A stretch of DNA of 64,000 nt from Bacteroidota bacterium. Lineage in GTDB: Bacteria > Bacteroidota > Bacteroidia > Bacteroidales > FEN-979. Below the pieces are notes generated by a model. That model saw nothing but the letters and a program-made list of their open reading frames with translations. It ran no database searches and had not been told where the DNA came from. Each line of letters starts with the position of its first letter. Position 1 is the first letter of the stretch. The position numbers were made by a program, and so were the translations under genes. The stretch is from NCBI GenBank assembly GCA_026391795.1, contig JAPLDI010000007.1:96940-160939 (forward strand), written 5' to 3'. Positions 1 to 64,000 of this stretch are shown here, piece by piece.

Positions 1-2
1 AA

Positions 3-305
3 CTGGATATCGGCGACAGGGTTGACGGGGTTTCCTATGATCCGGTCCTGAAAAGGGTGTACAGCTCAAACGGGGAAGGAACGATGACGGTAGTTAAAGA
101 AGAAAATAAAGATTCTTTTAAAGTACTTGAAAATTTCCCTACACAGAAGGGGGCCAGGACCATTACGCTGAACCCTAAGACACACAAGATCTACCTGCCT
201 GTTGCCGAATATGGGGAGACACCGGCTCCAACCAAAGAAAATCAACGGCCCCGGCCGCCGGTAAAGCCCAATTCTTTTACGATCCTTGAAATCGAGCCGA
301 TGTAA
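3..305 (+). CDS. YncE/YVTN-type beta-propeller protein, C-terminal part (5' end lies before the window)
   Basis: Frame is open from base 3 (LDIGDRVDGVSYDPVLKRVYSSNGEGT...TQKGARTITLNPKTHKIYLP), typical of YncE-family C-termini; stop at 303-305. Confidence 0.7.
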   Translation: MDIGDRVDGVSYDPVLKRVYSSNGEGTMTVVKEENKDSFKVLENFPTQKGARTITLNPKTHKIYLPVAEYGETPAPTKENQRPRPPVKPNSFTILEIEPM

Positions 306-307
306 TC

Positions 308-1543
308 TTAAAAAGAACCCTTCAGCCGGATAAAGACCGAGGTTTGCGAAGAACCTACCGTTTCCGGAGCATAGGACTGAAAGGTCTGCGCGATCAGGGA
401 AAGATCAAGGTTGTTCATGAGGGAGAAGGTAAAGTCAGGAATGATGAAATACATTTTATTTGCAGGATTGTAAATGCCTGACAAAGCGATCCTGATGAGG
501 GGCGTGACCGGATAAGAGATGCTGGCAAACATGGAAAAACCGTTCAGGAAGGGATTCTTTGCATTCAGCAATGAGGGGTTGAACTGGTTAATCAGGACAT
601 TGGATGAATTGGTGGGGTTTGAATTGTAAAACCCTTCAAACTGGATAAAGATCGAATTTCTGAACGTATAATCGTATTCGACGGATGAAAGGAAAACACC
701 GGTCGTATCGCCAAAGTGTTTCAGCGGCTGAAAGATGCTCATCTCTCCCTTGAACCCGCCTTTCGCGATCTGTCCTGCCCATCCGAGTCCCAGCACCAGG
801 TCGCTCTGGGTATAGAGCCCCCCGATGGCCTGAAAATCATATTTCCACTGGTTGAAACGGTAAAACCCTGCGGCGGTGACTTTTTTATCCTTGTCGGCTT
901 TCACAGCAATTTCGGCCCTGGAAGAAGGGCTCGTGAAATACTGCAGCCTTACGGCATCGCTTCCCGGCTTTTCCTCGTAATCAAAGTCAAAATAGGAGTA
1001 GGTATTGAAAATATCATTGGGGTTCCATACGGAGGTCTGGCTCCAGTTTATTCTCTGCCTCCCCACTGTAACCTGGAAGTTATTCCGGGTATAATCGAGC
1101 CAGAGCCGGTCGACTGCCAGGTTCAGGACATAAGATTTCCCGGAGAACAGGTTCCATGACAGGTTGACCAGGCCGTTATCATAGGCAATAAAATCAGCAT
1201 ACTGGGGACTTATCGCAACAAGGTCGCCCCAGTAAAAACGGTTTCTCTCTTCCAGGCAGAATGTAAAACTTTTCGAAATATTCCATTTGAAATTGTTCCG
1301 GTTGTGGATGAGGTTATCGGTCACCCAGGGATGTTCAATCGTATGGATGATCACCGTCTGCATGTCCTTCACATACCCGTTGAAAGACCAGCTCCGTTCT
1401 TTTTTTTCAACAACCGAATCCTGCGACCAGGCATGAACAGTAAGGAAAAGGAAAAACAACAGGAGGGCGGGCAACCTCATTCGCAACATCGTATTCGCTG
1501 AAGGTGCTGATCCAGGGACCGGTGGCCAGGATGTAACGGGCAT
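308..1543 (-). CDS. Putative outer-membrane beta-barrel protein associated with the ABC transporter
   Basis: Signal-like segment, DRLWLDY and GRQRINW..WNP.D motifs, C-terminal Phe; start overlaps the upstream stop (TGATG). True start may be the later MLRMRL. Confidence 0.65.
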   Translation of the reverse strand: MPVTSWPPVPGSAPSANTMLRMRLPALLLFFLFLTVHAWSQDSVVEKKERSWSFNGYVKDMQTVIIHTIEHPWVTDNLIHNRNNFKWNISKSFTFCLEERNRFYWGDLVAISPQYADFIAYDNGLVNLSWNLFSGKSYVLNLAVDRLWLDYTRNNFQVTVGRQRINWSQTSVWNPNDIFNTYSYFDFDYEEKPGSDAVRLQYFTSPSSRAEIAVKADKDKKVTAAGFYRFNQWKYDFQAIGGLYTQSDLVLGLGWAGQIAKGGFKGEMSIFQPLKHFGDTTGVFLSSVEYDYTFRNSIFIQFEGFYNSNPTNSSNVLINQFNPSLLNAKNPFLNGFSMFASISYPVTPLIRIALSGIYNPANKMYFIIPDFTFSLMNNLDLSLIAQTFQSYAPETVGSSQTSVFIRLKGSF

Positions 1544-2241
1544 CAGGAACCCGGCCGGGTTGATGAGACATCACTCAGGATCTTTCCGTCCTCGAGTGTG
1601 ACCACTCTTCTTGCCTTGGCAACGACTCTTGAATCATGCGTGGAAAAAATGAAAGTGATCTTCTCTTCCCTGTTCAATTTTTCCATGATCTCCAGCAGGA
1701 TTTCGGCGGATTTTGAATCCAGGTTGGCCGTGGGTTCGTCGGCCAGGATGAACTTGGGCTTTGACGCCAAGGCCCGGGCAACAGCAACCCGCTGCTGCTG
1801 TCCGCCCGAGAGCTTGTTCGGACGGGTATTGATCTTGTCATTCAGGCCGACGGAGTCAAGTAATTCCAGCGTCCGCTGATCCCGCTGGTCCTTGTTTACA
1901 CCCTGCAGCTGCATGATGAATTCTACGTTTTCTCTGGCAGTGAGCACCGGGATAAGGTTAAACGACTGGAACACGAAGCCAATGTTCCTCAGCCTGAAAT
2001 TGATCAGTTGCCTGGAGGTTAACCCCGTGATATCCGTATTGTCGATCATGATCTTGCCGCTGCTTGGAGAATCGAGGCCTCCGAGCATGTTAAGCATGGT
2101 GGTTTTCCCCGATCCCGAAGGGCCAACGATGCAGGTGAACTCCCCCTGTTGAAATGCCAGGTCCACGCCATTCAGGGCATAAACAGGCATGGTATTCGCG
2201 TCGTAGACTTTGCTCAGGCCGGTGATTTCAATAATATTCAT
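1543..2241 (-). CDS. ABC transporter ATP-binding protein (LolD/MacB-like)
   Basis: Walker A GPSGSGKT, LSGGQQQRVA signature, Walker B ILADEPT, H-loop. Confidence 0.95.
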   Translation of the reverse strand: MNIIEITGLSKVYDANTMPVYALNGVDLAFQQGEFTCIVGPSGSGKTTMLNMLGGLDSPSSGKIMIDNTDITGLTSRQLINFRLRNIGFVFQSFNLIPVLTARENVEFIMQLQGVNKDQRDQRTLELLDSVGLNDKINTRPNKLSGGQQQRVAVARALASKPKFILADEPTANLDSKSAEILLEIMEKLNREEKITFIFSTHDSRVVAKARRVVTLEDGKILSDVSSTRPGS

Positions 2242-2286
2242 ACCGTGGTTTTTTGGATTTTATCCGTTCTGTTCATGTTTCGCTTA

Positions 2287-3507
2287 TTATTCGATGCGGA
2301 TGGCTTCAACCGGTTTCAGCTTAAGCGCCTTTCTGGCAGGCACTACGGCAGATAAAATACCTGTCAGGACGATCATGATTGAAAGGTTGAAGTACAACTC
2401 TTTTTTAATGAAGGGATAGATTTTTGGATCGAATCCGAAAGCCCCGAGTCCCTTTGAAAAATCAGAGAGATCAATGCCATGCCGGCTGAACAGGGCAATG
2501 AGTGCTGAACTCAGCACCATTCCAATGATCCCCCCGATCAGGGTCAGGAAAATGGTTTCGAGCATGATCATCCTGAAGACCCTTGATTTACTCATACCAA
2601 CAGCCATCAGCATACCCAATTCCCGGGTGCGTTCGAATACGATCATCAGCATGGTATTTACAATGCCAAAGGCAAGTGCAAACAAGATGATGCCCAGGAT
2701 CACGTAAACCTCGATTGCAATTGCCGAAGTGACCATACTCATATCGGGCCTGATGTTCATCCAGTTTTGAACCAGCAGGCCTGGCAACTTTGACTTCAAC
2801 GCCTGCTCAACAGCCGGGATGCTGTTGTTGTCGTTGAGGACCATCGCGATTTCCTGGATGCCGCAATTCCCTCCCATGATCTTGTCAAGATCGCTCTTCC
2901 TTACAAATACATTGGTTTCATCGAAAACAGAATTTGCCGAAGCAAAGATCCCGGTTATTGAAAATGCAGCTTCGTAAAGGATCCCGTCAGAACCCTGAAA
3001 CCGGAGGACAATTTTCGACTTCATCCTGACCTTAAGTTTGTCGGCCAGCTTTCTTCCGATTACAACCTGGTTCTTCCGGGTGCTGCTGAAATATCCTCCC
3101 GATGAGTCGGGAATGGTTGTATACAGGCTGAAAACTTTCTTTTCCCGGGCAGGATCAACACCCATGATCTGGATCCCGGCTGCTGCATTGGGAGATGCAG
3201 CCATTCCGGTAATCCTTGAGCGGGTACAGACGGCTTTTACCAAAGGGATATTCGAAATTATACCTGCGATGCTGTCCGCTTTGGGGATATCATATTTTGA
3301 TTCGTAATTTTTGAGAAATTCGGGATTGTGGACCTGGATATGTGAAACTTCGTTATTTATGCCTGACCTGATTTTCTGCTCGACCATCCCTGTAATGATG
3401 GAAACAGTAAAAATGCCTCCTGTCAGGCCAAGGGTGATGGAGGCGATAACGATAAGGCTCCTCACTTTGTTTCTCCACACATTCTTGAATGCAATTATAA
3501 AGATCAT
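2287..3507 (-). CDS. ABC transporter permease (FtsX/LolE-like)
   Basis: KNVWRNK.RS start, one TM plus large periplasmic domain, ERTRELG motif, three C-terminal TMs. Confidence 0.9.
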   Translation of the reverse strand: MIFIIAFKNVWRNKVRSLIVIASITLGLTGGIFTVSIITGMVEQKIRSGINNEVSHIQVHNPEFLKNYESKYDIPKADSIAGIISNIPLVKAVCTRSRITGMAASPNAAAGIQIMGVDPAREKKVFSLYTTIPDSSGGYFSSTRKNQVVIGRKLADKLKVRMKSKIVLRFQGSDGILYEAAFSITGIFASANSVFDETNVFVRKSDLDKIMGGNCGIQEIAMVLNDNNSIPAVEQALKSKLPGLLVQNWMNIRPDMSMVTSAIAIEVYVILGIILFALAFGIVNTMLMIVFERTRELGMLMAVGMSKSRVFRMIMLETIFLTLIGGIIGMVLSSALIALFSRHGIDLSDFSKGLGAFGFDPKIYPFIKKELYFNLSIMIVLTGILSAVVPARKALKLKPVEAIRIE

Positions 3508-3515
3508 GGCAGAAA

Positions 3516-4736
3516 TTATTTATGAAGTGCTTCCGCAACGTTCAGTGTAAAGATCCTGCGTACAGGATAGATGCAGGTTACAAAAACAATAAGAATGACG
3601 GTGATAACATTTGTAATAATAAAGTCGGATTTCAGTGCCAGGGGCATCAGTGGTTCAATGCCATAAGAGATAAATGCCTGGGCCATGTTACCCCAGAGGT
3701 GAAGCGGGTTGAATTTGAAGTAGAGCATGATGGGCATCGCCGCCGCCACTCCTGAAAGAAGTCCGGTCAGGCCGATGAGGATCATCTCAAGGACCAGGAT
3801 AAACGCCAGCCTGCTTTTTTGCATACCCACCGAAACGATGACCCCGAACTCCCTGGTTCGTTCGTTTGTCATCATAATCACGGTGCCGAAGACCCCGAAA
3901 CCCACGATCATATATAGTATAGCGATGATGATCTTACCGCCTGCTGTCTTGACCTTCAGCTGCTGCATGATCTCAACCATCATCTCATCCCACCGCATTA
4001 CCTCGAACTTTCCCCCATCAACCCTGCGCTGAAGTGCATCCCGTGTGCTGTTGATCTCTTCCGGATTCTTCAGCGTAACGGAAAGGGATGTAATCCTGTC
4101 ATCAGCACTGAAAAAATCCTGGGCAGCCGGAAGATTCATATAGACCATCTGGTTATCAAGAACGGGGGAAGGGAAGTGAACGATGCCGGTAACAGGATAT
4201 TTCCCTGCTGCGCTTACACCATGAAATCCCTGTCCGATCAACACCAGCGTATCACCTGCCGTGAGTCCCAGGAAGGAGGCAAGCCCCTGGGAAACCAGGA
4301 TACCTTTGCCGCGTGGTTCAAGGTAACGGCCCCTGACCACCTTGGCCGAAAGCTTCGTCAGGGCATCTTCCCTGGCGGGATCGGTGCCGGCAAGCATCAC
4401 CCCTTTTGTTTGCTTCCCAAATGACGAAAGTGCAAAATATTCCAGTCGGGGAACGGTTTTGTCGACATTTTTTACGGATTTTACGACCGCCAGGACAGAA
4501 TCGTTGAACACCATGGAATTGTTGATATCCCGGTCGTCCCAGTATCCTTTCTTATGGATCTGAATGTGCCCGGAATACGATTGAATAACAATGTCGGAGA
4601 GGTTGTCGAACCAGCCGATCTGCAACGACCGTACAATCAATGCCAGGAATATAGCGAGAAAGACAGATGCGGCCGTAAGCAGGGTCCTTCTCTTGTTTCT
4701 CCAGATATTGCGCCATGCAAGCCTGATATTGTTCAT
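3516..4736 (-). CDS. ABC transporter permease (FtsX/LolC-like)
   Basis: AWRNIWRNKRRT start, ERTREFG motif, same topology as its neighbour. Confidence 0.9.
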   Translation of the reverse strand: MNNIRLAWRNIWRNKRRTLLTAASVFLAIFLALIVRSLQIGWFDNLSDIVIQSYSGHIQIHKKGYWDDRDINNSMVFNDSVLAVVKSVKNVDKTVPRLEYFALSSFGKQTKGVMLAGTDPAREDALTKLSAKVVRGRYLEPRGKGILVSQGLASFLGLTAGDTLVLIGQGFHGVSAAGKYPVTGIVHFPSPVLDNQMVYMNLPAAQDFFSADDRITSLSVTLKNPEEINSTRDALQRRVDGGKFEVMRWDEMMVEIMQQLKVKTAGGKIIIAILYMIVGFGVFGTVIMMTNERTREFGVIVSVGMQKSRLAFILVLEMILIGLTGLLSGVAAAMPIMLYFKFNPLHLWGNMAQAFISYGIEPLMPLALKSDFIITNVITVILIVFVTCIYPVRRIFTLNVAEALHK

Positions 4737-4737
4737 C

Positions 4738-5487
4738 TTACTTTATCTTTTTCATGTTCTGCTGGGAAAAGAAACTCTCGTCAACACCGGTATTGAATTT
4801 CATCTCGTCGATGTGCATCACGGTTTTCTGTCCTTTCTTGTTTTGAGGGATCATTTCAAGCCGGGTCGGGATTTCACGATCGCCCATCTGCCGGATATCA
4901 TAATTATTGGAAATATTGACAAGTTTGTTGTCCTCGTCATAATATTCGACCATCCAGGTATCGTATCCGTTCACCGTGACCCACATGATCACCTTGCCCC
5001 AGACAACCGCAGCATCCGGCAAAGGGATGAGTTCGATCTTGTAGCACTCCATCTCCCTCACCTTCTCCCTGTTCAGCAGCTTATGGGTATAATCCACAAC
5101 GATCGATGACTGCTTTACGAGGTCATCATTTGTAAAATCGGATCCCATCCATGATTGCAGCATCATGGAAGGGGGGATCTTGATGGTTTTGTCGATGGAA
5201 GGCACCCAGTTCCACATTTCCGTCCTGATCTTTAAAAAAACCTGTCCCTTGTCCTTTGCCGGTGCGGTGATCAGCACAAGGGAATAGTCCCTGCCTTTTG
5301 ACCAGGTCTTCATGGTGATGGTGCGCGTCCAGTCGGGACGTATCACCGTCATGGTCATGGTTCCCTGGCTCGACAGGCCCCGGGTCTTGTTATCCGCTTT
5401 CCGGATGATCTCCGTTGCGGTCAGCTCCTGGGCATTGGCTGCATTGAGTCCTGCTACCATCAGCAGGAAAAGGATCCGTGTTTTCAT
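4738..5487 (-). CDS. Outer-membrane lipoprotein-sorting protein (LolA-like)
   Basis: Signal peptide, SWMGSDFTNDDL motif, C-terminal FFSQQNMK. Confidence 0.85.
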   Translation of the reverse strand: MKTRILFLLMVAGLNAANAQELTATEIIRKADNKTRGLSSQGTMTMTVIRPDWTRTITMKTWSKGRDYSLVLITAPAKDKGQVFLKIRTEMWNWVPSIDKTIKIPPSMMLQSWMGSDFTNDDLVKQSSIVVDYTHKLLNREKVREMECYKIELIPLPDAAVVWGKVIMWVTVNGYDTWMVEYYDEDNKLVNISNNYDIRQMGDREIPTRLEMIPQNKKGQKTVMHIDEMKFNTGVDESFFSQQNMKKIK

Positions 5488-6086
5488 TTCTTTAACTTTT
5501 TGTCAGGGGATTTTGGATATAGACCAAGGATCCGCTTTTTAATCAGGTTAAGCGGGTAATTTTCAGGATCGGCGATGTATTCATAGGTAACTCCGCTGAT
5601 CAATGTGCTGAGGAAAGCAACCTCCAGCGCCGGATTTTTATACTCCTGCTCCTTAAAATAGCGTTCCGCCATCTCCAGGGGTTGCTTCGAGGCAGTCCTG
5701 ATCTCCTCTTCCAGGATCTTCATAACCGCAGGCTGGCTGAATATTGCCATGTACATTTTCCATACGGTCAGGTTTGATTTCAGATGGGTAAACAGCCGGC
5801 TGATATATCCGGAGAGGGTATCCCTGTTCACTGTGCCCGAATGATCAGGATCAAACAGGTCCATCATTTCTGCCATCACTTCATCGAAAATCGTCTTCAG
5901 CAATTCCTCCTTGCTGCTGAAATAATTATACATCAGCCCTTTTGACACCCCGGCGTGGCGGGCCAGGTCGCTGATCGAAACGGCATGGTATCCGGAAGCG
6001 GCAAAACATTCAATGGCAGCATCGAGGATCTTCCTGCGTGCACCCACCCGGATTTCTTCACACTGTTCACTTGTTTTCGGACACAT
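5484..6086 (-). CDS. TetR/AcrR family transcriptional regulator
   Basis: N-terminal HTH ILDAAIECFA..GY..SISDLARHAGVSKGLMYNYFSSKEEL. Confidence 0.92.
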   Translation of the reverse strand: MCPKTSEQCEEIRVGARRKILDAAIECFAASGYHAVSISDLARHAGVSKGLMYNYFSSKEELLKTIFDEVMAEMMDLFDPDHSGTVNRDTLSGYISRLFTHLKSNLTVWKMYMAIFSQPAVMKILEEEIRTASKQPLEMAERYFKEQEYKNPALEVAFLSTLISGVTYEYIADPENYPLNLIKKRILGLYPKSPDKKLKK

Positions 6087-6092
6087 ACTTTA

Positions 6093-6110
6093 TGACTGAA
6101 CGGTCGGTCA
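6093..6110. promoter_or_regulatory. Putative TetR operator (imperfect palindrome TGACTGAACGGTCGGTCA)
   Basis: 18-bp dyad 6 bp upstream of the tetR start codon. Confidence 0.6.
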
Positions 6111-6414
6111 AAGATAAATTAAATCTCCAGACTAAAGAAGAAAAATACCAGTTTTTTTTTTGCCGGATGATCAGGAACCGGGAAAAGGTACAGAGATCTC
6201 TTTCAGGACGGATTTGACTATCCTGACAACAGGGATATTCACCTGTTGCGCTATACTTTCCAGAATGGATTCGATTTGCTCGCAGGGTGCATTTCCGATC
6301 CGTCTGACGGGAAACGTCTGACGCAGCTGAATCAAGGAGTTCACGACCGGGTACCTGAATCAGTCCCGGTTGAAAAAGTTGTTCTCCTCAAATACCAGTA
6401 AGGCACATTGGTCA

Positions 6415-7023
6415 CTACTCTGCCGTTGCCGGCTTCACCGCATTTTCGAGCATGATCTTGACGGTATCGTAATTCAGTGCGGCAAAGATATCTTCAATCT
6501 GCCGGGTGTATTCGCTGTTGTGGCTCATCAGCGAATTTTTCACAAAGAAGTTATTGTAGCCAAGGTCGCCGGCTTCGATGTAGGTGGCAAGGGCGCAACC
6601 AACCGCGCTCAGACCGGTGATGAAGACCGTATTGACATTCCGGTCTTTTAGGATCTTGTCAAGACCGGTCTCTTTGAATCCGCTGCCATGCTGTTTTATT
6701 ACCATGGGATCTTCCGGAAGGACCATCGTAGTCTTCGGGAAATTGAACCCTTCCGTTCCCTCTTTCGGGCCCCTCAACGGATCGGAATGATAGACCCTTA
6801 CCACCGGGAATCCTTCCTGCCTGAAAAGGCCGATCATGGCGTTGATCATGAAAAGGGCGTTTTCTTTCTCCTTGTCCTGTACCATTGGCAGGAATTCATT
6901 CTGGATATCGATCACGAGCAGTGCCGGGCGCATGCGTTTAGAACCGGGGTCTGCGCTTCCCTGTGCAAAGGTGCTGCCGGCAACTACCAGCAGGAATAAT
7001 GCAAAAAGCAGTTGTTTTTTCAT
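6415..7023 (-). CDS. Exported isochorismatase-family cysteine hydrolase
   Basis: ALLVIDIQNEF (Asp), IKQHGSGF (Lys), GLSAVGC (Cys) triad; signal peptide from ATG at 7023. Confidence 0.85.
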   Translation of the reverse strand: MKKQLLFALFLLVVAGSTFAQGSADPGSKRMRPALLVIDIQNEFLPMVQDKEKENALFMINAMIGLFRQEGFPVVRVYHSDPLRGPKEGTEGFNFPKTTMVLPEDPMVIKQHGSGFKETGLDKILKDRNVNTVFITGLSAVGCALATYIEAGDLGYNNFFVKNSLMSHNSEYTRQIEDIFAALNYDTVKIMLENAVKPATAE

Positions 7024-7247
7024 TTTTTCAGGTTTTGAAGAAAAGCAACTCAAATTTCCTCAAAGAATACGCAATTCGCAAATAATATCGGTAAGCTCAT
7101 AGAAAAAATCGACGAACAATCACGGGTGGCAAACGGAGGTCCTGAACTTCCGTGGGTTTCAAGCGGGGATGTGATTACAAACAAACCCGGGAGGGTAATG
7201 AGTCTAGACCCCTGGGCTGCTCTTTCGCTAAGCGAAGCGGAAGCTCC

Positions 7248-8639
7248 TTAATGATAGGCAAAGAACAGGACCGGTGGAATTAAAAGCAGGCAGCCGAGGA
7301 TCAGAAATACGATGGATAAAGGGAACATAAACCTGAGCCATTTGTCATAGGAGATTTTCCCGATGGCGAGGACACCCATGGTTACTCCACTGGTCGGAAA
7401 AATATTGGTAAACAACCCGTCGCCCAGCTGGTATGCAAGAACTGCCGTTTGACGGGTAATACCAATGAGATCGCTTAATGGCGACATCAGGGGCATTGTC
7501 AGGGCAGCCTGCCCCGATCCCGACGGCACAAAGAAATTCATAAATCCCTGGAAAAAGAACATCATCTGGACTGAGATCGCCTTCGGAAAATGACCCATGG
7601 TTCCTGAAATTCCGTTCAGGATGGTATCAATAATTTTTCCATCGGTTGCGACAATAAGCATCCCGCGGGTCAGGCCAATCACAAATGCGGCTGTCATCAT
7701 GTCACGAGCACCGTCAAGGAAAGCCCCTATGATTGTATTTGAGGGCAGGCGGAAAAACAGCGCTGCAAGAATGCCCATAGCGAGGAACAATCCTGAAATC
7801 TCATTGATGTACCAGTTCCAGACGTTCACCCCGACGATGAGAAGGACCAGCGCTGCAAAAAAGATCATAAGCACAAGCTTTCTCTTCAGTGTAAAAACAA
7901 GATCTTCTGAGGAATGATAAGAAGAGAGGTCCCGTGAACGGTCTAACTCGTAAACCAGGCTCTTTTCCGGGTTCTTTTCAATTTTTCTTGCATACAGCAT
8001 GACAAAGATGATGGCGGCAGTCATCAGGACAATCCAAACCATGATCCTGTATTCCCATCCGCTGAAAATTGGAATCTCTGCAATGCCCTGAGCGATCCCG
8101 ATGGTAAACGGGTTGCTGAAAGCGCCCGCGAAACCTGTGGCTGCCCCGATAAAAGGGATTGCTACGCCGGTAAGGGAATCATACCCCATGGCCATGGCCA
8201 GTGGGATGGTGATCAGGATAAAAACCATCACCTCCTCACTCATGCCAAAGGAAGCCCCTGCCAGTGAAAAGAGGAACATGATGATGGGTATGACGAATAT
8301 TTTTACGCGGGGATTTTTCCGTGTAGCCTCCAGGATGCTCGATAATCCGGCATTGATCGCCCCGGTCTTGTTAAGGATCCCGAAAGCGCCACCGATTAGC
8401 AATACAAAAGCGATGATCTGTGATGCCGATATCATCCCCTTGATCGGAGCCGTAAGCAGGGCCATCAGCCCTTGCGGCTGTTGTTCTGTCTGGTGGTATG
8501 TCCCGGGAACAACAACCTGGCGTCCGTGATAGTCGTGGCGATCAAACTGCCCTGCCGGAATGATCCATGTCAGGATAAGAAAAAGTAAAAGAATGAGGGA
8601 GACAATGATCAACGTGTGCGGGATCTTTTTCTTTTCCAT
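7248..8639 (-). CDS. YfcC-family inner-membrane transporter (putative basic amino acid/dipeptide antiporter)
   Basis: PHT..I, LTWIIPAG.F, NPFTIGIAQGIAE.P.FSG and FFVPSGSGQA..TMP motifs, many TM helices. Confidence 0.88.
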   Translation of the reverse strand: MEKKKIPHTLIIVSLILLLFLILTWIIPAGQFDRHDYHGRQVVVPGTYHQTEQQPQGLMALLTAPIKGMISASQIIAFVLLIGGAFGILNKTGAINAGLSSILEATRKNPRVKIFVIPIIMFLFSLAGASFGMSEEVMVFILITIPLAMAMGYDSLTGVAIPFIGAATGFAGAFSNPFTIGIAQGIAEIPIFSGWEYRIMVWIVLMTAAIIFVMLYARKIEKNPEKSLVYELDRSRDLSSYHSSEDLVFTLKRKLVLMIFFAALVLLIVGVNVWNWYINEISGLFLAMGILAALFFRLPSNTIIGAFLDGARDMMTAAFVIGLTRGMLIVATDGKIIDTILNGISGTMGHFPKAISVQMMFFFQGFMNFFVPSGSGQAALTMPLMSPLSDLIGITRQTAVLAYQLGDGLFTNIFPTSGVTMGVLAIGKISYDKWLRFMFPLSIVFLILGCLLLIPPVLFFAYH

Positions 8640-8674
8640 TGAAAAACTTCTTAAGGGTGTGAAGCGAGAATCTG

Positions 8675-8682
8675 CAAATATA
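8675..8682 (-). promoter_or_regulatory. Bacteroidota sigma-A -7 box for the YfcC gene
   Basis: TATATTTG on the minus strand (TAnnTTTG consensus), 35 bp upstream of the ATG. Confidence 0.5.
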
Positions 8683-8888
8683 TTTTTATTTTTCTTTTTG
8701 TCACTTTTTTGCCGCTAAATTTTCAATAATCCTTTGTTTCGGCGCTGAAAACAAAAAAGAAACCTGGCTCAGCGGAATTCCCTGAATGGACAGGACCCCG
8801 GCATTACAAATTCTCAGCAAACAGTTATCTTTAAAGCTTTCGTAAAAAATTTTACCCAATACGTGATAACAAAAGCAGAATTTATTAA

Positions 8889-8896
8889 TATCTTTG
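8889..8896 (+). promoter_or_regulatory. Bacteroidota sigma-A -7 box for the T9SS cargo gene
   Basis: TATCTTTG matches TAnnTTTG, 34 bp upstream of ATG 8931. Confidence 0.5.
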
Positions 8897-8930
8897 AATT
8901 ATCAGAAGTCAAACCTAAAACTTAAACCCT

Positions 8931-10031
8931 ATGAAAAGAACTTTACTATTTCTTGCAGTAACCTTGCTTTGCATTACTGAAAGTTACTCCCAGGCTACTT
9001 TTAATACGGGGGCTCTGGAGGTCGGAGTAAGCCAGTATGGCAGGTTCCGGCTTTCCACAACAGACGGCACCTTGCATCTGCAACGTGCTTCAATCCTTGT
9101 CGGAACTTCATCGACAGAGGTATTTGACTACACAAATGATGCAAACGAACTTGACCCAACGGTATTGGTCACCAGCCCTACCTTGAGTGATTTTGAGATT
9201 TACGGTTCCGTTGACAACTCATATTCCTCCCTGCCACCGAATGTAGTTGTAAAGTACAATGCTTACGGGTGGACTTCCGGGAGTTATACCGTCGTCAAAT
9301 TCAATGTCACGAATAATGAATCGAGTGCCATAACGGCTTCCATAGGATTGGATATTATTCCTGAAATAAATGAGACGTATGGATTCGATACCGTTACGTA
9401 CAACAGTGGTGCAGGTGTTATCCGGTTTCACAGAGGTGCAGTGGAAAACATGGGGATGAAACTCCTTTCCGCATCCTTTTCTTCCCTCTATTCATTCGAA
9501 TGGTTTACAGATTATTCTATAGACTCCAATTACTGGAACTGGATGAATTTTGGATCCCTGCAGCCCGTTTATATTTCGCCCACTGCAGACGGACCTGTTA
9601 CAATTACTTCGCAGGCTCCGGTCGTTATAGCTCCGGGGGAATCCTTTAATGTGTATTATGCAATGGCACTTGGAGCTGATGAGCAGACAATGTTATCCAA
9701 CATCTCGGAAGCAGAATTAAAATATCAGTCGGTGATTGCCTCTGTTTCAAACCTTGTCCCTCCAGCTGCTGAATTCAGCCTCGGGCAGAATTATCCAAAT
9801 CCGTTCAAGAATTCAACTTCAATCCGCTATACGTTACCCGGTGATGGGTTTGTAAGCCTGAAGATCTATAATGTTATCGGGAATGAAGTGGCTACTCTTG
9901 TAAGTTCAAACCAAACACGAGGTTCACACATGGTTCAGTATGGTGTACAAGATCTGCCAACCGGGGTTTATTATTACACGCTCAGGTATAATGACGAGGT
10001 CAGGTCGAGTAAGATGTTCGTGAATAAATAA
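8931..10031 (+). CDS. Secreted protein with T9SS type A C-terminal sorting domain; N-terminal function unknown
   Basis: Signal peptide; CTD LGQNYPNPF...LKIYNVIG.EV...LPTGVYYY...KMFVNK. Confidence 0.85.
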   Translation: MKRTLLFLAVTLLCITESYSQATFNTGALEVGVSQYGRFRLSTTDGTLHLQRASILVGTSSTEVFDYTNDANELDPTVLVTSPTLSDFEIYGSVDNSYSSLPPNVVVKYNAYGWTSGSYTVVKFNVTNNESSAITASIGLDIIPEINETYGFDTVTYNSGAGVIRFHRGAVENMGMKLLSASFSSLYSFEWFTDYSIDSNYWNWMNFGSLQPVYISPTADGPVTITSQAPVVIAPGESFNVYYAMALGADEQTMLSNISEAELKYQSVIASVSNLVPPAAEFSLGQNYPNPFKNSTSIRYTLPGDGFVSLKIYNVIGNEVATLVSSNQTRGSHMVQYGVQDLPTGVYYYTLRYNDEVRSSKMFVNK

Positions 10032-10080
10032 TCACGTTGATCGTTTCAGGGTGGATTTACACACCTGATGTTTGACACAC

Positions 10081-10128
10081 AAAAACCGGGAAGAAGATGA
10101 ACGGACGTTTATCTTCTTCCCGGTTTTT
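10081..10128. terminator. Bidirectional intrinsic terminator
   Basis: AAAAACCGGGAAGAAGATGAACG-GA-CGTTTATCTTCTTCCCGGTTTTT long hairpin between convergent genes. Confidence 0.85.
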
Positions 10129-10137
10129 TAGCATTGT

Positions 10138-11340
10138 CTACAGTTTGATCTGGGCAATCGTCATGGCATGCGGACTAACCCCTGTCAGCCAGTCTTCCTG
10201 GTTGGATCCGTCCAGGTTGGCCCTGATAATCTTCCCGTCGGGACCAGAGTTTGAGATCTTAAATCCCCAGAAAAGCTTGTTATTCTGAAGGTCAATGGTT
10301 ACCCCCCAGGTGGCTTTTGTTCCGTAATCACCGATCTTGACCACGTTTGTACCGTCGATGTTGCACATATAGATGCCATTTTCAGTAGCTACTGTGCCTG
10401 CAGCTGCATAGAGGGCCATGTAAGTTTTCCCGTTCCTGAAATCCATCTCGATTGCGGTGCCGTCGATGCCCGGAATAATTTCTGTAAGTCCTGACCCATC
10501 CATGTTCACAGACCAGTATCCCCCGCTGTAATCCGTTTTATCATTGACCAGGTATATTTTGTTCGATGCCGGGTCGTATTGCATATCAATCGGATACTCG
10601 GGCGGACTTCCGTTTGTGTTAATAAAGACTTCGGGATTACTGCCATCGAGGTTGGCCCGGTAGATCCCTCCCGTCCGGCCCCAGTAAATCTTATCGGCGA
10701 GAACGAAAATGGCTTCGGCATCTCCTACGATCTCCTGACCGGGAACATTGGCATCAAGAATTTTCTGTGGATTCTTGCCGTCGGCATCGAACCGGTAGAT
10801 AGCCTTGACGGAATAGTCGCTTATATAGACTTTCCTGTGGGCTGTATCAACTGCAATTCCGTATGGTCTTTCCATGTCGGTAGCAACAAAATCCTGAATG
10901 AGTGGCGCAGCCGTATCGATAACGACCATGTGGCCATTTCCAAACGTTGCACCCCGGGTAGTAAAGTAAAATACATTGGTCAGGCCGGCAAGCGGATCTT
11001 TGACATTCACAACCATGGTTTTATTGATTGTGTTGTAATATACCTGATTTTGCGGTGTACAGGTCAGCTTGACACTGTACAGCCCGGGTTTCGAATAACT
11101 GGTCACAGGGTTGGCTTCCGTTGAGGTCTGGCCGTTTCCGAAATCCCAGGAATAACCTACAGCATTCAGCGACAGGTTAGTGAAGGTGACTTCACAGGGT
11201 GCGTATCCCTCGTTGTTGGCAACATAACTGAAATCGGCCACGGTACTTGCAGGAGGAGTCCCCATATCCTTTTTTTTGCATCCGGCTGCCAGTGACAGGA
11301 CGATCAGGATCAAGATGAGATATAACAGGTTTCTTTTCAT
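10138..11340 (-). CDS. Surface lipoprotein with PKD domain and YWTD/LDL-receptor-like beta-propeller (SusE/F position)
   Basis: Lipobox AAGC-KKKD, PKD motif YSWDFGNG...PG.Y.V.LT, repeated IYW/I.RANLDGS blades. Confidence 0.8.
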   Translation of the reverse strand: MKRNLLYLILILIVLSLAAGCKKKDMGTPPASTVADFSYVANNEGYAPCEVTFTNLSLNAVGYSWDFGNGQTSTEANPVTSYSKPGLYSVKLTCTPQNQVYYNTINKTMVVNVKDPLAGLTNVFYFTTRGATFGNGHMVVIDTAAPLIQDFVATDMERPYGIAVDTAHRKVYISDYSVKAIYRFDADGKNPQKILDANVPGQEIVGDAEAIFVLADKIYWGRTGGIYRANLDGSNPEVFINTNGSPPEYPIDMQYDPASNKIYLVNDKTDYSGGYWSVNMDGSGLTEIIPGIDGTAIEMDFRNGKTYMALYAAAGTVATENGIYMCNIDGTNVVKIGDYGTKATWGVTIDLQNNKLFWGFKISNSGPDGKIIRANLDGSNQEDWLTGVSPHAMTIAQIKL

Positions 11341-11370
11341 AGGTTTCTCTTTTATCAGATTGAAAAATGA

Positions 11371-12705
11371 TCAATAACCAGGATTCTGTGTCATCAGCGT
11401 ATTGGTTTGTAACTCGCTGAGCGGGATCGGGAAGAGCGTATGGTTCTGATCGATCCCCAGGAGGATGGTTGCTCTTTTTGTCCTGACAAGGTCAGACCAC
11501 CGTTGGCTTTCAAAAGCAAATTCGTGTCTGCGTTCATTCTCAATGACCAGCTTCAGTTCGGTGTAATCAGTGGATGTGGTGGGGGGCAGACCAGCCCTGG
11601 CCCTGAGGATGTTCACATCATTTCTGATATCCTCCAGGGCTCCGTTCGAATAGGCACGTGCCTCAGCGCGGATCAGGTACATTTCGGCCAGGCGAAGAAC
11701 ATAAATCCGGTCAGTTCCTGCAGTGACGTCTTTGTATTTGTAGCCAAACGGCAGGTTTGTTGAATCGAAAGTGATGGAAGTTTCAAACCGGACCGTATCT
11801 GTAAGATGGAAACTCTGTACGAAGTCGGAAGGCGGGGATACCTCATACCGCCCCAGAAGGCTCCTGGGATAGAAATACTGGGCCAGAAGTGTGCGGTTCT
11901 GTGCATCAGATACGATTTCAAAAACAGACTCGGTGGTATTCCCGTTGAACAGTCCGGGATAATCCGGTGAAAGCGAATAGCCTCCTTCATTGATCACCTT
12001 GCCGGCCTTTTCAATGGCGAGGGTGGCAATGGATGGATCGCCGGTTTGCTGGAATTGGGTAAGGTAAACCCTCGCCAGTAATGCCGTTGCACTGAAAGAG
12101 GTGGCCCACCCCAATGCCCTTGTCGACGGCAGCAGCTCTTCTGCTTTCAACAGGTCAGAAATGATCTGCTGATAGACCTGGGGTACCGTGTTACGGGCCT
12201 GGTTGATGGTGCTGAGGTCAAGCGTAGGCTGGGTCTTGATCGGAACCCCTCCGAAAAAACAGACAAGGTTGAAATGACATAATGCCCTCATAAAAAGACC
12301 ATCCCCGGTATACATGTTCTTGTCTGCCGTACTCATATCAATATCGGGAATCTTTGCGAGAACATTGTTGACGCGGTTGATACAATCGTAGTTGGCCGTC
12401 CAAATCCCGTCGATGATGCCATTATCGGCAGCAATATTATTATCGGCGATCTGTGAATAATCCTGCGTCGTCCCGGTCCAAACAAGATTGTCGGCAGCAA
12501 GATCCTCCACGATGACCTGGTAGCGTCCGTAGATACCCGTTGAGTGCAATGCACTGTAGGATCCTGTAATGGCGTTTTCCACACCTGCTTTGTCCTTGAT
12601 AGCCTCTTCCAGAGAGATGGAGTCTGTAGGCTGAACATCCAGCAACTTGTTACAGGAAACTGATGTAAGGCCGATCAGGATCAGTATAATTGATAATTTT
12701 TTCAT
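11371..12705 (-). CDS. susD: RagB/SusD family nutrient-binding lipoprotein
   Basis: Lipobox SVSC, RALCHFNLV..FGGVP, RLAEMYLIRAEA, ERRHEFAFE..RW.DL.R, QNPGY end. Confidence 0.95.
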   Translation of the reverse strand: MKKLSIILILIGLTSVSCNKLLDVQPTDSISLEEAIKDKAGVENAITGSYSALHSTGIYGRYQVIVEDLAADNLVWTGTTQDYSQIADNNIAADNGIIDGIWTANYDCINRVNNVLAKIPDIDMSTADKNMYTGDGLFMRALCHFNLVCFFGGVPIKTQPTLDLSTINQARNTVPQVYQQIISDLLKAEELLPSTRALGWATSFSATALLARVYLTQFQQTGDPSIATLAIEKAGKVINEGGYSLSPDYPGLFNGNTTESVFEIVSDAQNRTLLAQYFYPRSLLGRYEVSPPSDFVQSFHLTDTVRFETSITFDSTNLPFGYKYKDVTAGTDRIYVLRLAEMYLIRAEARAYSNGALEDIRNDVNILRARAGLPPTTSTDYTELKLVIENERRHEFAFESQRWSDLVRTKRATILLGIDQNHTLFPIPLSELQTNTLMTQNPGY

Positions 12706-12723
12706 CTTTTTCAGGATTAAAGG

Positions 12724-15633
12724 TTAAAAAACAAAGTTCAATCCAACCAGCAAGGTGCGCGATTGCGGGTAGGTGAAGAAGTCGGTTCCGATAATGATAT
12801 TGCTGGAACCTCCATAGTAATTTACTTCAGGGTCCATCCCGAAATAATTGGTGAAGGTGTAAAGGTTTTGAATGGAGGCATAGATTTTGGCAGACTTCAT
12901 GCCGATATGCTTGATCCATTTCTTCTGAAAATTATAGCTCAGCGTAACATTTTTCACCCTGAGAAAAGATCCGTCTTCGATGAACCTGGATGATTTATAA
13001 GAGTCGCCCGCTTTGGGGAACTGTGTAATGTCGCCCGGTTTTTTCCAGCGGTTAACCATCCGTGTTGTCTGGTTGTCTTCACCGGTTCCCGATTCAAGGT
13101 AGATAAGTGTTGCATCGAATACGTCGTTCCCATAAACACCCTGGAGAAAGATAGAAAGTTCAAAGGACTTGTAGCTGAACACATTGGTCACTCCCATGGT
13201 CCAGTCGGGGTTCGGATCACCGATCTTTGTCCGGTCCAGTGATGTGATAATCCCGTCGTGGTTGATGTCCTCGTATATCAGGCTCCCGGTTGTAGGGTCG
13301 ACACCCAGGCATTTGTAGCCGTAAAAGATGCCGATGGGTTGCCCCACCTCAACACGGTTTCCCCCCCGGCCCATGTCATCAATCGGCTGATCATTGTATA
13401 GGCTGAGCACTTTGTTGCGGTTAGCAGCAAAGTTCAATGAGGTAGTCCATTTAAATTCCTTATCGATGTTAACGGTATTAAGCATGACCTCCAACCCTTT
13501 GTTCTCCAGCTGGCCGATGTTGGACGAGATGGTGTAATAACCGGATGATGCGGGGATGGGTCTCTGAAGAAGAAGGTCTTTGGTATGGTTGTAGTAAACA
13601 TCAAACGTAAGGTTGATCCTGTTTTTGAGTACCGAAACATCAAGACCCAGACCGGTCTGGGTGGTTGATTCCCATTTCAGGTCGGGATTGGGCAACTGTA
13701 TGGGAGCAATCCCTGACTTACCGCCATAATTGTACCCGCCACTGTAGAGCCCCAGCGAGGCAAAATCCCCGATCCCGTCATTGCCGGTAAGGCCGTAACT
13801 GGCCCTGAGCTTTATTTCATTGATCCATTTTGCCTTCTTCATGAATGGTTCTTCCGTCATACGCCAGGCAAAAGAACCTGCCGGAAAATATCCATAATGA
13901 TTGTTGGCCCCGAATTTCGAGGAACCGTCGGCTCTTGCAGTGACGCTGCAGATATATTTGAACTTGTAATTGTACTTCAGTTGTCCAAAGTAAGAATTGA
14001 GAACCCGGTCGAGGGCGGTTGCAGAAGCTGCCCGGATGGTGCCTGCCGAAGTGATATACTGGAGGTTGTCGTTCGGAAAATTAATGCCTTCGATATAGGT
14101 TGTCCGGTTTGCATATTTCTCAAAGCTGTAACCGACAAGGAAGTCAATGTTGTGTTTCTCCTTGATCTGCTTGATATACTGGAGAACATTGTTTGTCGTG
14201 ACGTTACTGGCATAATTGGTTCCTTCGATGCCCAGGCCATTGTACTTGGCCCCCTGGCGGGTGGTTGTCGGATCGTAACTATGCTCTCTGAGATTGTAAA
14301 TGTCAACCCCGAATTTCGATGTAAACGTAAATCCATCCAGGAATTTATATTCAACATACGCATTGCCACCGGTGCGGTTCGTATAGGCCATGTTCACTGA
14401 GTTTTCATAAATGGCGACCGGGTTTGCATAGGGACCGTCTTCATTATAGGTTCCGTCAGGATTGTAAACCGGGTAAATGGCAGGTATTGACATGGCATTC
14501 GGCAGGGGACCGTAGAGGGTTGCATCCCCTTCCACCCTGGCGTTTTTCGCGTAGGTAATTCCCACACCTCCACCGACAGTCAGGTTGGGAAGGATTTTAT
14601 AATCTGCGTTAAGACGGCCGTTGTAACGTTTGTAGGAAGTTCCCTTTACAACACCATCCTGGTCATAATAACTTCCGGAGATGAACAGCCGGAATTTATC
14701 ATTTCCGCTGCTGACCGAAAGTTCTGTATTTGAGGTGGGGGCCACCTTCAGGATCTCCTTCATCCAGTCGGTATTGATCCCCTGGACATTGGTTCCTTTA
14801 TATTCATTCCATTGATCGGCGTTCATCATGGGGATGATCCGTTCTTTGGGAAGCGTTTGCCATCCGTAACTCGTGTTAAGCGAAACGTCTGTCTTTCCGC
14901 GGGCACCCTTTTTTGTCGTGATCAGGATAACCCCGTTGGAAGCACGGGCACCGTACATGGATGTTGCGGAGGCGTCTTTAAGGATGGTCATTGATTCGAT
15001 ATCGTTGGGGTTGAGGTCGGTCATGGCATTAAGTTCCTGACCGCTCATTCCGATTTGCGAATATTCCCCGGTAATCGCGGGTATTCCATCGACAACCATC
15101 AGGGGTTGATTGCTGGCATTAATGGAACTGCCCCCCCTGAGCTTGATCATATTCTGCCCCCCGGGCGTCCCCGACTGAGGTACAACGGTAAGCCCGGCGG
15201 TTTGTCCAAGCAAAACCCCATCAATGGTGCGGATGGGGATGTTCTTGATCTCATCCTCATTCACCAGTTCAATGGACCCGGATATCAGTTTTTTGCTGGA
15301 TGTGCTGTATCCGACAACCACTACCTCGCCGAGAGGAATGTCCTGGTCAGCCATTTTAACATTGATGACCGTGTGCCCGTTGACATCAATTTCCTGGGTC
15401 TGCATTCCGATGTACGAAAATACCAGAATCCCTTTTCCGGGGGCCAGGAGTGAATACTTACCGTTGATGTCGGAAGTGGTTCCTTTCGTGGTCCCTTTGA
15501 CAAGAATGGTAACACCCGGAAGTGGTGAATTATCATCAGAGGAATGAATCCTTCCACTCACAGGAATGTCCTGTGCAACCAGCTGCTGGAATAGTACCCA
15601 AAACAATAATAATAAACAGTAAGGTTTTTTCAT
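12724..15633 (-). CDS. susC: SusC/RagA family TonB-dependent transporter
   Basis: N-terminal CarboxypepD_reg-like domain, plug LNPNDIESMTILKDASATSMYGARASNGVILITTKKG, NPDLKWE, C-terminal YP..RT...GLNFVF. Confidence 0.97.
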   Translation of the reverse strand: MKKPYCLLLLFWVLFQQLVAQDIPVSGRIHSSDDNSPLPGVTILVKGTTKGTTSDINGKYSLLAPGKGILVFSYIGMQTQEIDVNGHTVINVKMADQDIPLGEVVVVGYSTSSKKLISGSIELVNEDEIKNIPIRTIDGVLLGQTAGLTVVPQSGTPGGQNMIKLRGGSSINASNQPLMVVDGIPAITGEYSQIGMSGQELNAMTDLNPNDIESMTILKDASATSMYGARASNGVILITTKKGARGKTDVSLNTSYGWQTLPKERIIPMMNADQWNEYKGTNVQGINTDWMKEILKVAPTSNTELSVSSGNDKFRLFISGSYYDQDGVVKGTSYKRYNGRLNADYKILPNLTVGGGVGITYAKNARVEGDATLYGPLPNAMSIPAIYPVYNPDGTYNEDGPYANPVAIYENSVNMAYTNRTGGNAYVEYKFLDGFTFTSKFGVDIYNLREHSYDPTTTRQGAKYNGLGIEGTNYASNVTTNNVLQYIKQIKEKHNIDFLVGYSFEKYANRTTYIEGINFPNDNLQYITSAGTIRAASATALDRVLNSYFGQLKYNYKFKYICSVTARADGSSKFGANNHYGYFPAGSFAWRMTEEPFMKKAKWINEIKLRASYGLTGNDGIGDFASLGLYSGGYNYGGKSGIAPIQLPNPDLKWESTTQTGLGLDVSVLKNRINLTFDVYYNHTKDLLLQRPIPASSGYYTISSNIGQLENKGLEVMLNTVNIDKEFKWTTSLNFAANRNKVLSLYNDQPIDDMGRGGNRVEVGQPIGIFYGYKCLGVDPTTGSLIYEDINHDGIITSLDRTKIGDPNPDWTMGVTNVFSYKSFELSIFLQGVYGNDVFDATLIYLESGTGEDNQTTRMVNRWKKPGDITQFPKAGDSYKSSRFIEDGSFLRVKNVTLSYNFQKKWIKHIGMKSAKIYASIQNLYTFTNYFGMDPEVNYYGGSSNIIIGTDFFTYPQSRTLLVGLNFVF

Positions 15634-15647
15634 GGGTTAAAAATTGG

Positions 15648-16925
15648 TTAGTATTTATTGTTTAATGGAGTCAGGCTGATAGTTACAGGAGTGATATCCA
15701 TCAGGATCCGGGTAACTGTAAAATGATCCTGCTGAGGAGGACTGACGGAATAAAATCCTTCAGACAAAGGGGTTTTGCGCAAGGTGAGCAGGAACCCTGA
15801 AGTATTGCTGACAAAGGAGACATTCTGAACGGTATCTGTTTCTTTGTTATCAATCAGGTGAGCAGTGATGAGATCACGCAAGGAGACCTGGTTCCCGGAT
15901 AAGATCCCTGCCTGATCGGGAGGGTGACCATGATGATGCTCTTTGCCTTTCAGGGATTGCCTTCCGGTAGCCGGTAGTATGTTCCCGGTTGCAGGATCAT
16001 AGGAATCGCCTTCTTCAAGATAGGATAATGAAAGGTTCTCGATAAAGGGTATGTCCTGGACATAAGAGATACGGGCTCCGGAAGCATTGAGAATGGTGAC
16101 CCCGGAAGCGCCGGCAACGCTGATCATGTTTTTCTGGCTGTTGTATATCAGGGCAGTGTTTTCATCAACACCAAAACCCAGGCTGAACTCTTTTTTTGCA
16201 TCCATCAGGGCCAATGCCAGCCTACCGAGACGGGGCCTGGCATTAAAATGCTGATCGACCAGCCCGCAAGGGAAAAATCCAAGCCCGCTCATGACCAGCA
16301 CCCCCGTATCTTCCGGAAAATCATTCCCCTGGTAGCCCCTGATAATACCATGGCACAAAGCTGCAATACCGGTCCCGCCCCCGATCATGACCTCGCTCAT
16401 GATCGCGGCACCTGCACTGCTCCCGCCAATCACCCCACCCGAACGATATACATCCCACACTGCCCTGAGAACAGGTGTCTGACTTCCATCGGGGCGGTAG
16501 AGTGTTTTCAGGGTCCGCATCTGGTCACCACCGGTAAACCAGACTGCCGAACATTTGCTTATGATTCTGGCTAACCGCGTATCATTCCCGTTATCCTTCC
16601 ACTCCGATTCATTTACATCCTTGGTACTGTCATCATCGATCATGGCCACATTCACGAGGTGAATGTTTTCAGGATTTAGCCCGTAAGAAATCAGGATGTT
16701 CCTGAAACTTGCGTATGACTGCATGGGGACGCCACTGGCTGAGGGAATCACGGCAAATGTGGCTTTTTCCTTTCCTCCCGCAAAAGCGATCAACTGCTCG
16801 TAGATACTTTTGTTGTCAGCTTCCAGCCCCCCCCCAACGATTACAAGGTTCCCTTTCGGGGCTGACTGTCCCATGGATTCGATGACAAGAAAAAAGAGGG
16901 ATAGTACAAGTAAAGGTCTTACCAT
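15648..16925 (-). CDS. cphE: Exported cyanophycinase (peptidase S51, CphE-like)
   Basis: LVIVGGG, FTGGDQ, nucleophile GSSAG, DQHF..R.RLGR, GVDENT (Ser-His-Glu triad and substrate arginines); N-terminal signal peptide. Confidence 0.88.
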   Translation of the reverse strand: MVRPLLVLSLFFLVIESMGQSAPKGNLVIVGGGLEADNKSIYEQLIAFAGGKEKATFAVIPSASGVPMQSYASFRNILISYGLNPENIHLVNVAMIDDDSTKDVNESEWKDNGNDTRLARIISKCSAVWFTGGDQMRTLKTLYRPDGSQTPVLRAVWDVYRSGGVIGGSSAGAAIMSEVMIGGGTGIAALCHGIIRGYQGNDFPEDTGVLVMSGLGFFPCGLVDQHFNARPRLGRLALALMDAKKEFSLGFGVDENTALIYNSQKNMISVAGASGVTILNASGARISYVQDIPFIENLSLSYLEEGDSYDPATGNILPATGRQSLKGKEHHHGHPPDQAGILSGNQVSLRDLITAHLIDNKETDTVQNVSFVSNTSGFLLTLRKTPLSEGFYSVSPPQQDHFTVTRILMDITPVTISLTPLNNKY

Positions 16926-17049
16926 ACTCTTTCGTTAAATGATTTAATTGTCTGGCAGGAATAATTAATTGCTAATATATTAAATTTGTTAAAAACTGAA
17001 TAAATTAAAAATTAATTTTTCTCAACTTTGCCTGTTAAAATCCAAGATT

Positions 17050-18177
17050 ATGCTGACACTCCTGAAAAATGCACAGGTCTATGGTCCGGATCACTTCGGA
17101 AAGAAAGATATCCTGACTGGCGGACATATCATCCTTGCCATAAATGATCACCTGGAACCTCCCGCGGGAGCGGATGTGAACGTCATTGACTGTAAAGGAC
17201 TCCGGATTGTTCCCGGGTTCATCGACAGCCATGTGCATATTACAGGAGGGGGCGGTGAAGGCGGGCCGGCAAGCAGGATGCCTGAACTCCAGCTAAACAT
17301 GATGTTTGAGGGCGGTGTCACTACCGTGATTGGATGCCTTGGTACGGATGGCATCACCCGAACAGTGGAAAGCGTGCTGATGAAAGTCAAATCCCTGCGG
17401 GCACTGGGTGTTTCCGCCTGGATGTATACCGGGGCATACCAGGTTCCCACCCCTACAATTACAGGCGATATCGGAAAAGACATTGCCCTGTTCGAAGAGA
17501 TCATCGGGGTTGGCGAGATTGCCATCTCCGACCACCGTTCTTCGGTCCCTTCGGTTGCAGAACTGGCCCGCATCACAGCCCAGGCCCGCGTGGCAGGCAT
17601 GATTGGCGGAAAGGCCGGCATTGTTAATGTACACATGGGAGATGCCAAGGACCCATTTCGTCCCCTCCATGAAGTGGTCGCCAGCACCGAGATGGGATAC
17701 CGGCAGTTCGTGCCGACCCATTGCAACCGTAACCCATACATATTTGAAGATTCCAGGGAATACGGGAAAAAGGGCTATGTGGATATCACCACAAGCTCTT
17801 ATCCTTACGATAAGGATGTAGAGATAAAACCATCAGTGGCGCTAAAACAGCTGCTTGAAGCAGGTGTCCCTGACGATCATATCACATTCACATCCGATGG
17901 CTGTGGTTCGCTTCCCAGTTTCGATGCGGAAGGAAGGCTGATCAAGATTGATATGGGTTTGCCGTCATCCATTCTGAGGGAGATCAAGGAATCTGTGATG
18001 GAGGATAAAATCCCCCTGGAAACCGCTTTAAAAGTTGCCACTTCCAACCCTGCCGATATCCTTAAGTTAAAACGGAAAGGTCATATCCGGGAAGGTGGCG
18101 ATGCAGACTTGCTACTGGTTGATGATGGGTTCAATATTATTTACCTGATGGCGATGGGCAATATTGTGCAAGGGTGA
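17050..18177 (+). CDS. iadA: Isoaspartyl dipeptidase (beta-aspartyl peptidase, amidohydrolase M38)
   Basis: DSHVHITGGGGEGG, GCLGTDG, YTGAYQVP, ISDHRSS, HMGD, PTHCNR, TSDGCGSLP motifs. Confidence 0.95.
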   Translation: MLTLLKNAQVYGPDHFGKKDILTGGHIILAINDHLEPPAGADVNVIDCKGLRIVPGFIDSHVHITGGGGEGGPASRMPELQLNMMFEGGVTTVIGCLGTDGITRTVESVLMKVKSLRALGVSAWMYTGAYQVPTPTITGDIGKDIALFEEIIGVGEIAISDHRSSVPSVAELARITAQARVAGMIGGKAGIVNVHMGDAKDPFRPLHEVVASTEMGYRQFVPTHCNRNPYIFEDSREYGKKGYVDITTSSYPYDKDVEIKPSVALKQLLEAGVPDDHITFTSDGCGSLPSFDAEGRLIKIDMGLPSSILREIKESVMEDKIPLETALKVATSNPADILKLKRKGHIREGGDADLLLVDDGFNIIYLMAMGNIVQG

Positions 18178-18222
18178 TAAAGTGAAAATATTTTTATTTA
18201 ATTTAAACTTGCCTGCTTCATT

Positions 18223-19851
18223 ATGAGAAGATTCGTTTTATGCACCCTGGTTTTTCTATTGACTGCCAGTATCCTTCGGTCACAAACGGAAACCCATTCT
18301 GTGCCGCCGCCTTCGGTGAATGATTTTACAGGGATCCAGTCATTTCTCTCATCCGACTGGATGGAAGGGCGCGAAGCCGATACCCGCGGTGGGTTCATGG
18401 CAGCTGATTTCATTGCCTCCCTGATGCAGCTCAACGGACTGCTGCCATACGGTGATACCGGTAATATCAAAGAGCACCGAACAAACCAACCCTTCAACCG
18501 TTCCTATTTCCAGGATTTTGAACTGATCCGTTACCGGGTTGAGAAATCTTCTCTTGCCCTTATCAAGGCGTCGCCGGAAGGAGAATCGGTTCTTCAATTC
18601 GTTCCCGGCGTCGATTTTGAGACCAGCCCGGTTCCCTTCAGCTTAAAGGAAGAGGCATCACTGGTATTTGCCGGTTACGGTATTGAAGCCCCGGGGAAAG
18701 GTTATGATGATTACCGTGGCATTGATGTCAGGGACCGTATCGTCCTTATTGCAGCAGGATTCCCCGGCCATTCTGATACAACTTCCGCTGCCTGGAAAAA
18801 ACTGGGCAAGTCCTTCGGCAGAGAATTCTCAAAATTATCCGTTAAACTCCGGGTAGCTGAAAAACACGGAGCTAAAGCAGTGATCCTCATTGGTCCGGAA
18901 GGAGGGACAGAACCCTTCCTCCCTGCAATCCATAACCGGGATCTTATAAACAGTGCAATGAACTCAGCCAAACCAGAGCCTGATTACGAGGATGCCGAAT
19001 ATTACCTGCCCGGAGATACAGGCATGGTGTACATTCCCTGTTTCAGCCTGAGTACCGGTGTTGCCCGTCTCCTGCTGATGGGGACGGCGATTGACCTGCC
19101 CGGCTTTGAAAGAAAGGCAGCCGGTGACTTGCTGTCATCGTCGATGGCTGTCAGCGGGAAAAAACTCAGGTTATCGGTCGAGGTTGCACGGGACGCGGTG
19201 GGGGTCCGGAATGTCCTCGGAATAATTCCCGGCCACGATACCGGGAAGAACATTCTTATCGGGTCGCATTTTGATCACCTGGGGGTCAGAAAAGGAGTGA
19301 TCTACAACGGGGCCGATGACAATGCATCAGGGGTTTCCGGAATGCTGGCATTGGCAAAAAACTGGGCGGGCCATCCTGAAAAACCGTCGTGCAACATTAT
19401 TTTTGCAGCCTGGACCGCCGAAGAAAAAGGGCTTTTAGGCAGCGACTGGTTTGTACGGCATTCGGGGATCCTTTCCGGCAGTTTGTCGGTTGTCATTAAT
19501 ATGGATATGATTTCAAGAAGCGCCCCTGAAGATACGCTTGGCCGACAACTCAGCATTGGAACGCTGCCCATGAATGAGGACCTGAAGACCTTGGCTAAAA
19601 AAATCAATTCACACCTGAAACATCCCTTTGTCCTTGATCTCTGGGATGTGACAGGACACACGGGAAGCGATTACGCTCATTTTGCAGAAAGGAAGATTCC
19701 GGTAATGACTTTTTTCTCGGGATTTCATGATGACTACCATACCCCCCGCGATATCTGGTCAAAAACAGATCCCGTGAAGATGGAGGAGATCCTGAAGATC
19801 GTCAATGAATGCATCCTGGAAACGTCAGAGAACCCTCCGGCCAGAAAATGA
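18223..19851 (+). CDS. Exported M28 family aminopeptidase with PA domain
   Basis: SHFDH, NGADDNASG, AEEKGLLGS, NMDMI, SDY..F, YHTP.D; PA insert VFAGYGI...DDY; signal peptide. Confidence 0.92.
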   Translation: MRRFVLCTLVFLLTASILRSQTETHSVPPPSVNDFTGIQSFLSSDWMEGREADTRGGFMAADFIASLMQLNGLLPYGDTGNIKEHRTNQPFNRSYFQDFELIRYRVEKSSLALIKASPEGESVLQFVPGVDFETSPVPFSLKEEASLVFAGYGIEAPGKGYDDYRGIDVRDRIVLIAAGFPGHSDTTSAAWKKLGKSFGREFSKLSVKLRVAEKHGAKAVILIGPEGGTEPFLPAIHNRDLINSAMNSAKPEPDYEDAEYYLPGDTGMVYIPCFSLSTGVARLLLMGTAIDLPGFERKAAGDLLSSSMAVSGKKLRLSVEVARDAVGVRNVLGIIPGHDTGKNILIGSHFDHLGVRKGVIYNGADDNASGVSGMLALAKNWAGHPEKPSCNIIFAAWTAEEKGLLGSDWFVRHSGILSGSLSVVINMDMISRSAPEDTLGRQLSIGTLPMNEDLKTLAKKINSHLKHPFVLDLWDVTGHTGSDYAHFAERKIPVMTFFSGFHDDYHTPRDIWSKTDPVKMEEILKIVNECILETSENPPARK

Positions 19852-19853
19852 TA

Positions 19854-20966
19854 TCAATCTGCTTTTTGGGCAACACTTCTCACCGTTACGTCATCCAGTG
19901 CCCTCATGTTGACCTCCACACCGATTCCGGGTTTGTCAGGAACGTCCATGGTACCGTCGGGGTTAACCACAAATTCAGGTATCACGATATCTTCCTTATA
20001 ATATCTTTTGCTTGCCGAAATATCACCCGGCAGGGTGAAATTTGAAAGAGAAGCCAGTGCCACATTGCCTGCCCTGCCAATTCCGGATTCAAGCATACCC
20101 CCACACCACACCGGAATGTTCATGCCGGCGCAATAATCATGAATCAGCCTGGATTCGGTGAACCCTCCTACCCGTCCGGGTTTAATGTTGATCACCCTGC
20201 AACTGTCCAGTTCGATAGCGGCCCGGGTGTCGTCAAGTGAGTGGATGCTTTCGTCGAGGCAGATGGGTGTTTTAAGCTCACGCTGGAGTTTAGAATGATC
20301 AAAGATGTCTTCATATCCGAGGGGCTGTTCAATCAGCAGCAGCCCGTAATCATCCATTTTTTTAAAAATACTGATATCCTCCAGCCTGTATGCTGAATTG
20401 GCATCCACCTGAAGCAACATTCCGGGAAACTGCTTTCGCAGCGCCTCAACGAATTGCAGGTCATTACCCGGGGCGATCTTGATCTTGATCCGTTTGTAGC
20501 CTTCTGCAAGATAACCCTCAACCTTTGTAATGAGTCCGCCTACCGAATCCTGAATGCCGATGCTTACACCGACATCAATCTTTTTACGGGTCCCTCCCAG
20601 CATCCGGGATAAGGAAATGCCTTTTGTTTTCGCGAAGGCATCCCATAAAGCGGCTTCAAGACCTGCTTTTGCCATCATGTGTCCCCGGACCTTGGCATAC
20701 ATGGCAATGGCTTCATCAACACTCTGAAGATCTTTGCCCAGCAAGGAGGGAATTAAAAAATCTGTAAGGATGTGCCAGGCGGTCGGGACCGTCTCGTAGG
20801 AATAAAAGGGAGTCCCTTCAGCCACACTTTCACCCCATCCGGTTACCCCTTCTGCATTAACCTTTACAATGATATGCTCTTCATCATATTCGGTACCCAT
20901 CGACGTTACGAACGGGCTTACCAGAACCAGCTTGACATGCCGCAGTTCAATTCGTTCAATACGCAT
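19854..20966 (-). CDS. menC: o-succinylbenzoate synthase / N-succinylamino acid racemase (enolase superfamily, NSAR/OSBS subfamily)
   Basis: KIKI, DAN, EQP, DES, NIK and GGMLE..GDISAS motifs of the NSAR/OSBS subfamily. Confidence 0.8.
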   Translation of the reverse strand: MRIERIELRHVKLVLVSPFVTSMGTEYDEEHIIVKVNAEGVTGWGESVAEGTPFYSYETVPTAWHILTDFLIPSLLGKDLQSVDEAIAMYAKVRGHMMAKAGLEAALWDAFAKTKGISLSRMLGGTRKKIDVGVSIGIQDSVGGLITKVEGYLAEGYKRIKIKIAPGNDLQFVEALRKQFPGMLLQVDANSAYRLEDISIFKKMDDYGLLLIEQPLGYEDIFDHSKLQRELKTPICLDESIHSLDDTRAAIELDSCRVINIKPGRVGGFTESRLIHDYCAGMNIPVWCGGMLESGIGRAGNVALASLSNFTLPGDISASKRYYKEDIVIPEFVVNPDGTMDVPDKPGIGVEVNMRALDDVTVRSVAQKAD

Positions 20967-21006
20967 ACTGTTTTTTTTAATGGTTTATACCATGGATTAT
21001 TGATTC

Positions 21007-22527
21007 TTATTTCTCAACACGTAAAACAGGAAATGGACTTCCCTTCTTTAAAAGACCGGCATACCTGTGATAGGTCTCCAGTCCAAGCATCGACTTCGGC
21101 TCCAGGGCAAGCACCACAAGGATGCCTTTCAGCTGGGCTGTCGGGATAAAAATAAATCCGTGATCCGGGGGAAGTTCCTTCAGGATGTCTGATGCAAGCT
21201 GAGGATCTGCAACCCGATCCCCTTCAAAATCCGCGGAGTCGACTGAGGTTATTCTGTATTGCACAAAATGCTCACCCGGATATTTTTTCAGGGGGATCTG
21301 TTCAAGCGAAAGTCTCTCTGCCCACTCCACCAGATCTTTATTATCTTTTGGGATCAGGTATCCTGATGGCTTCCTTACATCATAAATTGATTTCACCACA
21401 GGGCGGTAATCTTTTACAGTGACCAGGGTGTCGTTGTGTGAATAATAGGAATAGAGCGGGATCGTCAGGAATTGCCCGTTGGCAATGTGTTGTGATTGAA
21501 CCGATATCTTCTGCCCGGGATCAGCGGATAGCAGCTTTTTTCGTTCCCCGGAGATGAGGGTCCTGATCTTTCCCTTATTCGAATAAGTGTACTCGAGCAG
21601 CCCCCGCATGCCGGCCATCTGTCCTTCGGCCCTGTGCTGAAGGTTATCAATGGAATCATCCTTGCCGTTCATGCCTTCCTGGATAAAGGAAAAAGTGCCC
21701 TGAATCCCGAAACTCTGTCGTCCGTCATTGATATCGAAGGTACTGTGCCTGATATAATCGATTTCGGGCGGACCACCCGGACTATAGGTGAATGATGAAA
21801 AATTCCTGGCATGAAGATAGCTGAAAATAAAGGGAAGATAATCGTCATCTGATAATTTCCGGATGCTTTCTGCAACGTTCAGATTGGTCGTCGTGCCTAT
21901 GTTAAGATCTGTGTTTTTCCGGTATCCGTATTTTTTCCACTCCTCACCGAATGGTGAATATTCATGAACATCCATGGTCACTTCGAAGAGGTACCTGTCA
22001 AAAAGCTGGTGCAGTGCGATTGTTTCAGGTTCGGTAAGGATCAGGTGGTTTCGGTTAAGATCCATCCCATTCGCGTTACGCCTCTGGTTGACCTCTGACC
22101 CATCCGGATTTACCTGGGGGATCAACGCCAGGTCGATTTTATTAAAAAGATAGCGGTTTACCGGTCTCAGCAGTTCCAGCGCAAGCAGCAACGCCCCCTC
22201 CTTTCCCGATTGTTCATTCCCATGCTGCTGGGCAAAGATGAGGACTTTAATTTTCGTGGTATCCTTACCAAATCCTGACAAGGAAAATTTCATTGCATAA
22301 AGGTTCCTTCCCTGCACTGAATGCCCGATGATTTCTGTTTTCATCAATCCCGACTTCCTGCCAAGAAGCTCAACATAGGAAGAGAGTTCAGGATATGAGG
22401 TCAGCTTACTGTACTTGTTGATGACCAAAGGAGGTGAAGGGGTCTGGGCAATAACCACGACGGAAACCAGATGAAAAATTGTCAGCAGTATGGCTGCCTG
22501 TTTCATGGAACGGAAGATTGAGTTCAT
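21007..22527 (-). CDS. Exported M14 family zinc carboxypeptidase
   Basis: HGNE (HxxE), NPDG...RRNANG.DLNRN, DVHE; signal peptide. Confidence 0.9.
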   Translation of the reverse strand: MNSIFRSMKQAAILLTIFHLVSVVVIAQTPSPPLVINKYSKLTSYPELSSYVELLGRKSGLMKTEIIGHSVQGRNLYAMKFSLSGFGKDTTKIKVLIFAQQHGNEQSGKEGALLLALELLRPVNRYLFNKIDLALIPQVNPDGSEVNQRRNANGMDLNRNHLILTEPETIALHQLFDRYLFEVTMDVHEYSPFGEEWKKYGYRKNTDLNIGTTTNLNVAESIRKLSDDDYLPFIFSYLHARNFSSFTYSPGGPPEIDYIRHSTFDINDGRQSFGIQGTFSFIQEGMNGKDDSIDNLQHRAEGQMAGMRGLLEYTYSNKGKIRTLISGERKKLLSADPGQKISVQSQHIANGQFLTIPLYSYYSHNDTLVTVKDYRPVVKSIYDVRKPSGYLIPKDNKDLVEWAERLSLEQIPLKKYPGEHFVQYRITSVDSADFEGDRVADPQLASDILKELPPDHGFIFIPTAQLKGILVVLALEPKSMLGLETYHRYAGLLKKGSPFPVLRVEK

Positions 22528-22796
22528 GGTAAAGCGAAAATAGGAAAAAATATCACAGGTCTCACTTCACCTTCACAAATTCTGGTTGAAAACGATCTGA
22601 AGGAATCTCTGCAGATCAGACCGGGTAATCACGTGTACGAATTCTGGGAGTTGAAGAAAAGCATTATTCTTAACTACCTATTGTATCCATTATAGATTCT
22701 GTTTAACTTTGCTCACCTGTGATGCAGGAGGATATAATGACATTTACATCCGCTTTCTAAATCCAAATTCATAAAAATCAATTCAAAATCAATTCT

Positions 22797-23252
22797 ATGA
22801 ATTCAGCTCAGTTCCATCTCTTATTTACACATTTGCCGATCGTCGGTCTGGGATTAGCAATCCTTGTCAATCTTTTTGCCCTCATCCGAAAAAGTGAGGA
22901 ACTTCAGAAATTTTCTCTCTGGTGTTACCTGGTTCTGGGTATCTTCGGACTCCTTGCTTACATCACCGGCGATGGTGCAGGAGAGATCATGAAAACCTAC
23001 CCGGGGATCACGGACGATGTCATTGAACCTCACGAAAACATGGCGCTTTTTTTCTTTATCGGGCTGATGATCACCTCCGCATTTTCCATCCTGGCCCTTT
23101 ATCTGGTCAAGACCCGGGTTCATTTGCTGAAACGGTTCAACCTCTACCTTCTCATTGCCGCACTTCTGATCAGTATCCTGGCGGTGATGACAGGATCTAC
23201 GGGGGGGGCGATCCGCCACACGGAGATCAGGCAGGGGATGTATAAAAAATAA
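22797..23252 (+). CDS. Small 4-TM membrane protein, DUF2231-like (conserved His, possible heme ligands)
   Basis: H..THLPI, EPHE and GG.IRH.EIR motifs with hydrophobic helices. Confidence 0.6.
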   Translation: MNSAQFHLLFTHLPIVGLGLAILVNLFALIRKSEELQKFSLWCYLVLGIFGLLAYITGDGAGEIMKTYPGITDDVIEPHENMALFFFIGLMITSAFSILALYLVKTRVHLLKRFNLYLLIAALLISILAVMTGSTGGAIRHTEIRQGMYKK

Positions 23253-23339
23253 ATTGACCCTGATTTGTAATTGTCATCCGGTGAGTTTTCTTAACTTTAT
23301 AACCAGATATACTTTATCACTCACAAAAACTGCACTTTT

Positions 23340-23723
23340 ATGAAAAGGACACTTGCCTTCATGATCATTCTTTCCATCGCATTTGCGGCCTTCACCGGGT
23401 GCAAAAAAAAGAGCTCTGAGATCACCTGCAATCTCGCCACTGCCGTCAACACGCCACCGGTTGATATGCAGGTAGTATATTCAGCAGCCCAGTCGGGGGA
23501 TGGTGTCATGGTATCGTTAACCTATCAGACCATCACAGGACCCGTCACTGTTGCAAATCCCAAACTGCCATGGAGTGACACTGTCTCAGTGCTTACCAGC
23601 ACCAATGTGAAGATGACAGCATCCGGTACGGTCAAGAATGGCAGCCTGATCATAGCCTATAAAGGCAGCAGCGGAGGTTCGCAGATCCTGGGCAGCGATT
23701 ACTGCGAGCAATCGTCGGATTAG
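23340..23723 (+). CDS. Hypothetical lipoprotein
   Basis: Lipobox FTGC-KKK, small beta-rich domain. Confidence 0.7.
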   Translation: MKRTLAFMIILSIAFAAFTGCKKKSSEITCNLATAVNTPPVDMQVVYSAAQSGDGVMVSLTYQTITGPVTVANPKLPWSDTVSVLTSTNVKMTASGTVKNGSLIIAYKGSSGGSQILGSDYCEQSSD

Positions 23724-23761
23724 GCGCACGATACAGGCGTACACCGCACTTAAGAAAAGAA

Positions 23762-24208
23762 TTATTTAGTATCTGACTTGGGCTTGTCGACCGTGCACTG
23801 GATCCCGGCTTTCCTGCATACGCTTAAGATGGCATCTACCGCATAATCGGTTGATTGTTTCTCTGCATCGTCAACATGGGCGGCAGAAACTGTAATCTGC
23901 GAAAAACCGTCGGACAGAGAATCCACTTTTAAAGTCACATCCGCTTTTCCCTTTGTGAATTCCACCTGGCGTTGTGCATTGTCGATACGGCTGATCCCGA
24001 ATTTCTTGTTATGCGTCAATGTATCCACAACGGCTTTATAGACACGGTACGTTTTGGCATCGATGAGTACCGTTGCGACATCGGCATGGGTAGAATGCAT
24101 CGACTTGATCTTCCTGGCAATCGTAACGAATTGAGCATGTACCGGCACCAAAGCAAGGAGAAGGAATCCGGTCAGGAGAAAGAGTGAATACTTTTTAGTG
24201 GTTTTCAT
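23762..24208 (-). CDS. Hypothetical exported protein
   Basis: Signal peptide ending VHA-Q, compact alpha/beta domain. Confidence 0.65.
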   Translation of the reverse strand: MKTTKKYSLFLLTGFLLLALVPVHAQFVTIARKIKSMHSTHADVATVLIDAKTYRVYKAVVDTLTHNKKFGISRIDNAQRQVEFTKGKADVTLKVDSLSDGFSQITVSAAHVDDAEKQSTDYAVDAILSVCRKAGIQCTVDKPKSDTK

Positions 24209-24430
24209 GACAGTTCTTTTTTTAATCCCATTAGCAGGAACGTTCCCGGCAAATATATCAAGATTATAGCTTAAAAAACCTGCCCGGTTTTTATAAAAGC
24301 ATGGAGATTCATTTTATCATTTTTTGATTTGAATATAATACATATTCAATTCTTCCTTATTATTTTTGATGCTTTCTCAACGTGCATGTCTTAAAATCTG
24401 ACACCGTAAAATGAAATAATCCTATCCTCC

Positions 24431-25243
24431 ATGGCAACAAAGATTTCTTTACCCCGATCGGTACAGGGTGTGTTTCTCAAACAGGTTACTGATGAATTTG
24501 TAAGGCAGCCGCTGCAAAAGGAAGAAATCCTGAGGCTGAGTGATATTGAGCATCTCCCAAAAAATGTTCAGGCATACATTATAGGGACCGGTGCCATCGG
24601 GAAGCCGAGGGTTCAGAACCTCTGGCTTGAATTCGATGCGAAGATGTTCAGAAAACCGGGTGACCGGCCGATGGTATGCGATGTGGTTCAATACAGCTTC
24701 TTTGGTACCTACACCAGGATCTTCTTTCTCAAGGCAAAAATATTCGGAATCCCTGCCCGGGTGCTGCATTCCTACATCAACTGCAACGCAACGATGTGGG
24801 TTCGCATCGCTTCCCTTTTCAACATGGTTCATATTACCGGTCCGAAACTTACGGCAACGGAGACTGTGACCGTGCTGAACGACCTTTGTGCCTTCGCGCC
24901 TTCAGCCCTGGTCGACAAGCGGCTGAGCTGGAAAGAAATTGATTCCCAGAAGACAGAGGTCACGCTGCATAACGATCCTTACAAGGTGAAGGCTTTGCTG
25001 TATTTCAACAAGCAGGGTGAGCTGATCAATTTTGAATCGGATGACCGGCCGGATGTCGCCGGAAAACCAGGGCGGCAGGATTTCAAGTGGTCGACTCCTC
25101 TTCGGAATTATAAAGAGACCGGTATTCTGAAACTGAACAGCGAAGGTGAGGCAATCTACCATTATCCGGAAGGGAATTTTTCCTACGGAACATTTACACT
25201 CCGAACGATAGAATATAATCTGAGCGGACCCAAAGAGAGGTAA
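24431..25243 (+). CDS. DUF6544-like protein
   Basis: HLP.NVQ.YI, ETVT.LNDLC..APSAL, YFN..GELINF.SDDR and WSTP...Y motifs. Confidence 0.7.
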   Translation: MATKISLPRSVQGVFLKQVTDEFVRQPLQKEEILRLSDIEHLPKNVQAYIIGTGAIGKPRVQNLWLEFDAKMFRKPGDRPMVCDVVQYSFFGTYTRIFFLKAKIFGIPARVLHSYINCNATMWVRIASLFNMVHITGPKLTATETVTVLNDLCAFAPSALVDKRLSWKEIDSQKTEVTLHNDPYKVKALLYFNKQGELINFESDDRPDVAGKPGRQDFKWSTPLRNYKETGILKLNSEGEAIYHYPEGNFSYGTFTLRTIEYNLSGPKER

Positions 25244-25296
25244 AACCGTTTTTAGTCGGTTTCTGCGAAAGCGTGAATTGCTTACCGAAGAGCATG

Positions 25297-27201
25297 TCAG
25301 GATTTTCTCTTAGCATAGTAAAACCTCCAGTCGAACCCCAGCCGGATGCCGAGTGACCAGATCGGTTTCAATTTTACGGGTTCAATATCTGCAGGGTCAA
25401 TCATGGTTATTTTTCCGGGAATGTCGACACCAACGCTGAGCTGCAGAAGAAAACTTGCACTCTGTCGTTTTGAGAAGGTTCTGACCGGCCGGTATTCCAG
25501 AAAAGGAAAATCAAGCTGGGTTGAGCGCATTGAAATCAGCGACCATAAACCGGAACTTCCCCGGTCATCGGGAACCAGGAAAGCATCGGGTCCCTGTAAA
25601 CTTCCGTAGAAACATACTCCTACCTCCCTGCCGAGGATAAACTGGAATCTCCCGATCGGAGTGATGAGTCCGGATTGCCATGGAATAACCCCTCCCTGGC
25701 CAGCCGTTGCGACCATTTTATTAAACGTTTTGGGAGCGGCAAAATAGAGGATCGGTCCCACGATGAGAATGTCGCCGGGAATCAGGTAGAAGGGAAGCCG
25801 GAGCCGGCCGTAGAAAGCTTGCCGGGATGGAACCGCCGAAAGGATGGAACCGAAATATTTGTAATCCTTTTCGTGCATGATCTTTATGCTTGAAGGCCCG
25901 TCGAGCCGCCAGCCCAGGTCGAGAAAGACGAGCCCGTCGCCCGATTCGTTCAGTACGCCGTCCATGCCGAGGCCGATGTGAAGTGCCACTTCGAGACCCG
26001 GCAGAACGCCGGCGGTTTGCTGATCGGGACTGAATCCCCCGGCCATGACGGATATCCTTGCTGCAGGTGCGATCCCGATAAAGGGACCTAACTCGGAACG
26101 GAACCGGGGAAATTCACCCAATCCGGTTGCAAGTCCGGGCACAGGGGTGGTGACAAGGATAGCGTCAAACATATCCTCCAAAAAAGGATCAACCGTACGG
26201 GGCGGCATGACATTCGCCCGGGCGATGTTAAAAGTATCGGGGGAGACCATCCCGGGCTGGTCATTGATTAAAAACGGACCTGTCTTCCCGGCTGCTGCAT
26301 CCAGGAGCTGTATAAGGCTAAGCAGAACTGTCAGGGATGCCTTGTCGGCATCCTGCGGACGCATATAGGCATCGCCCGTCAGCACAAGCCGGTCGCCCTG
26401 CCATGTGGTTACTTCGAGTCCATTTTCGTCATAATAATCGTGTGTGCCTTTGCGCAGGGCTGCGTTTCCCCAGGTTCCTGCAACGTGTCCTGCAGCAAAG
26501 CCGTCTTCAAGGAAATGCAGGCCGAAGGCTTCATCGGCAAGGAGAGAAAGGGCAAGAGAGGAACGCTGTTCAGGTGTCAGCGTTTCGGTTGCCAGTCTCC
26601 CGGCTTTTAACATCGCGCTCGTATGGTACCACATATAGGTCCCGATGAGGTTCAGGGCACTGCCCTCACGGAAACAAGTATCAAAATAGTCGACCGCAGA
26701 GGTATTCACGTCAGGCCTGGCAAGCATGAAGTGTACATTGTTCGATCCGGCGCGGGATACATACTCAGGGTCAACCTTAAGCAGCCGAAGATCTGAATTC
26801 CTCAACTCCCCTTCCCTCTCGCTCCGGGTCGTTGATTCTGCAATCCCTGTCTTGAGGCGGGCCGCAACATCGGCGACCTGAAGGATCCAGTTGGTTTGAA
26901 GGATATTGTACACCATGTTTCCGGCCGAAGTAGAGTGATCTCCCCCGATGGCAGGCCAGGCAGCGTAATCAATGAAGGCCGGTTTTTCACCTTGTGCCAC
27001 ATCCGCGACCGACTCATCCAGCCGGTTCTCGAATCCCTTTCTTGCCATGGCCCAGATCCGGTCAAGCTGCGCCCTGTGTGCAGAATCCAGTTTCTGAATG
27101 GCCAGCAGCATGATGTCCCTGTGCTCGGGATAAACCCAGGCTCTACAAGGATTCGAAACAGTGAAGATCATCAGGATGATCAGCAGTGTCTTTTTAAACA
27201 T
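25297..27201 (-). CDS. Secreted S1/P1-nuclease/phospholipase C-like Zn enzyme fused to an unknown membrane-like C-terminal domain
   Basis: Predicted mature N-terminus WVYPEH, GDH, HF, HFLEDGFAAGH and HDYYD reproduce P1 nuclease zinc-ligand spacing. Confidence 0.65.
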   Translation of the reverse strand: MFKKTLLIILMIFTVSNPCRAWVYPEHRDIMLLAIQKLDSAHRAQLDRIWAMARKGFENRLDESVADVAQGEKPAFIDYAAWPAIGGDHSTSAGNMVYNILQTNWILQVADVAARLKTGIAESTTRSEREGELRNSDLRLLKVDPEYVSRAGSNNVHFMLARPDVNTSAVDYFDTCFREGSALNLIGTYMWYHTSAMLKAGRLATETLTPEQRSSLALSLLADEAFGLHFLEDGFAAGHVAGTWGNAALRKGTHDYYDENGLEVTTWQGDRLVLTGDAYMRPQDADKASLTVLLSLIQLLDAAAGKTGPFLINDQPGMVSPDTFNIARANVMPPRTVDPFLEDMFDAILVTTPVPGLATGLGEFPRFRSELGPFIGIAPAARISVMAGGFSPDQQTAGVLPGLEVALHIGLGMDGVLNESGDGLVFLDLGWRLDGPSSIKIMHEKDYKYFGSILSAVPSRQAFYGRLRLPFYLIPGDILIVGPILYFAAPKTFNKMVATAGQGGVIPWQSGLITPIGRFQFILGREVGVCFYGSLQGPDAFLVPDDRGSSGLWSLISMRSTQLDFPFLEYRPVRTFSKRQSASFLLQLSVGVDIPGKITMIDPADIEPVKLKPIWSLGIRLGFDWRFYYAKRKS

Positions 27202-27264
27202 AGGCTACCTGTTCCGGATACTTTATATTCATATCGTGTCTTAACATTGAGCAAGCCTGCGTGG

Positions 27265-30200
27265 TTATTTTCTCACTTTCACCGGGTAAGGCGGCTGAAC
27301 TGGCTTTTCCGGAGGATTTGCTTTCAGTTCCTCCAGCACTACCTGGATGGCTTTTTCCAGCTGGGGGTCTTTACCTGCCGCTACTTCTGCCGGGAGTTGT
27401 TCCACCTCGATATCAGGAGCGATGCCCTCGTTTTCGATCCGCCATCCGTCTTTGTTCCAGAAAGCCACGTTCGGGGCAGTGATAAATCCCCCGTCCATCA
27501 GCCCGGGAAAGTTGAGGATGCCGACCAGTCCGCCCCAGGTTCTCTTTCCGATGAGCGTACCCAGCTTCAGTTGCCGGAACGACCATGGCAGGTAATCCCC
27601 GCCGCTGCCGGCATATTCGTTGATCAGCATCACCTTGGGACCCTGGATGGAGGCATGAGGAGCTTTGATGTCATCGCCATAGCGTGTTGCCCAGTAATTG
27701 AGGTAAGGCCGGCGAAGAATATCAACGATATAATCGGCCAGTGATCCTCCTCCGTTGAACCGCTCATCGATGATGATCGCGTCCCTGTCGGATTGGGGAA
27801 AGAAATATCGCTTGAAATAATCGTGACCTGCATTTGCCGTATTCGGAACATACACATAGGCAACCCTCCCGTTGGTGGCAGAAGTCACTTTTTTCAGATT
27901 GTCTTCCACCCAATATCTGTTCCTGAGATCCCCCTCGCTTTCAATGGGAACCACCTTGACCACCCGTGCATCTTTTCCATCAGGATCCGGACTGACCCTG
28001 ATGTCGGTAAGCTTGCCTGCGGAATTCTCAAAAAGGCTGTAAACACTAACGGGTGCCTTAAGGTCAACTCCGTTGACCGCCAGCAGGTATTCTCCCTCTT
28101 TTACATCCACCCCGGGTTCCGTCAGCGGCGACCTCAGTTCGGGAGTCCAGTTCAGTCCGCCATAAATCTTGGTGAAACGGTAACGCCCGTTTTCCACCGA
28201 ATAGTCAGCCCCAAGCAGTCCCACCGGGACGGTTTTCGCCGTTCTGAATTGTTCCCCGCCAAAAGTATAGGAATGTCCGACCGAAAGCTCGCTGCAAAGC
28301 CAGCGTGTAAGCCTTGTAAAATCATCACGGCAGGAGAGGAAGGGCAGGAATTGCTCATACCTGGCCTTCATGGCAGGCCAATCCGCTCCATGCATTCCAG
28401 GGTCATAGAAATAATCCCTGTTGATACGCCAGATGTCTTCATACATTTGCCTCCACTCGGCAGGAGGATCGATGCGTATCTGGGCAGCCTCCAGGTTCAG
28501 TCCCCCTTTTCCCGCTTCGATCTTATCGCCGGTCTTCGTCAGGAACCAGGCATCGTTCAAAGCATAGAGGATCTTGCTCTTGTCAAAGGAGACCACATAC
28601 CCGTTCAGGGCATCCAGCACTACATTATCTTTTTTTGATTCCAGGCTGAAGGTATGAAGCTTCCCGGGACCGTTCCCATCGGGGGAAGGATTCTCAAAGA
28701 AATAGATCTGTTTTTCAGGACCCGCGGATAAACCTGAATAAACACCGGCAGGAACCGGAAGGGCCAGGATCCTGTCGGAAAGGTGCTCAGTGTCGACAAC
28801 TGTTTTTGCAGCAGCTGCAGTGTCTTCCTTTGCCTTGTCCTTGTCCTTCTTTTTGTTTTTGTCTTTTTCTTTTTCCTTATCTGCATCCTTGGATTTTTCT
28901 TCGGTTCCTTTCTCTTCATCACTCTCTTTCAGCAAGGGATTCGGGGAGGTTTTATCCAGGACAGCGATGTACAGGGAGTTTTTCATGCGCATATCCTGCG
29001 ACGAAAGGTCGAACCACTGGCGCACCGGGCCGGCATCGGTCGAACCAAAGAAATAAAGGTACTTGCCGCTTTTATCAAAAACCGGTTCGGAACAGTCGCT
29101 TAACCCATCCGTAACGGGATAGGACTTATCCTGATCAAGTGAATAAAGGTAAACCCGGAGAATATTTGTGGGCGTTATCATCCCATATGTTATCCATCTT
29201 GAGTCGGGCGACCAGTCGGGGATCGTCGCACCAAAGATGTCATAGATCGGTTCAGTGGCAATCTTTTTGATTTTTTCTGATGCGAGATCGATCCAGTACA
29301 GATTAAAACCGTTATCGGTATAGCTTATCATTTTGCTGTCGGGCGACCAGGTGGGATTGTAGTAGAACCCTTTCCCGTTCAGCGGGTAAGATTTTGATTT
29401 ACCTTCAGAACCCAGTTCGGTAACTACGAGCTGATATTCGCCGGAAGCATCGGAAAACCAGGCCATCTTTTTTCCGTCGGGCGACCAGGCGGGACTCCGT
29501 TCATATACCCCGGGTGTGTTTGTAAGATTCCTGGGATCGCCTTTTTCACCGGGCACCGTGACGATGTCTCCCCTTGCTTCAAAGACAGCCCGGGCTCCGC
29601 TGGGGGAGATATTTGAATAATGAATGTTTTTTGCGGCGGATACAAACCGGGGACGGAGGTTCGGCAGATCGGCCGGCACATGAATATGAAGTTGCTTTGA
29701 TGCATTGGTTGACAGGTCAAAAAGGTGCAGGTATCCGGCCTGTTCAAAAATGATCCGTCCGGCGCCGTACCCGGCTGAATTAATCGGGAAATCGCTGAAA
29801 CGGGTCAGCTGTTTAATCTCCGTCGACCGGGTATCGTAGGAGAACAGGTTAAATTCACCATTCCGGTCGGAGAGAAAATAAACATAGTCGCCGATCCACA
29901 TTGGCCGCCAGTCATTGCACCCGCCTTCCGGTTGAGGGATCTTCACAACGGCAAGATCCGGGAGGTTGCAGATCCAGATGAATGAGATCCTTCCGCCGCG
30001 GTAGTTTTTCCATTGCTGAAAAGCATTGTAATACGGATTGTAGGCGATCTTCTTCCCGTCGGGAGAGAAACTGCCATAGACTCCGTTCAGCTTGTGCAGT
30101 TTCTCCGGGAAACCGCCGGTCAGCGGGACAAGGTAAAATTTCGGCAACCCTCCGCTGAATGACTCCCGTGTGGAAGAGAAAAGCACTGATTTCCCATCCG

Positions 30201-30555
30201 GCGAAAATCCCCTTGCAAGATCCGCGTCGGGATGCCAGGTAAGGCGTGTGGGAACTCCTCCTTCAACAGGGATGGTAAAAACATCCATATTGCCGTCGTA
30301 CTGACCCGTAAAAGCGATGATCTTTCCGTCGGGTGAGAAATTCGGGGAAAATTCACCACCCTCCCCGGATGTGAGTCTCGTTACGTTTGATCCGTCCAGG
30401 CCTGCAACCCAGAGGTCGTTGGCATAAACAAAAGCGATATGGGAGTTGCTGACCGACGGGTCAGTCATCATGCGGGATTCACCCGGGTTCTGTGCCCCGG
30501 TCATCAATCCTGAGAACAGGAGTAAGGTCATTATAAGATACTGCAGGGTTTTCAT
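27265..30555 (-). CDS. Tricorn protease (S41 family)
   Basis: PD40/WD40-like propellers, RINRDYFYDP.MHG.DW, SVGHSY (His), PDZ domain, DERFNGGG, GSGGDY (Ser), GKRTWGG. Confidence 0.95.
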   Translation of the reverse strand: MKTLQYLIMTLLLFSGLMTGAQNPGESRMMTDPSVSNSHIAFVYANDLWVAGLDGSNVTRLTSGEGGEFSPNFSPDGKIIAFTGQYDGNMDVFTIPVEGGVPTRLTWHPDADLARGFSPDGKSVLFSSTRESFSGGLPKFYLVPLTGGFPEKLHKLNGVYGSFSPDGKKIAYNPYYNAFQQWKNYRGGRISFIWICNLPDLAVVKIPQPEGGCNDWRPMWIGDYVYFLSDRNGEFNLFSYDTRSTEIKQLTRFSDFPINSAGYGAGRIIFEQAGYLHLFDLSTNASKQLHIHVPADLPNLRPRFVSAAKNIHYSNISPSGARAVFEARGDIVTVPGEKGDPRNLTNTPGVYERSPAWSPDGKKMAWFSDASGEYQLVVTELGSEGKSKSYPLNGKGFYYNPTWSPDSKMISYTDNGFNLYWIDLASEKIKKIATEPIYDIFGATIPDWSPDSRWITYGMITPTNILRVYLYSLDQDKSYPVTDGLSDCSEPVFDKSGKYLYFFGSTDAGPVRQWFDLSSQDMRMKNSLYIAVLDKTSPNPLLKESDEEKGTEEKSKDADKEKEKDKNKKKDKDKAKEDTAAAAKTVVDTEHLSDRILALPVPAGVYSGLSAGPEKQIYFFENPSPDGNGPGKLHTFSLESKKDNVVLDALNGYVVSFDKSKILYALNDAWFLTKTGDKIEAGKGGLNLEAAQIRIDPPAEWRQMYEDIWRINRDYFYDPGMHGADWPAMKARYEQFLPFLSCRDDFTRLTRWLCSELSVGHSYTFGGEQFRTAKTVPVGLLGADYSVENGRYRFTKIYGGLNWTPELRSPLTEPGVDVKEGEYLLAVNGVDLKAPVSVYSLFENSAGKLTDIRVSPDPDGKDARVVKVVPIESEGDLRNRYWVEDNLKKVTSATNGRVAYVYVPNTANAGHDYFKRYFFPQSDRDAIIIDERFNGGGSLADYIVDILRRPYLNYWATRYGDDIKAPHASIQGPKVMLINEYAGSGGDYLPWSFRQLKLGTLIGKRTWGGLVGILNFPGLMDGGFITAPNVAFWNKDGWRIENEGIAPDIEVEQLPAEVAAGKDPQLEKAIQVVLEELKANPPEKPVQPPYPVKVRK

Positions 30556-30893
30556 AGTTGCTGTTTTTTATTCAGAACAAATATAATTACATCCTTTAAA
30601 AAATTAATAACAAATCGGCAAACTCATTTCTCTGTTCAATAAGATCTCAGAATTATTTTCTGGGGCAATTTGTCACCCCGAGTTTGTGAAGTCCTTTAGT
30701 ACTTGCTACTTCCCTTCTTTTTCATAAAAGTCAACTGCCGTTCCAAAAAAAATGTATGCCTATGTGGAATATTTCTAAATAACGGAAGTATCTTTGTCCC
30801 GCCCCTGCATAAATCAGGAATGTATAAAACAAATAAAAAACCTTCATTCTGAATACTAAACAAAAGTCAATATTTCATTCAAAAACAAATGTC

Positions 30894-32405
30894 ATGCTAA
30901 CTTCTCAGACAATCCATAACAAACCGGTTTCAAATATTGATTTCTTCAAACCAAGCCTATGGGCCCTTATTCTTTTGATACTCCTTACCCAAGCTTGTAA
31001 AAAATCATCGGATACAACACCGGCACCTGTTACATTGCCAGTCCTGTCCACAACTGCTGTAACCGATATCTCATCGACCGGAGCAACCAGCGGAGGAAAT
31101 ATAACCAGCGAGGGCAGCTCTCCGGTCACTTCCCGGGGAGTTGTATGGGGAACAAGCAGCAACCCAACCATCGTTCTTCCAACCAAAACCTCTGATGGAT
31201 CAGGAAGTGGAATCTTTACCAGCAATCTGACAGGTTTGACATCGGGTGCCAGATATTATGTAAGAGCTTATGCCACGAGCAGTTCCGGGACAGCCTATGG
31301 AAATGAGCAAACATTTACCGCCACTGCTATTGTTCAGAATGATATTCCGGTTCTTGATGGCAAGATTGCAGCGTTCATGAGTACATACAATATACCCGGT
31401 GCCTCGCTGGCCGTGAGTAAAAATGGCAAATTGGTGTATATGAAGGGATACGGTTTTGCCGATCAGGGTGCCAGTACATATGTCACACCGGCTTACCGGT
31501 TCCGGCTGGCAAGTGTAACCAAGACTTACACGGGAGTTGCCATTATGAAATTGTTTCAGGAAGGAAAACTCGATCTGGATGGAAAAGTATTCGGCGCCGG
31601 ATCAATATTGGGTACAGATTTCGGGACGCCTCCTTATAACCCGAACCTGACGGCAATCACTGTACGCATGCTGTTGCAGCATATTACAGGAGCCTGGGGT
31701 GCTGCAACCGGTGGTGATGTTATCGACCAGAACCCGGCCTTTACTAACAAACAACAACTTGACTGGATCATTGACACGCGGCCCATGCCTGATGCGCCCG
31801 GGTCTGTTTTTGATTATAGCAATATCAACTATTTCATCCTGGGGCGTATCATTGAAAAAATTACCGGACAGACATATTATGACTATATCCATAGCATCAT
31901 GACCCTTATTGGTGCGACCGACACTGAAGCTGCCGACAAAACCCTGGCGGAAAGAAAACCACTTGAAGTGGTTTACTATGGTCAGGGGACTGATGCTCCC
32001 TATGTTTATAACATTGCATTTCCGCGAAGAGATGCGGATGCAGGGTTAATCGCAACTGCAAAAGATCTATTAAAACTCATAACGGCCGTGGATGGATTCA
32101 ATACCCGCCCGGATATCCTGAATGCATCTACAATAACTCAGTTTATTACCCCGTCATCGGTCTTTTCGGGTTATGCATGCGGGATTGGCATCTGGAGTGC
32201 CCAGAATCTCTGGTTTAACGATGGTTCCCTGCCCGGAACCCGGAGCTGGTTTATGCGTCATGATAATGGAATGTGTGTGGCAATTTTATTGAATTCGAGG
32301 CCGGATGTTGATCCCGGTAACGCATTTGCCTACGCTTTTCAGGCGCTGGAACTTGATATTGTCACAAACGCCTCTTATTCCTGGCAGGATATCGACCAGT
32401 TTTAG
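30894..32405 (+). CDS. Lipoprotein with FN3-like domain and serine hydrolase (beta-lactamase-like, S12) domain
   Basis: Lipobox TQAC-KK, YYVRAYA..GTAYG FN3-like module, SxxK (ASVTK), YSN. Confidence 0.85.
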   Translation: MLTSQTIHNKPVSNIDFFKPSLWALILLILLTQACKKSSDTTPAPVTLPVLSTTAVTDISSTGATSGGNITSEGSSPVTSRGVVWGTSSNPTIVLPTKTSDGSGSGIFTSNLTGLTSGARYYVRAYATSSSGTAYGNEQTFTATAIVQNDIPVLDGKIAAFMSTYNIPGASLAVSKNGKLVYMKGYGFADQGASTYVTPAYRFRLASVTKTYTGVAIMKLFQEGKLDLDGKVFGAGSILGTDFGTPPYNPNLTAITVRMLLQHITGAWGAATGGDVIDQNPAFTNKQQLDWIIDTRPMPDAPGSVFDYSNINYFILGRIIEKITGQTYYDYIHSIMTLIGATDTEAADKTLAERKPLEVVYYGQGTDAPYVYNIAFPRRDADAGLIATAKDLLKLITAVDGFNTRPDILNASTITQFITPSSVFSGYACGIGIWSAQNLWFNDGSLPGTRSWFMRHDNGMCVAILLNSRPDVDPGNAFAYAFQALELDIVTNASYSWQDIDQF

Positions 32406-32432
32406 GATTATTGTTTCTGTTAGTCCTTCGTG

Positions 32433-32465
32433 AATCACGGGTATGAACCCAAGGGCAAACCCGTG
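32433..32465. repeat. REP-like intergenic palindrome, copy A
   Basis: AATCACGGGTATGAACCCAAGGGCAAACCCGTG, near-identical to 41498-41530; CACGGGT/ACCCGTG stem. Confidence 0.65.
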
Positions 32466-32513
32466 TCCTGCCCTGTCCACTTCCACATAAGGAAAAGGAA
32501 TGAAGGGGATGAG

Positions 32514-32534
32514 GTGAATAGTCAATAGTGAATA
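32514..32534 (+). repeat. Short heptamer tandem repeat
   Basis: GTGAATA GTCAATA GTGAATA. Confidence 0.5.
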
Positions 32535-32722
32535 CAGCTCCTTCAGAGAAATCCTATATTGAGATTATGACAAGATGAGTTTTCATCATGCCACCTGTGA
32601 AAAGTTTCTTACATTTTTTTGTAATATTGTATCTGTTCTACAGCAGGATAAAGGAAGGGGTGGAATTTGAAGATCCTTCATTGGCATCCCTGTCAAATAA
32701 AATAACCGACAAGGACAACGAT

Positions 32723-33112
32723 ATGAACATGATTAAAAAAACGATTTTACCTGTTATCCTGGCAACAGCCTGGATCAGCCTCTCTGAATTTGTGCGAAAT
32801 GAATTCCTGGTAAAATCGTTCTGGACAGACCATTACAAGGCACTTGGGCTTACCTTCCCTTCAGCACCCATAAACGGGGCGCTATGGGGTGTATGGTCGC
32901 TTTTTTTTGCGGTGGCAATATTTATTCTTGCAAAAAAATTCACCCTGATCCAGACCACATTTCTTTCCTGGTTTGTCGGGTTTGTCCTGATGTGGGTTGT
33001 CATTGGCAACCTGGCTGTTCTGCCATACGGCCTTTTGGTGTATGCTATCCCACTAAGTATCCTTGAATCATTCATTGCCGCCTGGATCATCAAATACTTC
33101 CAGGGTAAATAA
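32723..33112 (+). CDS. Hypothetical 4-TM membrane protein
   Basis: Hydrophobic ORF with WIS.SEF.RNE motif; start moved to MNMIKK at 32723. Confidence 0.7.
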   Translation: MNMIKKTILPVILATAWISLSEFVRNEFLVKSFWTDHYKALGLTFPSAPINGALWGVWSLFFAVAIFILAKKFTLIQTTFLSWFVGFVLMWVVIGNLAVLPYGLLVYAIPLSILESFIAAWIIKYFQGK

Positions 33113-33208
33113 AATCCATCAGAACATGTACGTTCTCATCGCCATCTTTATCCTTGATGTTGTTGCTATAATGGTTTATCATGTTGCAGGCAATAAAAAT
33201 TATTCCCC

Positions 33209-33808
33209 ATGAAAAAAACCTTTTTCATCCTGTTCATCTCCGTCGGGTTATCTGCCTGTTCAGACAAAGAGGTCAGGCTCCGGGATTTTCCAATCACGCG
33301 GCAGGCTTTCGAATACAGCTGCGGCCCTTCTGCAGTCCAGGCCGTCATGGCCTATTACGGAGAAGAATTCCGGGAATCAGAATTACTCCCGCTATTGAAA
33401 ACAGGAAAAGATGACGGGACCTATACCAAAGATATCGTTAAATTTCTTCATTACCAGGGGTTATCGACACAGTTAAAATACGGGATGACGACGGAGGAAC
33501 TGTTCCGTTTCATTGATAAAAATATCCCTGTTATTGTACTGATCCAGGCATGGGGCAGCGAGGAAAACTTTAAGAACAATTATAAAGAGTGCTGGGACGA
33601 TGGCCATTTTGTTGTGGTAATCGGATATACAGACAAGAATGTGCTGATCAGCGACCCGGCGTTGTTTACGGAAGGCTTTATCCCTGTCGGGGAATTCAGG
33701 AACCGCTGGCATGACCTCGATGAAGGTCAAAAGACCTACCAGCTCGGGATTGCGGTTTATGGAAAGAAGCCAAACTTTGTTGAGGAGAAGATGGAACGGA
33801 TAAAATGA
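33209..33808 (+). CDS. C39-family cysteine peptidase, lipoprotein
   Basis: Lipobox LSAC; Q...YSCGPSA (Cys), GHFVV (His), DP (Asp). Confidence 0.85.
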   Translation: MKKTFFILFISVGLSACSDKEVRLRDFPITRQAFEYSCGPSAVQAVMAYYGEEFRESELLPLLKTGKDDGTYTKDIVKFLHYQGLSTQLKYGMTTEELFRFIDKNIPVIVLIQAWGSEENFKNNYKECWDDGHFVVVIGYTDKNVLISDPALFTEGFIPVGEFRNRWHDLDEGQKTYQLGIAVYGKKPNFVEEKMERIK

Positions 33809-33999
33809 AATGATCCATTCCTGTCCGCTTGCCCGGTTTTTTAAGGATGCCAGGTTTTGCCCTGTTAAGACCGGGCTCATGACTGCCGGGATCATGGATC
33901 CCGGATGCCCCCTGTAAATGTTAATATTTTTTAACTGAATTTTTTTTTACATAAAAAAAATTCAAAATATTTTTGTGCGATTTTTTTAAACCAGCAATT

Positions 34000-34932
34000 A
34001 TGGACGTACGTGTTGAAAACATTACCAAAACCTATGGATTTCAAAAGGCGGTCGACAATATCTCATTTAATGTGAATCAGGGGGAGATTGTTGGTTTCCT
34101 GGGGCCTAATGGTGCCGGGAAGACCACGACCATGAAGATCATCACCTGCTTCATGCCACCCAACGAAGGGGATGTCAAGGTGGGGGGTATTTCCATTCTG
34201 TCTAACCCGGAAAGGGTGAAGAAGCATATCGGTTATCTTCCTGAGACCAACCCTCTTTACAAGGAGATGCCGGTTGTTGATTACCTGAAATTTGTAGCCG
34301 AGATCCAGGGTGTTCCAAAAGGAAAAATCCGGGAAAGGATCCTTGAAATGATCCAGGTCTGCGGGCTCAGGGGAGAGAAGCACAAAAAGATCGGTGAGCT
34401 CTCAAAAGGATACCAGCAGCGGGTGGGACTTGCACAGGCCATGATCCATGATCCCGATGTGCTCATCCTCGATGAGCCGACCTCCGGTCTTGACCCGAAC
34501 CAGATCGTAGAGATCAGGGAACTGATCAAGAAGATCGGAAAGGAAAAAACGGTGATCCTCTCTTCCCATATTCTTGCAGAAGTGGAGGCCACGTGCGACC
34601 GTATCCTGATCGTAAGCGAAGGGAAGCTGGTTGCCGACGGAACGGCTTCCACACTCCGGAAACAGGCCCAGAACAAGGAAATTGTCAAAGTAACCATCGA
34701 AGACGGTGAACGCAATGAGGTTTTTCGGACATTGCAGAAACTGGAAACCGTCGAGCTTGTTGATCTGCTTCCAAATTACACCCAGGCATTTGAAGTGCAG
34801 AGCAAGGCAGATCGCTCCTCCCGGAGAGCTATCTTCAAGCTGTGTGTGGAAAAAGGCTGGACCCTGACCGAAATGACACCGGTGGAGAGGAAACTGGAAG
34901 AGGTGTTCAGGGATTTTACCGTCAACAATTAA
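34000..34932 (+). CDS. gldA: GldA-like ABC transporter ATP-binding protein
   Basis: GPNGAGKTT, LSKGYQQRVGLAQA, LDEPT; start at ATG 34000. Confidence 0.8.
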   Translation: MDVRVENITKTYGFQKAVDNISFNVNQGEIVGFLGPNGAGKTTTMKIITCFMPPNEGDVKVGGISILSNPERVKKHIGYLPETNPLYKEMPVVDYLKFVAEIQGVPKGKIRERILEMIQVCGLRGEKHKKIGELSKGYQQRVGLAQAMIHDPDVLILDEPTSGLDPNQIVEIRELIKKIGKEKTVILSSHILAEVEATCDRILIVSEGKLVADGTASTLRKQAQNKEIVKVTIEDGERNEVFRTLQKLETVELVDLLPNYTQAFEVQSKADRSSRRAIFKLCVEKGWTLTEMTPVERKLEEVFRDFTVNN

Positions 34933-34980
34933 TTTCTCACAAACCTAACAACAGAAAAGAATCTTTTTCAATCAAATCAT

Positions 34981-35706
34981 ATGGAAAAAATCTGGATAAT
35001 CACAAAACGCGAATTAAGGTCATTTTTCGATTCCCTGATGGCCTATGTCATGATCGTGCTCTTCCTGGGGTTCAGCGGGTTTTTCACCTGGATCTTCGGG
35101 AATGATGTGTTCATGGTGAACCAGGCAAGCCTTCAGTCCTTTTTCGGGATTGCATTCTGGACCCTTTTCTTTTTTATTCCGGCTGTTACAATGGGTCTCC
35201 TGGCCGATGAGCGAAAATCGGGCACACTGGAACTGCTCGTCACAAAGCCTGTCAGCGACTGGCAGATCATCCTCGGGAAATTCCTGGCCGCTTTCCTCCT
35301 GATCTGCATCACACTGGCACTGACCCTGCCCTATTATTTTACTGTCGCCTCCATCGGTAAAATCGATCATGGCGCAGTCTGGATGGGCTATCTCGGACTG
35401 CTGTTCATGAGCGCCTGTTATATCAGCATCGGCCTGTTTGCAAGCAGTGTGACCAATAACCAAATCGTTGCCTTCCTGATTGCCTTGTTCGCAGGGATTT
35501 TCTTTCATCTCATTTTCGGACTAGCCAGCAGTGGCTCGGGCGGATGGTTTTCCGGGATCCTCAACTTCCTAAGCCTGTCAACTCATTTTGAAAGCATGTC
35601 GCGGGGTGTGATTGATTCCAAAGACATCTTTTATTTCCTCTCTGTAATCCTGCTCGGACTTGTGGGCACGGAAATCATGTTATCAAAAAGAAATCTCTCA
35701 AATTAA
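34981..35706 (+). CDS. gldF: GldF-like ABC-2 permease
   Basis: RELRSFF.S..AY, E.KSGTLELL.TKP, GVIDSKD motifs. Confidence 0.8.
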   Translation: MEKIWIITKRELRSFFDSLMAYVMIVLFLGFSGFFTWIFGNDVFMVNQASLQSFFGIAFWTLFFFIPAVTMGLLADERKSGTLELLVTKPVSDWQIILGKFLAAFLLICITLALTLPYYFTVASIGKIDHGAVWMGYLGLLFMSACYISIGLFASSVTNNQIVAFLIALFAGIFFHLIFGLASSGSGGWFSGILNFLSLSTHFESMSRGVIDSKDIFYFLSVILLGLVGTEIMLSKRNLSN

Positions 35707-35740
35707 CCTCAGGGATCGAAACCCATAATCTTCCATCGTT

Positions 35741-37261
35741 ATGAAAAATAAAAAATCGATTCTCACCTATATCCTTTTATTCGCCGGAATTATTATCGTT
35801 GTCAATATCCTTTCAGACCGGTTTTTCCTTCGGCTTGATTTTACTGCGGATAAACGATATACCCTCAGCGAGGCGACCAAAGATATCCTGCATTCCCTGA
35901 ATCAGACCGTGACTGTAACGGCCTATTTCAGCGAAGAGATCCCTCCTGATTTTTCGAAGGTCCGCAGGGACTTTAAGGAAACCCTGATTGAGTATTCGAA
36001 CCGGTCAAAAGGCAATGTGGTTTTTGAATTCATCAATCCCAACAAGGATGAAGCTACTGAACAGAAAGCCATGCAGGAAGGCATCAATCCTGTGATGATC
36101 AATATGCGCGACAAAGACCAGGTGAAGCAGCAGAAAGCGTACATGGGTGCAGTTCTTCATTATGGCGACAAAAAGGAGGTGATCCCCTTCATTCAGCCCG
36201 GAGCGGCCATGGAATACAGCCTTTCAACCAGCATTAAAAAAATGACGGTTGACAATAAACGGAAAATAGGAGTTCTTACCGGGCACGGGGAGGCCTCCAT
36301 GAATTCCATGCCCCAGGTGATGCAGTCGCTTTCGGTTCTCTACGATGTGGAACCGGTCGACCTGAAAGATGCATCGCTGAAGCTCGAAAACTACAAGACA
36401 CTGATCATTGTCAGGCCGAAAGATACGATCCCGGATGACCAGCTGATGAAACTGGATCAGTACCTTTCCCTGGGAAAAAACATCTACATCGCCATGAACC
36501 GTGTAGACGGCAATTTTCAGAACCTGACAGGAACAGCAGTGAGTACAGGCCTTGAAAAATGGCTTGAGAAAAAAGGAGTGAAGGTGACTCCCGGTTTCAT
36601 CGTTGACCAGAATTGCGGGAGCATCATGGTAAATCAGCAGCAGGGTGTGATGACGTTCCAGTCGAGCCTTCGTTTCCCTTACCTGCCCCTGATCACTAAA
36701 TTTGCATCCACACCGGCTACCAAGGGGCTGAACTCCGTTCTCCTCCAGTTTGCAAGCCCGATTGAGTATACCTCTACCAGGAACGATGTCTCCTTTACTG
36801 TTCTGGCTTCAACGTCGGAAAAATCCGGAACCGAAAACCTGCCTGTCTCTTTCAACATCAACCGGAACTGGCAGGAAAAGGATTTCCCGTTGTCGGGCCT
36901 TACGGTGGCGGGAATCCTGTCGGGAAAGATCTCAGGCAACCTGACCTCGAAGATCATCGTGGTTTCCGATGGCGATTTTCCCATCAACGGGGAAGGACGC
37001 GAAGCCCGGCAGATACAACCCGACAACCTGAACTTTTTTGTCAATGCCATCGACTGGCTTTCGGATGATACCGGCTTGATTGATCTGCGGTCGAAGGAGG
37101 TGAATTCAAGGCCGATTGACCAGATGGAAGCAGGCAAAAAAGCTTTTCTGAAGTACCTGAACTTTTTACTTCCGCTGCTCCTTATCATCGGATACGGGTT
37201 TTTCCGCTGGCAGCAGCGGAGGAACCTGAGAATAAAAAGGATGAATGAAAATTACATCTGA
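35741..37261 (+). CDS. gldG: GldG-like ABC transporter auxiliary component
   Basis: RLDFTADKRYTLS.AT, GHGE, N..FFVNAIDWL; N- and C-terminal TMs. Confidence 0.8.
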   Translation: MKNKKSILTYILLFAGIIIVVNILSDRFFLRLDFTADKRYTLSEATKDILHSLNQTVTVTAYFSEEIPPDFSKVRRDFKETLIEYSNRSKGNVVFEFINPNKDEATEQKAMQEGINPVMINMRDKDQVKQQKAYMGAVLHYGDKKEVIPFIQPGAAMEYSLSTSIKKMTVDNKRKIGVLTGHGEASMNSMPQVMQSLSVLYDVEPVDLKDASLKLENYKTLIIVRPKDTIPDDQLMKLDQYLSLGKNIYIAMNRVDGNFQNLTGTAVSTGLEKWLEKKGVKVTPGFIVDQNCGSIMVNQQQGVMTFQSSLRFPYLPLITKFASTPATKGLNSVLLQFASPIEYTSTRNDVSFTVLASTSEKSGTENLPVSFNINRNWQEKDFPLSGLTVAGILSGKISGNLTSKIIVVSDGDFPINGEGREARQIQPDNLNFFVNAIDWLSDDTGLIDLRSKEVNSRPIDQMEAGKKAFLKYLNFLLPLLLIIGYGFFRWQQRRNLRIKRMNENYI

Positions 37262-37285
37262 TTCTGAAAGAACAATGTCGAACCT

Positions 37286-38278
37286 ATGAAAAAGATAAAT
37301 AATAAAATTCTGCTGGCCGTATTTCTGATCCTTGCTATTTTAGCCATAATCATGATCGTTGTCGACAACCGGAAAGGTGAACGGAGCTTCCGGGAGGAAC
37401 TCTTCAGGATTGATTCAGCTGCGGTGACCAACATTACCATCCATCCGAAAGGAATGAAGAGCGAAACCATTGATCTGATAAAGACCGGCAGGACCTGGGA
37501 AGTAAAAGCCGGCAACCGTTCTTATCCTGCCGATACGATGACCGTCCAGCGTATCCTGCAGTCGCTCGCCAGGGTAAAGGCTGAGCGTGTGGCAGCAACG
37601 GGGAGGGATGGTTGGAAAGGACTTGAAATGACTGATTCATTGAGCACGCGTGTGGTGGTCAGCCAGGGCAAGGATGTTACTGCCGACTTCAGGGTTGGAA
37701 AGATCTCTTTTAACCGCAATGCGATGTCGGGATATGGCGGTAACCAGAATGTGGATGTAAAATCACACATCCGGGTGGCCGACGACGAAAAGGTGTATGT
37801 TGTGGATGGTTATCTTTCGATGATGTTCCGTGACCAGCCATCAGCTTACCGTAACAGGATGGTTTTCCGGTTTAATAAAGCCGACCTGGCAAAACTCACG
37901 TTCGTTTATCCGGGCGACAGCTCTTTCCAGCTTGTGAAATCAGGAAGCCGGTGGCTCGTAAATGACAAGCCGGCAGATTCAGCGAAAGTGGAAAACTGGT
38001 TAAACTCCATTGCAAATTGCACCAGCAGCGATTTCGCAGATGAGAAGATGCAGCCGGTTGTTTTTCCTTTCACATGCCGAATTGAAGGAAACAACATGAA
38101 AACCATCGAAGTCAAAGGAGCCTGTGAGGAATCTTCAAAATCGTATTTCATCATTTCAACTTTTAATACTTCAGCAACATTCGGAGGGCCGAATGCGTAT
38201 CTCTTTAACCAGTTGTTCCCCGGAAAATTGAAATTTGCTGTCACAAAGGACGCTCCTAAAAAAGGGAAGAAGAAATAG
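37286..38278 (+). CDS. DUF4340-like protein
   Basis: N-terminal TM anchor, duplicated W......AD...V motif, usual position after gldG. Confidence 0.7.
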   Translation: MKKINNKILLAVFLILAILAIIMIVVDNRKGERSFREELFRIDSAAVTNITIHPKGMKSETIDLIKTGRTWEVKAGNRSYPADTMTVQRILQSLARVKAERVAATGRDGWKGLEMTDSLSTRVVVSQGKDVTADFRVGKISFNRNAMSGYGGNQNVDVKSHIRVADDEKVYVVDGYLSMMFRDQPSAYRNRMVFRFNKADLAKLTFVYPGDSSFQLVKSGSRWLVNDKPADSAKVENWLNSIANCTSSDFADEKMQPVVFPFTCRIEGNNMKTIEVKGACEESSKSYFIISTFNTSATFGGPNAYLFNQLFPGKLKFAVTKDAPKKGKKK

Positions 38279-38308
38279 AAACAAAAAAAATCCCGGTGTT
38301 TCCGGATT

Positions 38309-38776
38309 TTAAAAAGGATTGGGGAAGAACTGAGAGGTCTTTTCATGATATTGCCGGTATTCATCTCCAAAAATGCCTTCGAGCAACTCTTCCTCTTTAT
38401 GAATAAATTTCCGGAAAACGAGGTATCCGACAACGCTTGTTGAAAGCATGATCCAGGAATTAAGAACCAGGCTCAACCCGGGAATAAGAAAAAGCAGGAG
38501 GGCCATATACAGGGGATTCCTGCACAGGCGATAAGCGCCTCCTGTGACCAGCCGGTTGTTGCGGATCCCCGGCAGCATCATCCGGAGCGTAGTAAAATAG
38601 AGCACCAGGGCAATTGCCAGTAAAACGATCCCGGCGATAAGAAAGGGCTCCTGTAAAGTCTTTCCAAAAGTCAATTTTTCAGGAAAAATGATCGTCAGGG
38701 CTATGGTCATTGTCAGGTAAGGGAGAACGATCCTGCCGATCTTAGGACCTACTCCGAAGAAATTCAGTTTTTCCAT
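38309..38776 (-). CDS. Isoprenylcysteine carboxyl methyltransferase/PEMT family membrane protein
   Basis: LVTGGAYRLCRNPLY and EE..L...FG.EY..Y motifs. Confidence 0.85.
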   Translation of the reverse strand: MEKLNFFGVGPKIGRIVLPYLTMTIALTIIFPEKLTFGKTLQEPFLIAGIVLLAIALVLYFTTLRMMLPGIRNNRLVTGGAYRLCRNPLYMALLLFLIPGLSLVLNSWIMLSTSVVGYLVFRKFIHKEEELLEGIFGDEYRQYHEKTSQFFPNPF

Positions 38777-39004
38777 GATCCGGTTTTTGATTTGAACAAA
38801 AATAGCAGGTTTTTTCAGTAAAAAAAAGCATATTGTTTTTTAGAAATCAATGGCATCCGGTAGGATCAAAAGTCGGGATTTAGTATTTTTTGCCAATTTT
38901 TTTTTATTATTATTATAATTTAGACTGAATCAATATTGTATTTTTCATCCTACCTTGCACGCTGTTTTGACAATCAAATGTAGAATCAACAAAAAAGTAG
39001 AATT

Positions 39005-39739
39005 ATGAAAAAGAAAATAGGATTAGCATTGATAGGTATGTGCATGGTCGCAGGAACCATGGCCCAGTCATCTTCCGATACCCCGCAAAACGTTGTTGAA
39101 ACCATGTACCTCATCCCGAAGCGGGGAATGGAGGATAAGTTTGAGGCCGCTGTAAAGGCGCACGATGCGAAATTTCATCCTGCAGGTCCTTTCGTGGCAG
39201 GTTTACGGAAAGTAGAGTATGGTGAGAAAGCAGGTTGGTATGTGTTCGTTTACGGACCAACTACTTATGATAACCTCGACAACCGCCCTGCAAAGGCCAA
39301 CGGTCACGATGCTGACTGGAGCAGCACGGTTGACCCTCTTGTTGAGACCTATGGTTCAACCTCGCTCTGGAACCTTAACAAGGACCTTTCCTATGGGTAT
39401 GACATACTTCAGAAATCGAAATACTATGAACTCTGGATGGTGACCCTGAAACGTGGTGAATACTACCGGTTTAAGGCTTTGTCGGAGAAGCTGAAGAAGG
39501 CTTATGAGTCATTGGGAACAACGTCATTCGTTGTGTTTGACAATCCCCTTCACACTGCCAATAGTCCTGACATCGGGCTGATCTGGAGCTTCAATACATA
39601 CAAGGAGTGGGCAGATGATCCGGGACCTAAAGCTGCCTATGAGAAAATTTACGGAGCCGGCAGCTGGCAGCAGATGATGAACGAGTGGAAAGATATCCTT
39701 GTTGATTATAACTCAGAGATCCGGTCGTTTGTGAAATAA
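39005..39739 (+). CDS. Hypothetical exported protein (two NIPSNAP-like repeats suspected)
   Basis: Signal peptide; two similar alpha/beta halves. Confidence 0.6.
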   Translation: MKKKIGLALIGMCMVAGTMAQSSSDTPQNVVETMYLIPKRGMEDKFEAAVKAHDAKFHPAGPFVAGLRKVEYGEKAGWYVFVYGPTTYDNLDNRPAKANGHDADWSSTVDPLVETYGSTSLWNLNKDLSYGYDILQKSKYYELWMVTLKRGEYYRFKALSEKLKKAYESLGTTSFVVFDNPLHTANSPDIGLIWSFNTYKEWADDPGPKAAYEKIYGAGSWQQMMNEWKDILVDYNSEIRSFVK

Positions 39740-39770
39740 CCGTTCTCATTTTAGTCTGATTCTTTTCCCG

Positions 39771-39797
39771 CCCCGGCAGAATCTGCCGGGGTTTTTT
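39771..39797 (+). terminator. Intrinsic terminator
   Basis: CCCCGGCAGA-A-TCTGCCGGGG followed by TTTTTT. Confidence 0.85.
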
Positions 39798-39895
39798 ATG
39801 TAATATTAATGCTCAAAAGGGTAAACATTACCCTCGGTGGCATGCTTTTCTTAAGAATAATTTTTCAGAGTTTCTTTTTACAACGTCTGACACAC

Positions 39896-40714
39896 TTATT
39901 TCCCGAAAATCTTCTTCAGGAATGCTTTCATGTCATCCCAGGAGTCCTTGTCGGCTGTGGCATTGTACTCAATGGGCATGCTAAACCGCTTTCCGTTATT
40001 TGTGGATTCCGGGTTTGTAAAGGCATGTGTCGCGTTCGCGTAAACCCTGACTGTATAATTCGCCCCGATAGAATCCAACTGGTGTTTGAAGGTCTCGAGA
40101 TCGTTCATGGAAACGAATTTATCACTGCCGCCGTGGCATACCAGTATTTGTGCTTTCAGGAGGTTCTTGTCGGGAGTAACTCCGCCAAGTCCGCCGTGAA
40201 AGCTTACAACCCCTTTAAGGTCTGCACCCAGCTTTGCATCATTGAGTACGATGAATCCCCCGAAACAATATCCGATGGCCGCAATGTTAGCCGGATCAGC
40301 CTCCGGAAACTCCCTGATTTTTGTTTCTGCAGCATCAAGCCTTTTTCTGGCAAGCTGCGGATCTTTGTAAAACGGTGTCGTCAGTTCCTGTGCTTCCTTT
40401 GGATTGGCGGCAGTTTTCCCGTTCCCGAAGAGATCAACAGCCATGGCAAGATAACCCAGCTCCGCCAGTTTCCTGGCCCGCATCTTTGTATATTCGTTAA
40501 GTCCCCACCATTCATGAACGACCAGGACAACCGGACGTTTCCCTTTGATGTTCGCATCATATGCCACAAAGGCCAGGGATGTGACATCACCTGTCTTGTA
40601 ACTGATCATTTTTTCTTTGATATTCGAAGGTGGGTTCTTTGAAAAAGCGGGTAAAGCCAGTTGGGTCATAAGGATACAGCTAAGCAATAGTGTCTGAACT
40701 GAATTTGTTTTCAT
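39896..40714 (-). CDS. Dienelactone hydrolase family protein (exported)
   Basis: HEWWGLN, GYCFGG nucleophile, G.SD, HAFTNP; start MKTNSV at 40714. Confidence 0.9.
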   Translation of the reverse strand: MKTNSVQTLLLSCILMTQLALPAFSKNPPSNIKEKMISYKTGDVTSLAFVAYDANIKGKRPVVLVVHEWWGLNEYTKMRARKLAELGYLAMAVDLFGNGKTAANPKEAQELTTPFYKDPQLARKRLDAAETKIREFPEADPANIAAIGYCFGGFIVLNDAKLGADLKGVVSFHGGLGGVTPDKNLLKAQILVCHGGSDKFVSMNDLETFKHQLDSIGANYTVRVYANATHAFTNPESTNNGKRFSMPIEYNATADKDSWDDMKAFLKKIFGK

Positions 40715-40749
40715 TCTTTCACGGTTTGAAATCACAATTGATAACGATG

Positions 40750-40777
40750 AAAAAGCTGCCCGGTATTTCCGGGCAGC
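40750..40777 (-). terminator. Intrinsic terminator
   Basis: GCTGCCCGG/CCGGGCAGC stem followed by a T-run on the minus strand. Confidence 0.7.
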
Positions 40778-40831
40778 CGGTATTATTCAACCCTGATCAG
40801 ATCCTGAAACAGGATCCTCCTGTTCTTTTAA

Positions 40832-41314
40832 TCAATCATCGTGCCTCTTCAAAGCCTCACCGCCATTGTCGCCGATGAGGAGCCATTTGGTTCCCTGTTT
40901 CATCAGGATATCGGTCCATCTCCCCTCCTCCATTTTCTTTTTTCCGTCAACCTCATTGGCCATCGAATAATAATAGTCGAGGATGGCTACATCGCCAAAA
41001 ACCCTGATCCCGACCGGCTTGATAGAATAATCAAGGACTTTTCTTCCCTGGGCAAAGAGCTGAAACCATTTCTGGACCTCCGGCTTGGTTGAAGGCAAAG
41101 TGTTGTTATCGTCCCATCCCATATAATCAGGATGAAAATATTCAAGAAAGGCTGCAGCATCACCTTTTGTCATTGCAGTCCACATGTCAGTTTCGACCTT
41201 CCATACCTCTTTCTGTGCAGCCGACCATTCCTGTGCTTTTGCTGATGTATTCAGAATGATTCCTGTCACCAGGAAAACACCTGTCATGAATGTAAATATT
41301 AAATTGGTTTTCAT
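40832..41314 (-). CDS. NTF2-like (DUF4440/SnoaL) exported protein
   Basis: Signal peptide, GD...F..YFHPD, GDVA, GRWTDIL.K.G.KW. Confidence 0.8.
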   Translation of the reverse strand: MKTNLIFTFMTGVFLVTGIILNTSAKAQEWSAAQKEVWKVETDMWTAMTKGDAAAFLEYFHPDYMGWDDNNTLPSTKPEVQKWFQLFAQGRKVLDYSIKPVGIRVFGDVAILDYYYSMANEVDGKKKMEEGRWTDILMKQGTKWLLIGDNGGEALKRHDD

Positions 41315-41497
41315 ACGCTATCTCCTGTTTTAATTTTGTCTGTTTTTACTTTCTGATTTCCAGGTCCTGATGATTTTCAGTAACAGGATCCTTGTTTAAA
41401 AAATATTTTCAAAGGTAATGGTACATTCCTCTTTATTTAGACTGATTATAGTTAAAAAATGTTAATGCTCTAAAATTGCAGGTCACAATTCCCGGCC

Positions 41498-41589
41498 AAT
41501 CACGGGTATGAACCCCAGGGCAAGCCCTGGACCCAAATTCCGTCCCGAGTCCTATGGAAGTATTATACCCTCCGCTTTCAGCGGGATCG
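41498..41589. repeat. REP-like intergenic palindrome, copy B, with a second hairpin
   Basis: AATCACGGGTATGAACCCCAGGGCAAGCCCTGG (CCAGGGC-AA-GCCCTGG stem) plus CCGCT-TTC-AGCGG hairpin at about 41572-41584. Confidence 0.6.
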
Positions 41590-41703
41590 TTCGACTAACA
41601 AATTTTTTTATCACTTCGTTCTAAAAATTGGAGTCTCACGAATAATTAAATAAATATTGGTACATTGTGCCCTCAAACCCATTCAATCATTAATCCGTAA
41701 GCC

Positions 41704-42723
41704 ATGAAATTCAGCGCAGCCCAGATCTCCCAGCTTGTCGGGGGGCAAATTGAAGGCGATCCTGAAGCCTCCATTCAGAGTGTATCGCGAATCGAAGAAG
41801 GCAAACCCGGTTCCATTTCTTTCCTTTCAAATCCGGTTTATACGCATTACATCTATACGACGGAGGCCTCCATCGTAATTGTCAACAAATCCTTTGTCGC
41901 CGAACACCCGGTCAAAAGCACGCTGATCCGGGTTGAAAGTGCCGAAGTGGCTTTTGCAAAGCTTCTTGCATTATACAATCAGATAAAAGACAACAAGAGC
42001 GGAATTTCCAAACAATGCTTTATTGCCGGGACAGCTTCGCTGGGCAGCAACCTCTATATCGGGGAATATGCCTATATCGGGGAGAATGTCAGGATCGGGA
42101 ACAATTGTAAGATCCATCCGCAGGTCTATATCGGCGACAACACAACAATCGGCGACAACACGGTTCTTTACCCGGGTGTAAAGATCTATTCTGACAACAT
42201 CATCGGAAGCAACTGTATCTTTCATGCAGGCACCGTCATCGGAAGTGACGGATTCAGATTTGCGGTCGGGGCTGAAGGTAACAACAAGATACCACAAATC
42301 GGGAATGTGGTGGTTGAAGATGATGTGGAGATGGGCGCAAACTGCACCATCGACCGGGCCACATTAGGATCAACCATCATCCGGAAGGGCGTAAAATTTG
42401 ATAACCAGATTCATGTTGCCCACAATTGTGAAGTCGGTGAGCACACTTATATTGCTGCAGGAACGGGGATAGCCGGATCCTGCAAGATCGGGAAGAACTG
42501 CCTCATCAGCGGGAATTGTTCCATTGCGCCCCATCTCACCATTGCCGACAACACATCCATGGGCGGGGCGACGGGTGTATCCAGAAGTCTTACAAAGCCG
42601 GGGTTAAGCTATCTCGGCTCGCCTGCCATGGAGGTTTCAAAATTCCGAAGGTCAATCGTTTATTTCCGGAACTTCGAGGAGATCGTTGCACGAATTACCA
42701 AACTGGAGAAGAACAAGGTCTGA
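41704..42723 (+). CDS. lpxD: UDP-3-O-(3-hydroxyacyl)glucosamine N-acyltransferase
   Basis: GSISFLSNP.Y uridine-binding domain, hexapeptide repeats, GSDGF, IPQIGNV, IDRAT, DN.I.VAHN. Confidence 0.93.
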   Translation: MKFSAAQISQLVGGQIEGDPEASIQSVSRIEEGKPGSISFLSNPVYTHYIYTTEASIVIVNKSFVAEHPVKSTLIRVESAEVAFAKLLALYNQIKDNKSGISKQCFIAGTASLGSNLYIGEYAYIGENVRIGNNCKIHPQVYIGDNTTIGDNTVLYPGVKIYSDNIIGSNCIFHAGTVIGSDGFRFAVGAEGNNKIPQIGNVVVEDDVEMGANCTIDRATLGSTIIRKGVKFDNQIHVAHNCEVGEHTYIAAGTGIAGSCKIGKNCLISGNCSIAPHLTIADNTSMGGATGVSRSLTKPGLSYLGSPAMEVSKFRRSIVYFRNFEEIVARITKLEKNKV

Positions 42724-42946
42724 CCAGAAAAACAGGATTTACAAATTTGTCGTTCTTCGGACCAAAGAAGAATCAGTTTACATCCTTATTCCGGAAAACC
42801 AGGAACCGGAAAATCAGAAGGTAGAGGAAAAGCTGGGAGAAGAGGTTGATGATCATGACATCGATAAAACCGATGCCGAAAATGAAGATAATCCTGAAGG
42901 AACGGAATAATCAATTTGTACAAAAAGAAAGCAAAAAAACCTCCTG

Positions 42947-44644
42947 CTAAGATTGGCCTGTTTCGGGGGTTTCTTCCGGATGTAAAATTCGTTTTTTCTT
43001 TATCCTCTTGGTATAATAAAGCGATACACTGATCAGGATGACTGCAAGGAAAAAGAAGGCGACCACCCGGTAGCCAAAGGACAAATTCGCCAGGTCGACA
43101 AGAAAAAGGTAAACAACGGTTACCATCAGGTTTACGATTGCCATCCAGCGGTATTTGATATTGTGCAGGAGAATACTGAGCAGAAAATAACCGACTGCAA
43201 CAGCCGTCCAGGAAAGGGTGATGTACCGCTCGGGGACAGCATGATAAAATGCATAAAGCATTGTGAAAAACAAGGCAGCCAGGTACATGTTCCTCATCAG
43301 GTCGGTTTTAAGGGTCAGCCTTTCTCTTTTCAGTTTCAGAATCCGGGCAGTAGCAAATGCAACGAAGGCAAAGCAAAAGCTGATCTTGTCGATGGAATGG
43401 GAACCGGCCAGGTAAAGCACCAGTATTCCCAGGTATAACAAGGAATTTACAACCACGATGATCTTTGACCGGAACCAAAGGGCCATGGAGACGACGAGGA
43501 AACTCTGAAGGGCAAGAAAAAAATAGGCATCCGGAAGTTTGGCAAATCCGTAAAATGAAATACTCAGTGCCATGAATCCGAAACAGGCAAAGAATGCAGG
43601 GACGAAGCGTGATGGAGCCTTCAGATGCAGCCAAACCGAAAAGAGAAGACAAAAGACCGCGATGGAACCAAACATTCCCACATAATTTGAGGGAAAATAA
43701 ATTGCAGTAACAGGTAAGATTGTCAGTGTGAACAAAAATCCGTTCAGGAGTACGATCGTATTCAATCCTTTGACCTCGGAGTCATTTTTTCTCCTGATTA
43801 ACGTCGGTATTGAAAAGAGGGCACCGGCGGCAAAGAGATAGAACAGGCTGTAAGGATGAGAAGGAAGGAGGTCAAAAGGATGACCGAGAAGGGGATTATT
43901 GATGAGCCAGAGGAGGTGCGACAGGTAGACAAAGATAAGTGATATGATCAGGAGGCGCCACCAGTTATAACGATAAAAGAAATAGAGGGCGGCAGCGGCC
44001 GATAATGTGAGAAGGGACATTGTAATATGCAGGGAATCGCCGATGAGGGCAGTGACCATGACCAGAATAAGTGCTATTCCGGTCAGCAATTCTGATGAGT
44101 GCCTCCAGGCCCGGTAAACGAGGATCCCGATTGCTGCCATCACTAGCACAAGGTCCAGTTCCTTCCATGGAATCAGCGGATGAGTGGAAAAGAAACAGAG
44201 CCGCAGGGTGATGTAGTAGATCAGGATATGACCACTGATAGTGAGCGTAAAAACCATGTGCGAAAATGATTTTCTCAGGAAATGCGCCAGGATGAACACG
44301 CCGGCGGCTGAGGCATATCCCAGTGCACTTGCCAGAACCGGATAGCCCTGGTTTCCGACAAATGCCATCAGGAAGACGACTCCAAACAACAGGACGAGAC
44401 TTCCCAGCCATGCAAGTCCGTATTCCCCGATATTGGATTCAATTGCAGCTTCATCCATAACCAGAATCTCATCGTCTGACTCCGTCGCAATCTTTTCAGA
44501 TACCGATGAAGAATGCCAGCTTTGTTCCGGAATGCTTTGTGATTTAAGCCGGGATTCGATGTTTTCGATCCTTAACTCCAGAGCCTGAATCCTGTCCAGA
44601 AAATCCTCCGGCGTTGAACCTTTCGGAGCAGATGGTTGCGTCAT
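42947..44644 (-). CDS. Polytopic membrane protein, DUF2339-like
   Basis: N-terminal coiled coil LE.RI..IE, E..IGEYGLAWLG motif, many TMs; start MTQP at 44644. Confidence 0.7.
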   Translation of the reverse strand: MTQPSAPKGSTPEDFLDRIQALELRIENIESRLKSQSIPEQSWHSSSVSEKIATESDDEILVMDEAAIESNIGEYGLAWLGSLVLLFGVVFLMAFVGNQGYPVLASALGYASAAGVFILAHFLRKSFSHMVFTLTISGHILIYYITLRLCFFSTHPLIPWKELDLVLVMAAIGILVYRAWRHSSELLTGIALILVMVTALIGDSLHITMSLLTLSAAAALYFFYRYNWWRLLIISLIFVYLSHLLWLINNPLLGHPFDLLPSHPYSLFYLFAAGALFSIPTLIRRKNDSEVKGLNTIVLLNGFLFTLTILPVTAIYFPSNYVGMFGSIAVFCLLFSVWLHLKAPSRFVPAFFACFGFMALSISFYGFAKLPDAYFFLALQSFLVVSMALWFRSKIIVVVNSLLYLGILVLYLAGSHSIDKISFCFAFVAFATARILKLKRERLTLKTDLMRNMYLAALFFTMLYAFYHAVPERYITLSWTAVAVGYFLLSILLHNIKYRWMAIVNLMVTVVYLFLVDLANLSFGYRVVAFFFLAVILISVSLYYTKRIKKKRILHPEETPETGQS

Positions 44645-44729
44645 GGTGACCTCCTTTTTTTCAAAACAAGGGTTATGAAATAGTATCATAACCCTTGCCT
44701 GCAAGTGAATGAATAAAGAGTTGATTTCT

Positions 44730-45149
44730 TTATTTGGCCTTGAACGTTTTCATGTAATGAACAATGTTCCATCTTTCATTATCATCGGTGATGGTTTTCT
44801 TGAAAGAGGGCATTTTCCCGCGTCCTTCGGTGATTTTGTAAAAAACGGATCCATCGGCTTCCTTCTGGAATTTGGCCGCGGTAAAATCGCCGCAAGGGAC
44901 ATCCAGTGTGGCTGCTTTTGCACCATCACCGAGACCTGTGGCTCCATGGCAGGATTTGCAATGCTTGGCATACAAATCTTTACCGCTGGCAATATTTTCC
45001 TTGCTGGCGGCAGTCGGGCTTTTCATGCTGACAAATTTTGCAGGGGCTACCCATTCCGTGGGAGTCTGTGCACTGACGATCATAAACAGTGCTGAGGTCA
45101 TAAAGACTGCAGCGGTGATCCGAATGATTTTTTTTGATAAATTTTTCAT
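44730..45149 (-). CDS. Monoheme class I cytochrome c
   Basis: Signal peptide, CKSCH heme motif, GKMP distal Met. Confidence 0.92.
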   Translation of the reverse strand: MKNLSKKIIRITAAVFMTSALFMIVSAQTPTEWVAPAKFVSMKSPTAASKENIASGKDLYAKHCKSCHGATGLGDGAKAATLDVPCGDFTAAKFQKEADGSVFYKITEGRGKMPSFKKTITDDNERWNIVHYMKTFKAK

Positions 45150-45187
45150 AAAACCTCCAATTTTAAACGTGAATTATTAACTATGAA

Positions 45188-47431
45188 TTAAGATACTGAT
45201 TCTGGTTTTGCGTTTTTCCTGCCAAGGTACCTGATCCTGAAGACGGTAAATACAACATACATATAATGAAACCATACCAGGGAAAGGAGAACGATCAGGG
45301 TGTAGACCATCCACAACGGGGCATTGGTATCACCCAGTCCCCTTCTGACCGGAACCTCGGGAGGCAAAGGTTTCCCCCAGTTTATGGTTCCGCTTGCCTG
45401 GACATTTCCATAGGTTTCATTGTCTTCGATTTTTGCGATCACTGTGAGGTCGCCGATTGAATCTCCGGGAAGTGTTACCGGAAAATCAATGGTGGCTTCT
45501 CCTTCCGCGAGGGTGGCTTCGCCCACTTTCAGGAGGCTGAATGTACGCGGAACATAGAACTGGACTTTCAGATCGCTGACCGGCACAGGGGTTCCGTCTT
45601 TTCCTCTTTCCCATAATTTGCAATTGACGAACTTGACGGTATCCTTTTTGGAGAATTTCAGCTCCATGTTCACATTCCTGACCCCAACCGATGACGAGGC
45701 ATTCATCAGGTTCCTCGATGCAGCGAAGGCGGCTTCAAAATTATATGCTCCCTTATTTCCTTCTGAAGCAAAGATATCGGCCGGGATCTCAACAAGGCAT
45801 TTTCCCTTTGCACCGGTTTCCTCTGTACCGATCAGTTTTTTCTCTTTGCCCGAAACGTAATAAAATTTGATCTTCATTCCTTCCAGAGGAACAAATTTCC
45901 CCTCCTTCTTTGCACTGAGTTTAGCAGTAAGCACCCGCGTCGCATCTGTGTTCAGGTACTCGAGCCGGAGTGAAGTCTTTGTTCCTGTCTCATCCTGTGC
46001 CTTTGCCCCTGTGGCAACCAAACCGGTCACTACCAAAATAATGGCGATGGCAATCGAATCACTTTTTTTCCGCACCTGGATAATTTTCTTCATCTGTTTC
46101 TCGAAGACGAGTTTGCGTAACCTCGAATAATCCTTTTCCTCGCCGGTCCTGACAACTGGCATAATCGGTATGAACTTTGAGAAAAGGTAAAAGAGCAGTA
46201 AAAACAAAGCAACACCGGCAACGGTCAGGGCCCACTCAACCCAGGTGGGAGAATAATGCGCATATTCGGGTCGCAGGTCATGTACAGGAAGTAAAGGGGA
46301 TTCCAGCGTGGGGATGATAATAAGGTAGCGCTTTACCCAAAGAGCAAGAACTGCGATCAGCGCTGCAAATGCGATGGTATTGATGTTTCTCAAACGAGGA
46401 ACGGTGACAATAATGATGGGCAGTAAAACCCCGATAAATACGGCAAAAATAAAAGCACCATAATATTCCTTCGGACTGAAAAGCCGGAAAAGCACCTCCA
46501 TGTCCCATTTAATTGAACCGTACCAGCTGGTCAGGTATTCGCTGAAGGTGAAATAACCATACAAGGCTCCCAGAACGATCATGATCAGGGCAAGGTAATT
46601 GAAATGTATTTTTGTGATATAGGATTCAAGGTGGTAGATTTTCCGGAAGACCCACATCACAACGATGAGAACGCCGGTACCTGAGTAAACCGCCGCCACG
46701 ACAAAATAAGGTGCAAAGATCGTGCTGTGCCATCCCGGGCGCAGTGTCATTCCAAAAATCCATGCCAGGACGGAGTGTACAAGGATTGCCAGGGGAATGA
46801 TGACGATGGACAAGAGGTCAGTGACCATATTCAGCAATTCTTTCTGCTTTGTCGTATCCTGGTATCGGGCGGATATGAAACGGTAGATCGGGTTCCTCCA
46901 TTTTGCCCTGGTCACCGGGTTGTCTCTTAACAGGGCCGCATCACGGATCATGGCAAGGTAGAGGAACAGGATGCTCCCCGATAAATAGGTTGTGATTGCG
47001 ATGACATCCCAGATGATGGGAGACTGGATCCTGCCATGGAGCAACAGGTTCGGCAGCCTGTCAAGCCGTCCGATACAAAGAAGAATATAGGTGGGGCCGA
47101 TCATGGTCGAGATCACCGTGATCATTTCAGCCATGCGGATGATGGGTGACCGCCAGGGAACCCTCAGAAGATGAAGAATGCCTGAAATCAGGGCCCCGGC
47201 ATAACTGATCCCGATAAAAAAGATAAAATTCACGATGTACAATCCCCAGACAACATTATCGCGCATACCGGTAACTCCATGGCCCTGGGTAATCTGAACA
47301 TAGAGCGCATAGACTCCTACAGAAATGATCAGTAACATGGCAACGATAAATGCAATGCCCTTTTTGCTGATCGATTCCAGCTGTCTCCTGGAAAAGTCCA
47401 GGTTTCTCATTGTTTTTTCATCAACCTTCAT
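45188..47431 (-). CDS. NrfD/PsrC (ActC/QrcD-like) membrane subunit fused to a C-terminal Ig-like domain
   Basis: WGLYIVNFIFFIG, GRLDR, SPIIWD, HS..AW.FG...RPGWH, KRYLII; extra approx. 300-aa domain with terminal TM. Confidence 0.88.
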   Translation of the reverse strand: MKVDEKTMRNLDFSRRQLESISKKGIAFIVAMLLIISVGVYALYVQITQGHGVTGMRDNVVWGLYIVNFIFFIGISYAGALISGILHLLRVPWRSPIIRMAEMITVISTMIGPTYILLCIGRLDRLPNLLLHGRIQSPIIWDVIAITTYLSGSILFLYLAMIRDAALLRDNPVTRAKWRNPIYRFISARYQDTTKQKELLNMVTDLLSIVIIPLAILVHSVLAWIFGMTLRPGWHSTIFAPYFVVAAVYSGTGVLIVVMWVFRKIYHLESYITKIHFNYLALIMIVLGALYGYFTFSEYLTSWYGSIKWDMEVLFRLFSPKEYYGAFIFAVFIGVLLPIIIVTVPRLRNINTIAFAALIAVLALWVKRYLIIIPTLESPLLPVHDLRPEYAHYSPTWVEWALTVAGVALFLLLFYLFSKFIPIMPVVRTGEEKDYSRLRKLVFEKQMKKIIQVRKKSDSIAIAIILVVTGLVATGAKAQDETGTKTSLRLEYLNTDATRVLTAKLSAKKEGKFVPLEGMKIKFYYVSGKEKKLIGTEETGAKGKCLVEIPADIFASEGNKGAYNFEAAFAASRNLMNASSSVGVRNVNMELKFSKKDTVKFVNCKLWERGKDGTPVPVSDLKVQFYVPRTFSLLKVGEATLAEGEATIDFPVTLPGDSIGDLTVIAKIEDNETYGNVQASGTINWGKPLPPEVPVRRGLGDTNAPLWMVYTLIVLLSLVWFHYMYVVFTVFRIRYLGRKNAKPESVS

Positions 47432-47442
47432 AGGGGAAATTA

Positions 47443-48387
47443 TTATTCAGTTAGTCTGGCTTCCTTCTTATACAATGCTGTTTCTTCCTCGCTTAATCCT
47501 TCGAATCCTACTTTGTAATCAAAGGCCCTGTCAACAGGAGGAAGGTAATACACACTGGGTTCCGTTCCCAGCTCTTCCATAAACCGATAGGCTGCCCTGT
47601 CGTGGATCAGTTCACTGAACCTGACAGTTTCAGTCCCGTTTGTAACAGAATCCTGATTCTTGTCACCATACCAGTAAACGCCATTCGGGCAGGAGGTCAC
47701 ACACGATGGCAACTCACCCTTCCGGACCATATCCGGACAGAAATCGCATTTGCTTACCGTCCCGATCTTTGGAGGAGCACTTGTTTCGGGAGAATATCGC
47801 TCCTTCGTCGGGTTTGGAAGTTTCGGCTCTTCCCAGTTGAAAACCCTTGAGGAATAGGGACAGGCTGCCATGCAAAATTTGCAGCCAATGCAACGTTCGT
47901 TATCAACCAGGACAATCCCGTCCGTACGTTTGAATGTTGCCCCGACAGGACAAACCTTTACACAGGGCGGGTTGTTACAATGAAGACAGGGCTTAGGAAA
48001 CCAGTATGGAGCCGTATCCTGGCCGTCGCGCATCAGGTAGAATTTGATCCAGTCCATGTGCGCAGGCAGGTTATGCATGCTCTGGCACCCCTCCAGGCAT
48101 TTCCTGGCATTCCTGCATTTTGCAAGATCGATGACCATGACCATTTTTTTACCAGGCATTCCCTGACGCGCTTCCTGATTGGAGACCGGTTCGCAACATG
48201 TATGTCCCTTGTCAACCTCTACCAGTTTCCCATCTTGTGTAAGCACCTTGATCTTCTCCCCGGTTTCCCTGGATTCGGTTTCCGAAAAAGCGGATAACAT
48301 TTTACTTCCACCAACGATCAGGGCACCGGCTCCAGCGGCTACACCCAGTTTTAAAAACTTTCTGCGGGAGGCGGATTTATCTTTCAT
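47443..48387 (-). CDS. Tat-exported four-cluster Fe-S protein (NrfC/DmsB/QrcC-like)
   Basis: SRRKFLK Tat motif; CLHC..PPC..VCP, CIGC..C..ACP, KCDFC...C...CP. Confidence 0.92.
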   Translation of the reverse strand: MKDKSASRRKFLKLGVAAGAGALIVGGSKMLSAFSETESRETGEKIKVLTQDGKLVEVDKGHTCCEPVSNQEARQGMPGKKMVMVIDLAKCRNARKCLEGCQSMHNLPAHMDWIKFYLMRDGQDTAPYWFPKPCLHCNNPPCVKVCPVGATFKRTDGIVLVDNERCIGCKFCMAACPYSSRVFNWEEPKLPNPTKERYSPETSAPPKIGTVSKCDFCPDMVRKGELPSCVTSCPNGVYWYGDKNQDSVTNGTETVRFSELIHDRAAYRFMEELGTEPSVYYLPPVDRAFDYKVGFEGLSEEETALYKKEARLTE

Positions 48388-48602
48388 TCCTTGCTGATTT
48401 TACTTGTTAAAAAATAGATCTCCCGGCATTTCTGCCTTCGAGTCAATAAATTAGGCAACTATTGAAATAGGGAATCTGCTCTTCATTTCAGGTGACCAAA
48501 ACTACATTTTAACACATTCGCATTTTTTGATATGTGTACGGTATTTTTCTGCAATATAAAGGAAATTATCCCTCGTTTGGAAGGAAAGAAAACGTATTAA
48601 CA

Positions 48603-48616
48603 TTGATATATATCAA
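48603..48616. promoter_or_regulatory. FNR-type box TTGAT-N4-ATCAA
   Basis: Perfect TTGATATATATCAA in the divergent region between the Fe-S operon and the Crp/Fnr gene. Confidence 0.7.
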
Positions 48617-48687
48617 CATTTCTTACCTTTACTGCGGAAAGCTATAGGATCATATCCTCCACCCTAATCAGAACGACACGGAAAGAG

Positions 48688-49389
48688 ATGCCAGTTAGCC
48701 TGAATAAAACAGAAATGAATTGCATTTCCTGTGACTGCAAGTCACAATTATTTTCCTTGCTTACAGATGAGGAACTGGACATGGTACAGAAAAACAGGGT
48801 GAATGTGGTGTTTCGGCCCGGGGAGACCATCCGGAAACAGGGTACTGCGATGACTCATGTAATTTCTGTGAACCGCGGCCTGGCAAAATTATACCTTGAA
48901 GGGATCGAAAACCGGAATGCCATCCTGAGGCTTGTCAAGCCGACAAACTTTATCGGTGGCCCTGGGATCTACCTTGACATGATGCACCATTATTCGGTTA
49001 CGGCTCTTATGGAGTCTTCCGTTTGCTTTATTGATATTCATGTTTTCAAAAAAATCATCAAACAGAACAGCCTTTTTTCCGACGAATTCATGAAGGATTT
49101 CAGCAGGAACACGCTTGCGGCATACAACCGGCTGATCAACCTTACCCAGAAGCAGATGCCTGGCCGGATGGCGGATACGCTTCTCTATCTTTTCCATGAA
49201 ATCTTCCAATGCAACAAATTCCCCATGCTTATCTCAAAGCAGGATCTTGCAGACCATTCCGCGATGTCAAAAGACAGTGCGGTGAAAGTCCTCAGGGGAT
49301 TCCAGAATGACGCGATCATCCGGATCACCGACAATGAAATGATCCTGCTGGATGATGAAGCCATGAAGAAGATCAGCAGGATCGGATAG
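48688..49389 (+). CDS. Crp/Fnr family transcriptional regulator
   Basis: N-terminal CISCDC, cNMP-binding barrel with VCFID, C-terminal HTH. Confidence 0.9.
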   Translation: MPVSLNKTEMNCISCDCKSQLFSLLTDEELDMVQKNRVNVVFRPGETIRKQGTAMTHVISVNRGLAKLYLEGIENRNAILRLVKPTNFIGGPGIYLDMMHHYSVTALMESSVCFIDIHVFKKIIKQNSLFSDEFMKDFSRNTLAAYNRLINLTQKQMPGRMADTLLYLFHEIFQCNKFPMLISKQDLADHSAMSKDSAVKVLRGFQNDAIIRITDNEMILLDDEAMKKISRIG

Positions 49390-49558
49390 CTGCATGATCC
49401 TGCTTAATTTTTTTTCCCGGCCTGTATACTTTTTCCATGAATCCTCTGTTTTGTTTTCAGAAATGATATCATAAGCTGGTTTAATTAAATCGTGTATGTT
49501 AAAATGTATACTCCCTGCCATAACGATTGCAGGTATACAACTTAAAAACAACTGAACA

Positions 49559-50263
49559 ATGAAAAAAATCACGATTCTGATGATCTGCTGGGCGTTTACC
49601 CAGTCGGTCTTTGCCCAGGATACCGTTTCTTCCCATTCATCCAGAAGCAGCAGTGAGTTCCATACCCTTTTCGGAAATGGAAAGGGCGGATGCAAAATCC
49701 CCCTGGGATATTTTTTTGAACTGAATGCAGGATATACTCAATTCGGAAATCAGGATGTTTTTCTGCCCGGCATAAGCATGGGACTGATCCTGGATCACCA
49801 CTGGACCATCGGCGCCACGGGAAGTTTTATCGGAAATATGTACGGGTTGCATTTTCCTGACATTTATTATGACTCCACGATCACCGGTTTGCATGGAGCC
49901 TATCTGCACGGCGGTTATGGAGGGCTTTTGCTGGAATATACCCTGATGCCTACGTCGCGGGTTCACGTTGTTTTTCCGCTGATGATCGGGGGAGGGTACA
50001 TGTACTATTCAAATCAAACAAATCACACTGATTCTTCCTTTTCCCATCATACCAATCATGGCTGGCACAACCATTCCATTTCCAGCGATTACTTCTTTGC
50101 TATTGAACCGGGTGTGAGAGTTGAATTCAATGTGATCAAACCGCTCCGGATCGGACTGGGTGTCAGTTACCGGTATGTTCCCGACCTGGACCTTATGAAT
50201 ACCTCCTCCGGCCTTCTCAACCAATTCACGGCCAAACTTACCCTGCGTTTCGGGAAGTTCTGA
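49559..50263 (+). CDS. Putative small outer-membrane beta-barrel protein
   Basis: Signal peptide, GYGGLLLEY, EPG..VEFN, YRY, C-terminal FGKF. Confidence 0.7.
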   Translation: MKKITILMICWAFTQSVFAQDTVSSHSSRSSSEFHTLFGNGKGGCKIPLGYFFELNAGYTQFGNQDVFLPGISMGLILDHHWTIGATGSFIGNMYGLHFPDIYYDSTITGLHGAYLHGGYGGLLLEYTLMPTSRVHVVFPLMIGGGYMYYSNQTNHTDSSFSHHTNHGWHNHSISSDYFFAIEPGVRVEFNVIKPLRIGLGVSYRYVPDLDLMNTSSGLLNQFTAKLTLRFGKF

Positions 50264-50266
50264 GGA

Positions 50267-50863
50267 TCAGTACCGGATCATTTTGATGAATTCCGTCCGG
50301 GTCCTATCTTCAACTTCAAGAATGTAAACTCCCGCAGAAAATCCTGAAAGGTCAAGGGTTTCCGATTCAATTCCTGCGGCATCTGCTGACGACTTTCTGA
50401 AAATTAGATTTCCGGTCGCGGATCGGATCGTCATTCCGTGGATTCTGTTGTTCCGGTCACGGGTGCTGACGGTTACCTGATCCTTTGCAGGACTTGGATA
50501 TGCAAGAAATGACCGGCATTCCTGAAGATCCTGACTGCCGGTTGGAGTTGTACAGGATAGCATATGTGTGATGCGGGAAGAAGATTCCAGGGAATCTGCC
50601 AGGTAAAGATAAACGCTGTAATCCATCAGGAAGCCATGACCGAAGGAAATAACCGGAAAGCGGCCGTCGGCAATGGTAACGTTATTGCCTGCAACGGTTC
50701 CCGGGTAATATATTTCAGAGGGTATTGCACGGTTGTTTCGGCTTGTATCCGTAAAATTCATGGAACGATGACCCACCGGAAAGTTCTGGGAGACCCCTGA
50801 GAGGGACAAGAGAATCATCAGGACGGATAAACATGATTTCATGGTTACACTGATTTTCATCAA
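50267..50863 (-). pseudogene. Internally deleted alpha/beta-hydrolase with intact T9SS CTD
   Basis: Chlorophyllase/PAF-AH-like start (IYYP...FPVISFGHGF) joins directly to the CTD (YPSPA...GVYIL); no GxSxG. Confidence 0.55.
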
Positions 50864-51103
50864 TGATATCAGATTTCATAAAAGAAGTAAATATCCCATC
50901 TGAACATCCCAAAGTGAAAATCAGCTGGTAACTTTTTTTCCATCCCGCCTTGAATATTCATGCCGCAGAGACAAGATAATTGCCGGGATAAAAATAAATT
51001 TTTATTTAGACCATTTCCATATTAGCTTTGCATCTCGTTTTAATTTCTTGTTTTTCAAGAACAAACAAATTCACTGATTATTTAACTTCTTAAAAAAAAT
51101 CCT

Positions 51104-51415
51104 ATGAAATACATAATGAAGGTTCGTATGTCTTTGGATAAAGGCAATGAAGCACTGCGTGACCCGCAATTTGGCCATAAGATGAGTGAGCTGCTCGCCG
51201 AGATCAAGGCAGAAGCAGCCTATTTCTCAACCATCAGGGGGCAAAGGGGTGCATACATCGTCGTTAATCTGAATGATGCATCTGAGCTTCCTGCCGTTGC
51301 AGAGCCGTTTTTTTTATGGCTGGATGCGGATATTGAATGGATCCCGGTGATGAAACCGGAAGATCTTGGGAAAGCAGGCCCCGCAATCGGCGCGGCCGTA
51401 AAAAAGTGGGGATAA
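51104..51415 (+). CDS. Small conserved cytoplasmic protein (DUF3303/GYD-like)
   Basis: EAAYF....GQRG..IV and P..AEPFF...A......PVM..EDL motifs. Confidence 0.7.
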   Translation: MKYIMKVRMSLDKGNEALRDPQFGHKMSELLAEIKAEAAYFSTIRGQRGAYIVVNLNDASELPAVAEPFFLWLDADIEWIPVMKPEDLGKAGPAIGAAVKKWG

Positions 51416-51421
51416 TTTCCG

Positions 51422-51453
51422 TAAATGGCAAGATGGTAAAATGGGAAATTGGG
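51422..51453 (+). repeat. Degenerate 8-bp tandem repeat
   Basis: TAAATGGC AAGATGGT AAAATGGG AAATTGGG between convergent genes. Confidence 0.5.
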
Positions 51454-51485
51454 ATGACAATCATCCTGTTTTCTGTTTTACCATT

Positions 51486-52136
51486 TTACTTTTGATCCGG
51501 TTCCTTCATTTCCAGGCCCATGGTTCCAAGTGTTCGTGTCAGGATGTCTTCCCTTTTGGGGAGAGGGACAAACCCGGGAACGAAAGCCGTGGAGGGATCA
51601 ATCCGGAGTAATGAATCAACTTTCATCGTTTTCAGGGAATCCTGCACCACAGGAATAAATGTTACAGGCAGGCCAAGGTCCCAGGCAAAACTTCGGAGTG
51701 CGGCAGTCTGCCCGGGGTCTGTGGCCACTGCAATCTTTTCAAACCCCATCGTTTTAGCCATCCGGTAAGCATAGACCAGGTTTTCGGTACTGTGTTCGGC
51801 ATTGGTTTCCGAGAAGACATGTTCACGGGGAATTCCGAGAGCCAGGGCATACAGAGCCATGATCTTTCCTTCGACATAAGGGGAATAGACAGCATTGCCG
51901 GAATAGATCACATTGCGTGCGATCCCTTTTGAATAAAGAAAATAAGACCAAAGGACCCGTTCCTTCATGATATTGCTTTCCCAGGTTCCATTCTCAAACG
52001 GAATGCCCGGAACAATGATGATGTCGAATGGGGCTTTAAGGATGGCTTTATGATAGGATTTGAGTGGTGATGAGCAGGATGCTGTCAGGATCAAGCATGC
52101 GATGCAGGAAAGAAGCCTGAACCTTATCATCTTCAT
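51486..52136 (-). CDS. YdcF/DUF218 (SanA/ElyC-like) lipoprotein
   Basis: IIVPG, IYSG.AV..PYVE..IM, E..AEHSTEN, TD..Q; lipobox TASC. Confidence 0.85.
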   Translation of the reverse strand: MKMIRFRLLSCIACLILTASCSSPLKSYHKAILKAPFDIIIVPGIPFENGTWESNIMKERVLWSYFLYSKGIARNVIYSGNAVYSPYVEGKIMALYALALGIPREHVFSETNAEHSTENLVYAYRMAKTMGFEKIAVATDPGQTAALRSFAWDLGLPVTFIPVVQDSLKTMKVDSLLRIDPSTAFVPGFVPLPKREDILTRTLGTMGLEMKEPDQK

Positions 52137-52250
52137 AAGTGTGAATGATATAACTTTTCCCTATAATGGTGTAACAGATACCTTCATGAAGTGCTATACT
52201 TTCGTAAAAATAATCTTTTCCTTTCAAACGAAAAACGGTTACCTAAAAAT

Positions 52251-52832
52251 ATGAAAATGAAAACGAGCATAACGATCATCCTTTTCCTTGCATTTATAGT
52301 TGGATCCCCTGGTCAGTCTTTCAGTGGAAATGGCCCTGTAGATCCTGCAGGTCCCGGCAGTGGAATCCTGGGAATAGGTTTTGGACCGGGAATTCCATTT
52401 TACGGAGGGAGCGGTTTTGGACCCGCCATCATTGTTCATTATGATCACAGCATCTGGCAGGCAGGTCCCGGAACAATAAGCCTTGGAGGACAGATCGGAA
52501 CCTCTTTCTTCTGGTATCATTACTCACATCAGGAGGTGAACTACAAATACAGCTGGACCAACATCGGGATTGTATTCAGGGGGGCCTATCACTATGGATG
52601 GAAGGTTCCGGGCCTGGATACGTACGCAGGTTTCGGAGCAGGGACATGGTTCAGCATGTATAATGACGGGGGATATGCTGATTCCGGCAGAAATTCCTCG
52701 CATGTGGGATTTCTTCCCACAGTATTTTTCGGCGGATCGTACTACTTTAATGAGGTAGTCGGCGTAAATGCTGAATTGGGTTATAATTTTGCCTACGCCT
52801 CGATCGGCCTGAATTTCAGATTGACCAAATAA
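52251..52832 (+). CDS. Putative outer-membrane beta-barrel protein
   Basis: Signal peptide from ATG 52251, RGAYHY, D.YAG.G.G, G.NAELGY, GLNFRL end. Confidence 0.75.
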   Translation: MKMKTSITIILFLAFIVGSPGQSFSGNGPVDPAGPGSGILGIGFGPGIPFYGGSGFGPAIIVHYDHSIWQAGPGTISLGGQIGTSFFWYHYSHQEVNYKYSWTNIGIVFRGAYHYGWKVPGLDTYAGFGAGTWFSMYNDGGYADSGRNSSHVGFLPTVFFGGSYYFNEVVGVNAELGYNFAYASIGLNFRLTK

Positions 52833-52910
52833 AATTCAAGGACGGATGGGATGATCCGGATTTTTTCCGAAATTTGAAAAAGATACCCAGATCTTTTTAC
52901 AAGCGAGGAA

Positions 52911-55580
52911 ATGTCTCCAAAAAAAAATACCGAATTCCGTCTCAGGTCGTATTATCCGAATTACTATTCCCTGCAAAAAATACTGGATCATCCTTTTGAG
53001 GAAGGCTTATCCGAAACTATCCCGGGGTTCCTGAAGCCCGAACTGGAATTTAAAAAGCCCGGAGATCCCGAATTTCAGCCGATTCCCATACGGAATATCG
53101 ACGGGTATATCCTCTGCCAGCCCGACCGCGATCTGGCACGGCAATACCTGGAGCTTCTCGGAGCTTCCTACCGGAAGGATGTCACTGCCCTGAAAACAAA
53201 AGAAGTCATTGCCCGCCGGTTCCTGAAACAGATGCAGTCACGGTTCGGATCTTTAACGTTTATTGAGAACAGTTCTGTTGTTCCATCGGCAACGACCAAT
53301 CCCTATGACGAAATCCTCCTCAGTCAGAAGGGCAAAGTATTGCTTGATCTCTACCACGAAGGTTACCCGGTTCCGGATTTCTGTGTGCTCACCTCGAATT
53401 CATACAAAATTGAGACCCCTGAAAGAGAATCCTGTTTGCTGGCGGCGATTTCAAACCTTGAAAAAATGACGGGAGAGCGGCTGGGAGACCCTGATCGGGC
53501 GCTTGTGTTTGCCATGCGCTCGGCAACACCCTATTACATTCCCGGACTGATGCCAACCTATCTGAACGTAGGGGTGACGAAAGATACAGTACGGTCGCTT
53601 GAACATCAGTACGGCCGTCCGGTCGCAACTAAGATTTACCTGAATAACCTTCAGTCGTTATGCCAGATCCTGGGTTCGGGTGAAGAGTTTTACAAGAAAG
53701 AAAAAGGGAGTTGCCTGCCGGTTACGGAAGATGCGGAGGAGCGCATCGATCATCTTTTCAAAAAGATTGAGACCCTTGATGAACGGATCCTTTATGATGC
53801 CCAATACCAGGTGAAGATGTTCATGGGTGTTTCACACAGCTTTTACACGCGGAACCAGGACCTGATCTATACTTTTCAGCGCGGGCATTCAGCCTTTCCC
53901 GCACTGATCCTGCAGAAGATGGTTTGGACGGTGAGGAACCAGGATTCCTATCCCGGTGTTTTGTACAGCCGCCATCCGCGTACCGGACTTGGGATCCAGA
54001 TCGAAAGTGTGAGAGAAATCTTCGGAGAAGAGATCATGACCGGTACCATCAACGCAAACCAACGGGAGTTTTTCGACCGCAATGAAATCAAGGAGGAGTT
54101 TTCAGCCATCTATCACTTCACCCCCATGCTGCCCAAACTGGAGGTTAAACTTAAATCACCTGCAACCATTGAATTTGCTGTAGAATCCTTTGACGGGATT
54201 TCCCTTTTTGCCATTCTTCAACTGAATCTTTCCGAACTTACCGGCCGGTCGACATTGCTCACAGCCATCGACCTTTATCAAAAAAAAATCATCACCAAAA
54301 AGAGGGTGATCCAGCTGATCCGGCCCTACCATCTGCGCCAGATTTTTTCCGAGCGTATCGATGACAACTCCTGGGATCTGCTCAGTTTATTCGGCTACGG
54401 AGTTTCAATACTTCCCAGGTCAGCCGTCTCCACAAAAATATATTTTACCATGGCAAAGGCACTGGAGGCGAAAAGAAAAGGAGAGAAGGTATGCCTTTGC
54501 AAAGAAAATTTCATTCCTTCTGAAACGATCTTCATGGGAGAACTGGATGCCATCCTGAGCATGAACCCTCTTGCCATCCACGTAGTGACGGCCTGCCTGG
54601 GATATGGGATCCCCGCCTTCATCAACCTGAAGAATCATCAGATGAGCCTGGCTGAAAATGCCATTGTCAACGAAGCCGGGGTCGTCCTCCATGAAGGAGA
54701 CTGGATCACCGTATCGAGCAAGCATCATTGCATTTATATCGGGAAGGCAAACTATAAACCGGCCCGGTTTCAGAAATACCTTGAGGGAAAAACCCTCGAA
54801 ATGGAAGAGAAGGAGGAAAAGGTTTTCATCAACATGGCAAGGGCCTACAAAGTATACCAGGAGATCCTGGATACCCTGAATACGGAGGAAGCCATGACGC
54901 TGCCTGACCTCATCAAACTGATCCGCAATGACTATGACCAGCAGCAGCAGAAAGCCGTTGAATTTGTAAACGGGTGGTTTGACGCTCACCGGGATTATTA
55001 TTATTCGGAGATCCTGAAGAGCGGACCCGGATCGCATCTCGATCAGCACAAAATCTACAGTCTGCTGACCACCGACAGGAGGATCCTTTTCTTTAAAAAT
55101 ATGATACGGATCTGCAGGAAAGAGAATATCTTCGGATTTTCAGCCGGTGCCTTCATGCTCGGCAGGTTTTTATGCCAGCCTCACCCGGTGAGTTTCTGGA
55201 GGGCCTTTGATCCATCCGACATCGTCTTCCTTCTCAATGAACATATTCTGTTCGGGAAATACATGCAAGTGCTGACTGAATTCGGGGAGCGTCACCTTAC
55301 CCGTACCAAAAACAAACTGCTGATGGACGACCTGAGCAGCATCACCCTGTCGTCGATGGAGCCTGACCTGTTCATCACCTTAAAATTATGCTCCCCTGAC
55401 TGGAATGAGATAGAATCATACATTCAGCCTGAACAGGATAAGGATACCCGCAGCCTGATCAATCTTCTGAAACAACCCTATGGTAAGCTTTTCAACTATG
55501 ATCTTCCCTGGTCGTTTGAAAGACTGCAATCCATCTGCAGAACTGAAAAGACGGGGATGCCTGACAGGGAGTCCGTTTAA
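52911..55580 (+). CDS. PPDK-related protein: ATP-grasp and phospho-His swivel domains, with a non-PPDK C-terminal domain
   Basis: KG..L..L...GYPVPDF, RSA....PGLMPT.LNVG, QKMV, SR.PRTG, GEEIMTG, IEFAVE, IHVVTACLGYG; PEP/pyruvate TIM-barrel motifs absent. Confidence 0.75.
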   Translation: MSPKKNTEFRLRSYYPNYYSLQKILDHPFEEGLSETIPGFLKPELEFKKPGDPEFQPIPIRNIDGYILCQPDRDLARQYLELLGASYRKDVTALKTKEVIARRFLKQMQSRFGSLTFIENSSVVPSATTNPYDEILLSQKGKVLLDLYHEGYPVPDFCVLTSNSYKIETPERESCLLAAISNLEKMTGERLGDPDRALVFAMRSATPYYIPGLMPTYLNVGVTKDTVRSLEHQYGRPVATKIYLNNLQSLCQILGSGEEFYKKEKGSCLPVTEDAEERIDHLFKKIETLDERILYDAQYQVKMFMGVSHSFYTRNQDLIYTFQRGHSAFPALILQKMVWTVRNQDSYPGVLYSRHPRTGLGIQIESVREIFGEEIMTGTINANQREFFDRNEIKEEFSAIYHFTPMLPKLEVKLKSPATIEFAVESFDGISLFAILQLNLSELTGRSTLLTAIDLYQKKIITKKRVIQLIRPYHLRQIFSERIDDNSWDLLSLFGYGVSILPRSAVSTKIYFTMAKALEAKRKGEKVCLCKENFIPSETIFMGELDAILSMNPLAIHVVTACLGYGIPAFINLKNHQMSLAENAIVNEAGVVLHEGDWITVSSKHHCIYIGKANYKPARFQKYLEGKTLEMEEKEEKVFINMARAYKVYQEILDTLNTEEAMTLPDLIKLIRNDYDQQQQKAVEFVNGWFDAHRDYYYSEILKSGPGSHLDQHKIYSLLTTDRRILFFKNMIRICRKENIFGFSAGAFMLGRFLCQPHPVSFWRAFDPSDIVFLLNEHILFGKYMQVLTEFGERHLTRTKNKLLMDDLSSITLSSMEPDLFITLKLCSPDWNEIESYIQPEQDKDTRSLINLLKQPYGKLFNYDLPWSFERLQSICRTEKTGMPDRESV

Positions 55581-55636
55581 TGGTGAAATGGTTAGGTGGC
55601 TGAATAGGTAAATGGCAAAGTGGCAAAATCGTAAAA
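55581..55636 (+). repeat. Degenerate 8-bp tandem repeat (about 7 units)
   Basis: TGGTGAAA TGGTTAGG TGGCTGAA TAGGTAAA TGGCAAAG TGGCAAAA TCGTAAAA. Confidence 0.55.
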
Positions 55637-55673
55637 TATCTTATGAATCCGCTGATTTACCTTTTGGTTAAGG

Positions 55674-56669
55674 TCAGTGCGACTCCAGTTTGGCCGGTTC
55701 TATTTTCGGTGCTTTCCTGCCCAGGTTGAAGTCGCGCGAGAGGCTTATGGCATAGGAATAAGAGGGGGTAAGCTGGCGACCGGTGTAATTCTTGTAGAGT
55801 GGCATGTCGAAGACAACGGTTACATTCCATTTTCCGACAATCGAGTAGCTAAGCTGGGGAGATATATACAGGATATCATACCCCGTATTCACTTCCGTTT
55901 TCCCGCCGTACGTATCATGGGTCTTGTATTCATTCCTCAGCTGAAGGATTCCAAAGAAATATTTCGCGATCTTTTTCGAAACAAAAACGGAATTCAGCAG
56001 GATGTTGCCATACTTGTATTTTGTTGTGTCGGTTGTTCCCTTTCCGGGAAAATTGTAGTCATACCGGTTCGTAGTAAACAACCTCATGGTGACCGACGGG
56101 AAGCCGATGTTGAAGAACACCAATGCATTTGCACTGAATGCATTCGTGGAAGGCTGGATATCCCGGTTCAGCTGAATGCCATTGACCATCTGGGGATCAA
56201 AACTGAACGGATAACGGAAACCTGCACCGGCTGTAAGTTCGATTTGCTTCGCGGGTTTGACAAAAATGCCGTATTTCAGGTTGAACCCGCCGTTCGACAA
56301 TCCGTACCCGGTTGTTTTCATCCCGTTGAAGACATTGTTGTCAAGGTATACCTGGGTTTTATTGATAAAGTAGCCGAAATCCATTTCCAGGGTAAGCCTG
56401 CGTGTGAGACCATATCCAAAAGCAAGTCCTGTAAAATTATAATTGGCCGATTGCAGCGGGTTATTATCGGCATGGCTGTCGCCTTCATAATATTTATCCG
56501 AATAATTGTGCCGGTAAAAGGTGGCTACCCGAAGGTAATTTTTACCCAGGATACCTACATATACAGAGGCTCCGACAGGGCTTCCCGTTGAACAGCATTG
56601 AGCATGCAGTTTACCGGGATAAAAAAGCAAAATCACTGCAAAAAGCAGGACACCCGCAGGTTTAAACAT
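55674..56669 (-). CDS. Putative outer-membrane channel (MetA-pathway/transporter-like beta-barrel) with N-terminal CC motif
   Basis: Signal peptide then QCCSTG; amphipathic strands; SPQLSY..., P.Y....G.QL. Confidence 0.6.
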   Translation of the reverse strand: MFKPAGVLLFAVILLFYPGKLHAQCCSTGSPVGASVYVGILGKNYLRVATFYRHNYSDKYYEGDSHADNNPLQSANYNFTGLAFGYGLTRRLTLEMDFGYFINKTQVYLDNNVFNGMKTTGYGLSNGGFNLKYGIFVKPAKQIELTAGAGFRYPFSFDPQMVNGIQLNRDIQPSTNAFSANALVFFNIGFPSVTMRLFTTNRYDYNFPGKGTTDTTKYKYGNILLNSVFVSKKIAKYFFGILQLRNEYKTHDTYGGKTEVNTGYDILYISPQLSYSIVGKWNVTVVFDMPLYKNYTGRQLTPSYSYAISLSRDFNLGRKAPKIEPAKLESH

Positions 56670-57018
56670 GGGTCCTGATGATGATATCCTTCGTTTCGGA
56701 GTTGTTGTTTCTGTCCTTCACCGTGCAATGGATCGTAAAATTATCGGCGTGGCATACCGTCCATTTGACTTTGCTGTTGATGCCATCCGGATTGGGAATG
56801 AAGGTTCCGAAGTCACATGTCCAGGTGTAGGTCAACCCATCTCCCGTGGCAGTAGCAATGAGGTTGGTTGCCTCATTCACGGCAATTATCGAATCACTTG
56901 CGGTAAGGCTGATAAATTTAAAAGGGCCGGTGGAATTGTCAGGAGCTGCAGATTTTTTACTGCATGACGCCAGGGCTACGATCAGTATCAATCCAAGAAA
57001 AAGTATGCGCTGCTTCAT
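56662..57018 (-). CDS. Small PKD/Ig-like lipoprotein
   Basis: Lipobox LASC-SKK, GDGLTYTW, I.CTVKD. Confidence 0.7.
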   Translation of the reverse strand: MKQRILFLGLILIVALASCSKKSAAPDNSTGPFKFISLTASDSIIAVNEATNLIATATGDGLTYTWTCDFGTFIPNPDGINSKVKWTVCHADNFTIHCTVKDRNNNSETKDIIIRTHV

Positions 57019-57056
57019 ATTTCCGAAATATTAATACACCTCTTTATACCTGTTAT

Positions 57057-57082
57057 AAAAAACGGGAACTGAAAAGCTCCCA
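57057..57082 (-). terminator. Terminator-like hairpin in the 5' leader of the 57018 gene
   Basis: Minus strand GGGAGCT-TTTC-AGTTCCC-GTTTTTT, just downstream of a TACTTTTG -7 box (57091-57098). Confidence 0.45.
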
Positions 57083-57133
57083 TTGAATTACAAAAGTAGG
57101 AACAAAATGCTCAGGCTATTACCTTAATATAAG

Positions 57134-57157
57134 AAAACATGAAATAATTCATGTTTT
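57134..57157. promoter_or_regulatory. Perfect 10-4-10 inverted repeat, putative operator
   Basis: AAAACATGAA-ATAA-TTCATGTTTT in a divergent intergenic region. Confidence 0.5.
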
Positions 57158-57493
57158 TAATGCGGGTGACACTTATGTTTTCAACCTTGACCCTGTTATA
57201 ACCACCATTAAGTGACCGTTGTCAGGATCTCGTTCTGCGATTTTAGCGTTGGAAAGTGATTTTCAGTAAAATTCTGCTATTCCGGGTCTTTCCTTTTGCA
57301 TTATTTCGGGAGCGTGTTGGTTCTTTACCGTCTGACTCCGCAAAAAATCCAAACCATCCGTTGGCCTGCCCTTTTTCAGGAAGCTTTCTCCTGATTCTCT
57401 GCGGAACGAACCATCGGCTCCGCAGGGATCAGTTTCTCCGGCGGCCGATCCGGGTATAATTTTGTTCGTACAAAACCCCAAAAAACCAACGCC

Positions 57494-57895
57494 ATGAAAA
57501 CAATTGCAAAAACCCTCATCGCCATCAGCGTAATCATGATCGCTCTTTCGGCTTCCGCCACAAACCCTATCACCTATGTGGCCGGTGTACATTATAAGGT
57601 AGCCATCCATTTGCCCGATGCTCCTTTTAAAGCAAACAATGTTTATGTTATTATGACCGACGGGGAAAAAATCATTGCTCCTCCCCAGCCATTCACTCTT
57701 AACAAACTCTCCTATGATTTCTATGAAGCAAATAATGTTAAAGGAACCCGCACCGCGATGCTTGTCACGATAACCGGCCGTACGCCTGAGCTGTTCAACA
57801 GCAATCCTGACAGCAGGTCGAGCAGATTTTTCCTGGGCGAAACATACGACTTCAACCTCTACATTGCTTTCCCGGCACCGACCCCAATCGAATAA
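57494..57895 (+). CDS. Hypothetical exported protein
   Basis: Signal peptide ending ASA; TAATTTTG box at 57457-57464; followed by a terminator. Confidence 0.7.
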   Translation: MKTIAKTLIAISVIMIALSASATNPITYVAGVHYKVAIHLPDAPFKANNVYVIMTDGEKIIAPPQPFTLNKLSYDFYEANNVKGTRTAMLVTITGRTPELFNSNPDSRSSRFFLGETYDFNLYIAFPAPTPIE

Positions 57896-57913
57896 TTCCC
57901 TGGAATATACCAG

Positions 57914-57945
57914 AAAACCGGACGAAAGATTCGTCCGGTTTTTTT
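57914..57945. terminator. Bidirectional intrinsic terminator
   Basis: AAAACCGGACGAA-AGA-TTCGTCCGGTTTTTTT. Confidence 0.85.
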
Positions 57946-58000
57946 ATTTAATCAGGGACCGAAGATGATCGATCAATGAGTACTATTCTCTCTCCTGAGA

Positions 58001-60073
58001 TCACTTCACCTGAGGTGTGCAATTAAAGAAGAATCCATCGGGCAGGAATCGGCTGTCAATTATTTCACCCTCTCTGAATTTTTCCGGATTAAAGGTTGCA
58101 TTTGTTTGATCTTCATAGGAAGAAAGAACCTTGAATTCGGTCCGCCGGTTTGCCTGGTGTTCCGCTTCGGTGCATGGAACTCCATTGCTGCATTTATTCG
58201 TCAGCTGGGTTTCTCCATATCCATGGGCCGTGATCCTTGACGCTTCAATTCCCGTAGAAATAATATACTGAACTGCTGATTCTGCACGGCGCTGGGAAAG
58301 CCGGGCGTTGTATTCGTCAGACCCGCGGCAGTCGGTGTGTGATCCCAGTTCAACGGTAATGGAATTCTCTTTCATTATCCTGACGAGATTATTCAGGGAG
58401 GGTTCGGCATCCTTCCGGATGTTCCATTTATCAAAATCATAATAAATGTTCTCCAATTTGAATTTCCGGTTTAATGCCAGTTTATCAAGGAGCAGGTCCC
58501 TGGGAATGGACAGATTGTTGCGCAAATCTGTAACCTCAAAAAAGAAGGGTAAACAATCTGCAATGTAACCGTTTTTCATTGCCTTTACCAGGTAGTGTGT
58601 GCCTTTTTTTACCGGTGTTTGAAAGCACCCGCCTGAATTTGTCTTGAGAACAAGGACTTTGCCTGATTCATTGTCCATTAAAAAGACCGTTGCCCCCGGG
58701 ATGGGTTCGAGTGTGGTTTTATCCTTCACACAACCTGAAACCATGTCAGGGACAATTGGTACAACCGCAATTTTCATCTTTTCCTGCGGGATTCGGTTGA
58801 AACAATACAGGTCATCTGTTCCTTTGCCATCAGGACGGTTTGACGCGAAGAGACCTTTGCCTGTGTTTTTATATTCAGCAAGGCTGAAGTCGTCATAGGA
58901 GGAGTTCATGGGGATTCCGAGATTTTTTGGGGGTTCCCATTTCCCATTCACACTCCTGCTGACAAAGATGTCCAATCCTCCAAAACCCGGATGCCCGTCA
59001 GATGCAAAATAGAGATCTCCGTTGTCGGCGATAAAGGGGAACATCTCATTTCCGAAAGTATTGATAACTGGTCCCAGGTTTACAGGAATGCTCCATTTCC
59101 CGCCTTCACGTGTACAATAATAGATATCGGTACCCCCCGATCCTCCTTTCATATCAGAAACAAAATAGAGCAGTTTCCCATCGGGCGACAGCGCAGGGTG
59201 CCCGACGGAGTATTCGTCGCTGTTGAGGAAAAAGGGAGCAAGTTTTTCCCATTTGCCATCTTTCCTTGTAGCATAAAAAATCTTTAACAGATGGGTCCGT
59301 ACACTTTTATTGTCTTTCTTTCCCTTATCCTTATGAATAAAAGTGCGGTTCAGGAAAAGCTCCGTATAATTCTTGTTAAATGTAACCGGTCCGTCGTGGT
59401 ATTCCTGGTTAAACAGTCCCGGGGCAAGTTTCGGCGCATCGAATTCACTGTAGAAATCATCAAGGTAAACCGGATCTGCACAGAAAAGGTGCAGAAAGCT
59501 GTTTCCGGTCCACCCGTATTTTTTATCATCCAGTTTGGAGAGGATCCTGTCGCTGGTAAAGATGATTCCATTGTCGTAGAAGGCAGGTCCGAAGTCTGAT
59601 TGTTTTGAATTCAGTACAGATGCATTTTTAACTTGAAAAGCAGGCGGATCCGACTGCCATTTCATTGCGCTATCGCAGAAAGAAGCAAAGATTTTTCCCG
59701 TGTTTTCTTTCTGTGCAATTGAATCATAATGCAGAAAGATGGTTTTTGCTTTCTGATATTCGCCTGAAGAGCGCAATGCCTGTGCGTAATAATAAAAATT
59801 TATTGGATCTGTGCTTCCGGTTACAAGTGCCCTTGCGTACAAAGCCTTTGCATTCAGCATATCATTTTGTTTGCGATAGCATTCAGCCATCAGCAGTGTC
59901 GCTTCAGTTTTTGTATTCGGGTCGTTCTTTCGAAGGGTCTTCTGAAGAAGGATGATTGCTTCCGAATAGTTGTAGAGTTCCATTTCCTTTTTAGCCTTTT
60001 TTATCTGTCCGAAGGATGGAACGGCAAGAACGACCACAAGGAAAAGGAAGAATACGGATCTACGCTTGTTCAT
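58001..60073 (-). CDS. porE: PorE-like protein (TPR, PD40, carboxypeptidase-regulatory-like and OmpA_C domains)
   Basis: TPR N-terminus, PD40 repeats (LYFASDG.PG.GG.D), IYYDFDK, SHTD.RG, NRRTEF. Confidence 0.85.
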   Translation of the reverse strand: MNKRRSVFFLFLVVVLAVPSFGQIKKAKKEMELYNYSEAIILLQKTLRKNDPNTKTEATLLMAECYRKQNDMLNAKALYARALVTGSTDPINFYYYAQALRSSGEYQKAKTIFLHYDSIAQKENTGKIFASFCDSAMKWQSDPPAFQVKNASVLNSKQSDFGPAFYDNGIIFTSDRILSKLDDKKYGWTGNSFLHLFCADPVYLDDFYSEFDAPKLAPGLFNQEYHDGPVTFNKNYTELFLNRTFIHKDKGKKDNKSVRTHLLKIFYATRKDGKWEKLAPFFLNSDEYSVGHPALSPDGKLLYFVSDMKGGSGGTDIYYCTREGGKWSIPVNLGPVINTFGNEMFPFIADNGDLYFASDGHPGFGGLDIFVSRSVNGKWEPPKNLGIPMNSSYDDFSLAEYKNTGKGLFASNRPDGKGTDDLYCFNRIPQEKMKIAVVPIVPDMVSGCVKDKTTLEPIPGATVFLMDNESGKVLVLKTNSGGCFQTPVKKGTHYLVKAMKNGYIADCLPFFFEVTDLRNNLSIPRDLLLDKLALNRKFKLENIYYDFDKWNIRKDAEPSLNNLVRIMKENSITVELGSHTDCRGSDEYNARLSQRRAESAVQYIISTGIEASRITAHGYGETQLTNKCSNGVPCTEAEHQANRRTEFKVLSSYEDQTNATFNPEKFREGEIIDSRFLPDGFFFNCTPQVK

Positions 60074-60091
60074 ACGATGCTCTGTTAAAGA

Positions 60092-61039
60092 TTAAAAATA
60101 CCTGGGAGTAAGCATGCGGTTCCTGTCAAATAGATCGAAACCACATCCGAGACGAATCTCGTGTGAGCCACTGTTGTATGCTTTCAGACTATTGAACCAG
60201 ATGTCATACGAGTACCCAAAAGTGAAGTTTTTGGTAATGTTTACCTCTACTATCAGGCCCACGGCTGCATCGGTGCGGTAAGAGGCTCCAAGTGTCATAA
60301 TATTATGGATCATAAAGCTTGCATTCAGATCGGTCTGAAATGGGGCATTCTGAACATATTTACACAGGATCGATGGCATGAACACCACATTGTCACCCAG
60401 GGGGAAAGCGCCTCCGGCCATCCCATAAAAATGCCGGAGGAGTTTGGTATAACTGTTCTGGGTATCGGTCGGTGATGTACTGGATACGATCATCTGGTTT
60501 TGAAGAAGGTGCTTTGATGAAAGACCCACATAAAACTGGCTCCCATAATAATAAATTCCAAAATCAACATCCGGCATGACCTTGTTCTTGACCTGGTTGT
60601 TCAATTCAAAATCATTTCCATTCTTCGGATCAAGAGCATTCCAGTCAATGTCGGAATACTTGATTCCTGCAGCAACTCCGAACGACAATTTCGTAGTGGA
60701 GAAGATGACCCTGTAAGCAAATGATCCCAGCACACCATAATCAATAGAGGGACCCAGTTCATCCCGGTATGCATCCAGCCCCAGCCCGATGTGCGGGTTT
60801 CTAAGAGGTGTGTGAGCAGTAAATGAAATAGTCCGGGGGGCTCCTTTAATGCCCACCCATTGAATCCGGGTGAGCATGTCCATGGCAAAGAGTTCCTGGC
60901 TTCCGGCATAAGCTGGGTTCAGTGCCAGTTTATTGTACATATATTGTGTAAAAAGGGCATCCTGCTGGGCAAAGGTTGCAGAACCAACAAACAGAAGGAG
61001 GATGATCATTATCTTTTTCATTTCTGACATTTTAAACAT
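60092..61039 (-). CDS. porP: PorP/SprF family T9SS membrane protein
   Basis: QQD..FTQYM.N....NPAYAG, R.QWVG..GAP, GYSYD, GSHEI, TPRYF; exact start uncertain. Confidence 0.92.
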   Translation of the reverse strand: MFKMSEMKKIMIILLLFVGSATFAQQDALFTQYMYNKLALNPAYAGSQELFAMDMLTRIQWVGIKGAPRTISFTAHTPLRNPHIGLGLDAYRDELGPSIDYGVLGSFAYRVIFSTTKLSFGVAAGIKYSDIDWNALDPKNGNDFELNNQVKNKVMPDVDFGIYYYGSQFYVGLSSKHLLQNQMIVSSTSPTDTQNSYTKLLRHFYGMAGGAFPLGDNVVFMPSILCKYVQNAPFQTDLNASFMIHNIMTLGASYRTDAAVGLIVEVNITKNFTFGYSYDIWFNSLKAYNSGSHEIRLGCGFDLFDRNRMLTPRYF

Positions 61040-61079
61040 GAATAACTAATTTAATCTCAGTCATAATCAGGATTATGGA

Positions 61080-64000
61080 TTATCTAGAACTTCCGCGGAT
61101 AAGTACCCACCCGGTTCGAGTTCCCCCATCTTTGATTGTTACGATATAGTAATAGGTTCCATCCGGTAAAGGTTCGTTTTTAAAATTATCTCCTTTCCAG
61201 ATCTGAGAAGAATTGTTATAATGTTCAAAGGATTTGACCTTGTCTCCCCAGCGATTAAATATCTGAACGGTATTATCCGGGAATTCCTCAATTCCATCGA
61301 TAATCCATCCATCATTGGACCCGTCGCCGTTGGGAGTAATTACATTCCAGATGATCAGCCAGTCTACCGGAGATTGAGTACTGATGTATATATAGACCTT
61401 CGTCGTGTCGCAAACTTCCGGGTACTGATTGTAACAGAGAATGTAACATAAGGAATCTCTTCCGGAGAAATCACGGTTAGGTGTATAGCGTATCAGATTA
61501 TCGCTGAAAACGCTGGCCAATCCATTCACGGGACCGCCACAGAGCGTTACGCCCACTACCAGGTTTTGTGAATAGCTGTCGTTTGACAGTTCATTGATAT
61601 CGATAGGTATATTCACAGCGGTTGTATCAAAATCCCTGACCGCATGGATTACCTGGATTCCCTGGTCCATGATGATTCGCACACTGTCGGTATTCTGGCA
61701 GCCTGTCATCAGGTCGGTAACGGTAAGTGTAAATGTGACATCATCGCCCAGATGAACGGTCTCAGGGTGATCCGTCGAAGCCCCGATCAGCAATGTTGAA
61801 GGCTGCCAGCTGAATGCATATACCCCTGATCCGCCTGACGCAAGGCCAAGCAGCGTAGTAGTTGAATTCCGCGGGATGGTCTGGTCGTTACCGGCATTGA
61901 CACCGATCGGCTGGCTGATGCTGATATTCATCTGACTGGTTGCAACAGCATATGTGCATCCTCCGGTACCATGAATTGTCAAAGTCAATACAATAGTTCC
62001 GGATTCTCCTGGTGCTGGCGTATAGGTCGGCGAAAGTGTTGTTTGTCCGGAAAGGACACCCAGACCATTTGTCGTCCAGAGTATGGAACTGAAATTTGAG
62101 GCGGTTGCCCCTGTAACGGTATAAGGAACGCCGGCACAAATGGACCCGTTCGGACCTGCATTGGCAACCGGTGTCCCGGTGAGTGTGAGGGTCATGTGAT
62201 CTGTGGCCGCTGAACATGGAATAATGGGATCAATCGTCATCGTAAGGACGACAGTACCGGTCAGAATATCCACAATGCTTGGGGTATAAACCGGGTTCAC
62301 TGCGTGGACATCATTGAATGTTCCGGTTCCGCTGGTTGTCCAGGTTACTGACAGGTAATTTACAGCTGAAGCTCCAGAAAGCGTGAAAGGCTCTCCCGCG
62401 CAACTGGTGGCATCCGGGCCTGCATTGGCAATGGATGAATTGGAAATGGTCAGTACCATCTGATCAGTCGCCACCGGGCAGGGTGCAAGCGGTGTAACTG
62501 TCAATGTCAGTGTCACCTGTCCGGTCTCTCCTGCAGCCGGGATATAGGTCGGTGCAAGTGTGCTGGCATTCATGAGTGATCCCATCCCGTTATGCGTCCA
62601 GAGCACGGAAGAATAGTTTTGAGCCGTAGCTCCTGTTATCATGAAGGAGGCACCCTGGCAGGTCGATTCATCAGGGCCTGCATTGGCCACAGCTTCTTTC
62701 GACAGGGTCAGTGTCATGTTGTCTGAAACGGCAGGACAGGAACCCCCTGCAACTGCTGTCAGCGTCAGGATAACATGTCCATTAAGGATATCCGATGCAC
62801 TCGGGGTATACACCGGGTTGAGGATTGCCGGGTTATTAAAGGTTCCTGAACCCGAGGTGGTCCATTCCAATGAAGTATAATTTGTTGCAGTTGCAGCAGC
62901 CAGTGTTACCGGAGCAGATCCGCAAACAGATAAATCCATGCCGGCATCGGCAGTTGCCTTTGGTTCAATCTGAAGGAGCATGATATCTGTTGTTGCTCCG
63001 CAGGGAGTATTTCCGAATGCAGTCAGTGTAAGCGTAACGGTTCCCACCTCATTCGTTGACGGGGTATAGGTTGGTGTCAGCGTGGAGGCATTGGTTAACG
63101 TTCCCTGGCCATTGGAGGTCCATTGTACTCCTGTATTATTGGAAGCAGATGCACCGGTAATGGTATAAGCTGTACCCTGGCAGATCGTTACATCCGGACC
63201 TGCATCAGCCAGGGGAGCCGGAACGATATCCAGTGTCATCTGGTCAGTGACCGTCCCGCATGGCAAATTTCCGGTAACGGTTAGTGTCAGTGTTACCGGA
63301 CCTGTTTCGTAGCCCGCAGGGTTATATGTAGGAGTCAGTGTAGTGGCGCCTGACAATGTACCGGTTCCGTTATGTGTCCAGAGGAGTGATGTATAGTTCT
63401 GCGCTGTTGCTCCTGAAACCAAGAATGGCTGGGCCTGGCATGTAGTTCCGTTGGGGCCTGCATCTGCAACCGGGGCCTTGACAATGGTCAACGTCATTGC
63501 GTCGGTCACATTGGAGCAGGGTAAATTGCCGTTCACCGTAAGGGTAAGAACCACACTGCCTGCATTGACGTCAGCTGGGCTTGGCAGATAGACGGGGTGA
63601 AGGACCGCCGGGTCAACAAAGGTTCCTGTTCCGTTTGTCGTCCAAACCAATGAACTGTAGTTAGAGGCTGCAGAGCCGAGGATGGTGAAGGATGAACTTT
63701 GACAGATCGTAACGTCTGGTCCTGCATTGGCAATAGGGGCAGCGAGAATGGTTAATGTCATCTGGGATACTGCAGTTCCGCAAGGGGTATTGCCGGTTAC
63801 TGTAAGGGTCAGAATAACAGAACCTGTTTGTGCAGGTGCCGGTGTATAAGTAGGATTCAGGGTATTGGCATTTGTAAGCACTCCCGGACCCGGAGCTGTC
63901 CACAACAATGAGCTGTAGAACTGAGCCGTGGCTAAGGTTACTGTGAAAGGAACACCCTGGCAGGTGGATGAATTTGGTCCTGCGTTGGCAATTGGCGCCC
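61080..64000 (-). CDS. Large repetitive surface protein with T9SS type B (gliding-motility-associated) CTD; 5' end lies beyond the window
   Basis: At least 8 approx. 87-aa Cys-containing repeats (A.AGPD..C...NY.S..W...G.G....P.YTP...LTLT...PC...D.M.L.I); CTD NVITPNGDG.ND...IFNRWG...GTYYY; frame open to the window end. Confidence 0.92.
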   Translation of the reverse strand, partial: APIANAGPNSSTCQGVPFTVTLATAQFYSSLLWTAPGPGVLTNANTLNPTYTPAPAQTGSVILTLTVTGNTPCGTAVSQMTLTILAAPIANAGPDVTICQSSSFTILGSAASNYSSLVWTTNGTGTFVDPAVLHPVYLPSPADVNAGSVVLTLTVNGNLPCSNVTDAMTLTIVKAPVADAGPNGTTCQAQPFLVSGATAQNYTSLLWTHNGTGTLSGATTLTPTYNPAGYETGPVTLTLTVTGNLPCGTVTDQMTLDIVPAPLADAGPDVTICQGTAYTITGASASNNTGVQWTSNGQGTLTNASTLTPTYTPSTNEVGTVTLTLTAFGNTPCGATTDIMLLQIEPKATADAGMDLSVCGSAPVTLAAATATNYTSLEWTTSGSGTFNNPAILNPVYTPSASDILNGHVILTLTAVAGGSCPAVSDNMTLTLSKEAVANAGPDESTCQGASFMITGATAQNYSSVLWTHNGMGSLMNASTLAPTYIPAAGETGQVTLTLTVTPLAPCPVATDQMVLTISNSSIANAGPDATSCAGEPFTLSGASAVNYLSVTWTTSGTGTFNDVHAVNPVYTPSIVDILTGTVVLTMTIDPIIPCSAATDHMTLTLTGTPVANAGPNGSICAGVPYTVTGATASNFSSILWTTNGLGVLSGQTTLSPTYTPAPGESGTIVLTLTIHGTGGCTYAVATSQMNISISQPIGVNAGNDQTIPRNSTTTLLGLASGGSGVYAFSWQPSTLLIGASTDHPETVHLGDDVTFTLTVTDLMTGCQNTDSVRIIMDQGIQVIHAVRDFDTTAVNIPIDINELSNDSYSQNLVVGVTLCGGPVNGLASVFSDNLIRYTPNRDFSGRDSLCYILCYNQYPEVCDTTKVYIYISTQSPVDWLIIWNVITPNGDGSNDGWIIDGIEEFPDNTVQIFNRWGDKVKSFEHYNNSSQIWKGDNFKNEPLPDGTYYYIVTIKDGGTRTGWVLIRGSSR

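Follow-up and report, generated by a model that had tools for sequence, protein, structure and literature searches.

The window examined here, a 64,000-nucleotide stretch of a contig (JAPLDI010000007.1) from a Bacteroidota bacterium of the FEN-979 lineage, contains a cluster of ten genes encoding a YfcC transporter, a T9SS cargo protein, a PKD lipoprotein, SusD, SusC, an S51 cyanophycinase, IadA, an M28 peptidase, an NSAR/OSBS enzyme and an M14 peptidase. An ORF check placed all ten exactly at the positions given in an earlier note on this DNA, and the gaps calculated from the coordinates, 14 bp between the S51 and SusC genes, 18 bp between SusC and SusD and 30 bp between SusD and the lipoprotein, were likewise as described there. 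Profile scans with Pfam and NCBIfam upheld the family assigned to each gene. The Pfam scan set consisted of 38 complete ORFs of at least 220 aa taken as candidate genes, plus some of 127–212 aa (5484–6086, 6415–7053, 22797–23252, 23340–23723 and 23762–24208); it did not extend to shadow ORFs that overlap others or to the three at 1543–2241, 2287–3507 and 26896–27744/27793–28638, which reach 220 aa or more. None of 39 scanned ORFs matched a glycoside hydrolase family, as the earlier note had said of the window, and the scan revealed no regulator gene in the locus.

The S51 gene (cphE; 15648–16925, minus strand) encodes a long-form cyanophycinase of 425 aa that scored 166.4 bits against TIGR02069 (cut-off 126.6), the sole NCBIfam family matched. 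The protein consists of a type-I signal peptide, a catalytic domain at about residues 27–312 and a C-terminal extension of approximately 110 aa, in which neither Por_Secre_tail nor any other Pfam family was matched at E-values up to 5; a periplasmic location is predicted. Alignment with the solved cyanophycinases 7UQV (E 2.7e-20) and 3EN0 revealed two insertions in CphE and retention of GSSAGA, DQHF, an R-x-R-x-x-R stretch and VDENT. In the alignment these motifs fall on the functional Ser, His, Glu and Arg of the solved enzymes. In a quick tree CphE and five homologues from metagenome-assembled genomes formed their own long-branched clade, the CphE branch measuring 1.79 changes per column in that tree. 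Given this long branch and a TIGR02069 score of 166 bits compared to about 200–270 bits for cphA-linked cyanophycinases, the substrate may have shifted. The only T9SS-tailed S51 protein of the genome is unlinked to the locus and scored 49 bits, below the TIGR02069 cut-off.

The SusC/RagA-family TonB-dependent transporter (969 aa; 12724–15633, minus strand) scored 858 bits against TIGR04056 (cut-off 368.25) and 65.4 bits against the SusC signature TIGR04057. It contains an N-terminal CarboxypepD_reg domain and a plug (Pfam Plug, CarbopepD_reg_2), while an STN signalling domain was not detected. The closest solved relative was 8AA4_A (E 1.1e-146), and RagA (6SLI_B) was matched with an E-value of 2.7e-94. 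The adjacent SusD-family lipoprotein (444 aa; 11371–12705, minus strand) has a lipobox ending in Cys18, gave 100.5 bits to SusD-like_3 and 94.4 bits to SusD_RagB in Pfam, and is closest among solved proteins to 9SJE_B, a 'SusD homolog' (E 3.4e-39). The last gene of the cphE-susC-susD run encodes a lipoprotein of 400 aa (10138–11340, minus strand) with the lipobox LAAGC at residues 17–21, a PKD_4 domain (39.8 bits) and weak DUF5050, SGL and arylesterase-type matches; the protein probably also holds a beta-propeller. It stands in the SGBP position and is proposed to be a surface binding protein.

A similar role, that of a cell-surface binding protein, is proposed for the T9SS cargo (366 aa; 8931–10031, plus strand), which is composed of a signal peptide, an all-beta N-domain (about residues 21–250), a helix and a type-A C-terminal sorting domain, with Por_Secre_tail at residues 288–363. 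Its AlphaFold model (pLDDT 87.7) gave Foldseek matches with E-values of about 3e-8 and query TM scores of 0.37–0.49 to GH94/GH15/GH116-type enzymes and aldose-1-epimerase-like proteins.

The remaining genes of the cluster encode a transporter and putative processing enzymes. The YfcC/DcuC-family inner-membrane transporter (463 aa; 7248–8639, minus strand) scored 380.7 bits against Pfam DcuC and 397 bits, below the cut-off of 500, against NF008611 ('putative basic amino acid antiporter YfcC'). A candidate role for it is the uptake of beta-Asp-Arg, or of Arg and Asp once these are released. Divergent to cphE lies iadA (17050–18177, plus strand), encoding a beta-aspartyl (isoaspartyl) dipeptidase of 375 aa (TIGR01975, 441 bits, cut-off 331.25) that lacks a signal peptide and is therefore assigned to the cytoplasm. 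The two genes are separated by an AT-rich region of 124 bp (16926–17049), presumed to be a shared promoter region; a sigma-70 pattern scan gave 25 matches against 22.6 expected, no excess over shuffles, and no regulator-binding site was identified. Downstream of iadA is the gene for an M28 aminopeptidase of 542 aa (18223–19851, plus strand; Peptidase_M28, 131.6 bits) with a signal peptide and a weak PA-domain match.

The M14 metallocarboxypeptidase (506 aa; 21007–22527, minus strand; Peptidase_M14, 72.2 bits) carries a signal peptide or anchor at its N-terminus and a beta-rich domain at its C-terminus, and its residues H102, E105, R149, N158, R159, H188 and E284 were invariant in 13 of 13 homologues. 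Sequence and fold comparisons, the latter using a model with a pLDDT of 81.2, matched carboxypeptidases A4, B, T, D, N and U and bacterial metallocarboxypeptidases; CphZ was absent among the 17 sequence matches and the roughly 49 best fold matches listed. The neighboring NSAR/OSBS-subfamily enzyme of the enolase superfamily (370 aa; 19854–20966, minus strand) scored 370.5 bits against TIGR01928 (cut-off 200.65) and aligned with the Amycolatopsis N-acylamino acid racemase 1SJA (E 1.2e-102), including the KxK, D/E/D and KPGR motifs. Assignment of this protein as MenC was rejected, since neither menD nor a menB above cut-off was found in the genome and the gene is the only one with MR_MLE_C, the enolase-superfamily domain. 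The M14, M28 and NSAR/OSBS proteins are proposed to be part of a cyanophycin-scavenging unit, with M14 placed in the periplasm and NSAR/OSBS in the cytoplasm. Our best guesses are, for M14, release of the Arg whose alpha-carboxylate is free on each cyanophycin side chain and, for the NSAR-like enzyme, action on beta-Asp-Arg, taken as analogous to N-succinyl-Arg.

Close relatives of the long-form CphE were found at only six loci of the genome collection. One of these (L013) is a 4.2-kb contig that is uninformative and was left out of the counts; the other five, all metagenome-assembled and with cyanophycinase identities of 54–71%, carry enough flanking sequence for comparison. The earlier note had suggested synteny as a check, and the order cphE-susC-susD-lipoprotein, with the lipoprotein directly 3' of SusD, was kept in 5/5, which indicates more than a chance arrangement. 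IadA (divergent from cphE), M14, NSAR/OSBS and the T9SS cargo were each present in four of these loci, and YfcC in three, or four if one counts L011, at whose end lies a fragment of 106 aa. A full-length M28 orthologue occurred only in L015, so that M28 appears to be an accessory gene which is not always present. In a further locus, L025, the IadA (again divergent), SusC, SusD, lipoprotein (again 3' of SusD), M14 and NSAR genes are orthologous to those of the window and M28 has a 337-aa form, but the position of the long-form CphE is occupied by ordinary short and T9SS-tailed cyanophycinase-family genes. None of seven genomes from the order of the FEN-979 host contained a cyanophycinase, and the trait is therefore patchy.

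A wider sample of 401 Bacteroidota genomes contained 89 with a cyanophycinase above cut-off, of which 51 also carried cphA and 38 did not. With the FEN-979 genome set aside, 28 of the remaining 37 cphA-less genomes had a TonB-dependent transporter in the 20-kb stretch around the cyanophycinase, eight having SusC and SusD and 20 a different TonB-dependent transporter (TBDT) of approximately 820 aa; two of the nine without one were short contigs or contig ends. M14, NSAR/OSBS and the T9SS cargo were the genes that most consistently travelled with the cyanophycinase and, like YfcC, whose homologues adjoin the S51 gene in 18/37, they recur in SusCD-type and TBDT-type contexts. In both types the NSAR/OSBS gene accompanies M14. 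Among the cargo homologues, the 650-aa forms have a duplicated N-domain. The earlier note had listed M14, NSAR/OSBS, M28 and the cargo but assigned none of them a role. In contrast, no such neighbors were present at any of nine loci from cphA-bearing genomes, which were hand-picked among the 51 and not chosen at random. This context, in which transporter adjacency is seen in cphA-less genomes and not at the hand-picked cphA-bearing loci, gives good support to a scavenging role.

The most probable reading, to which we assign a probability of roughly 0.7, is a SusC/SusD-based cyanophycin-scavenging locus in a bacterium unable to make the polymer. The earlier note had reported no cyanophycin synthetase in the window, where cphA was indeed not found, and had suggested a whole-genome check; across this 95.6% complete genome the best TIGR02068 score was 67.8 bits (cut-off 850). 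The lack of cphA, together with the export signals, argues for scavenging over turnover of the cell's own cyanophycin with SusCD adjacent by accident. Internal turnover is plausible for the enzyme in the 51 genomes that also carry cphA, but here the signal peptide of CphE and the SusCD adjacency, kept in 5/5 related loci and eight further genomes, bring that explanation close to refuted.

It is also conceivable, though unlikely, that the locus takes up small beta-aspartyl (isoaspartyl) or D-amino-acid peptides from decaying cells in general, such as murein peptides and damaged proteins, cyanophycin being one substrate among many. MpaA and YcjG form the murein-peptide pair of E. coli, which the M14 gene adjoining an enolase-superfamily racemase/epimerase resembles. 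Weak matches were obtained for the M14 protein to MpaA (28.5 bits, cut-off 157) and for the enolase protein to L-Ala-D/L-Glu epimerase (95 bits, cut-off 500); the latter protein is, however, far better described by NSAR/OSBS at 370 bits than by the dipeptide epimerases. Both peptidase families, M28 and M14, comprise general exopeptidases, RagAB demonstrates peptide import by SusCD-type pairs and RagA is a solved relative of this SusC, and Sharon and Schmeing (2023; PMC10206079) describe the IadA enzymes of cyanophycin clusters as promiscuous toward beta-aspartyl dipeptides. Against this, an S51 protein of the cyanophycinase equivalog is the one constant neighbor across architectures, the same source presents its family as specialised for cyanophycin, and loci of this kind were seen in cphA-less genomes but at none of the nine cyanophycinases examined from cphA-bearing ones. 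Slightly less likely again is that the long S51 enzyme has diverged to another poly-amino-acid or a branched peptide and that SusCD targets that polymer. The separate long-branched clade, the two insertions, the extension lacking a family match and the small number of loci would all fit such a shift, but the protein still scores above the curated cyanophycinase cut-off, retains the catalytic motifs in alignment as well as the Arg-rich stretch that follows DQHF, and shares orthologous neighbors with L025, a locus in which ordinary cyanophycinase-family genes hold its position.

In the scavenging route, all steps of which (capture, import, depolymerisation, uptake and dipeptide cleavage) are inferred, SusD, the lipoprotein with its PKD domain and probable propeller, and the T9SS-anchored beta-sandwich protein would bind cyanophycin from lysed producers at the cell surface. 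Soluble chains or fragments would pass the outer membrane through TonB-powered SusC, the cyanophycinase would yield beta-Asp-Arg in the periplasm, YfcC would move the dipeptide or its amino acids over the inner membrane, and cytoplasmic IadA would liberate Asp and Arg. Read by eye, the sequences show a signal peptide or lipobox on SusC, SusD, the lipoprotein, the T9SS cargo, CphE, M28 and M14 and no export signal on IadA and the NSAR/OSBS protein, which fits the proposed compartments. In its native form cyanophycin is a large polymer of low solubility. The single cyanophycinase encoded in the locus bears a plain signal peptide, and no secreted depolymerase that would yield importable pieces is evident there. 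With the family described in PMC10206079 as exo-acting, the route through SusCD, periplasmic cyanophycinase, YfcC and IadA is supported by context but is not 'complete', as the earlier note had called it.

DNA of the locus was present in freshwater or lake metagenomes from three studies, one of which is possibly its source. RNA-library contigs identical to 16993–17581 and 17959–18293 (iadA/M28) came from two lake runs of one study, a weak trace, and one peat run of another study yielded contigs with matches to susC, susD and the cargo gene, the last with one differing letter; none of the contigs covered cphE. These contigs may stem from DNA, and the evidence for expression is thin.

The earlier hint of novelty was overstated, as Sharon and Schmeing (2023) cite a "cyanophycin utilization locus" proposed from the genome of a Bacteroidetes isolate by Ben Hania et al. 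(2017). The narrower statement of the earlier note stands, in that the literature searched contained no characterised SusCD system for cyanophycin and no enzyme or binding assay of a SusCD-linked cyanophycinase. The idea of a cyanophycin utilization locus is not new, and the present locus is a further instance of a kind already predicted.

The ten open reading frames of the locus (7248–22527) were found where the earlier note, made from the sequence alone, had placed them, and its gene labels were all upheld by profile searches against Pfam and NCBIfam. The gaps of 14, 18 and 30 bp that it gave for cphE–susC, susC–susD and susD–lipoprotein were reproduced when recomputed from the coordinates. 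Divergent from cphE, at a distance of 124 bp, lies iadA, which is followed after 45 bp by the M28 peptidase gene; convergent with M28 are the M14 gene and a gene of the NSAR/OSBS family of the enolase superfamily (19854–20966, minus strand), 40 bp apart. The T9SS cargo gene is convergent with the lipoprotein gene and divergent from yfcC. IadA matched the equivalog model TIGR01975 at 441 bits (cut-off 331.25) and SusC matched TIGR04056 at 858 bits (cut-off 368.25) together with the SusC signature TIGR04057, while SusD gave matches to the Pfam families SusD-like_3 and SusD_RagB. The locus contains the arrangement that defines a SusC/SusD import pair, a SusC/RagA-subfamily TonB-dependent transporter (TBDT) followed after 18 bp by a SusD-family lipoprotein. 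YfcC matched Pfam DcuC at 380.7 bits and the YfcC model of NCBIfam at 397 bits, the latter under its cut-off of 500. The profile searches also identified a Por_Secre_tail in the T9SS cargo, a PKD domain in the lipoprotein after SusD, and the Pfam families so named in the M28 and M14 proteins.

The layout resembles that of Sus-type polysaccharide utilization loci, with a susC–susD tandem, then a surface lipoprotein, and degradative enzymes encoded in the same direction at tight spacing. Unlike those loci, it has no glycoside hydrolase, lyase or esterase among its ten genes by Pfam search, and no hybrid two-component, ECF/anti-sigma or SusR-like regulator among them. The earlier note's observation that glycoside hydrolases are absent held for the 39 window ORFs scanned with Pfam. 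The enzymes of the locus are peptidases or amidohydrolases throughout, plus the one enolase-superfamily enzyme, and the nearest regulator gene, of the TetR family (5484–6086), lies beside LolA-like and FtsX genes. Pattern scans of 7000–23000 gave 25 promoters against 22.6 in shuffled sequence and 17 terminators against 16.9, both at shuffle level and not used to place operon boundaries. The locus lacks the CAZyme and the in-locus regulator by which a polysaccharide utilization locus is strictly defined. It has the clustered cyanophycinase, iadA and transporter, in a host without cphA, that define a cyanophycin utilization locus as paraphrased from PMC10206079.

The cyanophycinase CphE (425 aa; 15648–16925, minus strand) matched the equivalog TIGR02069 at 166.4 bits (cut-off 126.6), the sole NCBIfam family matched, and scored 167.6 bits in the genome-wide profile search. 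Alignment with the solved cyanophycinases 7UQV and 3EN0 showed that the motifs G-S-S-A-G-A, D-Q-H-F, R-x-R-x-x-R and V-D-E-N-T are kept, which we take to be the serine-protease catalytic residues and the arginine-rich substrate-binding stretch. Export signals were judged by eye from the translated sequences, which gave type-I signal peptides on SusC, CphE, M28, M14 and the T9SS cargo, lipoboxes on SusD (Cys18) and the PKD protein (LAAGC), and no export signal on IadA or the enolase-superfamily enzyme. The C-terminal extension of CphE, approximately 110 aa, contained no T9SS sorting domain and no other Pfam match at E values up to 5. Because of the plain signal peptide and the lack of a sorting domain in this extension, CphE is placed in the periplasm by prediction. 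A periplasmic cyanophycinase would make sense only if chains longer than a dipeptide crossed the outer membrane, and the predicted location is the strongest internal argument for SusCD as carrier of cyanophycin pieces.

The functional reading, predicted scavenging of cyanophycin through this locus, is well supported by context. The earlier note had gone further and inferred a complete route; in that respect it is incomplete, as neither a secreted depolymerase nor a regulator is evident among the locus genes. Cyanophycinase is described as exo-acting in an excerpt of PMC10206079. The genome holds a single cyanophycinase over the cut-off, which is CphE. A second S51 gene, scoring 49 bits and so below the cut-off, lies on another contig and carries a T9SS type-A sorting domain; as a guess, this T9SS-tailed protein might be the source of extracellular activity. 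It encodes 438 aa (positions 997–2313 of L010, a stretch of contig C22 of the same genome), is unlinked to the locus, and clusters in a quick tree with long T9SS-tailed cyanophycinase-like proteins, among them that of L042, a SusCD-type locus. In the same quick tree, the S51 proteins of cphA-bearing genomes, the T9SS-tailed forms and the window-type S51 formed separate clades (SH-aLRT supports 99, 99 and 100, respectively), the last on a long branch and only weakly grouped with the short forms of scavenger loci (80).

The organism, which is known from metagenomes alone, is unlikely to be itself the source of the polymer. The genome-wide check for cphA that the earlier note had proposed gave a best TIGR02068 match of 67.8 bits against a cut-off of 850, in an assembly of 3.76 Mb and 50 contigs that is estimated to be 95.6% complete. 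None of seven genomes of the same order contained a cyanophycinase, so the trait is patchy.

The transport complex of Salinivirga cyanobacteriivorans is reportedly described, in the abstract of the 2017 paper on that organism, as homologous to polysaccharide utilization loci. A genome-predicted 'cyanophycin utilization locus' in strain L21-Spi-D4 of this species is attributed to Ben Hania et al. (2017) in the excerpt of PMC10206079, which gives it, like the locus described here, cyanophycinase gene(s), iadA and a transporter to scavenge environmental cyanophycin. Two cyanophycinases are reported for S. cyanobacteriivorans in an extract of Sorokin et al. (2018, PMC6243061), and one of them bears a Por (T9SS) secretion domain; the single S51 protein of the window locus, 425 aa long, has a plain signal peptide and lacks a sorting domain. 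A TBDT lies beside a cyanophycinase in Citromicrobium sp. JLT1363, and cyanophycin was proposed as its substrate from genome context, as it is here (Tang et al., 2012, PMC3400609, in extract). That transporter differs in being a classical alphaproteobacterial TBDT with no SusD partner, and the extract describes a single adjacency and no conserved multi-gene unit. The RagAB pair of Porphyromonas gingivalis is, like the proposed window pair, a SusC/SusD-family importer of peptide and not glycan (PDB 6SLI). RagA was a recognisable solved relative of the window SusC (E 2.7e-94), but the closest solved SusC was a glycan-system homologue, 8AA4 (E 1.1e-146). The cargo of RagAB is said to be ordinary alpha-peptides made by gingipains, unlike the presumed window cargo, a branched non-ribosomal polypeptide. 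Full-text literature searches found no experimental work on a SusCD or TBDT system that takes up cyanophycin; papers on Dyadobacter, Lake Sevan, a Baltic MAG, F. psychrophilum, Halieaceae, soda lakes and a Swiss stream treat cyanophycin and SusC/D or polysaccharide utilization loci only separately. The concept of a cyanophycin utilization locus has, on the partial sources cited, been in print since 2017. The window locus is a variant of this predicted kind and not a new concept, distinguished by its single long, predicted-periplasmic cyanophycinase.

Conservation of the gene order was examined among close relatives of CphE, scanned with one genome per species. Six loci were obtained at 54–71% identity, from MAGs that carry the labels Bacteroidales, Bacteroidota, Lentimicrobiaceae and Saprospirales; a 4.2-kb contig among them is too short to be informative, and the counts rest on the other five. 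The synteny search in Bacteroidota suggested by the earlier note showed cphE–susC–susD–lipoprotein to be kept in all five loci with enough flank. Four of the five also contained iadA, and the same count was obtained for M14, the enolase gene and the T9SS cargo, and for yfcC if one fragment that ends its stretch is included. Full-length M28 was present only in the relative L015, and M28 is therefore regarded as accessory. In L016, from the Saprospirales-labelled MAG, the orthologous susC (11275–14184) is broken up into ORFs 195, 197 and 688 aa long, which may be due to frameshifts, misassembly or gene decay; neither iadA nor the enolase gene lies within 21 kb in this locus.

The survey of the phylum covered 401 Bacteroidota genomes. 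A cyanophycinase over the cut-off was found in 89 genomes, and cphA at E up to 1e-100 in 57, of which 50 were over the cut-off; comparison of the two tables gave the enzyme without the synthetase in 38 of the 89, the window's own genome included. Regions of up to 20 kb around the best S51 match were compared for all 37 other cphA-less genomes, together with five second loci and nine loci from cphA-bearing genomes, by phmmer (E up to 1e-5) with the ten proteins of the window locus and seven from L021, a stretch of another genome, as queries. Cyanophycinase was linked to a TBDT in 28 of the 37, a count over genomes that include kin and so are not independent. SusC and SusD stood beside the cyanophycinase in eight genomes. 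One of these (L025) is clearly orthologous to the window locus, with IadA, M28, M14, NSAR, SusC (1516 bits), SusD and the lipoprotein, and has a short and a T9SS-tailed S51 where the window has the 425-aa form; the other seven have SusC–SusD–short cyanophycinase, with YfcC in some. The stretch held no transporter in nine of the 37, two of which are a short contig or a contig end. None of these neighbours was seen in the nine loci from cphA-bearing genomes, which were hand-picked among 51 and therefore provide a contrast and not a statistic.

A second architecture, present in 20 of the 37 cphA-less genomes, was more common than the SusC+SusD type. Its order, exemplified by L021:2582–19264, is M20 (PepT-like) – short cyanophycinase – YfcC – T9SS cargo homologue – RpiR regulator – non-SusC TBDT of ~820 aa – protein of ~920 aa – PorV-like – T9SS-tailed S51 of ~690 aa – M14 – NSAR/OSBS. 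Loci of this TBDT type were seen in the fetched stretches L017–L023, L026, L027, L044–L047, L052, L054, L056–L060 and L067. The RpiR-family gene contrasts with the window locus, where there is no regulator, and the ~920-aa protein gave no Pfam match at E up to 5. Because the regions were centred on the short cyanophycinase, the counts for genes at the far end are lower bounds: M14 in at least nine genomes and NSAR in at least five. The M20 peptidase (L021:2582–3676 and homologues) matched TIGR01883 at 246.5 bits, below the cut-off of 274.25, and sits next to the short cyanophycinase in the position that is occupied by IadA in the window. According to the excerpt of PMC10206079 the isoaspartyl dipeptidase of Bacteroidota remains 'undiscovered'; candidates for it in these loci are the M20 and M14 genes.

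The M14, NSAR/OSBS-family and T9SS proteins form a conserved module that accompanies cyanophycinase in two unrelated transporter contexts, and this is a more interesting result than the window locus itself. Zinc-binding and catalytic residues of M14 were kept in 13 of 13 homologues. The structural model (pLDDT 81.2) was that of a funnelin-type carboxypeptidase to which a beta-rich C-terminal domain is added, and the sequence and fold neighbours of M14 were carboxypeptidases A4, B, T, D, N and U and bacterial metallocarboxypeptidases. The CphZ cyanophycin dipeptide hydrolases, which are M14 enzymes of AstE/AspA-like type, are also encoded in cyanophycin gene clusters (Sharon et al., 2023, PMC9974463), and the window protein shares with them the M14 clan and the genomic setting. 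It differs in its funnelin type (A/B/T/D/N and bacterial CCP-like), its signal peptide and its large C-terminal domain; there was no AstE_AspA Pfam match and no CphZ among the sequence and fold matches listed, and identity with CphZ was rejected. The M14 homologue of L021 reached 20 bits against AstE_AspA_cat, under the cut-off of 25.

The enolase-superfamily protein scored 370.5 bits against TIGR01928 (cut-off 200.65) and matched the N-acylamino acid racemase of Amycolatopsis (1SJA) at E 1.2e-102, every catalytic motif falling into register in the alignment. The stretches RIKIKI, QVDAN, IEQP, LDES and NIKPGRVGG are kept, and presumably represent the KxK, metal-ligand D/E/D and second-lysine motifs of the NSAR/OSBS subfamily. 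Its gene is the only one of the enolase superfamily in the genome. A role as MenC was considered and is unlikely, because in this 95.6%-complete genome, where absence is unproven, the best menB match was 127 bits against a cut-off of 342.7 and menD gave no match. As a substrate of an NSAR, beta-Asp-Arg would be plausible, being a close analogue of N-succinyl-Arg. The model of the T9SS cargo (pLDDT 87.7) contained an all-beta domain and the sorting domain, with large carbohydrate-active enzymes of GH94/GH15/GH116 type and aldose-1-epimerase-like proteins as fold neighbours (E ~3e-8). The protein is read as a putative non-catalytic binding module on the cell surface. In the protein atlas its N-terminal domain gave only 'hypothetical protein' clusters at 0.81–0.85, below the meaningful level. 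Homologues of 650–668 aa (L017:6125–8077, L019:13129–15081 and L026:12832–14838) show a tandem duplication of the N-terminal beta domain ahead of the sorting domain in alignment A1.

In the textbook scheme cyanophycin is broken down by two enzymes, cyanophycinase and then isoaspartyl dipeptidase. That extracellular cyanophycin catabolism in Bacteroidota has steps beyond this scheme, through the M14/NSAR/T9SS beta-supersandwich module, is a tentative reading to which we give roughly one chance in four. In its boldest version the NSAR-like enzyme would have a new activity on beta-Asp-Arg, M14 would strip arginine off the side chains of the polymer, and the PepT-like M20 of the TBDT-type loci would be the 'undiscovered' isoaspartyl dipeptidase of Bacteroidota.

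DNA of the locus was found at half or more of the sampled words in ten runs from three studies, one of which may be the source; all three are labelled freshwater or include samples labelled lake water. The small word shares in RNA runs X12–X15 are no evidence of habitat. Contigs identical to 16993–17581 and 17959–18293 (iadA and the start of M28) occurred in two lake metatranscriptome runs of one study, and one peat metatranscriptome run contained contigs that match stretches of susD and susC exactly, as well as a cargo-gene contig with one differing letter. RNA libraries can hold DNA, so that RNA support for the locus is thin, and the parts lacking contig cover, including cphE, yfcC and M14, carry no information. 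In the 291 bp from which yfcC and the T9SS cargo gene diverge (8640–8930), short pieces of many RNA-library contigs matched at ~8678–8711, each with three differing letters and loose ends; this is probably a low-complexity T-rich stretch common to other organisms rather than a transcript end.

Elsewhere in the window, a tricorn-type protease of 1096 aa (27265–30555, minus strand; PD40 repeats, Tricorn PDZ and C1, peptidase S41) lies 5 kb from the locus. ABC ATPase, ABC-2 permease, ABC_transp_aux/DUF7088 and DUF4340 genes stand in a row at 33973–38278 (plus strand), presumably the pattern of the gliding-motility GldA/F/G set. At 60092–63908 (minus strand) a PorP/SprF gene (253.5 bits) lies directly downstream of a gene whose 942-aa product carries a CHU_C type-B T9SS sorting domain, which indicates that the organism has T9SS parts. 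An NrfD-family membrane protein (747 aa) is encoded beside a 4Fe-4S dicluster protein at 45188–48387 (minus strand), near a Crp-family regulator at 48688–49389.

Cyanobacterial blooms and mats contain a large pool of fixed nitrogen in the form of cyanophycin, and what is known of how, and by which organisms, it is taken up after lysis comes mainly from a small number of secreted CphE enzymes. The window locus adds a variant to a concept that already existed. The survey yields candidate genes for missing steps, namely M14, the NSAR-like enzyme, M20 and the putative T9SS binding protein, as well as marker gene sets for reading bloom metatranscriptomes. If the reading is correct, SusCD-type and other TonB-dependent importers would allow many Bacteroidota to take up a nitrogen-rich polymer without sharing it, and the 'selfish uptake' logic of polysaccharide utilization loci would extend to a non-ribosomal polypeptide.
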